A DNA stretch of 64,000 bases from Stylophora pistillata (Eukaryota). Positions 1-64,000 of the stretch are shown here, piece by piece (positions within the stretch are counted from its first letter, which is position 1; the number at the start of each line of letters is the position of its first letter). Made by a program: the position numbers and the translations under genes. Location of the stretch: the NCBI RefSeq assembly GCF_002571385.2, contig NW_019217911.1, forward strand, positions 1 to 64,000, read 5' to 3'. Below the pieces are notes generated by a model. The model did not search any database, was not told the origin of the DNA, and saw nothing but the letters and a program-made list of their open reading frames with translations.

Positions 1-299
1 CGATTGGGATAGTGTAGGTTATTGTAATAGGACATTAAAAAGTGTTATAGTTCGAATATATAGATTTGAAGAGATGTTTAAAACGGAAAGGAAGATTGAG
101 GTAAGTGTTATTTATGTTGTTTGATATGCAGTTTAACTTTTTGGCTAACGACTCAACTAATTTTAGACTTAGTCCAAGCTCGTAGGGTAGACAAGCCAAA
201 AGCTTTATGAACACCAAATGAATAGGAATTTATTTTCTGGGAAACATTCCAGTTATACCAGGAAACATTTTCGATGATTAAGAAAATCTGAACTAAACA

Positions 300-540
300 A
301 TTCTCTGACTTTTCAAATTTCTGGGCGGAGGAAGAGACTCTATCAGATTAAGTTTGCACTTCCGATTTGTAGCAGTACGAGCTTGAAATATCGCGGATCC
401 GGGATCGGCAAAGTACAGCTTCAATTAAGGCATTTCAAGATTCCTTTCTCATTTCTTTCTCATTTTACTGCAGATCTGACATAATTACGGCAAAAAATAC
501 TAACCAAGAGGTCGGCAAGCAAATCCCTGCCGTATCTGCA
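300..540 (+). promoter_or_regulatory. Probable promoter and non-coding first exon of the GT-TRADD-N-sacsin gene
   Basis: CpG-richer stretch with a GGGCGG box at ~323. Donor GTAAGT at 541 and acceptor ttattcAG at 1470-1471, upstream of the ATG at 1520. The 5' boundary is a guess. Confidence 0.4.
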
Positions 541-1159
541 GTAAGTTAACTTTTATTCTTCGATTCATATACACCGTATTTCCTCCGATAAGCTCCGGTC
601 AGGCGCTTATCTAAACACCTCAACAGACAGAGGCTTGTTTTGTATGAGACCAGGCAATTTATCATCGGGTGGATAGCACAGTATGTTTTGCTCACACTTA
701 TGCACTTCATAGTGACTTATTTTGTAGATGGCGTCAGACCATTATCTGAACAACTGGGGTCTGATTTACGTGTACAATGATTACACGTGGCGATCATGTA
801 TTTTTCTTTCCTATCAAATTTTTTTGATAGTAACTGTAGAAATCCTCATATGCTCAATGGTCGAGGGCTATTGTCAATTTAACAAATATCGTCCATATTG
901 CCGTGCGTCTGTTCAATAATAGATCATAGCTAACAACAAAAGTAGTGCTGTAAAGAAAGTGGCACACAAAAGTGGCGAAGCCCCCACTAAATACAATATA
1001 AAATTTTAAAATAAGGATTTCAATTTTACTCATCCTTGTGCAAACATTAGAGTGGTTTAAGGCAAGCTGGCATATACTATCAGGCTTTCAGAACTACTTG
1101 ATGTTCTCTTGAACCCACTGAACAGATAGTCACTTAGATCTGTTGGCACAATTAACTTT

Positions 1160-1318
1160 AAACAACAAACATATGAAATACATATATATGAACTGNNNNN
1201 NNNNNNNNNNNNNNNAGGTCAGTGATTCGAATCCCGTACAGGCCTGAATTTTTTTCAGGTCTGATTTTCACTATTGCTTAAATAGTGCTTTACTGCGAAG
1301 GATTGTGCACATATACGT
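1160..1318 (+). mobile_element. tRNA-derived SINE copy interrupted by an assembly gap (N 1196-1215)
   Basis: B-box-like GATTCGAATCCCG, then CAGGCCTGAATTTTTTTCAGGTCTG. The body matches the minus-strand copy at ~9449-9690. Confidence 0.7.
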
Positions 1319-1519
1319 CACAATTAACTTTCGTGTTTTTTAGGCATCTTTAATACTGTCTACTTATCTTGTATTGCATGTAGATCTTTGTGAGTAACAA
1401 GTACATCAAATGAGCAAGATACAGCCAGATGTGTATGGTCCTCTGGAATTCCTACAAAATATGTTATTCAGGGTATTGAGAGTTCTCTGTTGGCGAAGAA
1501 AAGCACAGTAATAATAACC

Positions 1520-2750
1520 ATGGCATCTTCAGAAGCTTCAACCAGTGCAAGTAGCCTGCAGGAGCAGAAAAAGCAAAGGCAGATTGATGTCATGTTTCTT
1601 TGTGATGAGTGGAGATCTTTGAAGGGTGGATTATCAACTTTCAATCGTGAGTTTGCCATTAACTTGGCAAAAGCGAGGATTGGCAGCATGAAAATCCACT
1701 GCTATGTCTCAAAAAGTAATGATCAGGATAGAGAAGATGCCAAAGAACATGGTGTAAATTTAATCATAGCTCGAAATGTACCTGGTTCAGTCGACCCCCT
1801 CTCGTGCTTGATGTCTCCACCCTCTGAGCTTCCAAATCCACATCTGGTGATAGGCCATGGAAGAAAGCTGGGTGGTCCTGCATTTTGCCTCGTACAGAAT
1901 ACAAAGTGTAAATGGATTCAATTTGTTCATGTTTGCTGTGAAGACCTAGGAAAGTACAAGAAAACAAAAACAGCTACAACAGATACAATTGAAGAGAATG
2001 AGAAGAAGCACAAGATGGAAATCGAATGTTGCAAAGCAGCAGATGCAGTCGTTGCAGTTGGCTCACGTCTACAACAGAAGTACACCAGAAGTCTGCCAAA
2101 TCTCGTAGTGGAGATTATCACCCCTGGAATCTTTGAAAGGTTTTGTTGTGAATCACAGTCGGCTATGCGTAGCTTAGTAAAGAAATTTAATGTGTTCTTG
2201 TTTGGCCGAGCTAGCTTTGAGGATCTCTCCTTGAAGGGCTATGATATTGTTGCAAATGCCATAGGTTCCCTCAGAAAGGACTTTGAGCTGACATTTGTTG
2301 GTTCATCTCCTGGTGAACATCAAAAAGTTGAGAAGTGGTTTCTTGAAAACACTCACATCAACCGCAACCAACTAACCATCCGTGGTTATTGCAGTGATCC
2401 AGAGGAACTCAAGATGATGTTCTACCAGTCAGATTTGGTCGCCCTACCTTCCCCTACTGAAGGCTTTGGGCTGGTTGCCTTGGAGGCCATATCTGCTGGA
2501 GTTCCTGTTCTTGTATCTGGTGAATCTGGAGTGGCTGAGGCTTTGAAAGAAGTAGAAGGTGGAAACACTGTTATTATTGAATCAGATGAGGATGCAGATG
2601 AATGGGCACAGAGGATTAGAGACACATCCGAAGAAAGTGCAGAAAAGAGAAGAGCCAATGCCATGAAGCTGCGAGAGAATTACAGGGAGGTTTACTCTTG
2701 GAGAAAAGAATGTGAGAGATTCAGTAAAATGATTGAAAAAGTTACAAAGG
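1520..2750 (+). CDS. Glycosyltransferase exon (GT-B fold, CAZy GT4 / Glycos_transf_1-like)
   Basis: GGLSTF N-terminal loop, FGR..LSLKGYD, and EGFGLVALEA (E-x7-E signature) followed by GVPVLVS. Donor AAGG|GTGAGC at 2751, phase 1. Confidence 0.88.
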
Positions 2751-3032
2751 GTGAGCCCCTTGTAGTTTTGCTTTTACTCATTTGTTGCTATTTTACATTT
2801 ATTGGTTGTTATGAAATTTTAGGTTTATTTGAGCCACGTAAGAAAGAATGAATACTGATATTTAGCAATTATTACACAATTCGGGCAGTCAGAGGGCCTA
2901 TAACTAAGATCAACTAATCAAAATGCTCTATTGCCGGTCAATATTCTCTAAGTATTGGACCGGGCACTGTCCAGAATGGTCCCCAATGATACCGCACTTG
3001 TGTCCCTTTGAACTTCAGTTGTATGATAAATC

Positions 3033-3178
3033 TCTTATTAACCAAGGTTGCTCGGGACCATACTGGAAGAATATCGGCCCTTAGTCTTTTTTGTATGGAC
3101 CTCGCTGCGCTTGGTCCATACTGTCAAGACCTTGGGCCAATATTCTCCCAGTACGGCCCTTGCGCTTGGTTAATAAGA
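3033..3178. repeat. Long imperfect palindrome (hairpin-type interspersed repeat)
   Basis: TCTTATTAACCAAG...CTTGGTTAATAAGA ends, with nested arms ATACTGGAAGAATATCGGCCC / GGGCCAATATTCTCCCAGTAC and TATGGACC / GGTCCATA. Confidence 0.75.
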
Positions 3179-4756
3179 TATATTATTGGATGAGGTTTAG
3201 TATGATCTCATGAAATATCAAAACCAAGGTCTGAGTTATCTGCTGAAGCTGAAGCTGAAGGCTGATGCAGATAACACAGACAAAAAGTTTGATAATTCAT
3301 AATATCATGTGGAAACTGAATTCAGTTATTGTTTATTGTACAATTTTTTACAAATTTGCAAAAGACTGCACTTCTCTCTGATTTTGCAAAATTTTGAGAA
3401 CACTGCATGGATAAAGTGGCACGAAAACTAAAGTAGGCAGACTTTGAATGCAATATATGCTGCATATATTGCATTTATCATGTCAACTTCTCATGCTATT
3501 GAATCTCTATTGAATATTCTTCACCAGTAAGATTTTCCATAGTAAGTCTAATGTAAAATAATTATCATGCAAACCCAAGAAAACCCTGCAGTGTTACAGT
3601 TACCAGATTTGAAGTTGGGCTGTATCTTTTCCACAAGTGCACTGAAGACTTTGTTAACCTTGGCTAATTAAACAGAAATGATAACTGAAAGATGGCTAAT
3701 GTAAAAAATATAGGTAAATATTTGAGAAAGCATAGTGTCATAGAGGTGATATTATGACTATTTCAATGACTAAAGCAAGCAAGTGTATTGTTCATGTAAC
3801 AATTTTCCAGCATTAAAACTGGAGTAACAAACCACAAGACTGCTGTTTAAACTTCATCAGTAAGCAGAGTTTTAAAACCTGATTAAATCTCAAAATGGGC
3901 ATTTAAAGTGTAATTTATAATATTTACGCCCATTGTTTGGCAGCTCAAAATAATTCATTTTTAATGAATTGGAAACTTTAGTATACATGTAATGGAATAC
4001 ATGATGCTTTTACTAATGGCTTTGCTCACATAGTTTTTCAAGAACAGTTGTTTTCTGATCAAAGCTGGTCCTAGAATCATATGAAACCTAACTACCCGGT
4101 AATGCCCAAAGGTTGAAACCTAACATTTAAAAAACACTCTCAGTCTTCAGTAGTAAAAACATGACATTTGTGCAAGTTGAAATTTCATTGTTTTATGATT
4201 AAATTTTATTTGGTTGGATTTTAAACATAATTTTGGTATCCATGGTTTCCTTTTTTTGTTATTTTTCTACTTTTGGTTTGTATTATTCTTTGTTTGAGAA
4301 TTATAATGCATGAGATTTGTCTTGAAAAAGAAAAATGAAGCAAAAGAAGTTTAACATCATTTTTATCAAAATTCAGTTTAGCCCTAACCCTAAAAGATAC
4401 CCTAACCCTAACTTTTTCACCTGATTTTACATTAAATAGACCTATTTGATTGCTTAATCCTGAAAAATGGATTTTTCCAAAAAAACTTGGTTCTTTGTTA
4501 GACTCACAGATGCACTGTAAATGTGCGAATGTTATTGCACTTGTCAGATATTTTCATGTTGTAAATTGTAATCATATTGAGATCAATGAGAATTTTGATC
4601 ATCAAATGGAATCAGCTAACCTGGCAAAATTAACTGAAACAAGCAGTATGTTTGATATCATTATGCTTAAATCACATTTTAATGGTCAAATAGTTAAGAG
4701 ATGAAAAAGAAAATGGAAAGTGGGATCAAATTGGACTGTTTGTTATAATTCAACAG

Positions 4757-5278
4757 ATGGTGATTTGAACATTAATGTTGATGTGGGTAGCTTGAAACCC
4801 AATGGGCAGACTACAACCTAGGCAACAGAGGCTGGAGGATGCCCAGAAGATCAATACCAGAGGGCATCTGCTGCATCACCTACTGAAGGTGGTGTGTCTT
4901 ATTCAGGAACAGAAGATCCTCAAGCACTCGAAAAGAAAGTCCTGTGCTCAATTGCTATGAATTACCTCCAGGTTAAGCCACCAAAGTCAAGTGAAGAGCT
5001 TAGTGATTTTAAGGAATATATGAGAGAAATGAGGGTCATCATTACAGGTGTCTCTGTAGGAAGTTTAATGATAACAGTGAAGTGTGAATCTCTCCAAATC
5101 TTGGAGGAATTGTGGACAGATTATTCATGTGGTCATCTTGGTGAAGTGGTTCAAAATTGTTTTGTGACTGAAAAGATCTTGAAGGAACTGAACCTGGCTG
5201 AGCTGAAACTGAAGACAACCATGGACATAGAAGAGTACAATGCAAGGAAAGTTTACTTTGAGAGAGTTGCTTTCAGAG
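4757..5278 (+). CDS. TRADD-N-like domain exon (in-frame TAG at 4819-4821)
   Basis: Acceptor ttcaacAG at 4755-4756 and donor AG|GTTAGT at 5279, phase 1-1. The peptide GSLMITVKCESLQILEELWTDYSCGHLGEVVQNCFVTEKILKELNLAELKLKTTMDIEEY matches, by recall, the invertebrate TRADD-like N-terminal domain pattern. Confidence 0.7.
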
Positions 5279-5937
5279 GTTAGTGAACAGAAAGTTATAA
5301 GACATCTTTTCACAAAATATACGAAAAGTCTTTTGGACACAGTCCATCACTCTTTCCACATGGAGTTCCACTGAGTTTTTAAGATATACATATAGTTTCT
5401 GATCAAGACAGAACTCATTGTCACACTGAATATGCTTTTGTTGACTAAAAAAAGTATGAAAGTCCTGACAATGCTAGAGGTGATTTGTTGACTTTAGATA
5501 TTGGTCTGCCTCAGTTTATAGTTTCACTATGAGTTGGTTCAATTCTCTTCATTTATTAATTTGTTTTGTTTGTCCATTTGTTTGTTATTTAAAAATAAAA
5601 CTGGTGGCACCAACCTGCCATCATTGCTTAAAAAGTGCTCATTTTCTGTGAGTTTGTTTTATTTTATTTGTATTACTGTAGTTTGTCAGTTATAGGATGT
5701 ACTTGGTTATAAGATGCACCCCAAACTTAACAACTTAGTCAAGCCAAGTTCACAAACTGAAAATTACATGAAAATACTTGGTTGTAAGACACACCAAAAG
5801 GTTGAGAGTTAAAAAAGGGTAACTCAAAATTAAAATGGAATCAAGTAGTTTTAGTCAGCCTTGATTTTAGTGGAGGGATTATGAACAAAAGATTTATGAA
5901 TATGGTGTATCTTTAGAATAATTAGATCTCTGCAATA

Positions 5938-6093
5938 CAGTCAAACCTTGATTATCTGAATCTTGATTATCCAGAATTTTTTGATGATCCAGATTTGCCT
6001 TCCTTAATATTCATATCATTGATTATCTGGACCTCAATTTTCTGGATTTTTCAAGCTATTCCTTATGAGTCTGGATATTCAAGGTTTCAACTG
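5938..6093. mobile_element. Tc1/mariner(pogo)-like MITE
   Basis: TA|CAGTCAAACCTTGATTATC ... GATATTCAAGGTTTCAACTG|TA: imperfect TIRs with TA flanks. Confidence 0.65.
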
Positions 6094-6150
6094 TAAGCTG
6101 AAAATGAATGGTAAACACAAATGTGTTTTCTTTTCCTTTTTTAACTCAAG

Positions 6151-6252
6151 ATGCTTTAAGCTCTCAGTCACTTTTCATCAGTTCTGAAGATCAACCACAT
6201 TTGGAAAAAAGGAGACAGAAGGTAGAGGTTGGGGAGTCAGAGAAAAGTAAAG
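6151..6252 (+). CDS. Linker exon copy A (DALSSQSLFISSEDQPHLEKRRQKVEVGESEKSK)
   Basis: Polypyrimidine tract plus AG at 6149-6150, donor AAAG|GTAACT, 102 nt, phase 1-1, open frame. Confidence 0.75.
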
Positions 6253-6344
6253 GTAACTCAAAAACTCAAAATAAAACCTCTTATTGACAAATGTAATAAA
6301 ACAAATTTTAGCATGGGTTTTTACAGAAACCCTTGCACAGTCAA

Positions 6345-6545
6345 CCTTTATCTCCCTTAGATCTGATTGTTTAATCTCCCATCCAGCTGCAACACATTTC
6401 CATGTAAATTAGTTACGAGAATTTTGTGTTTGATAAAGATGGAAACTACTTGATAACATTGACTATTCTCATTACCTATTTGCTGGATAATGCATGGATA
6501 TTATAGGGAGAAGTTAAATGCTGATGATGTCTGGAAGTTAGAGGG
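6345..6545. mobile_element. Copy of an abundant ~200-bp TTAA-flanked (piggyBac-like) MITE family
   Basis: Ends approximate CCCTTTAACTCCC...GGGAGTTAAAGGG with (T)TAA flanks. Related copies at ~8060-8290, 33760-33970, 37930-38140, 39066-39251, 42591-43089, 45770-45985 and 49055-49280. Confidence 0.6.
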
Positions 6546-6649
6546 TTAATCTAAGGAATTTGTTTTGAACAATGATAATTTGTGAAGAGTCACTGAATAA
6601 CTGTCATCTCTTCCTGTGTTGTTTACTGCTGTCATGAAAAATATTACAG

Positions 6650-6793
6650 TATGTATCTCACACCAATCAGATCGCTGCATTAGGCTATGTATCTTGCACT
6701 AAACAGATCACTGCATTAGGGTATACATCTTACACCAATCAGATTGCCGCAGTAGGGCATGCATCTCACACCAATCATATCACAGCATAGAAG
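6650..6793. repeat. 36-bp tandem repeat, 4 diverged copies
   Basis: Unit TATGTATCTCACACCAATCAGATCGCTGCATTAGGC at 6650, 6686, 6722 and 6758. Confidence 0.8.
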
Positions 6794-7867
6794 TATGTTT
6801 GCAACAACCAGAGTGTCAGGGTGAGGTCTCTCGTGTCAATCATGTTGTAACTGCAACTCCGTCACAGTTTGAAATGCGTATCTTTTTTAATCTCGACGAT
6901 TCACTTGTACATAAAAAAAAAAAAAAATACAGAATTAACAATGCGAACTTAAACCCAACGAAACTAAAATACAACGAAAGGAATACGAAAAAACACAGGT
7001 AAATACAAACGAAAGCGTAACTACTTACAAGATCTGTACGGCACTCCGGAATAACAACGACTGAATAAAAATTTTAACTACGATGTTATATAGCGGATAA
7101 AGGCTAAAACAATAGGTGATTACATGAAACAACGCTGACAAACTTAATTTATATTTTGAAAGCACGAAAAAATACAAACTAATAAATACAGAACTGAACT
7201 ATCGAGACGAGAACTATTTACGCTAATTACAATTAACAAAGACGAACGACAGAACTGATAAAAAATAACTCTCGTGGCTACACATGTTATGGCATTAGGG
7301 TGCTGCAAAATGTTGCAGTGGAATCAACCCAACATTGACGCACACTAAGAATAACAATTACAAAGAACTGTGAGGTCATCTACCTAGTGAAATGGTTCAC
7401 GTCCTTGTTGAGGACCTCGTTGCTATCATCTGTTTGTTTATGCCATATGGTTGCTCTTTTGGCGGAGGTTGAAATGATCAGCAAGCTGTAATTACCTTCT
7501 GCGTTGACTGCCATTTTAAATATAAGTTTCTTTGCTTTTAAATGTTCTTCATGAATAACATCTTGAGTTTAAACAGTATTTTCTGATACATTTACATAGT
7601 TACTTGTCTCAATTGCTTAGCCTTCCCCGATTTAAATGAGACTGTACTTTAAATCTTGATGATATGGATATGTAACTTCTTTTAACTTATTCGATTTTAT
7701 TTTTGGCTCACGAATATTCATGTTATTGATTTTCCGGACTCTCTATTATCTGGACTTTTCAAGCCGATCCTCGTTAGTCTGGTTATCCAAGATTTGGACT
7801 GTTCACTGAAAATGTAGTTTGAAGTGAATGTTAACACGAATGTGTTTTCTCGTACTTTTTATTTAAG

Positions 7868-7969
7868 ATGATTTAAGCTCTCAGTCACCCTTAATCAGTT
7901 CTGAGGATCAACCACATTTGGAAAAAAGGAAAAAGAAGATAGAGGTTGCGAAGTTAGAGAAAGGGAAAG
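7868..7969 (+). CDS. Linker exon copy B (DDLSSQSPLISSEDQPHLEKRKKKIEVAKLEKGK)
   Basis: Paralog of 6151-6252 with the same length, phase and flanking intron sequence. Acceptor tttaAG at 7866-7867, donor AAAG|GTAATT. Confidence 0.75.
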
Positions 7970-8790
7970 GTAATTCGAAAACTCAAATCAAAACTTGTTA
8001 TTGACAAATGTAATAGAAGAAAAATGTTGGCATGGGTTTTTAGAAAAACCCTTATGCAGTCAATGCTTGGACTCCCAAGATGTGATTGTTAAATCTCTCA
8101 TCCACCCGCTACACATTTCCCTTGTAAATAAGCTCAGAGAATCTGTTGTTAGATCAAGATAACAACTTCTAACTGATAAGTTTGATTTTTCCCATCACCT
8201 GTTTGCTGGCTTCTGTTTGGATATTATAGGCGGGNTGGATGGGGGGGGGTGAAGTTACATGTTAATCACTCCTGAGAGTGAAAGGGTTTATAGAAGGAGT
8301 TCGTTTTGAACAATGATAATATTTTAAGTGTCAGTTACAAACTATAATTCCTTGCTGTGTTCTTCACTGCTGGTCGCAAAACATAACTGGCATTAAATTA
8401 ATGCTTTTTTAAAATAACAGTTGCATTGTGTCGCACCTCAACCCACCCATCCAAAAAAAGAACTCTATGCATGCCAATGTTATAAATTTGGAAAACTCAT
8501 GATCTTGAGAGGTCGCCTAAGTTCGGAATGTTGTCAGAATGTAAACTCTCCAACAGATTGGTAATATAACCAGAGCCTTATGGTATACGTAGTCACTATG
8601 GTGAGTGCAAACCATGCACATCTTGTTAAGAATTTTCATAGAGATCCTAAAAGGAAAAAAAAAGAGATGATTCAAGAATAAAATTTACTATTTGGCTCGT
8701 TCGAGAGGTAATGTTATGTTTATAAGTTGTTACGCTTACACTGATTAGTTTCGTTTTGCTAATCCTTGCAACGATTTTGTTTCTGAGTAG

Positions 8791-8885
8791 TAAAAGGGAG
8801 GTCCTATGGCCAGAGGAGACCTCCGCTGACCCACCTTTTGAAAAGTATCTTGGAAAGATACCCTGATGGAGGACAAATCTTAAAG
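8791..8885 (+). CDS. Sacsin SRR1 first exon ([32 protein letters not shown])
   Basis: Characteristic sacsin motif YPDGGQILK. Acceptor gtAG at 8789-8790, donor AAG|GTATGA at 8886. Not present in the supplied ORF track. Confidence 0.9.
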
Positions 8886-9448
8886 GTATGAAAGATGATG
8901 TTTGTCTCTGCATTGCAGCAGATCAGTAGGAACTTATAAAGTCAACCCGGTTTAAAAGGGAACGATTAAAAAATATATGGTAATCCTGGACTGGGAAAAC
9001 ATTAGCAGTAGTGGAGTGTTCAAAATTATCGTGTACAGTGTGAGGAGAAAGAATGGTTTTCCGGAGAAATGGTCGATTGAATTCACAACATAATTAATTT
9101 ATCAAGAGTAACCGAAATTTTTTATGTGAATCGTAACCGAGAGCAATTTATTTTCCGTGTAAGGAGAATTAAACGGTCAATTGTCTGTGATCGCCTAAAT
9201 CTTAGAATTGCATAAACTCTCCTTGCTGTTGACTCAACAATAATACTTTGGTCATGAATTCATTACTTTGGAATAGCAACTTGCATCATGTACCTTCGTT
9301 ACTCTTACATAACATCTACAAAACATCTTTCCCAAATCCTTTGAAGATCACTCAGTTTAGAATGGGATTGGTTTTTGTTTCTCTCTCAATCCATTAGTTA
9401 AATAAAACAAAACTGGGGTCTCAAAAACAAAGCAATACATACCCCAGT

Positions 9449-9690
9449 ACGTATGATGCACGATCATCTCAGTAGATGGCGCTATTTATGCAGTAGCGAA
9501 AATCAGACCTGAAAAAATTCAGGCCTGTACGGGACTCGAACCACTGACCTCTGCGATACTGGTGCAGCGCTCTACCAATTGAGCTAACGAACCAACTGGG
9601 AGCAGGCCTTTAAGTTGATTCGTAATAAACCCGTGAAAGTGATAAATGAAATACAATGAATATATGAAGTTTAAATATATGAACTTCATA
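9449..9690 (-). mobile_element. tRNA-derived SINE
   Basis: The minus strand has A box TAGCTCAATTGG and B box GGTTCGAGTCC, followed by a non-tRNA body shared with the copy at 1160-1318. Confidence 0.75.
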
Positions 9691-9858
9691 TATTCATTGT
9701 ATCTCACATGCCCCAGTGTTAATGAATACAACTTATTTGTAATAAGTGCCAAAGTTTTCCTAGCCCCGAAGATGTAATGAGCAAAATATCCACTTGTAAT
9801 ATACGTTAAACCATCTATTATGAGAGGTATTATTCCACAATTCTTTCAGTTTCAAGTA

Positions 9859-10060
9859 CAGTCCGACCTCTATTAAGCGGCCACCTATTAAGCGGCCACC
9901 CTCCATTGTGCGGCCACTTTCTAAAGTCCCGATTTATTTGTCAGTTAACTGCTCTATTTGATACCTCTTTTCAACGGCCACCTCTATTAAGTGGCCGCGG
10001 CCACCTTTTTGCTGTCGCAAGTGTACTATTTACATAGTTTTATACCTCCATTAAGAGGCC
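9859..10060. mobile_element. Left end of a TA-CAGTC type DNA transposon derivative with internal (TATTAAGCGGCCACC)-like repeats
   Basis: TA|CAGTCCGACCTCTATTAAGCGGCCACC, with several sub-terminal repeats. The right end was not identified (gap nearby). Confidence 0.5.
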
Positions 10061-10165
10061 AGCATTGGCAGGGGTCGCACTTACGCTTTTGGTGTTTACA
10101 TTGGACATAAAATCTGTCATCGCGTGCTTGCGACAAGTGCGACCCTTTTGTGAGTTTGACTAATG

Positions 10166-10171
10166 GTCGTG

Positions 10172-10220
<49 letters not shown>

Positions 10221-10250
10221 TGTGGGTGAGGGTAAGAGTCGTGGGTGTGG
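10166..10250. repeat. (GGGTCGT)n / (GGGTGT)n G-rich simple repeat
   Basis: Directly visible; more than 8 GGG runs, so G-quadruplex-compatible. Confidence 0.85.
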
Positions 10251-10292
10251 TTAATACTTAATAATAAAAATAACCATTTAAAATATTAAATA

Positions 10293-10969
10293 NNNNNNNN
10301 NNNNNNNNNNNNNNNNNNNNNNNNNNNNNNNNNNNNNNNNNNNNNNNNNNNNNNNNNNNNNNNNNNNNNNNNNNNNNNNNNNNNNNNNNNNNNNNNNNNN
10401 NNNNNNNNNNNNNNNNNNNNNNNNNNNNNNNNNNNNNNNNNNNNNNNNNNNNNNNNNNNNNNNNNNNNNNNNNNNNNNNNNNNNNNNNNNNNNNNNNNNN
10501 NNNNNNNNNNNNNNNNNNNNNNNNNNNNNNNNNNNNNNNNNNNNNNNNNNNNNNNNNNNNNNNNNNNNNNNNNNNNNNNNNNNNNNNNNNNNNNNNNNNN
10601 NNNNNNNNNNNNNNNNNNNNNNNNNNNNNNNNNNNNNNNNNNNNNNNNNNNNNNNNNNNNNNNNNNNNNNNNNNNNNNNNNNNNNNNNNNNNNNNNNNNN
10701 NNNNNNNNNNNNNNNNNNNNNNNNNNNNNNNNNNNNNNNNNNNNNNNNNNNNNNNNNNNNNNNNNNNNNNNNNNNNNNNNNNNNNNNNNNNNNNNNNNNN
10801 NNNNNNNNNNNNNNNNNNNNNNNNNNNNNNNNNNNNNNNNNNNNNNNNNNNNNNNNNNNNNNNNNNNNNNNNNNNNNNNNNNNNNNNNNNNNNNNNNNNN
10901 NNNNNNNNNNNNNNNNNNNNNNNNNNNNNNNNNNNNNNNNNNNNNNNNNNNNNNNNNNNNNNNNNNNNN
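10293..10969. other. Assembly gap inside a sacsin intron
   Basis: Run of N. The flanking exons join into a contiguous motif (ILK|EIIQNADDA), so no exon is required in the gap. Confidence 0.98.
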
Positions 10970-11483
10970 AATGCAGTTCGGTTGTCAGCAGCCGTTCTTT
11001 TGGGGGAGCGTTGCGTGACATCCAAAAAAACGGCTGCGAGGGAGACTATGCGTGCATGGGCAAAACTATGCATGGGCTGGAAATGTACTTAATGTTTTCT
11101 TACAATGAATTTTCGAAACACTTTCTAGGGCCTCCTCTCAGCATCATGTCAATCGCATTAGGCGAAAGGCAAACATTACAGAAACGAGGCCATTGAAGTG
11201 TTATTATGGCCAACAAAAACTCCGATGCGCTTAAAATGCTTCTTGTTTAAAAAATCTTAGCCTATAAAACGGATAAATCAAACTTTGGATCGTTCCATGC
11301 GGCTATTTTGTTTCTCTGCTTTCTGACCATGTTATTGCTCTGTTATCTAGTGTAATACATTCTGGCATATTTTGTGCGTCCCAATGCCCTAATATGGTAA
11401 AATGAGGTAATGGTGAAATAATAAATGTCCTTATTGTCTACTCTGTCGTTTTTGGATAACTGGGTCATGTTGACTTTTTTCAG

Positions 11484-11748
11484 GAAATTATTCAGAATGC
11501 AGATGATGCAAACGCCACAAAAGTGTCCTTTCTACTTGACTCACGTCAAGGCTTTTTTGGAGAGAACTCGCTTGTCGAACCCACTCTAGCTCAGTTCCAG
11601 GGCCCTGCTTTATATGCTCAGAACAATGCTCTGTTCAAGGAAACTGACTGGGAAAACTTGCAGAGACTGATGGATAGCAGTAAGAAGGATGACCCTTTAA
11701 AAGTTGGTCGATTTGGAATTGGCTTTAATTCTGTTTATCATATAACTG
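11484..11748 (+). CDS. Sacsin SRR1 Hsp90-like (GHKL) ATPase exon
   Basis: EIIQNADDA...[10 protein letters not shown]...[16 protein letters not shown]. Acceptor tttcAG at 11482-11483, donor G|GTAAGT at 11749. Confidence 0.93.
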
Positions 11749-12016
11749 GTAAGTTTCTCTAAGTGTAATAAAAAGTCATTGCGATGTTGAAGACTCAAAA
11801 ACGGAAATTCTTGCCGATAAATTTTTCCATGTGAGGAGAAAAAAAAAAATAAAACTATAGCATGTTATGCTTTGAAATCATACGTTCAACTTTGCACTGC
11901 AGCCACAACAAGCACGGCATCCTTAAAATGCACATGTTGAAACTGAATGGTACTCGCACTTAACAAAAAGACAATTTTACGTACTTAAATGGGTAACTTT
12001 ATATTATATTATTTAG

Positions 12017-15000
12017 ATCTTCCCAGCATCGTGAGTGGGGATTCTATTGTATTTCTTGACCCTCACGAAACACACTTCGGTAGAGGTGAAACGGGACGGC
12101 GATTTTCCCTGGAGTATGAACTGCTTGAAATTCACGAAGACCAGTTCAAGCCGTTCGAGAATGTCTTGGGCTGCAAAATTTCGACTCAATTTTACAATGG
12201 AACTCTATTTCGTTTTCCGTTACGAAGTGCACCATCAGATTTATCCAAAAAGGTTTATAGTAAGGAAAAAGTTGGCAAATTATTTCAAGCCCTTAAAGAC
12301 GAAGCTCCTGTCATCCTGCTCTTCTTGAAGAACATTGAAGAAATTGCTCTATTTGAAACTGATGAGAGAGACTTTCAGAAACATGTCTTTACAGTGCGAT
12401 TGAGTGACAGCTGTCGGCAAGAAGTTCGTGGGAAGAAGAGAAAGTTTTTGAGTGATTTGATAAGGCTGAGCAATGAGTTAGTTGAAAACGTAAATCTTTC
12501 TCTAGATTTGCATGTCGTTGAAGTGACTGAAGGAGAAAGAGCGGTGGAAAATAGATGGCTTGTTTACCACCAAGTTGATGCTCGAAATCCAACACTCAAA
12601 ACATTGTCCTTGGAGTTGGGTCACCTACCTTGGGTAGGTTGTGCCACACCAGTGAATGCAGCCAAATGTCTAGTTCCCTCATCTAGCACTGGACGAATAT
12701 TCTGCTTTTTACCACTTCCACCAGACGCTGACTCCAAGACTGGTTTGCCAGTTCACGTGCATGGTTACTTTGGCCTCACAGACAATCGACGTGGTCTTAA
12801 ATGGCCAGGCCCTGACTGTCAGGATGATCCAACAGCAGAATGGAATGTGTTGCTGGTGGAGCATGTTGCAAGTACGGCCTATGCCAACTTGTTGCTCCGT
12901 CTTCAGGAATCATGTGACTCTTCGTTTGGAGCAGATTTGGTATACAAGTCCTGGCCAAACATTCAGGAAGTTGAGAAACACTGGAGGTGTATGCTGAAGC
13001 CCATGTTCTCGATTTTACTCAAAGAAAACGTCCTCTGGACCACTGCAAATCATGGTCAGTGGAAAAACCTTAGTGACGCCTACCTGGACAGAATAAAAAG
13101 CCAATTTCAGAATGCAACCAATGAAACGAGAGAAGTAGTTCTAGAAACATTGACGCACGCAAATGAGGCTGTTGCAATCGTCCCGAACCATGTCATGATT
13201 GCCATTGATAATTACGGGCCAGTACCTACGAAGAGCATCACCCCCACATTCTTAAGAGCACTGCTGAAAGAGAAGAGGAAGGGGATTTTGTAAGATGTAC
13301 CAAAGAAGAAGATGCTTTTACTACTTGAATTTGTTCTAGAGGACAAGAACCTAAACGACATGCATGGTGTTCCCCTCCTGCCCCTCGCAAATGGAGGTTT
13401 TGTTGATTTCCGCTCACTCCAGTACAACCGGGAACCAGACGCTGCTGTGTATGTTTCTTCAACGAGTACTCCCCGTTCCATTTTCCACAACATGGACAAT
13501 AAGTTCCTCGACGACAAAGTTCAAACTCCAGGCATTACATATTTGTCGAAGCTTGCCTCTGACGCTAATAGTCTCCACACAATCCAACCAGTGCAACTCG
13601 TCAGGTTAAACGAAGCCATTGCAGTCAAAGTCCTGAGAGAGATGCTTCCACCGGAATGGTGCGGAGGAAATCATACAGTACCTTGGTATCCAGGAAAAAA
13701 GGGGCATCCACCGGAGCACTGGTTGGAGTCAGTATGGATTTGGATTAAGAGAATGTTCCCCACTGATCTCTCCTTGCTCGAAAACCTTCCACTCATCCCC
13801 CACACATGTGCTGGAAACCAAAGCTTAGTGAAGCTGAGTTTATCAAGCGTGGTCATTCTAAGACATCAGCACCAGAGTATTTCTTTACCACCGCTTATCG
13901 CGTCTTTGCTAGGCAAAATTGGCTGCATTGTTCTGGAAAATCTCCCGTGGTACATTTATCACAACACCCTACATAAATACGTTGCCACACCTGATCCCCG
14001 TGGCGTCCTAAAGATCTTTTGCACGTTAGGTCAAAGCAGATGTGCTTCAGCTATTCCTCTTTGTTCACCAGATGAAAAACGTGCGCTACGAAGTTTCCTC
14101 TCTTCTGCGTACTTCAATGATGATGAAAAAAGCCTCTTGTACAACCTTCCTATTTTCGATGCAGCAGATGGAAACGCCTTCATTTCCATTAGAAATGGAT
14201 TTCAAGTTCATGAGGTTTCACCATATGGCTTCGAAGTTCCACGATCTTTGCCAATACCAAGAGCTTCCTCAGTTGTTGCCTTGAGAGATAGCGATTCTTA
14301 TACCTTAATTCAAAGACTCGGAATCTCACCGATGACAAAAACAACCTTCCTAAAGAACATTGTCTTTACTGGTATACAGAGCAATTTCTATAGTCACCAA
14401 CAGATCTCTACTCTGATGAGCTGGATACTCAGCCAGTACTCCATTTTTTGCGAAGAAGACAGCTCATTTCATGCATCTCTTCAACAACTACCCTTTGTCA
14501 TCACCAGGACCAACAAGCTAGTTACTCCTTTTCGCGTTTTAGATCCACACCAACCCATTTTGGAACAACTTTTTGAGAATGAAAACGACAAATTTCCAAA
14601 TGGAGATTTTGTGAAAGACGAAATCCTTCCACTTCTTCGGCAACTTGGAATGAGGAGTATTCCAAATAAAGAGGACATTCTACAGGTTGCTAAAACAGTA
14701 GATAGTGTCCACAGCGACGTGGGATCTCGTAGAGCATTAGCCCTCTTAGAGTTCCTTGACAAAAACCCACCTGACAAGTCCTTGGGTCGAGCCCTAATGA
14801 ACGAGAGATGGGTCCCAAGAAAGCAAAGTCGTCCGTCCACCTATCCAAGTGCGATGCCTTGGTTTTTAGGAACAAAGAATTTCTACAAACCATCTGAAAT
14901 GTTCAGCCAATCGAAAGCTACTCTTGTGGGGGTGTTAGCGCCAATAGTCCCTAAACCTTGTTCCAAAGCATTAGAGGATGTTTTTGATTGGAACAAATCA

Positions 15001-18000
15001 CCACCTGTCCACCACCTTTTAGAGCAGTTGCGTGCTGCTTGTTCTGTACAATTAAATGACGGAAATGAAAGTGTTCTGTATCATTTTCAAGCGATGGTAA
15101 AGCAGATCTATGAAGAAGCATCAACCAAAGCTAACTTTCTCCTCGCTGTAAGTCAGGAGAACAATTTTCCAGAATGGATTTGGCATGGCAATGGATTTAC
15201 CTCACCGTCTAAGATAGCATTCACATCTTGCTGCGGAATCGACTTGAAGCCTTACCTTCATATAGTTCCACCTGAATTTCGACACCTCAGTCATTTTTTC
15301 CGGCAGTGCGGTGTTCGTGACACATTTCAAGATTCCGATTTGTTGCATCTCTTGATAATGATAAAGGATAAACATGACACTAGAAGTGAATACCTTAAAG
15401 ATGTAGAAGACGATCGAAAACTGTCACATGAAATTCTTCACTGGATAATTAGAGATGGAAAGCAACTCGATCCAGAACTTCGAGAAAGTCTTCTGGTGCC
15501 GATTCACACCAGGGATAATACCTTAAAGTTGGTTCCATGTTCGGAGTGCACCTTTTGTGACGCGGATTGGTTGAGAAAGGGAGGCTCTGAACTTCTTATC
15601 GAGAGTGAATTTCCGATGATCCACGAGTCTATATCTTCCACAACCGCTACCCTTCTGGGTGTCCCACCCATCAGCACCCGTGTCACTTCTGCGGAGGCGT
15701 TAGGTATCGAGCAAACAGGTCCATATGAGCCAATTACCACGAGGCTGAAGAATATTCTGAACGAGTACAAAGCAGGGGTTGGTGTTTTTAAGGAATTACT
15801 GCAGAATGGAGATGATGCTGGTGCTACAGAAGTTCAGTTCATTCTTGACTGGCGCAATCACCCAAACCAGAGGCTTTTGTCACCTGGCATGGAAGAATGT
15901 CAAGGTCCCGCCCTGTTAGCATACAACAATGCAACCTTTACAGATGATGATCTGAAGAACATCTCGAGACTAGCAGGTGCTACCAAAGAGGAAGATCTTG
16001 AAAAGATTGGTCGCTTTGGTCTTGGTTTCAGCTCAGTTTACCACTTCACTGATGTTCCAAATTTTATTACCAGAAGTTATGCTGTGTTTTTTGATCCAGA
16101 AACAACACACCTTGGACTCCACATAAAAGATGCCTCAAAGCCTGGAATAAAGATAGATCTGGCGGTAAATCAGAACAGTTTAACCTGTTTTCCTGACCAG
16201 TTTGCGCCTTATAATGGGCTTTTTGGCTGTGAAACTGCTCCACCCAGTGATCATGACAAGTTCTACTTTCAGGGAACTCTTTTCAGATTTCCATTCCGAA
16301 CTAAGCGAGGGAAAATTAGTGATAAAATCTTCACTAAGCAGGAAATACGGTCCTTTATGTTTTCTTTCCAAGAATCATCGCCTACCCTTCTATTGTTCTC
16401 ACAGAACGTTAAAAAGGTGTCATTCTTTGAAGTACATGAAAATGCGACTAATTCTAAAGACTCACAGCTCTTGTTTGAAATCTGCATAAAACCTCAAACA
16501 GAATGTATACCATTTAAGAATTATGTAACGGAAAGTACCTTCCTTAAGTCATGCGTAGCATGGACAAAACAGTCCACTAGTGAGTTCAAACCTGTTGACA
16601 GATATCCATCTCCCAAACTAACGGAGCTCATCTCTGTGTGTTCCACCATCTGTCATAAGAATGGGCAGAAGCATCAAGAAACCCAATCCTGGCTTGTGAC
16701 ATCCTGTCTCGGTATTGAAAATTCCTTCCGACTTGCAACAAGTGAGGAGGGTAAGAAGAAGGGATTCTTATCTGCCTCAGGAGTTGCAGCAAAAATGTCT
16801 ACCAAAGGCGATGGCTTGGAAAAAGGAGAGGCAGTGCCTGGAGAAGTATTTTGTGTCCTTCCCCTAGGCATTCCAACAGGGCTTCCAGTACATGTCAATG
16901 GCTACTTTTCAGTCACGTCAAACCGTCGAGGAATCTGGGATAGTACAACTACCGATGTTGGTCCTGAACCTATAGAAGTGCGGTGGAATCAAAGCCTCAT
17001 GGAGGATGCACTGACTCAGGCCTATGTTCATCTCTTGGATGATATGATTGTCATGAAAACACAAGGAAAAATCTCGTCTTACGATGTTTTCTCGCTCTGG
17101 CCAAACCCAGACAAACTTCAATCATTTGAATGGGAACCTCTCATAAGAAGCTTTTATCGTAGAATCGCAAGCTGTGACCTACCCTTAGTATGCACAGGAG
17201 GGAAATGGCTCCCAGTGACTCAATGCATTTATCAAGACCTCAAGTTACGGGAGCTTGTGAATAGTGAGATAGTCCTTGAAAAGTTTGATTACAAAATAGT
17301 GCAACTTCCTGACTTTGCAAGGAAAGGATTCTGGCAGGCTGGATGTATGGATGTTATCGATAAACGTACAATGACACAAGAAAAGTTTCTCCAAGAAGTT
17401 TTTTTCCCGAATATCACGATGATACCTAAAGAGCTACGCGATCCCATTGTGTGTCACCTCATAGATGAATGCCTTCAGGGAAATGCTAGCAATCAGTGCA
17501 ATCACCTTCTCAATATATATGAATCTTTGCTTACAAACAATCGTTGTATTCCTTGTGGGCCTGATACGGGGGACTTAGCTTCTCCCAAGGAACTTGTATC
17601 CCCAAAAGGAGTGGTTGCAACTCTGTTCTCAGCAGAAGATAGGAAATTCCCTGTTGGGTCATGTTATCTAACTAGGGAACGTCTCTTCATGCTTCAAAAC
17701 TTGGGAATGTTATCAGATATTCTTGACTGGGAAACCCTGATTGAGCGAGGTAACTCTGTGTCAGTGCTCTGTAAAAGAGCCGAACAAGATGCTAAGAAGA
17801 GATCAGCCCTTCTTATAGATTATATCAATGTCCATCTCCAGAAAATGGACCCCCCTTCAGAATTGATCAGGGAGGAGTTAATGGCAACCAGTATGTTTCC
17901 CACTCTTGCTAAGCCAGCAAACTATGTTATGCCATGGAGAGGTACTGGCAATTGGAACAGTGTTATGCTTCCAGCAAAAGAAATGTACGACGAAAGGTAT

Positions 18001-21000
18001 AAGTTTGTCGCAGGGTCCTCTCGGCCAATCCTTGATGAAAGTGAGAGTTGTGGCTGCGGTAAGTTAAGCGAAAAAACACGCGATATTTTTGGGTTCAGCT
18101 CCCGTAAACCATCGGCTCAAGAGGTTCTTGAGCAGCTGGAGCATACAGTTCAAGCAATAGTCCAATCGCCCGATGCGATTGAAAGTTTGGAAGAAGTCTT
18201 CCCTTGCCTATACGAGTACTTTCAAGAACTTATTTTGGAACCAGATGGCAAGCGAATTATATGTGCTTTGCAAGAAAAGGAGTGGATACTGGTTCATGGA
18301 AACTGTCTGTCGGCCTCTCGGCTGGCATTTACGTGGAAACGATTTGGTGAACCTTATCTGAACGAAGTGCCGCAGAATCTTGCCTCCAAGTATCGAAGCC
18401 TATTTCAAGCGACAGGTGTTAAAGAGCATTTCACCACCGAAGAAGTCATTTCTGCACTATACGAGCTCGATGAGGAGAAACGAGGAAAACGCCTATCTAC
18501 GAAAGAGTTCAAAGTCTCAAAATCTTTACTCGAAGAAATATCGGAAGCGTCAGATAAATCATTTGAAAAGGAAAGAGGGAAGATTCCTTTGCCAGATCAT
18601 AATCTGTTTTTACAGCCCGCTGAGAAATTAGCCATTAATGATGCGCCATGGGTGGTTGCTAAAAGTGGTATCGACTATGTTCACAAGGACCTGTCAATTG
18701 ACCTTGCACACAGGCTTGGAGCAATCGACATTCGAACAAAGAAACTAGACAGAATATCTCGTGCAATAGGACGTGAATTTGGACAGCGAGAGGATCTCAC
18801 TGACCGCTTAAAGGGCATTTTGAAAGCATACCCATGCGACGTTGGAGTCCTTAAGGAGCTTGTTCAGAATGCTGATGATGCAGGAGCCACCGAGATACAC
18901 TTCATTGTTGACCCTCGTAACCATCCTACAAACCAGCTCTTAAGTAACAACTGGAAGGAACTGCAAGGTCCTGCCCTGTGCGTTTACAATAACCGACCGT
19001 TTTCCGAAAAGGATTTGGAAGGGATACAGAGATTGGGCATTGGAAGCAAAGCAGACGATCCTTCAAAGACAGGACAGTATGGTATTGGCTTTAACGCTGT
19101 TTACCACTTAACAGACTGTCCAAGCTTCATTTCGAATGAAGACACGCTTTGCATTCTTGACCCGCACTGTCGTTACGCTCCTGGAGCAAGCAAGGAGAAT
19201 CCTGGACGTCTCATCGGACCAATTGGTGAAGAAGAACGATCCGACTACCGAGATGTATTTCCATGCTATCTGGAAAACATGTTTGATTTGAAATCCGCAA
19301 CTATGTTCCGTTTTCCTCTCCGAAGAGGAAGCACGTCGTCTATATCTCAAAATTGTGTTTCCTACGCGGAAATGATGACATTTATGAACCTGTTGGCGTA
19401 TGAAGCTAAAGAAATCCTTTTGTTTTTGAACTACGTTAAGACCATAACTCTGTCTGAAATCAAAGGGGACCAGCTGAAAGAAATTTACTCGGTGTCGGCA
19501 CAACTAACACAACACGATGAAGCACAACGCTTGTGGCTTGCAAATCATATAAAGGCATCCAAGGATTTGGAGACGAACAAAATTGATTGGCTTGGAATTA
19601 CATACCTTCTCCTTGTGCAGGAAAAAGGATTGAGACAGGAAAAATGGCTTATTCATCAGTGCATTGGTCTTCAGGCAAGTACAAGTGAAGAAGCTCCCAA
19701 TGGTAGAAGCTATGGTCTCTTACCTCGTGGAGGAATAGCAGCAAAGGTTTCTGGGAAGAGTAACCCAGAGCACAAGGCCTTCTGCTTTTTGCCATTGCCA
19801 GTTAACACAGGGCTCCCGGTTCATGTAAATGGTCATTTCTATTTAGATTCTGCACGCCGGAATTTGTGGCAGGACGAAAAGGAAGAAGGATTCGGAAGCC
19901 AATGGAACCATTTCATCAAAACAAAGGTTTTATCCCAGGCCTACATCTCAGTGATGTTAGTAGCACGAGGACATTTACCAGGGTCGAAAGAAAGAGATGT
20001 CACTTGCTTCTCCACGGAATACAATCTTCACAAAGGAATGCAGTGGTATCATAATCTCTTTCCAAATTTAAAATCTGTACAAAGCCAGTGGAAAGTTCTG
20101 GGAGAGGCAGTATTCAAAACAATTTGTAATGAAGATGCAAAGTTGCTACCCTTGACCAAAAAAACGTCAGATGAAACAATGGAGGCCTCTCAAGTTTCTC
20201 AAGCTGCCGCAGTTGTCCAAGTCAATGAAAGCGATTTTAGAGAAGTTAGACGGTGCTTTTGGCTTCCTCCTTCCCAAGGCTTCTTTAACAATTTGACTCA
20301 AGGTAGTGAGTTCCAAATAGCTCTAGGGAAGATACTTTTGAGGGTTGGTTTCAAGCTTCTTTATTCCTCCGCTACGCTTTTCTGGAACTTCAAAGAGGCA
20401 GACACAAATGTAAGAGAGATCACACCTGAATTCGTCATTCAGTTTCTCAAGGAGAACCCGAATAGCATCGGTGACTTACCATGTCCCGTTGAAGAGACAA
20501 CGCTTGGTTCTGTGAAGGGTGTTCTCCTCCTCCTCGGCTACTGCATGGAAGCCAAAAGATTTCCAGGGGAAATGCTTGGAACACCTTTGTTGCTGACTGA
20601 AGACAACGTTTTGAGGAGATTTAACACGGACAGCCAAGTATTTTTAAGCTTGTTTGCCGATTTGGTCCCAACTCAGTGTTCTCAATTCATCCACCACACA
20701 CTAGTCACTACTTTACTTCGGTTCGAGGAAGGAATTTTCGCCCCCGATCAAAGTGTTCTCAGGAAATTTGACATCATGGCATTAGCATCGCTTCTGCCAA
20801 GTACCGCAAATGCCCCTTGGTGTGAAACAAGTGATCTGATACCATGGAATTTGAATGAACAGCCGTCTGAAAGCTGGATGCAGCGGTTATGGGAGTTCTT
20901 GCACAACACCCAGTTGAAGACTCCGAACACCTTTTCTCTAGATCCCTTACAAAATTGGCCCATCCTTCCAACCAAGTCCGGGAAGTTAGCACCACTTTCC

Positions 21001-24000
21001 AAAGGTAAAGTAATTCTTGACCTCACCCGTTCAGATTCATGGTCACCTGGCCAGGAACATGTTGCTGCTTTGTTAAGGAAACTGAACTGTCCAGAAGTTA
21101 ATGTCGATCTCATAAGCGGTAACGGAAGGCGGAATGTATCAGATATACTGAAGGCTTACGTCTCTTACCCCAACTCATCGCAAGATACACTGAAAGTGCT
21201 AGATCACCTGATGAGGGAAGGCGACATTTCCAATATTCTATTTGATCACGAAAAAATCTGCATGTTGCAATTCTTTCAAGATGACTTAACAACTTTAAAG
21301 CAAGACCAAACATCTACTTTCATTGTGAAACGCTTGCCGTTTTTCAAGACATTTCATGGAGCATCTGTGAGCCTTGCAAATTTTAAATCAGTTTACGAAA
21401 TCCCGGTGGGTTTACCAACTGATGAGTCGGAGGTTTGGATGACAGGATATAACTGTGTATTTTTTGCGCCAGAACCCAGGTTGAGCCGCTTGTACAAGGA
21501 TCTTCTAGGTGTCGGTGATAAAACACATACAGACTGTTACATCAACTTCATTTTCCCAAAGTTTTCCCTTCTCCAAAAGAAAACTCGAATGCTTCACCTG
21601 GAATACGTCCGACGAATTTTACTAGCACCGAACTGCAACGAAGAGCAACAAGCAAGAATTCTTAAATCTCTCAGCACCTTGGCATTTATTCCAGACGCCA
21701 ACGGGACGTTACAAACTGCCTCTTATTTTCACGATCCAGGCGTAAAAGTCTTCGCGGTAATGTTACCATGTGAAGCAAGGCCACCAGAGCCGTTTGACAC
21801 TACAAAGTGGTTGGAGCTCCTTCGCAAAATCGGCTTAAAGCAGAAAATCAGCAAAGCTCTATTCCAAACCTTCGCCAATGAAGTAGCTTCGCAAGCGATA
21901 CAGATGAGCAATTCAAGTTATCCTTCATTGGAAAAGAAGTCAAAGACACTTGTTGAGCACCTCTTAACAGACGACACTCTACATGATGCAAAGTTCCTTG
22001 TCGACCTCTCCACGATTAAATTTATAGCGTGTCCAAAGGCAAGTGGCGACCTAAGTCTCCTTTGCCGGCAGCATTTGGTACCTAATCGAGATGAAATTCC
22101 TCCATTTGGCCATTTCAAGCATTCAATTCCACACACACAAGAGGCACTTGCATGGACGACTGCGTCTCTTCTTTTTGACTGGGCTATTCCAAACCCCAGA
22201 ATCCCACTGCTAAAAAACCTGCAAGTTTTTCAGAAGCCTTCTCTGCAACAAGTCATCGGTCATATTAGAAACCTTTCGCAGACTCTTTCAAGGCGTGCCG
22301 ATCGAGAGCAACCAGAACATCAACGGCGACTTCTGAGCCAAATCATGACAGAAGTTTATAGATTTCTTACAGATACTGGTGGTTGTAACGGCACCGATTC
22401 TAATGAACCGTGTTCAGCCATGTGTGATACAATCTGCAACCAGCTTTCCGATATTCCCTGCGTTCTTGTAGAAGGTGGCCGTGTTTTCGTCCGAGGCAAA
22501 CAGCTGGCGTTTCACCTTGATGAAGAACACCCGCCCTATCTGTACAAAGTTCCTAAAGAATATGGAATCTTTGAACACTTGTTCAAACGCCTTGGAGCTA
22601 TGGAGAAAGCAACACCTACGCAGTTTGCCCAAGTTTTAAGTAATCTCAGAAACTCTTGTCAAGACAAACAGATGCACGCCAATGAATTAAGAGTTGTAAA
22701 AAAGGCTGTCTTTGGTCTATTTACTACCTTGCACGCTACAATTTGTCGAAAAGAGGATAGAAGGGAAAGCAACCCATTAGCTGAGGTCAACACCCTCCAT
22801 CTTCCAAACAGCAAGCAAGAGCTCAGGCCATCCACGGAATTGGTCCTGTTTGATTGTCCTCAGTTCAAACATCGCCTGTCAGATTCTATGTTCGAGTTTC
22901 TTGATGACCTAACAAAATACAATTTAACAATGGAAAAGCCTGGTAAGCTTGTCGACCTTTTGCCAGACCACTTAAAGACAAAATCCTTGGCATCCATGGT
23001 GAGGGAAGAACTACAAGCCGAGTGCAGAGGAAAGAACTGCCGAGCCGACGTCGAAGGAAAATGTGGGGCTACAAATCACTTTCGTCACATATTGTATTCG
23101 CCAGATCTCGCAAATGGAATTGTACGAATACTGAAGTCTCAGTACGACAAAGCTAAATTGACAGAAGAGGTCTGCAACAAAGTTCGCAGTTTTCAAAAAG
23201 CACTAAGCATCAGTTGCATGGAAACTTTATCCACGGAGTTAGTCGATAATAAATCAAACACGGTCATTCCTAAAAGTCAGAGGCAAACGTACTCAGGTTG
23301 CTTTGTGGGACAGGACAACGGTAAAAAGCACATCTTCATCCAACATGGTGCGAAGTCTAGTGATACGAGGAGAAAGATATGCCATGAAATATACAGTCTG
23401 ACCGGCTGCCTCCTCGAAGAAGAGAACTTATTACACTTGGCTGCCATCCTTGAATGTACGTCCCCGGCTGATATTTCTATCACACTGGATAATGCTGGAG
23501 TGTCGGATGATGCTGAAGCTACCCAAACACCAAGTTTGGAACCAATTCTTGGTTCTGAGGTCCCCAAAGAGTTTCACGAGCTTCTAGACCAGTATAATGA
23601 TTTCTATTTTCGTCCAGGAGAGTTTGTTGCATATGAAAGAGAAGATTCGACCGATGAGGAACCAAAATACATTTATGCAAACATCGTCCGCCAGGTTAAA
23701 ACGTCTACTTCTGCCAAAGTTAAAAAGGACAGAACAAAAAGAAAACAAAAAGGAGAGAGTAACCTACTTAGCAGATATCTCATAGACATCGGTCCTGAGA
23801 GGGAAGAGGTCGATGTTCTGGATTTGTACAAGTTTAGACGGCCGCGGAAGAGCGAGGAAGAGGAAGTAGACGAGAAAGAGTCTCTTTCTAAATCGATGGA
23901 GGTTGTGCCTTACGTAGGAGCTAGTGGGCAAAGTACTGGACAAGCAGGGGCGGAGACAGCTGGGCCCTCTCGAGATGCAAATGAGCCACTGAAGCCTCAG

Positions 24001-24762
24001 ACGTTGGAACACGCCCTGAAAGAGGTGAAGAAAGCTCTTACCGAAATTTGGAAGTTTCCAGAAGATAAAAGAAAGAAAGCAATAAAGCGGCTATACCTCC
24101 GATGGCATCCAGACAAGAACATGGACATGCAAGACACTGCAAATGAAGTAATGAAGTTTATACAAAACGATGTCGACAGGTTATCAAAAGAAGGCGGTGC
24201 AAGACCACCACCGCCAGATTTTACGGACTTCTTCAAGCAATGGAATGAAAGAGCTCGACGAGAGCGCTCAAGCCACGAGAACTACCGCCGCCGCAACCCA
24301 CGATTTCCAGGTTTCGCATCACACTCGAGAAGAACCTACACGGCACCCAATCCACGCGTAGCGAAGATATGGATGCGTCAAAGCAAAGAAGACCTGCGCT
24401 CAGTAAAACATCTCTTGTCTTCCCGAGATCCACTTTACTACCTTGTCTGCTTTCAGTGTCATCAAATTGCGGAGAAATCTCTCAAAGCAGCTCTTTACGC
24501 TCTATCAGGAGTCGCAGACTGGCAGCTGAACTCTCACGACTTGGTTCTATTGGCACGTGATCTTTCACGACTTCCTAGAGCTCCAGATGTGACAGCGCAA
24601 GTAGCCAGGCTGTCGAACTATTTCGAAGGCACTCGATATCCTAACAAGCACGAGCCAGCTAAAGTGCCTGCGGAGGTGTTCCAAGATTCTCAGGAAGTAC
24701 AGGAATCGTTCAGACTGGCCACAGAAGTTTTGGAAGTACTAGAACAGTTTGTTGGAGCATAA
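12017..24762 (+). CDS. SACS: Sacsin giant terminal exon (rest of SRR1, SRR2 from ~15700, SRR3 from ~18780, J domain ~24010-24190, HEPN ~24350-24759); one in-frame TAA at 13291-13293
   Basis: ORFs 11989-13293 and 13312-24762 are in the same frame. Repeated KELxQNxDDA, GxFGxGF, TLFRFP and TGLPVHV(N/H)GxF motifs; LYLRWHPDKN; CFQCHQIAEKSLKA...SHDL...TRYP. Confidence 0.95.
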
Positions 24763-27700
24763 CACTGTTTATGACTCTCATTCAGACAGTATGACATTTC
24801 AAATACTGTTCAAAATGTTACACCTTTACTTTAGGCATTTGAAATCTTAGAAACAGTTAGAATAATTTAAGCTAGCTAACAGGAAGAACACTACTATCAA
24901 AGCTTTGTCGCATTGTACGACGTTAAATTTTGGCTAGATTGGACCAACGTTCCATAACATGATTCAAATATTCAATGAAGAGAGATTGGCGATTTATGAA
25001 TAACACTTCTTTTTTCACTAACTTTGTAGTACCCTAGTCGTTTTGTATTACCAATCTTTTACCAGTAATATTTTTCTGTAGTGACAACAGGGGCATGGCC
25101 AGGATTTTTCAAAGGGAGAGGGGGTGAGGAGGGGAGATGACTCTGTGTCTAAGAGAGAATACTCACCAGATTTCCATGTCGACCTTCACGCCGTGTAGTA
25201 CTTAATGTGGCGAAAGCGTCAAGATATCGTGATATCGTTCTCGCCACCTGATTATCGTAAGTTGTGGGCATATGCTTACCAATTAAAAGTCACGCGCACT
25301 CCAGAACCCACTCTAGCTACGCCGTTAAGTGGTTTGTAAGGCTTTGTTCATGGAAGTGTGTATTAGGTAACGAACGGCAGGCAAGTTTACAGTATTTTTT
25401 ACAATTCTCGGTCATCCTTTTGTTATTGTAAGGAAGTGGTAGTGTTGATTACAGTAAAGAAAAAGTTTTTCTCTACCAATTTGAAGTGAACCGTTTTCAT
25501 AAAACAAACACAAACAAAATTACCTCATAAGGTGACGTAGACTTTTCTAAGAGTTTTTAATATTTTGTAGTTTTCCGAAGTAATAGGAACACATGCGTAT
25601 GTTATTGCCATAGCAGATAAACAGGATTCCTTGCCTTTATATTTTTCATGTCAAGGGAAAACGTTTTCAAGTCTATTTTAACGAGAGTTAGTCAAAAATA
25701 TGAACATTAAACTCTCAAGAGCCTTAAAATTGATATTTTATAGTTAAGATTAATTAATAGAAATGTGTAAACTTCTACTATCCATTTAAATAGGATATGA
25801 ATCTTGTATCAAGATTTGTTCCCTTGAAAAATTACCGCCTAGTATTCTGCTAGCACAGTGGCTTCCTTTCCTTTGAAAGTTATAAGTACTGTTTCCATGC
25901 CTCATCGTAAAACTCGTGAGTGTTTAGAGAATTATTCTATGGCTTCATTTTCTGGGAGTTGGACAGAGGAGAAGGCCTCATTTGGGTTAAAGCGTAGGTT
26001 GTCTCTCCAAACGTGTATAACTCCTTCCCAATTTTTTTCCGAGATTTGTCACTGACATTCGTTTTTGAGTAAAGAAAAAAAAAAATTCTACTGGAGCAAA
26101 ATGGAATAAAGCAAAAGGAATTCTTCAGTGGAAACAGTAAGCTTCAATAAGTCCACAACCACAGGAATGAAAGTAAAACTATTTCCTTCATGCCACAATG
26201 AACAGTATCACACTTTGCCGAAAAAAATCCTTTCATTCTGATATTTGATCACCACTTCACTGCAAGGGATATCAAATGATTTTTAGGCTGCAAGGATAAA
26301 GCTGGTTGAAAGTAATTGGACTGAGTGGATTACCAAACTGTGACAAAAATCTGGCGAGAAATTTGTTTCTTGACAATGTAGACTTGATTAAGAGTAAAAG
26401 TTTGAAGCAAAGAGAAAATTTGAGCTTAATCATAGAGCATGATGTGGTTTATTTGGAATTGGATAGCATATGGTCAAGTGTTAATTAACACCAATTGAAA
26501 CCCATGAGAAGACAAAGTGGTTCTGAGCACACAATACCCAAACCCAACATTAATTTGTTGTAAGAATTTTTCTACTGTGCACCATATTAAAAATCAGGGC
26601 AGGGTGGTACTTCTTTCACCTTAAAACCATAACCTTACTTCTATACACTCTGCAATGTTATTCTGAGAAAATTACAGGGAAACTCAGTTAAACATTTGTG
26701 ATGGTTTAACTTTTTAAGCTACATTTTGAAGGTGCAACTTGTGTTTGGGTATTCCCTGAAAGCCTCATCTCATGTTGTTTGTGGCAAATCCCTGAGCAAC
26801 TTTAGATAACCAATACCACCCCTCAATATTCCAAGCTCGTTTACAAAAGTAACACAGCTGCATAACAATCTATTTTTCTTTTGATAAAAATGACCTTGTA
26901 AAAGTAAACATAACTTCCCTATGATAGATTAAAGCTTGCCCTTTAAGGATGCAGTGTGGGTAAAATCTCCACAGATAGTAAGAGGATGGCACTCGTAGCT
27001 ATAAGGGAGGCAAGCAAGGCATCTCTGTTCCACAACCAAGTGAACATTGGATCTGCACTGTTACGACTCCTGCTGGAGTTCCCACTGAAAAGAATGGTCT
27101 TCATTGTTTAATGCTACAACAACTGGTATTCAGGTGTTCCTATTATCTCCAGATATGCTACAGAGAACCATTGCTAAGCTAGTTTAAAGTATGTGAACCA
27201 AAACAAAGTCCAGAGGACAACACTGTCAAAGTATTCAAGTATATATTACTAAATCTCAGTCTTGAATACCGGTAAGTTCAACATCCAATTGCAGTTGTTC
27301 TCACTGTATGCTTAAAAAGTGTAGAATCAAATTATTTCCTAGACGTCATCATATGAACAGATCACATTTTGATAAAACCTCACAGGAAGAGCAAAGGAAC
27401 AGGTAAAAAAAAAAAAAAACAAAAAAACAAAGAGCAAAATTAAAAAGGTATTTTATTTGTAAACAAAACATGATCAGTTGTTCCTTCTGCTACTTTGATG
27501 GGAAGTGATGTTAATAAATCTTGTGAAATACATGACCTGCCCAAAATGTTGATGGAAGCAAACGGATGTCTTTATGGAGTTTTCAGAATGGCAATATGTA
27601 ATCAATACCTACATCTGATTGATAGAGATGGTTACTGATACATCCTCTTTTAAAAGAGGATTTTCTTTATACTTGGTTTGTCTGTGTATTTACTGCTTCT

Positions 27701-28260
27701 CCAGTTAACACAACAGTGTTATTAATTTCAACTTATGTAATGTTTTCTTTAGAGTGAATAAAAATAATGAATAGGAACATTTGGTTATTATTTACACCCT
27801 ACAATAGGGATAGAACTCACAAGGAAATTGATCAGAGTTAAGAATTACTTTTTGACAATTAGCTCTACTGTGAATTATTTCAAACTGATTTCTAAAAAGG
27901 CCTCTCTTTCAGACCCACTTGTCGCACTGCATAAGCTTAAATATTTCTGCATAAGTATTTCTGCACTGCATCAGCTTAAGTATTTCTGAAAATGGAAAGT
28001 CTGCAACGAAGAGGTTGACTATGCAGACTGAAAAAGGGGTTGTTTGGTAAACACTAGGGTTAGTCAGAGTTTGTGCAGCAAACACCCTCCCTCGTTATAA
28101 CAAAGAGAATGATTGAGTACTCCCACTTTCAACTCTAGAGGCAGGAAGAATTTTCTCTCATTCCAAGGGAATGAAGCTTTTCCCAACAGCACATCAGCAT
28201 CCTCAGTTTTTTTTTATCTCTGCATCTTCCAACTGGTGTTGTTGACATCTCAGATTTCAA

Positions 28261-29883
28261 CTATTTTGTCTCCTTGACAAAAGCTTCTGCAAACACTGGT
28301 AGGTTTCTGTAATTTTTCAGCAGCTCACTGTTGAAATAATACACAGAGAGGGAAATGCTTCAAGTGCTTTGCTTGCCATGAAAAGCTGAAGGGGCACGTA
28401 TTTTATTATCATCATCATTATTATTATTATTATTATTATCATCATCATTATTATTATCATTGAGAAATCTCAATACAAGGCTCTATGTTACAGAGGCCAT
28501 GTGCATCATTTTTGCATATTGTAAAGCCTACAAGCACAGTCTAACAATCATGTTTCGTGAAATTTTGATAAACCTACTCTCACTTTCTAGAAAGGAGTGT
28601 ACATAGGAATGACAGATGAGGAATGTAAGGCACATACACTCTTTAATACCTTTGGAAATCTAAAAAAAACAATTGACATCCATGTGCCCAGTATATTTGC
28701 AGAAATCAACTGGTGTGACTGACATCTAACTACTTTGCCAATAAAAACTAAAATCAAATACATTATTTGTCTCAAAGGAAAAGTAAAACCTCAACTTTGC
28801 TCTATTTTATGCCAAACCTGCAGAATATGCCCGAAGTACAAGCCAAAGCGTAGGGAGAGAACATGAAATGCAGGAAATTTAGCAAATCCTGTAATTTAAG
28901 TGCAGTTTTCACACCTGTGTTGTTAGCAACACTTCAGAACAGTTTATGTTTATTTCAGACAATCATTTTGTTTAGTGTTTTCCTATACATAGCCACAGAG
29001 ATTGTTCCAATTAGCTCAAATCTCTTAAAGGTCACAAGACAGAGAGGCATTATGTCCAAAACTCATCATCGATAAATAAAGAATCCGAATAATAAGCATA
29101 TTTTGCTGTTTTGATTTATGAAACTTTTCCCTGTTCTTCAGAACCACTAATTAAAATAAAACATCATTGGTTAGATTATGACATATTCATAGAATATGAT
29201 AAATAAATATATAATTTTCTTGTTTTACAATATAAACTTCAAGAAAAAGAAGTACACTATACCACTTTAAAACCATAAGCTACTAACGAAAGGTTGAACG
29301 AATAGTCACATTGTTATCTATTCCAAGCTTTCCTGAGCATATATGTACTCACCATTTTTCAGTGTACTGGGTTTTACACTTAATTAATAGTTCCTTCTGT
29401 TCTTCACAGCTCATTTCTATCCCTGGTATCTTGTCTAACAACGCTCTGCAGTGTTGCAACTTCGCACGGAAACCATTAACCTACAACAACATGTAATTTC
29501 AAACAATGCATTGGCAAATTAAAGCTTTGAAACTTTTGCTTTTAAAGCGTCAAAATTGAAATTCGGTACTGCACAGGCATATCAAACAAAAAATCGTAAA
29601 ATTTCACTAATCTTGTGCCCCAAATCACATCAAAAAGGTACAATTTTAATTGCAACGATTTTCTTGGGACACTAGTTAGTACTTACACACTAGACTGAGT
29701 ATTTTGACTTGATTATAATGAGACGATTCTCTCTCAAAACCGAAATGGAAAACATATTAATACCTTCTTTGTAAACTCCTGGGGATCGTTTGTCTTCTGC
29801 AGCGCCTGAATAGTTTCGAATATTATCGGGAGAAGATTAAACTCCTTCGCTACATCGATTTCTTCAGTTTCGCTGGCAGCCAT
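28261..29883 (-). CDS. MED9: Mediator complex subunit 9; exons 29883-29764, 29480-29353, 28327-28261 (104 aa)
   Basis: Spliced peptide ...FNLLPIIFETIQAL...KLQHCRALLDKIPGIEMSCEEQ...KCELLKNYRNLPVF resembles MED9 (LP..., PGI.xS.E.Q, K.ELL..Y). GT-AG introns of phase 0 and 2. Confidence 0.85.
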
Positions 29884-32800
29884 GTTGATGGCAGCTGTCA
29901 TTTCCAGTCCACTACACGAAGGTAGGTTTTTTATTGGTCCGCAGAAAAACAGGCTACCAAGCGCTGAAATCTTTTGCAACATGTACAGGCTAACCAAGTA
30001 TTTCCACTGAAAGTCTCCGGTATTCGCTCTTCTTTATTCGCCCCTAAAAAAATATATTTTTGATAATTCCTCAAAGACCCCACAATCTTTCCACAAATAT
30101 CAAAAACATGGCTTTGATTGAGAGTTGAAGGGCATTGGAAGTGTTCCAAGGGCAATTTTAAAATGGTGAAAAAGAAAATCATATATGTGAACGCCGTTTT
30201 TAAGAAATGAATGTGAAAGCGATTCTCACAGTAATGAACTCTACTTCACTACTGCTTAAGTAGTGTTCATTACTGCAAGGATCGCTTTCATATTCATTTG
30301 GTGAAAAGGAGTTTCAAAAGATCCTTTTGAAACAAAAGCAGGGTACCCTTGGAATTTTTTGAAAAAAAAAGCACCTTTTTATGCCTGATTCTAACTTTAT
30401 TCATGAGTGTTCTCTAAGTCTACTTCTCTAAGTTTTGTTTCTTTTCTAAACTGGAAATAAGTGTATTTCAATTTTGTACAAAGAGGAACACTATTTGTCT
30501 AGAACAGGATCAACACAGATATGAACCTCCAGAAGTCACCAAATTTTCTCTATAAAAGTGACTTTAAAAAGCCCTAACAGATACTTGAAATATTATAATA
30601 CTAGTATTTCCTAACTTTCCTGTTATTATTTGGCTTCATTACATAGCATCTTGCATGGACTTTCTTGGAAACAACGGAACGCCAATCTGACAGAGGAGCC
30701 TTTTGCTGCAATTTTAGTTAGCATTTGGCCAGGGAGAAATTCTTCTTGCCAGGTACACAGCATGCTGCCTAAATAGAAAGTTGCCACTGTTTAAGGTATT
30801 TTCAAGAAATACGTGAAATCAGGTGGATGTGCGTGGTTATGGTGGCTGGCAAAATAAAAAAAAAAAGAAAGAAATAAAGCATTGAAATCTTTGGAACTTG
30901 GCAAATCTCAATGAACTTGCCTGTGCGGAAATGATAGTGTACCTCTTACAAGGGCAGTCATTTTCTAAAATGGGAATGACAGTATGTGATGTAAGGATTG
31001 AAAATGTATTTTCAAACAGAGTAAAATATATCTGCTGCTTCTATCAGACAAGAGGGTTACCAGCTCAGAAATCCTCTGCAGGTGCTATGCTGTTTGGATG
31101 ATTCATCATTGTTGAGTAAGGGTGATCTTCCATGTTTAGTACACTGTTTTTTTGCATGGTTTCCCATTCTCGTATGTTCTTTGACTCTGAGATGTGATTA
31201 ACATGTAACTTCTCACTTCAAGATATAACTAATATGTAACTTCTCCCAATGTCCACACAAGTGGGTGGTGAGAATACTCAAAACTTATTATCTTGATCAC
31301 AGCCATCGTGCTTGGTTAATAAGATATATGAATCGCCCCTTCTATTTAAAAAAATTACTAATTATAACCTGGCTTTATAATTTATATTCTACATTGTAGT
31401 GTTACTATTTTCTTATGTTTAATGATGCAGTTGTATATACGAGTTTTAAGTGGCTGTCTTTTTCTGGAAATGTTATTAATTTATGTTTAAGCTTTATTTG
31501 TACTCTATCACCACTACTGTACCTCTAATTCTAGCCCGCCTCGACTAGCTCCTGCTATTTGCAGGCATGAACGGTCTTCATGAAATTGAAAGTGTAAATT
31601 AGATCAATAATAATTAGTTTAATTAAATTAATTAGATTAATTTGTAATTTCTTATTAATCTTTCTTCTTATTAAGCTTCAATAAACTTCAAACTTCAAAC
31701 TTCAAACTTCATGTATGATTAAGTTTCACCACATCACAACCCCCTGGCTCCAATGTTGTCATAATACATTTTTCATTGCAGACCAATCCTTAAATAAAAC
31801 ATTTGAAGTTAACTTTTAATCCGTGTTTGTGCCTACTTAGAGTAAATGTTTAGCTTGCTATCATTTCAAACATGTCCTCTTGAAGTAAAGGTTGCATAAT
31901 TGGTTATGCTTCAAAGCAGTTACCTCTCTTGACAAACCAGGCCTTCGAGCTGAGCATGTGAAATCTTCGCTTTCTCTCTTGTATGATTTGTTTATCCGAA
32001 GTCACAATGCATGGAGATTAGATAGAACGCACTTTGTCCTTATAACTTAGACTGAAGATGCACTCAAAAATATTACTGGAAGAACCATTTTCACTTCGAA
32101 TACTTTAATTTATGAAAATGCTGGATTACATAGACATGGCTGAAACACTAGAGCTGTTATTTGAGAAAATTTCAGATTACTTCCTCCCTAATCGGCTAAA
32201 TAAAAAAATCCTGCGAAGACACCTCCCAAGTAAGTGACGAACACGAATATCTCGCACGTTACCATTTATAATCCTCTCATCAAAGATCAAACATTCCGAA
32301 CAACAATAATGTCAGTCCTTTAATACAATGAAGTAAGTAAAATACAATATTCCATTATGTAGCTTTACCTCAATTCTCTCTCGATGCAACCCGAAAGAGC
32401 TTAAATGTAGAATAATTGAACTTATTTATTTCCAGCAAGATTTACAAGTACGTGATATTTCACAATTGAAAAGCTTCGATCAACCGTAGGGTAGGAACAA
32501 ATTCACTCTAAACATAATCACTTGCGTTCGTTATATCAGAGAATACACTGAAAGAAATTGCTTGACCTCCTTAGGTGGCACATCCACCCATTACAACAAT
32601 GAATCACGAAACAGCAAAACCACGGGTCGCCGCTATGCGTTTCCTGACACTCTTCCATTTTCCACTATTATTTGAAGAAGATTGCGGATCAAAATGTATT
32701 CGCTTTACCAAGATGAAGAGATCACTAGTGATCAGTTCCAAAAATGGCATAATCGCAGTGTTTAAAGCCATAAAATACCACGGGAAAAGCTGTAATGAGT

Positions 32801-32909
32801 AAGACTGAAAGAGAAACAAAAGGTCACATCGAGTGATATACCCAAACTGTCTATTGAACTTGCATCTCAATTGGACTTTAATGCGCGAGGCTTTGTACAC
32901 ACTACTGTT

Positions 32910-33125
32910 CTAAATCAAAGTACAAGAGCCCCGTTCTTTAAACGGGTTTTGGTTTCCAGGAACTCCCGTAACAAGCGGGTCATCTCGCTGAATTTTCTCC
33001 ACGTAGGTTTTCAGTTCGTTAGCTGCCTCTGACACTTTGATGCGATTAACTTTCAGTTCTGTTCTAAGTTGATCCACGGTGATTCTCTGAATTCTGAGGG
33101 TCTCTGTTGTTGTGGCGTAGGACAT
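32910..33125 (-). CDS. Heterotrimeric G-protein gamma subunit (71 aa, intronless CDS)
   Basis: VDQLRTEL..RIKVSEAA...DPLVTGV...NPFKE, with C-terminal CaaX CTLI. Confidence 0.93.
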   Translation of the reverse strand: MSYATTTETLRIQRITVDQLRTELKVNRIKVSEAANELKTYVEKIQRDDPLVTGVPGNQNPFKERGSCTLI

Positions 33126-35399
33126 TGCTGCAAGGATTAAGTACCAGAATTTGCTCGCCCGATAAATGTAACTTCTGATCCTCTTGGTCTTTCGCTTTCG
33201 AATTTTCCCTGAAACCTTCCGACTCGCACTAATCTTGTCACTGTGAAACAGAAGCCGCAAGTGAGAAGGGTGAGGTTATTTCCGAGCATGAGCAGTAAAG
33301 CAAACGACTGAAAACGCTTTGTTTTCGGTCACGTCCGGAGCTTGTCGACGATTCCGATCAAAATACTCGGACGTTGGATTTTAAAATTTGAGTCATGCGG
33401 TTCATTTGCTATTTTTATAATATTTTGACGGGAGTTCTTTAAAATATATCTATGCTAAAGGATTATCTTGAAAATCTTTGAAATTTCACTGAGCCACTGT
33501 AAGCTTTATTTCACCCCTTAAAATTCAATTTTCTACTTTGAAAAACATTGATACATGTAGTTATATGGACCATGATATGGACAATCTAATTGAACAATCT
33601 CAAAAATGAGAAAGTCACAACCAGTACAATCAACATGTAAGTCTGATGAAAGAAGCAGCAGCAGTCCAAGAAACTGAAGGATTTGCATTAGCAAGGTACG
33701 GTCTGTCAAGTGGTAGAAACCATATCCCTTCCCAGCCCTTTATATTTCTCATCTCTCCATTAAACCATTTACATCTTAACATCAGTATGCATATTCTCCA
33801 TACCCTCTCTACACATTTCCTGAGGTGCTGACGAGGAGGATTTGTTTTACAGTTTAGAGCTTCCTTAGTTGGTGATCATTCCCTTTATTCTCGTGGCCTA
33901 CATGTGTGACTCAGGGCTGATATTGTAAGGAGAAATTAGATGCTAGTCACTCTTAACAGTTCAAAGGTTTGAATCTGGGGACAAGTAATGTCTCAGATGC
34001 TATTTTAGTGTAGAAAGGTAATAAGAAAAAAAAGATATCGAATGTCTGATAGTTTTTTATTTCACATCAAATTTGTAAAGCAGACATGATAAGAAATTAA
34101 AGATAATAAAAGCAAAAAAATTACATTTGGATCTTCCAAGTTATGGTGTTAAATGGGGTTAACAATAAGCAAGTTAACTTCACCCTTTTTTTCAAGCTTA
34201 TCTTGTGATCTAAGCTTCTAATGCAGTTAGCAAAAAAACAAAACAAAACAAAGCAAAGCAAAAGAAAGCTGTCACATAGTTTCATCTCAGAGGAGAGTCT
34301 TTATTAACCCAGTTGAGAACCAAATAGTGTCTACAATGCAACAATTTTGGTTTCAATCTCAATATAACGATATCAAACAAATAAGATATAACAATATTAT
34401 ACCATGACTTAATGTAATATTTTCTCCTTGAATGCTGTTACTTAAAGGGGTTATGCCACAGAAATAAATATATAAATCTGTTTATTTTCTTCTGGAAAGC
34501 TCTATCAGTTTTTGACACTGAAAAACATAGTTTTAAATGAATAGAGCTGAAAACATCATCTGAGCAAGATGGAAAAAAACACAAGAGTTGGTCTCGTGCC
34601 TCTTTTTTCTTAGTTTTAACCACTTTTTTTCCAAGTTATTTTGATCTTGTGGTAATAATATATCATAACCACTCACTACCTCACGATAAAACTAAACCTG
34701 CAAAGCATTGCCCCTTTAAAATAATCAACCTCATTTTGCACAGTTTTGTTCCAAATGGCCCATTTGGGCAAAAAAAGAGATGATTTAAAAAAAACTACAA
34801 AGCTACAGCACATGCCGTCAACATAAGTATATATTAATGTATTTCTGAGATACCTATTCGATCTACCTTAACAGAAAGTTGGCTTGAGATACATTTCAGT
34901 TTCCATAAAACATCGGTTGCACACAATGATTCCAATATTGATAAAGATATACTGGAGATCAGCCCGGATGGTTATCCTAGAAATAGAGTCAAATAATGTC
35001 AAAATGGCTGCACGTTGCTAGACAGATGTTCTTTGTTTACAAAGGGGTCATTTTGACCGCATAATTTCGTATCCCAGCTCGAAATACAGTTCATGTTGAC
35101 GAGTTTTCCAACACGAAACTCAGATGAGAAGCAAAGCGTCCTCTATCACTAATCGTTGATTAAATAAATAAAAAGTAATGATTCCAAGAAGTAGCAATTA
35201 AAAAAAAAACCGATATTTAAGAAAGTCGAAGTCTCGGCAGATCTGCATGCAATGTAGAAGCAAACTACAGAAAGAGAAAGTGTCCATGCTTGCAGTGTCA
35301 AAAAACTTGAACTATTGCCGTAGCCTTTGCATCTTTCCAATCTCACATGCAATCCAACGAACTTTGAAAATAATCCAAGCCAACGACAGTCTCTTTGGG

Positions 35400-35600
35400 C
35401 TAAAATAAAAGGCAGGAAGACTTCTCCTTGTAGGGATTCACCGAGCTAGTCACTCCCGTAACCAGAGGATCGGACTGAAGATTTTGCTCCACATATTTAG
35501 TAAGTGCAGCTGCCGTGGTCGAAATCGGCGTTCGTTCCAAGCTTGCTTCTGCCCGTAACTGTTCTACGTACATTTTACTGACACTTGCTGGAGCAGCCAT
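35400..35600 (-). CDS. Heterotrimeric G-protein gamma subunit (66 aa, intronless CDS)
   Basis: VEQLRAEA..ER..IS...DPLVTGV...NPYKEK, with CaaX CLLF. Confidence 0.92.
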   Translation of the reverse strand: MAAPASVSKMYVEQLRAEASLERTPISTTAAALTKYVEQNLQSDPLVTGVTSSVNPYKEKSSCLLF

Positions 35601-36107
35601 GATAATCTTACTTCAGACGGCGACAGATATCACCTGGATCAACTCTACGAATGATTCTGAATGCACAAGTTTGGCGAAACCACAAGGCCCTAGAAAGCGA
35701 TAATAAATTAGTCATAACTTTGTAGCCACCCTTTTGGTACTCTTAGGGGTAGAGACAGTGATATCCCCAAAAGGCTTTTCGACTGTGTTCTTCCAAGCTA
35801 AAAAGGTTTTGTTTTAATTTTTAATTACAACATTATCAATAAAGACAGTTTAAAACTTCTATATCTCCCAGAAATTGTGCCAATTTACCTCGTGAACTTT
35901 TTTTCAAAGGAAAAAATAAAATAAAAATGATGATAATTAAAAAAAAAATTAAAGTAACTTGAACGTGTAATCTCGCACCAGTCGGTTCGCAGTATATTGG
36001 TCTGACTGGCAGTACTTTCACGTGCGCTCGTTATTACTCTCCCATTTGCGCTCACTGAACAACTTTAGTCACGGATTCATATTATTTTCCCCGATAATCA
36101 TTCGATT

Positions 36108-39100
36108 ATGTCTAAAAGACCAGGAAATGAAAATGGCGAAGAAGTTGTAACCAAGAAGAACAACCCTCAGTTAGGAGATCCACTGAATATGCTGAAATGG
36201 ATCGACGAAAACAAAACTTCATTTCTCCCGCCAGTCTGCAACAAATTAATGTGAGTAGCCTTCCCAAGAACGCTGCCAATTTCTAGTGAATTGTTTCGAT
36301 CCTAGAGTCTTGACGCATTTATCTCACTCACTCTTCTCCAAACACACGAAAATAACTTGAAAACTATTTGAAGGTCACTTGTTTTTTAACGTTCCTATTC
36401 CTTACTAGTTGATAAAACTTATAAGCTTGTATATATATTGCACGCTCTTTCAGGGCTGTCGCAAACTCATGATTAGTGCGGTTGAAAATCTAGTTTCCCT
36501 AAGAATAAGAATTTGAATATTTCGCAGCTCCCAACGTTTTTTATCAAAAAACATTCAGAATTCAGGCAAAGAATTTATTTTTTACAAATATGTTTAAAGT
36601 AAAGTAAGGCTGTAAAATTTATGTGGTAATAGTTATTCAAGGGGGCAATATCTTGCAACATCATAATTGGGAATGTCATTTCCTACATTCCATGCAGTTA
36701 AAAAGGTATGGCACCTTTTATGAATACAAGGGGCACAATATCATTGGAAAGTTTATCACTTGTCCTACTAATCAAGGAGCAATTAAGTTATTGTGAGTGT
36801 CATCAATAAATTAACACCTTCATTTTAATTATTGCAGAACGTAAGTTTTTTAAAAGCCACTGGTTTTTACACTGTAAATTAAGAGCCCACAGATTGTAGT
36901 TCTTTTAATGGTTGCCTGTTTGAAAGGAACGTTTCAATTGTTATTTTGATGTATCTAGATGGTAAATTATCGTAAAAATGTCCCTATTATACACAGAACA
37001 AGATGTATCATTTCTTATTGGTTGCTGACTAATCACATGGCCTTAACCAGTGAAGGGTGCAGGGACAGGCTGCAGTAGTAATGTTAGGCTTGTCTCGTAT
37101 ACCACAAGAGAGTAAAAACAATTTGGTTCAAATGGAAATGTTAATAATCTAGCTAGAAACCATCAAAGCATTTCAGGAAGTGTATAAGAAAATGAATATA
37201 ATACAAGAGAGTAGGCTTGGTGAGAATGTACAACATAGAGCATGTGGTCAAATGATTTTGCCATGTGCTCATGTAAGTTATAATTTACAACTCAAAATTT
37301 TAACTACACTGCCAACATACAGTCATACATAAACTTTATTAATGTGTCTTGAAATATCTAGCCAATGGGGCTAAGAACCCCTCTACTAATTGGGGACACA
37401 ATTAATAATCTATCAACTATTTTCTAATGAAGCTATTAAAAAAAGGCCTAATAATATAGTATAATTAAAAACCTATTAACTAACAACTAATGGGATAATT
37501 TATTTAAAAGATTAAATTGTTGGAGTGTTAAGGAAAATCGTGTGAAAGTCAACATTAACAAATTGGTGTCTTCATTTTTCTGTCTTTTGGGAGCAATTTT
37601 TTTCCTTTTTTTTTTTCTGCAATTTCCTCTTTTAGTATGAGAATTTTAACAACACAGGAAGTTGTAAAATTTTTACCTTATTACTTGCTGAGTTACAATA
37701 CAATCTATTAGAAATCTTGCAGTGATTAAAATTAAAAGTCTTGGCAGACCTTTCTGCCTAAAAGAAAGGACACGAAAGTAAATTATTGAAAAAAATGCCA
37801 ATCCCCCTTACCTATTTTCCTCAGGTTTCTTTATTGCACTGAAAATTGTAACTTTGGGGAAATTTTTTCTTTTTTGTGGGAGTTACTCTGTGCAGAAAAT
37901 TGTTGTTGTTGTTGTTGTTTTTTTTTTTACAACCTTTTCACTCCCAAGATCTCATAAGTAATTTTCCTTACTGTCTGTAAAACAGTTCTCATGATGTTAG
38001 TTAGGAGAATGTGGTATTGGATCAAATGATAATCCCCTAAATGCAATTGAAATATTTCTTTAATGTCATTGCTTGTGCGCTTAATATTGTTTTGTTATTG
38101 TAAGGTGAAATTCTGTCTTGGTCACTCAAGAGAGCTTAATGGAAAAAGGAGAATCTGCAGGAAAGTGCTTGATAGGTTATAAAACCAATGAAAATCCTTG
38201 ACATTTAAAAGTGAAACAGAAGTTTTGCTCTCCTTTTTCAACCTTAGGTATGGTGCAGGGCAGTTAAAGGTGATGTTTGTTGGTGGACCAAATGTCAGAA
38301 AAGATTATCATATTGACGAGGGAGAGGAGGTAAGGTTAGACAAACTAACAGTGAAAATATCATTTCCTGATATAATCTACACTGCTGAAAACGTACATGA
38401 AAGAAACAAATCAGACCTACATAATGCTATTAGCAAACTGTGCCAGAAAATATTTGGAAGTATAGTTCTCTCTATGAGCGTATTGGTAGCTATTTGATGT
38501 CCAGAAGGTTTTGTACCAGAATTTGTTAAGAAGTAACTCTCAGAGGCCTCAATTTTGGGTAAAATTGAAGGAGAGCTCCCCAAAATATCTGTCGGCCAAC
38601 TGTCGGCTGACTGTTCGTTGACAGTTGGCTGACATAATGAAAACCAATTCAGAAATGATTAAATAGACTGTCATCTTGGTGAGTTTGAACTTTCACAATT
38701 ACTTCAAAATGAATTTTGACAAACACTCAATAGAGGTAAATTTCAAGTGTGAGGCATTATTGGTCTTATCGATCTTCATTTATGTGAACTTGATGTGTAG
38801 TATCTGACTGAAACATTTGGTTCTGCTGAAATGGGAAGAGTTTAGTTACTTAGATTTAGCAATACATGTAAATTTTTTCAGACTCACAAAATTGCACAAA
38901 CCCATGTTTTCATGGTGTTTCTGTTGTGTTTTCATTGTGTTTTCTGTGTTTCGTTCGCCAACAGTTGGCCGACAGATATTTTGGCGAGCTGTTCTTTAAT
39001 TTTACCCAATTTTGATACAATATCCATAAAATTGGTTTTTAGAATAGGCAGTTTTTCTCAATTCACCCTTTAACTACCAAGATAACTCTCTCCTCAGTGC

Positions 39101-42100
39101 TACACATTTCCATGTAAATTGTTAACAAGATTCTAGGGTAGATAAAAACATCTACCTGATAAGTTTGAGTATTCTTGTTACCTGTTTGCTAGATACTTTA
39201 TGGATGCAATAGGGAGAGGTTACCTGTTAAGCACTTCTGGGAGGTTAAGAGTTAATCCCTCAAGGGTAAATGTTTGAAAGAATAACATTTTTTAACAACT
39301 GATAGTTGCATCTGAAAAGTGATGTTTGTGGCAAATAAAGATTGATTGCAATCTGCTAGAGAGTGTTGTCCTAATGTAAAATCAAAGGTTCTTTAATACT
39401 TTAGAAGGGCATTTAGCTGAGCTAAAAAGGAGTATTTGTAAAGAGTTGTTCAATGTCTCGCTAGTTTTTCTACATGGTTAAAGGAGACATGAACCTGAGA
39501 ATCATTGAGAAAGGAAAACCAAAGGATGTGATCATCAAAGAGGGAGAGGTATTTTATGCTCAGTTCAATCAGTTTTTAAGTGTTATTTTCCAGTTGATAG
39601 AATTTCATTAATTGAAATGAAATATAAGATAGTTTCTAACCATAACTAAGTGGTTCTGAATTTTCTTGGTTACTTTTAACTTTTCAATCTAGTTTCACAA
39701 TCAAAATCTGAAAAAAGGAAAACAATGTTTAAACTTAAGCAGGGTTGTCAAAAAGAGATTTTGAGTAACTGGACTGAGATGCAAAGAAGGCTGTACTTAA
39801 CCATGCTTCCACGCTAAGAATTGAGCCAGAAACTTTCAGAGTAGTCAGTTGATGGGTCCTTCAGAGGAGCTGATGGTGCAATGTGCCAGTTTTCAGTTTA
39901 TTTTGACAACCATAAACTGGTGTGAAAAATTTCAAACAATGAAAATCATTTGAACCTCAAAACATTTTATCCTTAGATTTATTGCCAAAGTCAGTGGTTT
40001 AAAGAAACAACATCACAGCTGGTTCAACAATGTTTTTATTTTTCCAAGGTCTTTGTGCTTCCAAGCAGGATACAGCACTCTCCTCAACGGAAGGAAAACA
40101 CTGTGGGATTGGTATAGTGCTAGATGTTTTACTTCTGTTTTTGTCTACTTTTCACTTCAGGCAACTGAATTTTTTATACAATCCATCCAATACAAATTAT
40201 TACAATTCAAAATCTGTTGAAATGATAAATTTAGGTCAGAGTTAAAAAATATCAAATTACATCTCTCTGAGTTTGAATTTTCAGAACAAAGAAGGCTTAG
40301 TGATTTTGATAGATCAGATAATCTGCATTTTAGGTCATTGAAAGAGAGAGACTTCCTGAGGAAACAGATGGTCTAAGGTGTGTTATGATGGACTCATGTC
40401 CTGTGCAGCTGGTAAAGGCATGGGCATGCAAAACAACCTATTATGTATTGTTAATAGAACAAGAAAGTACAGTGAAGAAATAGAGAAAGATGTTTTTCGT
40501 CTTGTTATAAGCATGGGACTAAAAAAAAAAATCTGAGTCCCTGTGATGATTCAAACCTCAGACCTTTGGATTCCAGCCTCCAATGCTCTACCGCTGAGCC
40601 ACTTCCTCTTACCTATTATGTAGCTTGGCAATTTGTGGGTTTTAAAGTTCTGTAAATTTTGCACATTTTCTTTGATTAGAAAAAGTATGTTTGGATTAGA
40701 GACAAAAGCCCTTTTAGTATATAGAATCCTAGAAGGTAATTTCCTTGCTTCCCAATTCTAGATCAGAAAGGATGATGTGGTACAAAGTAGCAGGTAGCTT
40801 GCTCATCTGTCTAACTTTGAAACCCATCATTTAATTAGTAAGTCATTACAGCTATCCATTCATGTTAGTAAGAGTTGTCTTCTTGATAACAATATCATGA
40901 ATTTGTTAAAAGGTATTTTTGTGAGGATGGTGTAACACCTCTTTGGGAAAGATGGTTTCATTGTGAAGACCTTGGTACTCAGTTGGGCCCAATCATCAAG
41001 TCGTAAGTAATAAATCTAATACAATTTATTCTATTGGTGTTGTTATGAAAGTGGCGTTTGGTATTGTTATGAAAGTGGAGTTGACTGTAGAATTATACCT
41101 AAGTTGCTTTCAATTGAATTTCAGATACTTTTCTTCAGAAGAATACAAAACAGGAGTCCCAACCTCTGGTCTGTAGAGATGTTTTTAAGAGTCAGAATAG
41201 CTAAATATCCTTCAATTTTCGGCTGTCTGCACTGTTATTGTATTGTATTGTATTGTTACTGTCTGCACTGTTATTGTATTGTTATTGTTATTGTGATTAT
41301 CTTTTGGGATTTAAACATGTTTAAAGCACTTTCTTTTAGAGCATGTTTGCTAATCTAGAGGGCTCAGCGTAAGATCATGGACTACCTGCACTCCAAACTA
41401 GAGTTTGTTGTAGGCTTTAGATTTTGATGTGGTTACAGTTTATGAAGTTTATTCAGTGGCTGAGTGTTAAGGGTTCTGCAGTTGTCATCCGTTGATTTTC
41501 CTCCAGGGGCCCCCCCCACCACCTGGTAATCGCAAAATTTTTCTTGGCTTAGCTCAACTCTACTCAACCAAGGTGCAAAAATTGCTATCAACTGATTGCC
41601 AAATTGAAAATGTTGTTGTTGTCAACCAGAATTTCAAGGCAGCTTTAAGGGCAGTCAAGTCTTCATTCTTGTCAATATTCTTTGTGTAAACCAGCATTCA
41701 AGAAATGAAACCGTCATAACTTTCTTCACAGCACTTTTGTACATTCAACTGGTGATCGTCTATGGGAACGATTGATTTTATGCAGAGAAAGGTCTTGAAA
41801 ACTAGATACTTTTTGTAATTTCTATGAGAGACAAGAATTTTATGAATCAGACCTTTTGGCAACTTAATTGTTCCCTTTAGAGATCATAACAAAACTATGT
41901 AAATGCTATGCGCCCCTTGAGCGAGAAAGTTAATATTAGAGCCTGCCATCTGGTTTTCCTCATACCATCTTTATGGTAGCAGTATGTTACATTTGTGCAC
42001 TGGAAAATGCCCTTGGGGGAAGTGTTCAATTAACAAGTACAAGATTAGAAGTTAATGGTAGTTTAGAGACTAATTGTTTACAATAATTTTTCCTTTTTTT

Positions 42101-45100
42101 GTTTTGATTGAACAGAAAATGTTGACAAGGATCCACCTGTCAAAGTTGACCTTGAAACAGAAGTCAGTGAACCCTTTTCATTGAAAGAGGTACACATCTT
42201 TATTTTATTATCACTCTGAACATGGACTCAGAGAAAGATTTTAAACAATTGTGACAAGTATGGGAAAAAGCAAGCTGAGGTCAAATACAAATTTAAAGCA
42301 CAGACCTTACAACCCAGTTCTATCAACCAGGTACCATCAACAGTTTTCTAGTACCCACTTCCATCAACCAGGTACCATCATCAGTTTTCTAGTACCCAGT
42401 TCCATCAACCAGGTACCATCATCAGTTTTCTAGTACCCAGTTCCATCAACCAGGTACCATCATCAGTTTTCTAGTACCCAATCCTACTCCTTAACAGAGA
42501 GATGCTGTGAATGCCTTGCCTTTGAGTACACTACAATGACCTGGCCAAGGCAAAAACACTGACATTCTGATTTGGGGTTTTGTGGGTTAACCTTTAACTC
42601 TCAAGATTCCTGATAGTCAATTCTCCCCTCTAGCTGTTACACAATTCCTTGTCAATTAGTTACAAGAATTAGGTGTTAGATCAAGGCAACAACTTCGGTA
42701 AAAGTGAACAATTAAGCTCCCATGTTTGGATGTCGGTAACCTGTCGGCCAACTGTCGGCTGACATGATATCAACACATTACCAACAGTCTGCCGACAGTA
42801 TTAACCAGACCTTACATACCAATTTTTGTATTTACCTACTTCCTAACTTGTATTGTTTCCCTAAAATAAGCTTGTTTGCCAACAGTTGGCTGACAGTCAG
42901 CCCAGAGACAGCCGTCTGTCGGCCAAGTGTTGGCCAACAGACAGACAACAGTGTCTTTTGAGAACTGCTCTTCACTTTTACCTCAACTTCTACCTGATAA
43001 GTTTGGATATTCTGAATACCTGTGTGCTGAATAATGTGTGGATGTTAAGGGGGAAATTCCATCTTAATCACTTTTGGGAGTTCTGTGGGTTAACTCATAA
43101 CACAGCATCCTCCATCACAGTGAGTGATTTGCTTTTATCTTCTAGTGGATTGTTGAACATAAAAGTGACATTGAATGTGGAACAAAGGAACTGTTTGGTA
43201 AAGGAGAATTCAAGGTAGGTGGTAGATTTGCACCTATTTTTATTTTAGCCATTTTTTTTTAACTTGATCCCTTCACTTTAACCCCCCCTAAGAATGACTA
43301 CCGTCNCCAGTTCCATCAACCAGGTACCATCATCAGTTTTCTAGTACCCAGTTCCATCAACCAGGTACCATCATCAGTTTTCTAGTACCCAGTTCCATCA
43401 ACCAGGTACCATCATCAGTTTTCTAGTACCCAGTTCCATCAACCAGGTACCATCATCAGTTTTCTAGTACCCAGTTCCATCAACCAGGTACCATCATCAG
43501 TTTTCTAGTACCCAGTTCCATCAACCAGGTACCATCATCAGTTTTCTAGTACCCAGTTCCATCAACCAGGTACCATCATCAGTTTTCTAGTACCCAGTTC
43601 CATCAACCAGGTACCATCATCAGTTTTCTAGTACCCAGTTCCATCAACCAGGTACCATCATCAGTTTTCTAGTACCCAGTTCCATCAACCAGGTACCATC
43701 ATCAGTTTTCTAGTACCCAGTTCCATCAACCAGGTACCATCATCAGTTTTCTAGTACCCAGTTCCATCAACCAGGTACCATCATCAGTTTTCTAGTACCC
43801 AGTTCCATCAACCAGGTACCATCATCAGTTTTCTAGTACCCAGTTCCATCAACCAGGTACCATCATCAGTTTTCTAGTACCCAGTTCCATCAACCAGGTA
43901 CCATCATCAGTTTTCTAGTACCCAGTTCCATCAACCAGGTACCATCATCAGTTTTCTAGTACCCAGTTCCATCAACCAGGTACCATCATCAGTTTTCTAG
44001 TACCCAGTTCCATCAACCAGGTACCATCATCATTGTTCTAGTACCCAATCCTACTCCTTAACAGAGAGATGCTGTGAATGCCTTGCCTTTGAGTACACTA
44101 CAATGACCTGGCCAAGGCAAAAACACTGACATTCTGATTTGGGGTTTTGTGGGTTAACCTTTAACTCTCAAGATTCCTGATAGTCAATTCTCCCCTCTAG
44201 CTGTTACACAATTCCTTGTCAATTAGTTACAAGAATTAGGTGTTAGATCAAGGCAACAACTTCGGTAAAAGTGAACAATTAAGCTCCCATGTTTGGATGT
44301 CGGTAACCTGTCGGCCAACTGTCGGCTGACATGATATCAACACATTACCAACAGTCTGCCGACAGTATTAACCAGACCTTACATACCAATTTTTGTATTT
44401 ACCTACTTCCTAACTTGTATTATTTCCCTAAAATAAGCTTGTTTGCCAACAGTTGGCTGACAGTCAGCCCAGAGACAGCCGTCTGTCGGCCAAGTGTTGG
44501 CCAACAGACAGACAACAGTGTCTTTTGAGAACTGCTCTTCACTTTTACCTCAACTTCTACCTGATAAGTTTGGATATTCTGAATACCTGTGTGCTGAATA
44601 ATGTGTGGATGTTAAGGGGGAAATTCCATCTTAATCACTTTTGGGAGTTCTGTGGGTTAACTCATAACACAGCATCCTCCATCACAGTGAGTGATTTGCT
44701 TTTATCTTCTAGTGGATTGTTGAACATAAAAGGGACATTGAATGTGGAACAAAGGAACTGTTTGGTAAAGGAGAATTCAAGGTATGTGGTAGATTTGCAC
44801 CTATTTTTATTTTAGCCATTTTTTTTTAACTTGATCCCTTCACTTTAACCCCCCCTAAGAATGACTACCATCCAATTTCTCCCTACAATTTCCCCCTGAA
44901 TCACATATCAAGGTCGCAAGAATATAGGAATTGATCACTGGCTAAAGAGGGTTTTGATTGTGAAACAAATTTGTCAGACAGGTACAGTGTATTGTTGTAG
45001 GGGTTACAAAGCTAGGCACGGTAGCCAAAGGCAGGGGTTTTAAAAACTGTTGTACTGGTAGCTCGAGGCGGTTTTGGGAGTAGTAAAGTCATTGTTTCTT

Positions 45101-45730
45101 TTAGAGGTGTTGTCTCTCGTTCTTTACAAATTTTCCTTGTCAGCACCATTCCTATAAAGAATTGTATGATTCTTTACTGTTTTCATTATCATAGCCAAGA
45201 TGAATTAGTAATCTTGATTTAGTATGATTTTATTTGCCTGTAGATAAATGTTCATGGTGAAGGAGAACAAACTGGCGAATGGCAAGGGGAAACATGGCTT
45301 TATCAATTGGTTAGTGTAGACGAAATGTTACAGATTGCTTTGGGTGTGATTTGAATGTAATTTGATGAGGACTAATTACAGTTGAACCTCTATTATCCTT
45401 GATTTTTTTTCCAGGAGGGAGATGCAACTGTCACGGTAAATGGTGAAACAAAAGTGATTTCCAAAGATGACGTCCTTCTCATTTCAGCGGGTGCTAAGTG
45501 AGTAACATTACTTCTTTTTTTTTCCTTTTATTTCTTATGTATCTTCCTAGTTAATTTATATTTCTGATTTACCGTTAATTGCATTTTGCCTTGATACTCT
45601 TCTCCTGGAAATTTTGTATCAATTCAGTGAATAATTTTTTTTTCTCATTTTGATTTGTAGGTACACTGTGAAAAGATCCAAAGGCTCCATTGGTCTGAGT
45701 GTTATTATGGACCCAATGGCAAACAAGTGA
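36108..45730 (+). CDS. HAAO: 3-hydroxyanthranilate 3,4-dioxygenase, 303 aa. Exons 36108-36250, 38248-38329, 39465-39548, 40049-40111, 40334-40377, 40913-41002, 41125-41168, 42116-42189, 43146-43214 (or duplicate 44713-44781), 45244-45309, 45415-45497, 45661-45730.
   Basis: [52 protein letters not shown]. Fe ligands His/Glu/His are present. All introns are GT-AG and in phase; total 912 nt. Confidence 0.95.
38558..39006. mobile_element. MITE with ~50-bp TIRs and perfect 8-bp TSD (Merlin- or hAT-like)
   Basis: CAATTTTG|GGTAAAATTGAAG...AAAATATCTGTCGGCCAACTGT ... ACAGTTGGCCGACAGATATTTT...TTTAATTTTACC|CAATTTTG. Confidence 0.8.
40471..40603 (-). mobile_element. tRNA-derived SINE (second family, degenerate)
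   Basis: Minus strand GTGGCTCAGCGGTAGAGC...GGTTTGAATC, then GGGACTCAGATTTTT..GACGAAAAACATCTTTCTC. Fragments of the same tail occur at ~42225-42270 and ~61920-61980. Confidence 0.6.
42314..42477. repeat. 41-bp minisatellite, 4 copies
   Basis: Unit CCAGTTCCATCAACCAGGTACCATCATCAGTTTTCTAGTAC. Confidence 0.95.
42697..42982. mobile_element. GGTAAAA-ended MITE nested inside a TTAA-flanked MITE (42591-43089); duplicated at 44264-44549
   Basis: ACAACTTC|GGTAAAAGTGAA...TTCACTTTTACC|TCAACTTC (7/8 TSD). The host element sequence resumes on both sides and is bounded by TTAA at 42587-42590 and 43090-43093. Confidence 0.75.
43307..44044. repeat. 41-bp minisatellite, 18 copies
   Basis: 738 bp = 18 x 41. 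Head-to-tail units without spacers. Confidence 0.97.
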
Positions 45731-46979
45731 AACATGTCTCACCGTAGGATAGAAGAAGTCAAAAGAATGTCTTAACTCTTAACGATCAAACATTTGTATA
45801 CAAGTCCCCCATACAGTTCTCTTTTCATTTCCTCTGGTTCTTACCAGGATAATTTGTTTAAAAGTCAAAAGCTTTTTTAAGTTGGGATAATTTCCATTAT
45901 TTTCATGACCATATTGTTTGATTTGGAGGTGAAACCATTTAGAGAAATTAGATACTTTTCATTCTTTGCGCTTAAAAGGTTAAAGATGCTTCACCAATGG
46001 GCCATTTTACAGTTGTGTACTTAGTTGCTAAGTCTTTGATTGGTGTGAGGCTGAAGATGACCTTGTTGTGATAGAGACCTGTATCTAGTTAGCATAATAA
46101 AAAGTAATTTACATTTGTAAATCAGCAATGTCTATCATGACAAGGTCACCCTTAGCCTCACTCCTATTTAAAGGCTTGGCAACCTTAAAACTCAGTATGA
46201 CTCTTTCACTCTCAAGAGTGAGTCATCCTTTTAAAATTCTCCTTACAATGTCAACAGACAGGTAATGAGAATTAGAACAAAACAACTAGGGGAGATATAT
46301 ATTTTTTTTATTTAAAACGAAACTCTCAGTACCTCAGTACTTCACATTGAAGAATTGTATGGCGTTAGTAAGCATAATTTGATATTCCAAGGGTGAGGGG
46401 TACTGTTCAAAATGTTATGTAATTAGTATTTAAATACAAGTGAAACCTTCTATTTTTCACAAAGCACTCCAGTTTTTTTCATCATCGTAATTCAGTGAAA
46501 CATGGGCGGTCCCTGGAAAAAACTTTTGAAGGGTTTTTATATCTAAGTAAAACGCATTTTTGTCGTGAAGAGGCTTACCGTTTACCCGGATCTTGTATAG
46601 GGTACCAAGTTTTGAAGAACTTTTTTAAATTTGATTTGTAGTTCACTACCGTAACAGAAAATAAAAGTTGGTAAAACTACAGAATACAAGGCCACTTATT
46701 TACATCTCATTGAATCACAATACATCGTTTTGTTTTCTGCCTCGTTCTTCAAAGCATGCCGATAAGGTGGACTTCAATGGCCTTGTGTTGTGAAAGGAGA
46801 ATCCGCATAAATAAAACTTGTCAAACGATTTTGTTGAAACCCATTTGAATTTTCCCTGCCAATCTCTGTTTCGAGAACTACATTAAAAAGATAGGTCACT
46901 GTGCTTGCTTAAGAGATGTGATGGCAGGCCAACCTTACCCAGTCACGCGCGTTGTTTTATCGGTTCACAATACAATTAG

Positions 46980-47280
46980 CATTTAACGAGCGCGCGTTGG
47001 ATATAAGATGATAGATAGCCAATGAGGCACGTAGCGCCGAGTTGGATATAATCATCTCATATCCGACAAGCGCGAGTGGGATAATTGTTTTATTAAAAAC
47101 GCCCCTAAGATATTGAACAAATCTTACCAAATCTTAAATTTTTTAGATCACTTTTAATTTTAAGCTGACGCGTACGCTTACCGTATTTGTAGATTATGGT
47201 ATATTGGCTCATGTACCATAATGATTAAGCCAATAAAAAGTCTTGAATTGTATTATCCAATGATCCAGTTTTTAAGAATA
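46980..47280. repeat. Hairpin-ended interspersed repeat
   Basis: CGCGCGTTGGATATAAGATGAT...ATCATCTCATATCCGACAAGCGCG inverted arms around a GC-rich loop. Confidence 0.55.
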
Positions 47281-49392
47281 TGCAATATCTGGAAGCAAGG
47301 GCTTTCGAAGCAACACTTCGAAAAAAAACCTGATAGGGTTAAAGTCTCGGTACTGAAAACGTTCCTCGACTCGTTCCTTTGAACGTCATAACTACCATCC
47401 TCAATTTCCCCGGCTTCTTACACGCTTTAATGGCTATCTTCTTTTCCTTTCGATCAATTTTTTTCTATCATTTTTACTTAAACAGAGTAATGAGTACAGC
47501 AAGAATATGCAGTCAAAAATAGGTCACCATGCTCGTTCATGAGCAAAAGTCCTTGTTGCCTGTTTACCTCGTCCATTGATTGTAAAAAAAGAATAAACAA
47601 ACAATTCGCCATGTTCTCGGAATGTGGATTTACTTATTCACCAATAGTTTTGGATTATTCACAACTTCTCTAAAGTGATTTGTGCACGTCTATTTTTGGC
47701 CGGCGTGTATGATCGACCTAACGCGTTTGCGTGCAAGAAAAGACGCCATGTCAAAATTTCTAATTACGCCCAAATCCTTCACTTATCTCCTAACTTTACG
47801 TGCGGTGATGGATACGCCTGAACAAGCAAATTATGTAATTATTTGGCCACCTGGCATGTTTGACTAATTAAGGATATCTCGGGCTGTTTACCCTTTCTCA
47901 TTATCTCACAATGCTGAGACAGTTGTAACTGTAGTTTGCGCAAAGAATAAATGAAGTGTATTGCTGCTGTTAGTGAGATACTGATAATTTAATTACTTTA
48001 AATACGAAGGATCGTTAAGGTTGGTCATTCGTGACCCATGAATCATCAGTCATGCTTGGCTGGATTTAAAATCTTTGAATTCACCTAAAGAGTTCCGTAC
48101 GCCACAAACACCTCCAGAAGTAATGGTTATAGCAACGCCGAAGAATCATTCACGTTGTATAAAAAAATGGCCTGGTAACAAACGAAAGATCAAGGTCATA
48201 TCGAAGTTTTGACACAGAGCTAGGTGTCATGTCGATAGGTGGTTCTCGAAAAAGATAACTTTGTAAAAGCTTTGTTTTAAGGTCAAAAAAATCTCTAGAC
48301 CATGTAAAAAGATTCAAAGTTCATTCCGTTCTGCGTGCCCTTCAATTTTACAACTCGAGACTGTTTTGACCCGGGACGATCTGACTCCCGGGTCAAACAA
48401 ATTGACTTGCTTCGAGGAGCGGATGGAACGAAACGAATTGGAACGAATAGATCGTGGAAGGAAACGAATTGGAACGAACGGATCGTGGAATGAGGTGATC
48501 GGAAAGCGCGAATATCAGAGAGATTTTGGGTGGATCTCGTAGAAAGTCTATATTGGCTCTGGTTTAATTGCTGAACAAGCTTTTTTTCCATGCCAAAAAA
48601 CGATAGACCGTGTTTCAATTCAAAGTTTCAACATCATGAACATTCCACTTCGTATCACTTAACTCCACTGAAAGATCACCCTTTAAAGATTAATTAACCA
48701 GGCTCAACAAAGACTTTTGATCTGGTTATCAAGGTGAATAGCGTCACAAAACATTGCATCTCTCTAATTGAATATCTCCGAGGGTAGGGAGGAATTTAAT
48801 GAACACCAAAATAATTCGAGAATTCTCTACTAAGAGCGTGCACAGGGAAAGGAAAGTCACTCACCTTGAGTACTTCGAAGAGGAAGCATCTCCAATTCTT
48901 AAGCCGGCCTGTCTAAAGGTAAGTTCTCCACTAGGCGTTCGTGACTTTAGAGGCTTTTAATAGCGCGCCTCATATCGATTCTCTCGTAATTTTGTTCACT
49001 TGCAAGTTGTTTACGCAGTTACTTTGCAGGATGAGTTTTCCTTTCCCAAGTTCACCGTTTAATATCCTGCCCCCAAAATAAAGAACATCGCATATATTCT
49101 CTTTGCCACTACCCATCCAATGCTCATAGTGATGGTTCAGAGAATTTGGTTCACTGATATCGTAGCAGTCTTCTTGTAGATATTTTTTTCGTTGTTTTCA
49201 GCACTTATTGGGTCATTTGAGTACTGATTTTGTGAGGTCAAACTGATCATTCTTTTCCATTCTTAGGAGTCAAAGGGTGGAACGAAAAGATCATTGCTAA
49301 GTGAGTAAAGCAAGATTGAATTCTATTCGAGAGGTCTAAAAGAAATGAGGGCGTGGAAATTCAATCATTTAAAGTGGTCTCACGCGACTTTA

Positions 49393-49763
49393 GGGAGCTT
49401 TAGAAACGACGACGGCGACGGCAACGAAAACTCGTGTCGAATTCTAACTCTTCGATTTTGTAACTCTTTTGAGGTTATTCCGATGTGTTTCACTCAGAAA
49501 ATGCTGGCGAACTATTCAGGGACTATGTCACTACGAACGGCGTTAAAGTAAGGAGAAATAAAGAAAAATTAACCGTCATGCGCTCACGTTCTCGAGAAAA
49601 CCTAAAATTTGGTAATTTCACGTTGTTTTTTTTGCCGAGAACGGCAGAGAAATATACCAAAATGTTAAACGCACGTGCAAGTCGATTTTTTTTGCTCATT
49701 AAGCCCATTGTTTTCTGCCGTTCTCGGTGCCGTTGCCATGCCGCTTTCGTTGCTAAAGCTCCC
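49393..49763. mobile_element. PIF/Harbinger-like MITE
   Basis: TTA|GGGAGCTTTAGAAACGA ... TCGTTGCTAAAGCTCCC|TTA: TIRs with a 3-bp TTA TSD. Confidence 0.8.
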
Positions 49764-50722
49764 TTATTAGCGCAAGGGCGAGTCTCACACTCGCGTCAAG
49801 CACGTGTCAAACGCATGCTCTTCTTCTTCACCCCCGCTTCACGCTCGCTTCACGCTCACCTGAATATGCAAACTCTAAATGCGATCCAATTGTCCAATAA
49901 CGCGTTTTTCCTTAAAAGATATAAGTCAGGTTCTTCATCGTTTTAACCCAGCCATGAAAGATTTACAAGAGCGTTCTTTTTACTATTTTATTCTTATATT
50001 TGAATAGCATGCACACGAAAGTTGTTTTTAAGAGGCTCTGGTTTTGCCAGGGTAATCCTCTATGCCTAAAAAAGTAACACTGCTTGCTGAGAAATCATTG
50101 AGCTTTCGTTTGACACTACATTTATGGATCAGACACACAATACCAAATTTAATAACATCAATCTGTCAAAGAGCTGGTCTTTAACGAGCCTATTTTGAGG
50201 TTATTTGAAAATATCTATATGAGTGCATAAAAAATTACCAGGAGAGATTCCCAGCTTTTTAGCGTATTCGGCCTTTGGCAGTGCGGCGGAACGTAGAGGT
50301 CTTTAGGGGAATTTAATTACATTAGGCAAGATACGATGCGGAATTCTCTGCCATTTTAACGGAGTCACGTAAAAAAAAACCTACTTAAAATGTTGCTATA
50401 AAAATCTCAAGAGGCATAGTTGTTTTTAACTCGTTTGGCAGAGAAGCCCGATCCTTTCAAAGCTCAACAAAATGTAGTGCGTCTTCCTCATTCAGTTCGT
50501 GGGAATTTCCACCATGCCGTAAATGGCTTAAGACACAATGACGGTTCAAAGACATCAATCACGACTCTTGAGCACAGTGGAGGCACTCATGATATCTCGA
50601 AAGGAAGCCGTTTCAAGTTTTGTTGCAAACAACAAGTTCAAGAGCGATAAGCTTTAAGTGACCACTAGTGAACTTTTTTTTTCTTTTTTGTCTTTTTTTT
50701 TTTGTTTACAGGACCTTGAAGA

Positions 50723-51353
50723 ATGGCTAAAATTGGATTGATTATTGTTCCTTTACTCTTGTTGTCCATCGCGAGTCTTGGTAAGATTTCCCAAAATGCA
50801 AATCTTGAACATTTTAGAGTGTGGTAAACAGGGAGCAGGAGCCAGGAGGAGTGTTTGGGATAAGAAGGGAAAAAGAATGTGACCGAAGCCACATCATTAC
50901 GAGAGATATACCCCAACGCTAGCACTATTACTGAAAACCCAAATCCCCGATGTTCTTGTCGCTAACAAATTCATTTTCTTAATTATTATTTCAGTGCAGT
51001 GCAGATCTGCAAAAATCTGTGACTCGGAGTCAGAAGTGCAGCACCTTGCCACAACCGGAAGACCTTTGGGAGCCGCATGGTCAGAAACAGTGCAAATAAC
51101 AACGGGTTATCCCAATGACCCGGGCAGGAAAACTCAATGTAGATATCGATGCAGACGATCTTGCATAAGTTCGTTCAAATGGAAAGGCTGCATAGCCTTC
51201 GCATCAAAAGTTACAGCTGGTTACAGTTCAAGTTGCCATTGCTGGGGATACAAATCACTGCCCTCGTTCGGACCTGACGTCTCAATTGGAAGCGCCACTT
51301 ACTTAGACGGGTGGTGCGTGGCGGAATTTTTCAGCAGTGAGATGACGCTGTGA
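50723..51353 (+). CDS. Secreted small cysteine-rich protein (138 aa); exons 50723-50780, 50995-51353
   Basis: Signal peptide exon MAKIGLIIVPLLLLSIASL with donor G|GTAAGA (phase 1) and acceptor tttcAG at 50993-50994, in frame with ORF 50994-51353. Eight Cys follow the VQC cleavage region. A probable UTR exon donor lies at 48919. Confidence 0.8.
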
Positions 51354-51992
51354 GTGCGTAGACCCCAGTCTTCGCTGTCCCGTAGATGTCGGCAAGGCTT
51401 CTCCGCTGCCAGCTTAATATTCTAGTGTATTGATTTAGGCATAACAAGTGATTCGTGTAATAAATTTGTCGTGATAATTGAGTTTGGAATTGATTAGATT
51501 TGCCTTTGTTCTGCATCACAGTTTAACTATTAAGAGCGTGTCCACGAGAAAACCGGGCAGGGGCGATAAAGCTCAAATCGCCCATTTGGCTCAAACTTGG
51601 CACAAATGCTAAATATCATGAAGTAACAAACGTGTGAAAATAATAACTTAAGAAAACTCGAACTTTACAAGAAATCTCCCAGAGAGTGTCGTTTAAACAT
51701 GAACGAGGAGAGAATCTTTGAATAGCACAAGTTGAGCCCATTTTGAAAACTTTTTTCGCAGCCATATTTGGATTATGCTCGAGTAAACGCAGCAGTTGAT
51801 GATGAACATCTATTCAATGGCGCTTGTAGTCGAACTTCCTCACAAAAGAAATCTAGGAGGAGACTTGATAGTACATACGTCTCTGTGGTGCCTCAGTTGC
51901 AACTTTTGGCTCGATATCATTTGTTAGAGAAGTAGCCATTATGCCAACAATGTACCAGATTCGATTTGCTTCGTTGCCTTGCTGAAATAATA

Positions 51993-52357
51993 GGGACCTT
52001 AAGAAACCACGACGGCGACGGGAACGAGGACGTGGAAAAACAAGAGATCTAATTGGCAGAACAATAGTTCAGCACGTGCATTTTGAAACTTTGTACATTT
52101 CTTAGCCGTCCTTTGCAAAACAACAACTTGAAATCGCCAAAATTTGCGTCGTCTGCGAACCGAAACCGCGACGGCAAATTATTTTAATTTCAATTTGGAA
52201 CTCAACGGCTACTTTATAAGTCATGCTGAGGTTGAGCTGTGGCGCTGTATGAGACAGTAAGCTCCTGCAGCCATTTTTGAAATTCTAACTAAGAGTAGAA
52301 ATTCATTTTTTAATCGAAGTCTTCCTTGGCGTCGCCGTCGTGGTTTCTTCAAGTCAC
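51993..52357. mobile_element. PIF/Harbinger-like MITE, related subfamily
   Basis: GGGACCTTAAGAAACCACGACGGCGACG ... CGTCGCCGTCGTGGTTTCTTCAAGTCAC imperfect TIRs in a TAA/ATA context. Confidence 0.75.
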
Positions 52358-53928
52358 TAATAAACGCGATGAGAGCTCTGGGATTGATCGATCGAAATTA
52401 TTGGTTTTTTTACTGCGTGATGCTTATCGACTTACATGATGTGTGTTCCTGACAAAAAGATAATTTAATGCCCTGGAAGCTGATGTAAATCAAAAGGACA
52501 AACCGCCATCGTTGCTCACATCGCGCCTGCAATTTTGTTCAGCGGTCAGCTTTGACATTAATTTAGCATGTTGTGGTTTTAGTCTACAAAGTTTAAAATG
52601 TAACAAAGATTTACGGCTACCAAAATATTTGACTTGCTATTTGTTAAGTTTGAGATAGTTACTGGTTCACCGAAAAACAAATAAGCCGGCGATATGTTGG
52701 TCGCCAACCGACCCAAGGAATTAAAAAGAAAAAAATGTTTAAAAAACTGACACGTTTGTAGAAATCAATTACACATTTTATCCGAGGTTTTCTGCTGATG
52801 TAATCTCGTGCTGTCTATCAGATCATATCTGACTTTTCGTCAAGACGTACCTTAGAAATTGCTCCCTGTAGCCTTACCGACTACTGACTCCTCCCTAAAA
52901 AGGAAAACTCGCCTAAATTATATTTTTATCGTAGTTTGCATTCATTAAAGAAGTAGCGTGCGCACGAAATTTTTCCGAAGGAAACCCGCGAAAATGAAAA
53001 GTAACCCTAAGTCTTGGATATAGGTACAATGAATATATGAAGTTCATATATTCGTGCATCATACGTATCTTGGATATAATATATCTTCCTTTACTAAAAA
53101 TAAAGATTGCTGATTTCCAAACACAGACAATGTTGGAAGGTTGCTAAAGGATCACTAGATCCCGTGGTAAACTAGTTCTTTTAGTTTCTCTGTCTTCATG
53201 ATCGCCGGAAATATTATTGAGCGGTCGAGCGTGTATGTTATATAACCTGTTACAATGTGGCCGGGGCAGAGAGGCTGCCGGAATATATTATGCACTCCGA
53301 GGCCGATATTACAAAAGACAGCAAGAGATTACATATCAAATGTCTTTGCCATTATTAAAACACATATACAAAAAAGTACAAAACATCATTAATATCCGCT
53401 TTTCGAAATTTCAAAAAGTTTAATAATATAATGATATCTATAATAATAATAACAATAATAATAAATTATAATTTATATAGCGCTTAGCAAGCCTCTAAGC
53501 GCTTAACAATGTTTTCCGGGGGACTTAACAGACTGCTTGCAGAAGTTTACAATTTTTTTGTGAAGAACAATTTAACAGATGCCCCTTATTTCAGTAAACA
53601 GGCCAGACCACAACTCTTTGCGATAAATGTGTGGGTTCTTTAACGTCCCCTGCTAACCAGCACAGAGAAGATGCGGGAGACGGGGCGTGCGGTTTTTTCG
53701 TCCTTATCTGAGAACGAATTTATTAGGATTTAACTTTTATATCTATTTTTAGTGTAATTTCAGAGCTGAGCAAAAAGTTTCCAGCAATCTGATTGGTCGA
53801 GCGGTTCCTTATATAACGCTATATAAACCGCTCCACGCGGTTTATATAAAATGTTAAAATAAAATGTTAATAGATGTTACTAAAATGTTATGATTTTAGA
53901 AATTTCTCTGTTGTTCAGCTCTGAAATT

Positions 53929-54046
53929 ATACTAAAACAATTAATCGCCTCAGGTTCGGTGAATATTGTCGAATAACCCCCTCGACTTCGTCTCAGGGAT
54001 TATTCGACGATATTCACCTCGCCTTCGGCGAATAATTGTTAAGTAT
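53929..54046. repeat. Long imperfect palindrome (hairpin repeat), end of a larger composite repeat ~53200-54046
   Basis: AACAATTAATCGCC..GGTGAATATTGTCGAATAA / TTATTCGACGATATTCACC..GGCGAATAATTGTT. A second inverted pair lies at ~53748-53780 / 53900-53937. Confidence 0.75.
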
Positions 54047-57000
54047 CTATATTTTGCGGAAGTTTTTAATGCTATCGTAATTCAACTATTCGCGTCTCTC
54101 ATGAATTTGGGTTTTTGACTTTTATTATGTTATCTTTGTGTTCATAGTTTGTGATTTTATTTCCCGAGGGCCACAAGTTTATGAGCCTTTGGGTATGAAA
54201 TGTTAACCCTTTTTAAATGAAGTCTTTATAATTATTATATTATTATAACGGTTCGAAAACTGTCTTCTAGGTAAGACAAAAGATCGACTATGGGAGCCCC
54301 AGTTTTGAAAATAACTCAGTTTCGTGGACGCACTCAATAACTCATTTCACATACAGGGATCTCCTCAGTTGTTTGCCCAGCAAATCAGAACTGAACAATT
54401 TTACATGCATGTTATTCGCTAAGACAGCCCCAATGTGTCCCCTAAATAGCGAGTTCGTTTCTGTCTTGTATTCTTATGGAAAAGCAGATATGTCGAGATA
54501 TATGACGGAGAATCGGAGATCCAGCACCTTTACACAACCGGACCACCACCGTGCGAGGCCAGGTATAGAAAAACTCCCCAAATTACGACGGGTTACCACA
54601 GTGCTCCAGCTAGGAAAACATCATGTAAATACCACTGCGAAAGGTTGTGCACAAGTTCTTTCACATGAAATGGCGGATGCATAGCCTTCACTTCGGGGGT
54701 AGAAAAGGGTTGCGCTTCGAGTTGTTATTGCAAAGGATATGTTTTTATGCCTTCTTCGAGCCTGACGTCGGGAAAAGTAAAGGCGGTAACTTCCTAAATG
54801 GGTAGTATATGGCGCCATTTTTCGAAAGCAATAACACGTTTTAAGCGCCAAGAGTCCAGTCCTCCCTGCTTTGCAGATGTTCGATAAAAACTTTTGCTGC
54901 CAACTTATCAAGTGTATGAACTTTTTTGTAGCATAGATATTGACGTGATAACTTTGTCATGATAGTAAAATGAGTTCTAAGGTATGGTCAGGAATGACTA
55001 CCATTCAAGTTTAGAATAAAATGGTGTGTTTTTTAAACATTACACTTGATGTTGGTTTGATACCTGAGCTAAGAAAGGTTGAGTAAGAATTGTCTGACTG
55101 ACTGATTGTTGACTGATTGACTGACTGACTAACTGACTGCAAGCGGGCCTGCTCGTTTAATCTAGTTTTAATGGCCCCCCTCCCCCGAAAAAACCCGCCA
55201 TCCGGAACTAACTGAGAGCCTAAAACAAGCTATTAGTAAAGTGTTAAGAATTTCGTCTGGGTGTCTGGGGGTTATGTCATAAGAAATTAAGAAATTCTAT
55301 TTTAGCCAGAAGTTTATTCGTCAAGCCTTATGTCTGTTCTATAAGGGACGATTAAAGAGCAAATGTTCGAAATGCATTTGTTTTCGCAATTTTGTACAGA
55401 AGGTAGATATTGTACCAGCGAGTCTTCTTTTGAACTTTTGAATAAAAAAGGAGATTGGGCCGTTTTTTTCTGTTTTAACTGTTCTAATGCACAACATTCG
55501 TAATTGTTTACTTTCATTAATGCAAAAAAATGTCTTCATTTCCTAGGTTGTGCACTCATCAGCGACATGAATGGTGGGTTAATTTTTGACGTGAAATTAA
55601 TTACAGTGAACTCGAAAAGGACCATGTGTATTGCGCTGTGCGGAGAAACTTGAGAACTTTAAGGTAATGTTGCGGGTAAAAAATCAAAGATTAATCAGTC
55701 AAAAAATGCTAAAACTAAGATGAAAAGTGTAGAAACTTATCAACGATCAATTCACGCTTTGTGTACAAGGAAAACCAAAGTCAAGTCAAGTCTATCGGTT
55801 TCATTGAGAGCGAAATAGGCCAGATGGCATTAAAAACAATCTTTTGATCATGCTAATAACAGAACGGATCCTTCAGACAAATGGGCGTCTCAAAGATAAT
55901 CAACAAACAAAAAATCATCTGAGGAAAGATTGAAAAAAGTTTCCCCAAACGTACAGAAATGAAAAGGAAGAATGTTACTAACGCAATCACATACCAAGTA
56001 TTGATTGAAATACTTGGGGCCGCAAAGTTCCGAGTCCCTCGACTTTTTCCCATGATACAGCTCCTCTAAAAGCGAATATTTCCAATAATTGATTATGTCT
56101 ACTTAACCAATCAAGAGAGCCTTCATCAAAAGCTCTTTTTCACCTGCTGTTATTGTTTTGGTTCTCGTATGAAAAGTTGTTTCGCGCGTGTGGTAGCTTA
56201 TGCCACGCGACGTGACGAATACGGATTTATGTTTCTTACCAAAAGATTTACCTGTAAAAGGAATTGATCCTAAAAACCCTAAGCTTATTTTAGAGTTGAT
56301 CACACCAGCAGACCTGAAAGCCCTTTTGTGATCGTTCGAGGTGAGGAATTTTGACATGGCTTCACATTAGATTATATTTTCGTTTTAGCACTCAGCCGTT
56401 TGGTGAGCATTGAAGAGTTTTATCCCGACAACAACAGCAAGTAGGATAAAAAAATGAACAATTATTATAACCCTCTTCCTATAATCTGCCGTTGATCAAC
56501 TCCGTAGAAAAATTACAAAAAAAATATCTCGTTCACGGTAAGTGCGGATGTTTTCATTTTCAAGTAAGAAAACGGTTGAAAGCAGACGACAAGGAGTTCA
56601 ACTTTTGTCACGCTTTTACCATCTGTGGTAAGCGTTCTGCATAACCTTTTCAGTCCTTCTAGCTTTGGTTCAAAGAAACGGCAATAAGTTCATCAGTACT
56701 GAAAGTTAAAATCAAAAATAAAGCTTTCTGGATTATACGACGTTTTTCAGGATCATCTTTCAAAGCCGACGCTCTTACTTTATCGAAGAGTCAGTAAATC
56801 AGCGATACTAAGAAAGACACTTTTACTGAGTTACATGAAAGAAACCAATGATGCAAAAGTTTTACTTCTATTATTATTTTTTCCTTTGCAAAAATTATTT
56901 TGCATCAATTCAAAATCCTAAACAACGTGTTTGATGGTGTAATGAAACGGCGAGTTACAGGGTGAATTTTTCGAAAATAATAGCAAACTTGGAACTTTAG

Positions 57001-57850
57001 AAAATGATATCTCACCTATTTAGTAAAGCAAAGATTGCATTTGTTAATTTATTTATTCTAGGAAGCATGGTCTAAACATCAGAAGAAGACGCAGAAATAT
57101 TGAATACTTAGTCCAATTTCCTTACGCCTGTCAAATATGCAAAACTGTCATGTGAACCACAAAAAAGCGAAGTTCATTCGGTGAACATAGACGCTTGAAT
57201 CGAAGCGGGTCTTCCTTGAACGAAAATTTTGCGATCTTCCTGGCTTGAGTTGGTCACTCTTGACCATTTTTCACTGAAACTTATTTTGTAAAGTAAAAGG
57301 ATCGAAAAAGTGAATTAAAAATGATCAAAGACAACATACTGAAATGGCCGGCTTAGAATATCACTCACACAGATAAGCGGTAATAGTTTATTAATTAATT
57401 CCAACTCATTGTCAGAAGTTTTTTTAAAACAAAGCAGAAGAATTGTTTTGTTTTAAAAGTAATGCCGCAGTTGAACAAACAACTCTTATGTTTTCTTCTG
57501 TCTGTACATGTCTTGTCCGATAAATAGATGTTTGCTTATTTTCTGCCATCTCATCTATGAGAGCGTGATTATAAGCCCAGCTGCCATACTGCTGTATTGT
57601 GTTGTTCATCAGTTCCAAGCTCCAGGTCTCACTCCCTCTGTAAACGAGCCAAAAGTGGAGCAAAACAATGCCCAGCGGTTGTCGGGAAACGGCAGCAGCT
57701 TTTATTTCACACCATTTTTTGCCCGGCTATTCTGTCACTTGTTTCCGCTGACCGTGGGCCTGGCTTTAGCCGTGTTCTTAAAAAAGTGACATTCGTTAAC
57801 TATGTCGATCTGTTCTCTCGCCCAGGTTTGACATCAGAACGTCGGCGAGC

Positions 57851-60339
57851 ATGTGTAATACTGTCGGCATAGTCCTCTTGGCAACTGTTGTAACTCTTTC
57901 CGCCCAGGAACAGGTGTTAGGTTTGTACTACAAATGCTTTATACCTTTTACAAAGTGCGACGTTCAAACCTTGAAAAATTCAGTATTTTTATTTGTGCAT
58001 CTCAATTTACTGAGACATCAAAATACGCACCAGCTGAAAGCTGCATCAGCCAGCTAAATATACTGAATTACATGTTCATTGCTTTCTATATCAAACGATT
58101 GGAGAACTCACCTTTGGTCGTGAGATCGTCGATAGATAGCTCACTGAACTGATATTAATTTTTCGCGTTTTGAATGAGTCGGAGGCAATCACAAGGTGAG
58201 CGTGAAAGGTTAGTCACGTGCGAGGGGTAGGAACGCGTAAAAAACGCACTCCTCGCGTCGCGCTTTCCTCCCCCTTGCCTGCCTCTGCCCGCCCGAAAAA
58301 CCCAAAAAAAAAAAATTAATAGATAAATAAAATAACGACAAAATCTAGGGTGGGGAAATGAATTAACAGAAAGACAAACAGGCTAGATAGCCCAGTCATT
58401 TCATTTTTCTGATATTTTCAAGTCTAGGTCATAACTAAATTACACAAAATTTTAATAATATGTGCTCAACAAGTATTATGAATTAATTTTCGGTCAATGT
58501 GTTCCTAGATCCCGAGTGCGGTGCCAGGTATATCTCGAACGACATTGAGGCTAAGCGGATCGTTGGAGGCCAGATCAGTTCACCTGGGGCGTGGCCCTGG
58601 CAAGTGGCTCTATTGCAGAACAACACACAGATGTGCGGAGGTTCGCTTGTTTCACCAGACTGGGTTGTCTCCGCTTCACATTGTTTTGTGGGTTAGTTTA
58701 AGAGTATTATTATACAGTGGACCTGTTACTGTGAAATGAACCTGTATTCAGTGGGCCACTTTATAAAAAACGCATACGCGAGGTCATTCAACATCCTAGG
58801 CGCCATGCACAAGGACACGAAAAGCTATCTTGCTGATAAATTTGTACGAAGCCAACAGACTACGTGAAAAAAAGAGGCAATAAAATCACAAAACACCGCT
58901 CATCCCAGTTTGCACTGATCGGGGAACATTTGGGTAGAAATCAAGTACAAGATACTCCCGAGCGACTTTTCCAGCAAAAACAATTCTTCATCTCACTCAT
59001 CGAGAATTAAGGGTTTTAGTATCTCGAACTATATTAGGTCTAATACGGGAGGAAATTTTAAATTTAGTTCTCTTAGTAAGTTCCTTAGAATGGAGTTTAT
59101 TTTCCTAGATTAATGTAGTTTCACTTGTCCATTCCTTACGGGCAGATCTCGTACATGATTCAAAACAACTGAAAGCAAAAGTATCCTTGATATATTAGCA
59201 AGCTCGTATTTTACACTTCCTCGTTACAGGTACTGGATTGTCTAAGGATCCCAAGGACTGGACAGTAACTTTGGGAGAACATCATCTAAAAACCGAAGAC
59301 TGGTTTGAGCAAGCTAGAAAAGTAAAAGCCATTTACCTTCACCCGCAGTATAAAACTTCTGCCAACGAAGTCAGTGATAATGAATTAAAATCAATCCCAC
59401 CAGATTACGATGTTGGTGAGTGTTGCAACGTCTTCCAAAGGTTTCCTAGTTTCCAATCTCCGCGAGGCATTAGCATTTTTTAGACAAGTTTTCGTGCCCT
59501 TTAAGCAGGAGTCTCTGAGTCGTTTCGTACAAGTATCCTAACCCTTTTCAGGATTACGCTCACACGGACGATCAGACTGCATGATCAAAAGTAAGCGTCT
59601 TCTTGTTAACGTAGTTCTAAATTCTGAACTTTTCTTTAAAAAAGAACTCATCATTCATAATTTTTGAACGATCACGTATACAGTGGCCAATGCTTACCAG
59701 GTAAGACAGAAAATGGCACAGATTCCTTTTTGAAATTCCGCACTTGTGAAAAGCTACTTAATAGAATATGGATGGGTTTTTTAAGGGATATTATCCTGGA
59801 GACACCTATCTGAATAGTAGAAATAACTACCAAGCAACCGATACCGTACAACGAAATTCATACTGTGCATTTTTCTATCATGTTTTGCAGCTGTCTTGCA
59901 TCTTAAAACTCCCGCCATTTTAGACAACTTTGTGTCCCCGATCTGCCTCCTTCCTCCAGGCTTCAAGTTCCCCGCAGGCAAGGAGTGTTATGTCAGTGGC
60001 TGGGGTCACACCCAGTGGAGAGGACCGAAGCCAGACGTTCTGAGGGAGGGGAGGGTAAAACTTGTACATCCGGACAAATGCAACTCAGAGGAATCCTACA
60101 ACGGAGCCATACACAACAGAGCACTGTGTGCTGGATTCGAGAAAGGCGGAGTTGACGCATGCCAGTATGACAGTGGTGGACCGCTGGCCTGTGAAGAAGA
60201 AGGGCTCTGGTATCTGACTGGGGTAGTTTCCTGGGGACATAAATGCGGTGACCCCCACAAGTATGGGGTGTACGCTGACATGGAGGTGATGACAGAATGG
60301 GTCAGAGAAATTATCAGTCAAGCAGAGAGTACAATTTAA
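57851..60339 (+). CDS. Secreted trypsin-like serine protease (S1A), ~295 aa; exons 57851-57920, 58509-58691, 59230-59415, 59891-60339
   Basis: Signal peptide, activation site KR|IVGG, WPWQV, CGGSL, triad SASHC / DYDVA / YDSGGP, S1 Asp in VDAC, GVVSWG..C. All introns are phase 1. The first exon is less certain. Confidence 0.92.
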
Positions 60340-61639
60340 TCACACTAGATACTATAAAAGTAAAGTCAATAAGAATATAACCAATTTTGAAATTAGAAGA
60401 AATTTGAAAAATAAACAGCTAGGAAATGGATGTTAAACTTAAAATCTGACTGAAGTTGTTAGATCATGGACTTAAAATTACTCTCGTACAGACTGGATCG
60501 GTTGTTTTTGGGCATGGGAGGAGGGGGTTGTTACAATTCTTTGAAAAAAGGGGATCGTGAAAGGAGACTAAATATACTGAGACGTCCCCCATAACCATAA
60601 AAGGAGTATCTCTATTTTTTTTCCAAAGATTTCCCCTAAAAAGAGCAGAAATAATTATCACGTGAAGCGAAATTGATCACCAGATATTTGAGCTCAGTCC
60701 AAGTGGCTGACTACGATAAGCTATTCGACCCACGCAAATTAAATGGTCCAGAGTACGGAAAATAACAACAATGTATCAAGCGAGAGTGCCAGAGCGGGAA
60801 TTGAAGGAAACTTTTTAAATGTTTGAGCATCCATACGCTCTAGGAACAGAAAAGAGATACTTCAAATAATTTACTGTGCTCCACTAATCTACAAGTGTCA
60901 AACTGTCCATGGAACAAATTCAATGTTCCTGGATCAAGCTTAAAGTGAATAAGACCTAAACGTCAGTACAATTAAGACCTAAACGTCAGTGCAAAAAGCA
61001 ACTGGAACTAGAAGATCGAAGTGATTAACATCATTGCACACGACTTACTTTGCCCATTTCTAAAACTCCAAACATCCTCCCTTTCAAAACAAGGGTGAGT
61101 AAACAGTAAGCTTTGCACCTGACCTCGTTTTAAAATAGAGGCTTCAGATATCATAGATAGGGTCATAATATTCTACTAAAGAATATTTATTGTATTCTTT
61201 TAGCACATCCAATACTAGTACATATCCTAAACCTGCAGTGAAAAATAAACAATTCCCACACGAAATGCCAATTTGCCAAAGTAATATGCAAATTCCTCGT
61301 GAATCATCGAATCGATGCAATCCCAGCCATTACACACCTAAGGTTCAAAGAACGCCAAAGCAAAGAATGCAACTGAATTAGAAGGAATATTGGAACTAAT
61401 CCTGGATCCTTCAATGAGCCAGTATCCGTGGAAGACAAATTCGTTTGACTCTTGGGAAAATGTTTGGATCGAATAAGTCTAAACGCAAGAGAACGCTCTG
61501 ATGTACACATGCGCCGCCTGATAACTGGACACATTTACAGTTAACTTAGCGGACATGAAATAAAAATCTGGCTCACGTCCCAACGGGAGGAGTGCAGGAA
61601 TCATTGTGATTACTTTTTTTTTAAGGGCAGATTGCCTAA

Positions 61640-62240
61640 AGTATTAAGGTTTGATAGCAAATTAAAGCTATAGATAGACAAGTTCAAAACATGGAACTTT
61701 GTTGCCCTGTTACTGTAGCAAGGAGGAATTTAGTCTGTTTGAAAGTTTATTAAAATCGCAAACAAAAATTACGTGATGCTTGCGAACGTTTCTAAGACGG
61801 ACACACTCTCCTGGCGTTCCCAAGGGTGCCTTTTGTTTCACTGTTATGCAAAGATAAAATGGAAAATGACAACGGGTAGTAAATAGAATAAGAAAGATGG
61901 TAAATTTTTAGCTCTAGCGAAATATAGAGAGATATTTTTCGTCTTGTCACGGGCGTTGGACAAAGAAAAAATTTTCAATCCACGTTGGATAGATAAGGCA
62001 AAAGGTTACCGGCAAATTAAAACTTTGGATAGACTGGTTCAAAACATGGAGTTTTGTTATCATGCTACCAAAGTGGAGAGGGATTTTAGAGTGTTTGAAA
62101 TTACCTTAAGATTGCGATCAGAAATCTCGTGATCTTTAAGAACCTTTCTAAGACAGACACACTCCGAATGAGGTCTCGAGGGTGCTTAGGAAAGGTGTCA
62201 CTGCTATGCAAAGACTAATAAAAGTGAGAAATTACAATGA
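61640..62240. repeat. Two diverged ~230-bp direct repeats (~61640-61875 and ~61995-62240) separated by a SINE tail fragment
   Basis: Shared blocks GCAAATTAAA..GATAGAC..GTTCAAAACATGGA, TTTCTAAGAC.GACACACTC and TCACTG.TATGCAAAGA. Confidence 0.7.
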
Positions 62241-62461
62241 AAGGCAAAGCGCTACAATTAAATCTCCTAACTGTTCTAAATCAAGCAGGCAGTGCATAGT
62301 AAATTAGTTTGTGTTTATCCTTCGAGGGGTAAACGTATCCTTGCCGCATATCTCCAGTGAAGGTACTGCTCAGATTTTCAGCTCCAATGAGGTTAGGTTT
62401 ATCTGTTGACATGAACGACTTACTGTCGAACCAACTACCTGGTGCGTTAATAATAACCTCC

Positions 62462-62650
62462 TCCTGGTTAGCTCAATGGATAGAGCGCTGGACTGTTGTG
62501 CGGGAGGTCGAGGGTTCGAGTCCCGGCCGGACCAACACTCAGGGTCTTAAAATAATTGAGAAGAATTTTCTACCTTTCTATAACATCAAGAAATGGTTAG
62601 ATATTCTAGTCTTCTCGGATAGGGACGAATAAATGGAAGTCCCGTCTCCT
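62462..62650 (+). mobile_element. tRNA-derived SINE (third family)
   Basis: A box TAGCTCAATGG and B box GGTTCGAGTCC, followed by non-tRNA body ACCAACACTCAGGGTCTTAAAATAA...GTCTTCTCGGATA. No canonical anticodon arm or terminator. Confidence 0.7.
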
Positions 62651-63029
62651 GCAGGGTTAGGGGTAGGAAACGTTAATTTCTCACACACGAGATTACTGTA
62701 TGGTGGATGTCCTCCCCTGGGGTGGGACGGGTGAGAGGATGGACTAGCACGAATGGTTCCTATGTTCCTTTCTTGTCCTTCCCCACTGCAAAAAACTTAA
62801 TGCAGTGAAAATGGACTAAACTAAATTAAATTAAATTATAATCATGTTCATATCAGTCTAACTGAGGTTTAAGAAATTCTATTTGAGAAAATCTCGAGTC
62901 CATGATCAACTTTGCTGCCACACCCAGTCCGCACTCAGACCAAATTTTCTCTTTTTAAGCTTAAAAGTCGATAAGGTGATCCGTACACGTCTTCTTGGCA
63001 TTTACAAGTTGGTTATTAGCTTATTTTCT

Positions 63030-64000
63030 TGACGGAGATGGAGTTTCAGGCGTGCAACAATAAATGCAACAATAAGCAACAATGATGTGTTGTTTGTTGG
63101 TATTTATCGAACCCCATAAGTAACTGGCACTGATTGCTACCGTAAACTGGAAGAGGAATTTAATTCACTATGCATGTGGGCTACGATGGAATGTAACACA
63201 CTCATACTTACGGGAGACCTCAACCTTGACAGATAAAGACCAGAACGCACAGAAGAGAAAATTTTGCTCAGTCTAGAGGAGGTTTATGGTCTGGAGTGTC
63301 TAATTAAGGATCCAACCAGAATTACGCCTACATCTGAAACTCTTCTGGATGTGATCCTTACTAACAAGCCAGAGCTTTTTAAAACAAGTGGAGTACTAAA
63401 TCCAGGAATGAGTGACCACCATCTAGTGTATGGGATTATGAAGCATAGGGTGTCTCAGAATGAAAGAAAAGTAGTCACATTTAGGAGTAATGACTAAAAC
63501 ACTGGATGTTGAAAAACTAAATAAAGATTTATCTTGTGCTCCCTGGAACGTAATAGATACCTTTGATACTCTTGATGAGAAGTATCTTTTTTGGGAGTCC
63601 CTTTTCAACACCATAGCAGAGAAGCACATGTCTACTAAGAGAATGAGGTTTCGTAAAGTCGATGTGCCATACATGACACCTGAATGGAAAAGGGCAATCA
63701 AATGAAAAGGAAATTTGCCAAGAAATATGCTCAAAGCAGAACAGAGGAAAACTGGGAGCTCAAGAGAATATGGAGAAATAAAGCTACCAGCTACAGACGA
63801 AAAGCTATCAAAGAATATTGGAAACAAAAGGCAGGTGACCTTAGAGCTAAGCCAAGAGAGTTCTATAAAACCTTCAGGCCATTTCTTAGCGATAAGAAGC
63901 AGCCTATAAGCGAGATCCACATTAAAGCAAACGGGAGAATTGAGAAGGGCCAAGAAAAAGTAGCAAATGTTCTGGCAAACTACTTTTCTATGATAGCCAA
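63030..64000 (+). mobile_element. Decayed non-LTR retrotransposon (CR1/L2-like ORF2: APE endonuclease C-terminal half and linker), running off the window
   Basis: GIYR.P, LILTGDLNLD, PTRITPTSETLLDVILTN, SDHHLVY, APWNVIDTFD, PYMTPEWKRAI. Frameshift near 63490 and stop at ~63703. Confidence 0.88.

Follow-up and report, generated by a model that had tools for sequence, protein, structure and literature searches.

A candidate chimeric gene with a GT4 and TRADD-N head on a sacsin-like body in the coral Stylophora pistillata

In polyA RNA, an exon encoding a TRADD-like N domain was found to be spliced, through two linker exons, to the first exon of a sacsin-type gene of Stylophora pistillata, and at least from this TRADD-N exon on the three genes that RefSeq annotates at the locus are one transcription unit. 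We hold with moderate confidence that this locus, which begins with an exon for a GT4-conflict glycosyltransferase, is a lineage-specific chimeric gene of S. pistillata, with the cassette origin and the immune scaffold role explained below. The protein model (in GenBank) and its architecture (in a 2021 domain catalogue) are already known; new are the position of the cassette, its single acquisition followed by duplication, and the purifying selection (omega about 0.2). The locus lies in the first 64,000 nucleotides of contig NW_019217911.1 (the window).

Exon structure, transcripts and domains

Sequence inspection bore out the predicted canonical and phase-matched introns, as all borders that had been predicted are GT..AG with agreeing phases (Table 1), the frame begins with an ATG, and the summed exon lengths amount to 15063 nt, or 5021 codons. 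Alignment placed RefSeq protein XP_022789411.1 on the GT4 exon at 100%, and the acceptor of the TRADD-N exon agrees with that of the spliced homologs P0207, P0135 and P0283. Relative to plain sacsin-like paralogs, the acceptor of exon 5 is shifted 6 nt upstream. The end of exon 5 and the start of exon 6 are both in phase 0, and the assembly gap between them sits in a stretch (9858-11112) to which nothing in the sister copy of the locus corresponds. Because the joined RefSeq protein covers SACS model positions 2-239 with no hole at the exon 5/6 join, no coding exon need hide in this gap, and the reading frame is unaffected by it.

Table 1. Features of the locus, in window coordinates
Feature	Position	Strand	Description
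Conserved 5′ element	35..456	+	Probable promoter and first non-coding exon; common to plain sacsin-like paralogs/orthologs; GTAAGT donor 110/111 conserved
5′ exon of GenBank model	475..540	+	Open, without ATG; donor 540/541 (CTGCA|gtaagt); residues 1-22 of PFX26360.1 map at 100%
GT4 exon (exon 1)	1472..2750	+	CDS from ATG 1520; GT4-conflict glycosyltransferase; donor phase 1
TRADD-N exon (exon 2)	4757..5278	+	Low-complexity linker and TRADD-like N domain; phase 1-1; in-frame TAG 4819-4821
Linker exon A	6151..6252	+	34 codons; phase 1-1; both joints in RNA contigs of X1, X3, X14
Linker exon B	7868..7969	+	Tandem duplicate of linker A; both joints in RNA contigs of X1, X3, X14
First sacsin exon (exon 5)	8791..8885	+	N-terminus of SACS repeat 1, ends ...GGQILK; without ATG; Acropora RefSeq N-termini homologous
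Assembly gap (N)	10293..10969		Within intron 8885-11484
Second sacsin exon (exon 6)	11484..11748	+	EIIQNADDA, Hsp90-like ATPase motifs; PF25794 123.9 bits; XP_022789410.1 maps here
Large sacsin exon (exon 7)	12017..24762	+	Rest of SACS repeat 1, repeats 2 and 3, J-like domain, HEPN; terminal stop 24760-24762

RNA contigs from three polyA runs (X1, X3 and X14, from two studies) were placed over positions 4400-10290. In each of the three runs, one spliced contig crossed junctions 5278/6151, 6252/7868 and 7969/8791 with 0-1 mismatches, joining the final 36 nt of the TRADD-N exon to 6151, and depth was zero in the unique intron bins. Since exon 8791-8885 encodes the sacsin N-terminus, TRADD-N is therefore spliced into sacsin, in keeping with the original prediction that a sacsin scaffold is coupled to a GT4 and TRADD-N head. 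Further downstream, words sampled from positions 13300-23299 of the large exon were present at fractions of 0.52-0.86 in the polyA runs. Of the other two junctions that had been proposed for checking in RNA, 2750/4757 and 8885/11484 were found in RefSeq models only, XP_022789411.1 and XP_022789410.1 making use of these and of 11748/12017. The sacsin part was likewise confirmed to have no start of its own, with a stop in frame directly upstream of exon 5 and a linker exon as the sole upstream partner of exon 5 in the RNA contigs. An ATG mini-exon at 8666-8706, which resembles the Acropora N-terminus, was considered as a lost native sacsin start and rejected, its ATG being out of phase or followed by a stop both here and in the plain S. 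pistillata copies, and its RNA depth being zero. As for where plain paralogs begin translation, the 5′ element of one Tara copy contains an open start of 30 codons, which its inverted twin lacks.

Pfam profiles were run on single exons, joined queries being public protein models only. The GT4 exon matched GT4-conflict PF20706 at 283.4 bits (cut-off 26; 3.7e-84; profile positions 2-384 of 385), and the E-x7-E motif, a C-terminal motif of retaining GT4 enzymes, is intact (EGFGLVALE, residues 314-322 of the exon-1 product). The TRADD-N exon matched TRADD-like_N PF20694 at 33.4 bits (cut-off 23.7; 3.9e-8), covering only profile positions 21-69 of 69. Three SACS repeats (PF25794) were found, one in exons 5-7 and two further ones in the large exon, and three SACS stretches were also matched in public model P0271. 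Exon 7 in addition matched HEPN PF05168 at 59.7 bits (cut-off 22; 4e-16), with RYPNKH as its R-x4-H motif. The predicted domain list thus stood for GT4, TRADD-N, SACS and HEPN; for the J domain, the DnaJ match in exon 7 is weak (16.7 bits, under the cut-off of 27.8), but an HPD motif is present.

In-frame stops, selection and alternative readings

The exons had been expected to form one open frame of 5021 codons. That length sum is right, but the spliced exons do not give a single uninterrupted frame in this assembly, in which TAG 4819-4821 in the TRADD-N exon and TAA 13291-13293 in the large exon are both in frame. Each stop is one base away from the sister paralog (TAG vs TTG and TAA vs GAA), and RefSeq, much as had been foreseen for an automatic annotator, splits the locus into three proteins with breaks exactly at both stops. 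Besides its TAA, exon 7 (4247 codons) contains neither a further stop nor a frameshift, and GT4 is intact over 410 codons. Only TAG 4819 could be skipped, via an alternative in-phase acceptor at 4906/4907 in exon 2.

The locus has a collinear sister copy on C891, which (at 86-91% identity in exons and 72-78% in introns) has the two linker exons as well, and groups with the locus in the tree, the two fused copies being sisters with an SH-aLRT of 100. GT4, measured against this sister copy, and exon 7 each have a dN/dS of 0.24, and the branch of this locus shows a nonsynonymous/synonymous count of 68/97, where neutrality would give a ratio of 3.5 (omega about 0.2). The GT4 and sacsin parts have been under purifying selection. 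Because constraint is strong on the branch of this locus, TAG 4819 and TAA 13291 are suggested to be very recent, allele-specific or base errors. The sister copy itself has two stops in the GT4 exon and one in the sacsin exon, indicating that the GT4 head can be lost. Just one of the four C891/C128 copies that were read through exon 7 proved fully open, which fits a birth-and-death family, and the C361 copy has its open frames split.

These stops could also mean that the gene has recently been broken or is a null allele, of which the chimeric transcript is made but translation ends at TAG 4819, or at TAA 13291 when acceptor 4907 is used, leaving a decaying locus without a full-length protein. 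This possibility, which we regard as tentative, draws on the presence of both stops in the assembly as well as in the RefSeq models, on the stops in GT4 and sacsin of the sister copy, and on the state of the C891/C128 and C361 copies. It has to be weighed against a large exon that is otherwise free of stops and frameshifts with an omega of about 0.2 on its branch, the intact and constrained GT4, and the continued presence of the locus in polyA RNA runs; moreover, the same picture would result from a heterozygous site or from an error in a single base. For expression or structure work on this protein, positions 4819 and 13291 need care.

The GT4-to-TRADD-N junction 2750/4757 was not seen in the RNA contigs over 4400-10290, which enter exon 2 by just 36 nt; depth was almost nil over the 5′ part of exon 2 and zero in all RNA runs at positions 4597-4793, a hole in contig depth that by itself proves nothing. 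The fused gene might accordingly comprise TRADD-N, linkers and sacsin only, starting from a Met inside exon 2 (as does XP_022789410.1), with GT4 as a separate upstream gene whose mRNA does not extend beyond exon 2. RefSeq indeed sets GT4 apart, the GT4 exon is broken in the sister copy, and TRADD-N with sacsin but without GT4 has been catalogued in S. pistillata and Acropora digitifera (Kaur et al., PMC8195603). Nevertheless, GT4 spliced to TRADD-N at these exact borders is the family norm (P0207, P0283 and P0285), junction 2750/4757 is part of the RefSeq GT4 model itself, and GT4 is kept by purifying selection beside the sacsin body. The position of the 5′ element also argues against a separate GT4 gene. 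Using blastn, this element matched L002, L003, L012, L013 and the C891 and C361 copies of the same genome at 70-85%, in every case at a distance of 2-2.5 kb before the counterpart of exon 5; in this locus the sacsin-type element is placed upstream of GT4 and not between GT4 and TRADD-N. We therefore consider a GT4-less fusion unlikely.

Finally, it is very improbable that the 431-aa GT4, the 720-aa TRADD-N with sacsin head and the 3816-aa sacsin tail are all normal products of three independent genes, as modelled by RefSeq and as an ATG at 13312 shortly after the TAA would allow, since homologs are all open at both stops (the 4250-aa exons of relatives span 13291, and P0207 and P0283 span 4819), each stop is one base removed from a sense codon of the paralog, and the 3816-aa piece would lack SACS repeat 1 and was not found to have its own promoter or 5′ exon.

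Origin of the cassette and predicted function

Under the preferred reading of a chimeric gene, a three-part cassette of GT4 exon, TRADD-N exon and linker exon would derive from the large coral GT4-TRADD-N family, and would have landed between the 5′ element and the first sacsin exon of a sacsin-like paralog, the linker exon probably having been duplicated after arrival. This genome has >100 GT4 matches, and the linker after TRADD-N is a family feature, shared with other S. pistillata GT4-TRADD-N proteins. Since all exon borders of the cassette are in phase 1, which is also the phase of the sacsin acceptor, splicing sets the cassette in frame before the sacsin body. The cassette was acquired once and duplicated afterwards.

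Word-indexed searches with region 1-645 of P0271 and region 1-300 of P0273, bounded by query length and scoring only the candidates with most shared words, returned no other protein combining TRADD-N and SACS. None of the long proteins examined from other species was a fused homologue, the cassette was missing from six related loci outside this genome, and a GT4 search over 1.84 billion protein representatives gave no protein >1762 aa among the best 150 matches. When P0039, P0135, P0272 and P0273 were looked up on contigs as exact matches, no record was returned. L011, the nearest foreign homolog, extends only 95 nt upstream and is therefore uninformative on the cassette. Of the two observations named beforehand as speaking against the fusion, transcripts ending before 8791 and a lack of fused homologues, the RNA gave the opposite of the first, the TRADD-N exon continuing into 8791, while searches beyond this genome returned no fused homologue.

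Following Kaur, Iyer, Burroughs & Aravind (eLife 2021, PMC8195603), who assigned the TRADD-N domain of this locus to the TRADDN-DEDD2 clade and proposed sacsin as a component of antiviral conflict systems, GT4 may act as a sugar-transfer effector, TRADD-N as an adaptor for recruiting or oligomerising partners, and the sacsin body as an ATP-driven sensor or chaperone scaffold with HEPN output, the whole protein having a predicted anti-invader role inside the cell. As far as domain content goes, the joining of a death-fold adaptor and a putatively enzymatic GT4 head to sacsin speaks for coral sacsins being immune scaffolds and not chaperones only. Sacsin-like genes come up repeatedly in work on stress and selection in corals, as with the two old haplogroups in Acropora (PMC8626496).

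More broadly, GT4, TRADD-N and linkers could constitute a portable phase-1 cassette that enters the first introns of unrelated giant cytoplasmic proteins and is kept by selection, a proposition that we regard as evenly balanced. If true, its hosts would include sacsin here, a HELZ2-like helicase/RNase in Oculina and NLR or LRR bodies elsewhere; the locus and its sister copy would then capture the gain of a head (one event, followed by an omega of about 0.2) together with the onset of its loss (the broken sister GT4 and the nonsense codons here), offering a natural series for head swapping in invertebrate immune proteins.

Comparison with known systems

The sacsin body resembles vertebrate sacsin (SACS/DNAJC29) in its three SACS repeats, the HPD motif of its J-like domain and the R-x4-H of its C-terminal HEPN, with an identity of about 30-35% to chordate sacsins. 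Whereas vertebrate sacsin begins with a ubiquitin-like domain (PF00240 was matched in vertebrate sacsin fragments), no exon of this locus matched PF00240, and GT4, TRADD-N and two linkers stand in its place, as had been anticipated. Plain coral sacsin-like genes, comprising three further copies from this genome, those on Tara coral-metagenome contigs L001-L003, L012 and L013, and Acropora/Montipora RefSeq, have a 55-86% identical body and the same exon 5/6/7 structure and 5′ element, but they lack GT4, TRADD-N and the linker exons. The Acropora models instead have their own short start exon (MASSRLQ...) spliced to the exon-5 equivalent.

Cnidarian, cephalochordate and hemichordate proteins of the GT4-TRADD-N-LRR type, and related ones with a GT4 head (Kaur et al. 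2021), share the GT4, TRADD-N and linker exons of this locus; the nearest of these proteins is P0135 (GT4-TRADD-N-LRR; 70% identical). The bodies of these relatives are LRR, NACHT, Death or ankyrin and none is sacsin, while P0274 and P0275 of Oculina patagonica have the GT4 head on a HELZ2-like helicase/RNase body. With the same GT4(-TRADD-N) head on such different bodies, the suggested analogy to effector-swapped NLRs is reasonable. No exon matched a NACHT or NB-ARC NTPase in Pfam, so that the protein is not an NLR/STAND receptor by domain content and its likeness to NLRs, as read from its domains, is limited to the shared head.

The architecture, which had been thought undescribed, is already given by GenBank PFX26360.1 ('Sacsin, partial', S. 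pistillata, 4913 aa), the same fused model of the same locus. Kaur et al. 2021 name TRADD-N-sacsin fusions and list PFX26360.1 in their Figure 4-source data 1 as GT4-GTase, TRADD-N, three HSP90-Sacsin/DUF3684, DnaJ and HEPN; theirs is a catalogue of architecture only, without transcript evidence, an account of origin or mention of a broken frame. The GenBank model conceals both stops, using acceptor 4907 for the first and an ad hoc intron near 13084-13314 for the second. The practical gain of our analysis is that the published 4913-aa model is shown to hide two stops and that the origin of the fusion is traced.

Exon structure and domain content

The genome searched was an assembly of 397.6 Mb in 5513 contigs, of which contig C128 opens with the window. 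The exon borders that the original prediction had placed between 1520 and 24762 held, as all introns were bounded by GT..AG and all phases matched, and the seven exon lengths totalled 15063 nt, corresponding to 5021 codons. The proposed GT4, TRADD-N, sacsin and HEPN modules were likewise borne out by Pfam scans of the single exons, which revealed matches to GT4-conflict (PF20706, 283 bits), TRADD-like_N (PF20694, 33 bits) and HEPN (PF05168, 60 bits), to SACS (PF25794) in exon 6, at the start of exon 7 and at two further positions downstream, and to DnaJ below threshold. Three motifs were found as well: E-x7-E in GT4, HPD in the J domain and R-x4-H in HEPN.

Exons of the fused gene in the window
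Feature	Position	Length and phase
GT4 exon (exon 1), CDS	1520-2750	1231 nt, phase-1 donor
TRADD-N exon (exon 2)	4757-5278	phase 1-1
Linker exon A	6151-6252	phase 1-1
Linker exon B	7868-7969	phase 1-1
First sacsin exon (exon 5)	8791-8885	brings phase back to 0
Second sacsin exon (exon 6)	11484-11748	
Large sacsin exon (exon 7)	12017-24762	

The architecture had been put forward as undescribed, a view that did not survive comparison with existing records. The 3816-aa ORF belongs to a 90% cluster that includes GenBank PFX26360.1 ("Sacsin, partial", 4913 aa). Mapped onto the window, this entry proves to be the fused model, beginning with a 5′ exon at 475-540. Moreover, Kaur, Iyer, Burroughs and Aravind (eLife 2021; PMC8195603) defined the GT4-TRADD-N combination, proposed GT4 as a conflict effector, and reported this TRADD-N clade to be fused to sacsin, among other partners. 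Their Figure 4-source data contain PFX26360.1 (as GT4-GTase+TRADDN-DEDD2+HSP90-Sacsin+DUF3684 (×3)+DnaJ+HEPN), XP_022789410.1, and TRADD-N-sacsin proteins of 4675 aa (S. pistillata) and 661 aa (Acropora digitifera). The architecture is already known, but as a catalogue entry without characterisation. To this our analysis adds the TRADD-N-to-sacsin splice in RNA, two hidden stops and a probable history of capture followed by duplication. The original observation is confirmed in part and its interpretation supported in part.

TRADD-N is spliced into sacsin

Read mapping of four runs over 4400-10290 yielded one spliced contig each in X1 and X3 (polyA RNA runs from one study) and X14 (from another), measuring 342, 334 and 365 nt, respectively, with 0-1 mismatches. 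These contigs begin with the final 36 nt of the TRADD-N exon, cross 5278/6151 into linker A, 6252/7868 into linker B and then 7969/8791, and reach the end of the first sacsin exon at 8885, with the X14 contig continuing for another 28 nt. The skipped parts were all GT..AG, and depth in unique intron bins was zero, indicating spliced RNA rather than DNA carry-over. No alternative upstream partner of exon 5 appeared in RNA over 4400-10290, and the sampled raw-read run X24 had zero depth on the exons within that interval. Three of the predicted junctions were thereby carried by RNA; support for 2750/4757 and 8885/11484 came from RefSeq models, with the GenBank model as sole support for 540/1472. 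Further downstream, polyA RNA runs contained a fraction of 0.52-0.86 of the words sampled from 13300-23299.

A run of N (10293-10969) falls within the intron that separates exons 5 and 6 (8885 to 11484). Both exon borders are in phase 0, the RefSeq protein joining these exons covers positions 2-239 of the SACS model uninterrupted, and Acropora RefSeq proteins are continuous (...GGQILK|EIIQNADDA...), as across exons 5 and 6. The collinear sister copy on contig C891 has no counterpart of 9858-11112, the stretch around the gap, which places the gap in a copy-specific intronic insertion.

The introns also harbour repeats. Ahead of the gap, 9448-9716 is a tRNA-derived SINE-like repeat (Rfam tRNA, 35.5 bits vs a gathering score of 29) with its tRNA-like part at 9521-9593 on the minus strand and a hairpin at ~9640-9716. 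RNA contig depth here rose to ~2×10^5 and numerous loose ends fell at 9673 and 9704, indicating that the repeat family is abundant in RNA. A related piece at ~1216-1300 adjoins a 20-N gap (1196-1215). The repeats at 6370-6566 and 8143-8339, with RNA contig depth in the thousands and contigs jumping between them (8166 to 6464), sit within the ~1.7-kb tandem duplication that produced linker exons A and B.

In-frame stops and selection

The claim of a single 5021-codon frame failed, because of an in-frame TAG in exon 2 (4819-4821) and a TAA in the large exon (13291-13293). In the same 90% cluster, XP_022789411.1 (431 aa) is a GT4 protein terminating at the TAG, XP_022789410.1 (720 aa) begins at a Met of the TRADD-N exon and ends at the TAA, and PFX26360.1 relies on an ad hoc intron near 13084-13314 as well as acceptor 4907 to evade both stops. 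Splicing to the in-phase acceptor 4906/4907 could indeed bypass the TAG; no canonical splice route was found around the TAA. The TAG position is read through by spliced homologs (P0207, P0135 and P0283), and the TAA position is spanned by 4250-aa open exons in many relatives. Since the sister paralog carries TTG and GAA at these codons, each stop amounts to a one-base change. Besides the TAA, 4247 codons of exon 7 are without stops or frameshifts. The two stops are one of three things: very recent, allele-specific, or base errors.

The sister copy itself has two stops in GT4, one in sacsin and a frame broken at a single N, and only one of four copies read through exon 7 was fully open, which may reflect either quick family turnover or errors in short-read assembly. 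Sacsin-like paralogs cluster on C891 (~9.9-70.5 kb) and contig C361 (~8-26.6 kb). Among the four C891/C128 copies, the open one (4278 codons) lies at C891 ~53.9-66.8 kb; the others carry a nonsense codon, frame break or single-N join.

Comparison of the two fused copies gave a pairwise dN/dS of 0.24 for GT4, 0.15 for exon 6 and 0.24 over 3068 codons of the large exon, with higher values (0.45-0.82) in the TRADD-N and linker parts. With two plain copies (sacsin-like genes without the head exons) as outgroups, single changes on the window branch numbered 68 nonsynonymous and 97 synonymous (neutral ratio 3.5), giving an omega of ~0.2, the same as on the sister branch and shared stem. Together with the otherwise undamaged exon 7, this argues that selection maintained the fused gene through most of its history.

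Domain make-up, TRADD-N-to-sacsin splicing, exon 7 in polyA RNA and constraint on GT4 and sacsin are the established steps of a likely mechanism. Building on Kaur et al. (2021) and general family knowledge, the GT4 head would glycosylate an invader or host target, TRADD-N may serve recruitment or oligomerisation, the Hsp90-like repeats and J domain could form an ATP-driven sensor or chaperone scaffold, and the HEPN output might be RNA cleavage or nucleotide binding.

Origin and relatives of the fused gene

The sacsin subfamily has five copies in the S. pistillata genome. In the three plain ones, the exon-5 equivalent is preceded at a distance of 2-2.5 kb by a ~420-nt 5′ element, with nothing between the two. 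The layout recurs in six related loci that come from other coral samples: L001, L002 (both copies), L003, L012 and L013. In the window, this element occupies 35-456, ahead of the GT4 exon, and it is only from ~8475-8650 that homology to the plain copies resumes, so that the GT4, TRADD-N and linker exons occupy the place where a plain sacsin gene has its first intron. In further GT4-TRADD-N proteins of S. pistillata, TRADD-N is regularly followed by this linker exon, indicating that the whole head derives from that family, which has >100 GT4 matches in the genome.

The second fused copy is collinear with the window (exons 86-91% and introns 72-78% identical). In a tree built from the first 770 large-exon codons, the fused copies were sisters (SH-aLRT 100) and grouped among Stylophora plain copies, apart from the Tara clade, which indicates a single capture and later duplication. 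The two have in common a new acceptor, 6 nt ahead of the ancestral position, and it is this new site that the RNA uses.

Elsewhere in the assembly, at C724:25170-25775, a fragment matching window 33-101 precedes a GT4 fragment by only ~150 nt. The GT4 fragment covers residues 1-132 at 77% identity and contains two stops, and the pair may be what is left of the same 5′ region after rearrangement or processing. The two sacsin-like genes of L002, a Tara coral-metagenome contig, stand head to head and have the 5′ element in common as an inverted duplicate (4751-5271, minus; 6095-6611, plus; ~0.8 kb apart) that looks like a bidirectional promoter region.

Exons were used one at a time as queries, and the joined queries were the public proteins P0271 and P0273. 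These searches revealed no further long protein in which a GT4/TRADD-N head is combined with a sacsin body; elsewhere such heads occur on bodies of the LRR, NACHT, Death and ankyrin types. The sacsin-like RefSeq proteins of Acropora and Montipora have their own short start and lack a head. Apart from the sacsin fusion, the only long proteins with a GT4/TRADD-N head were P0274 (3037 aa) and P0275 (3543 aa) of Oculina patagonica. These are giant proteins too, with the same GT4-conflict and TRADD-like_N head (56% identical to that of the window gene) fused to a HELZ2-like body that includes an SF1 helicase domain and an RNB exoribonuclease domain.
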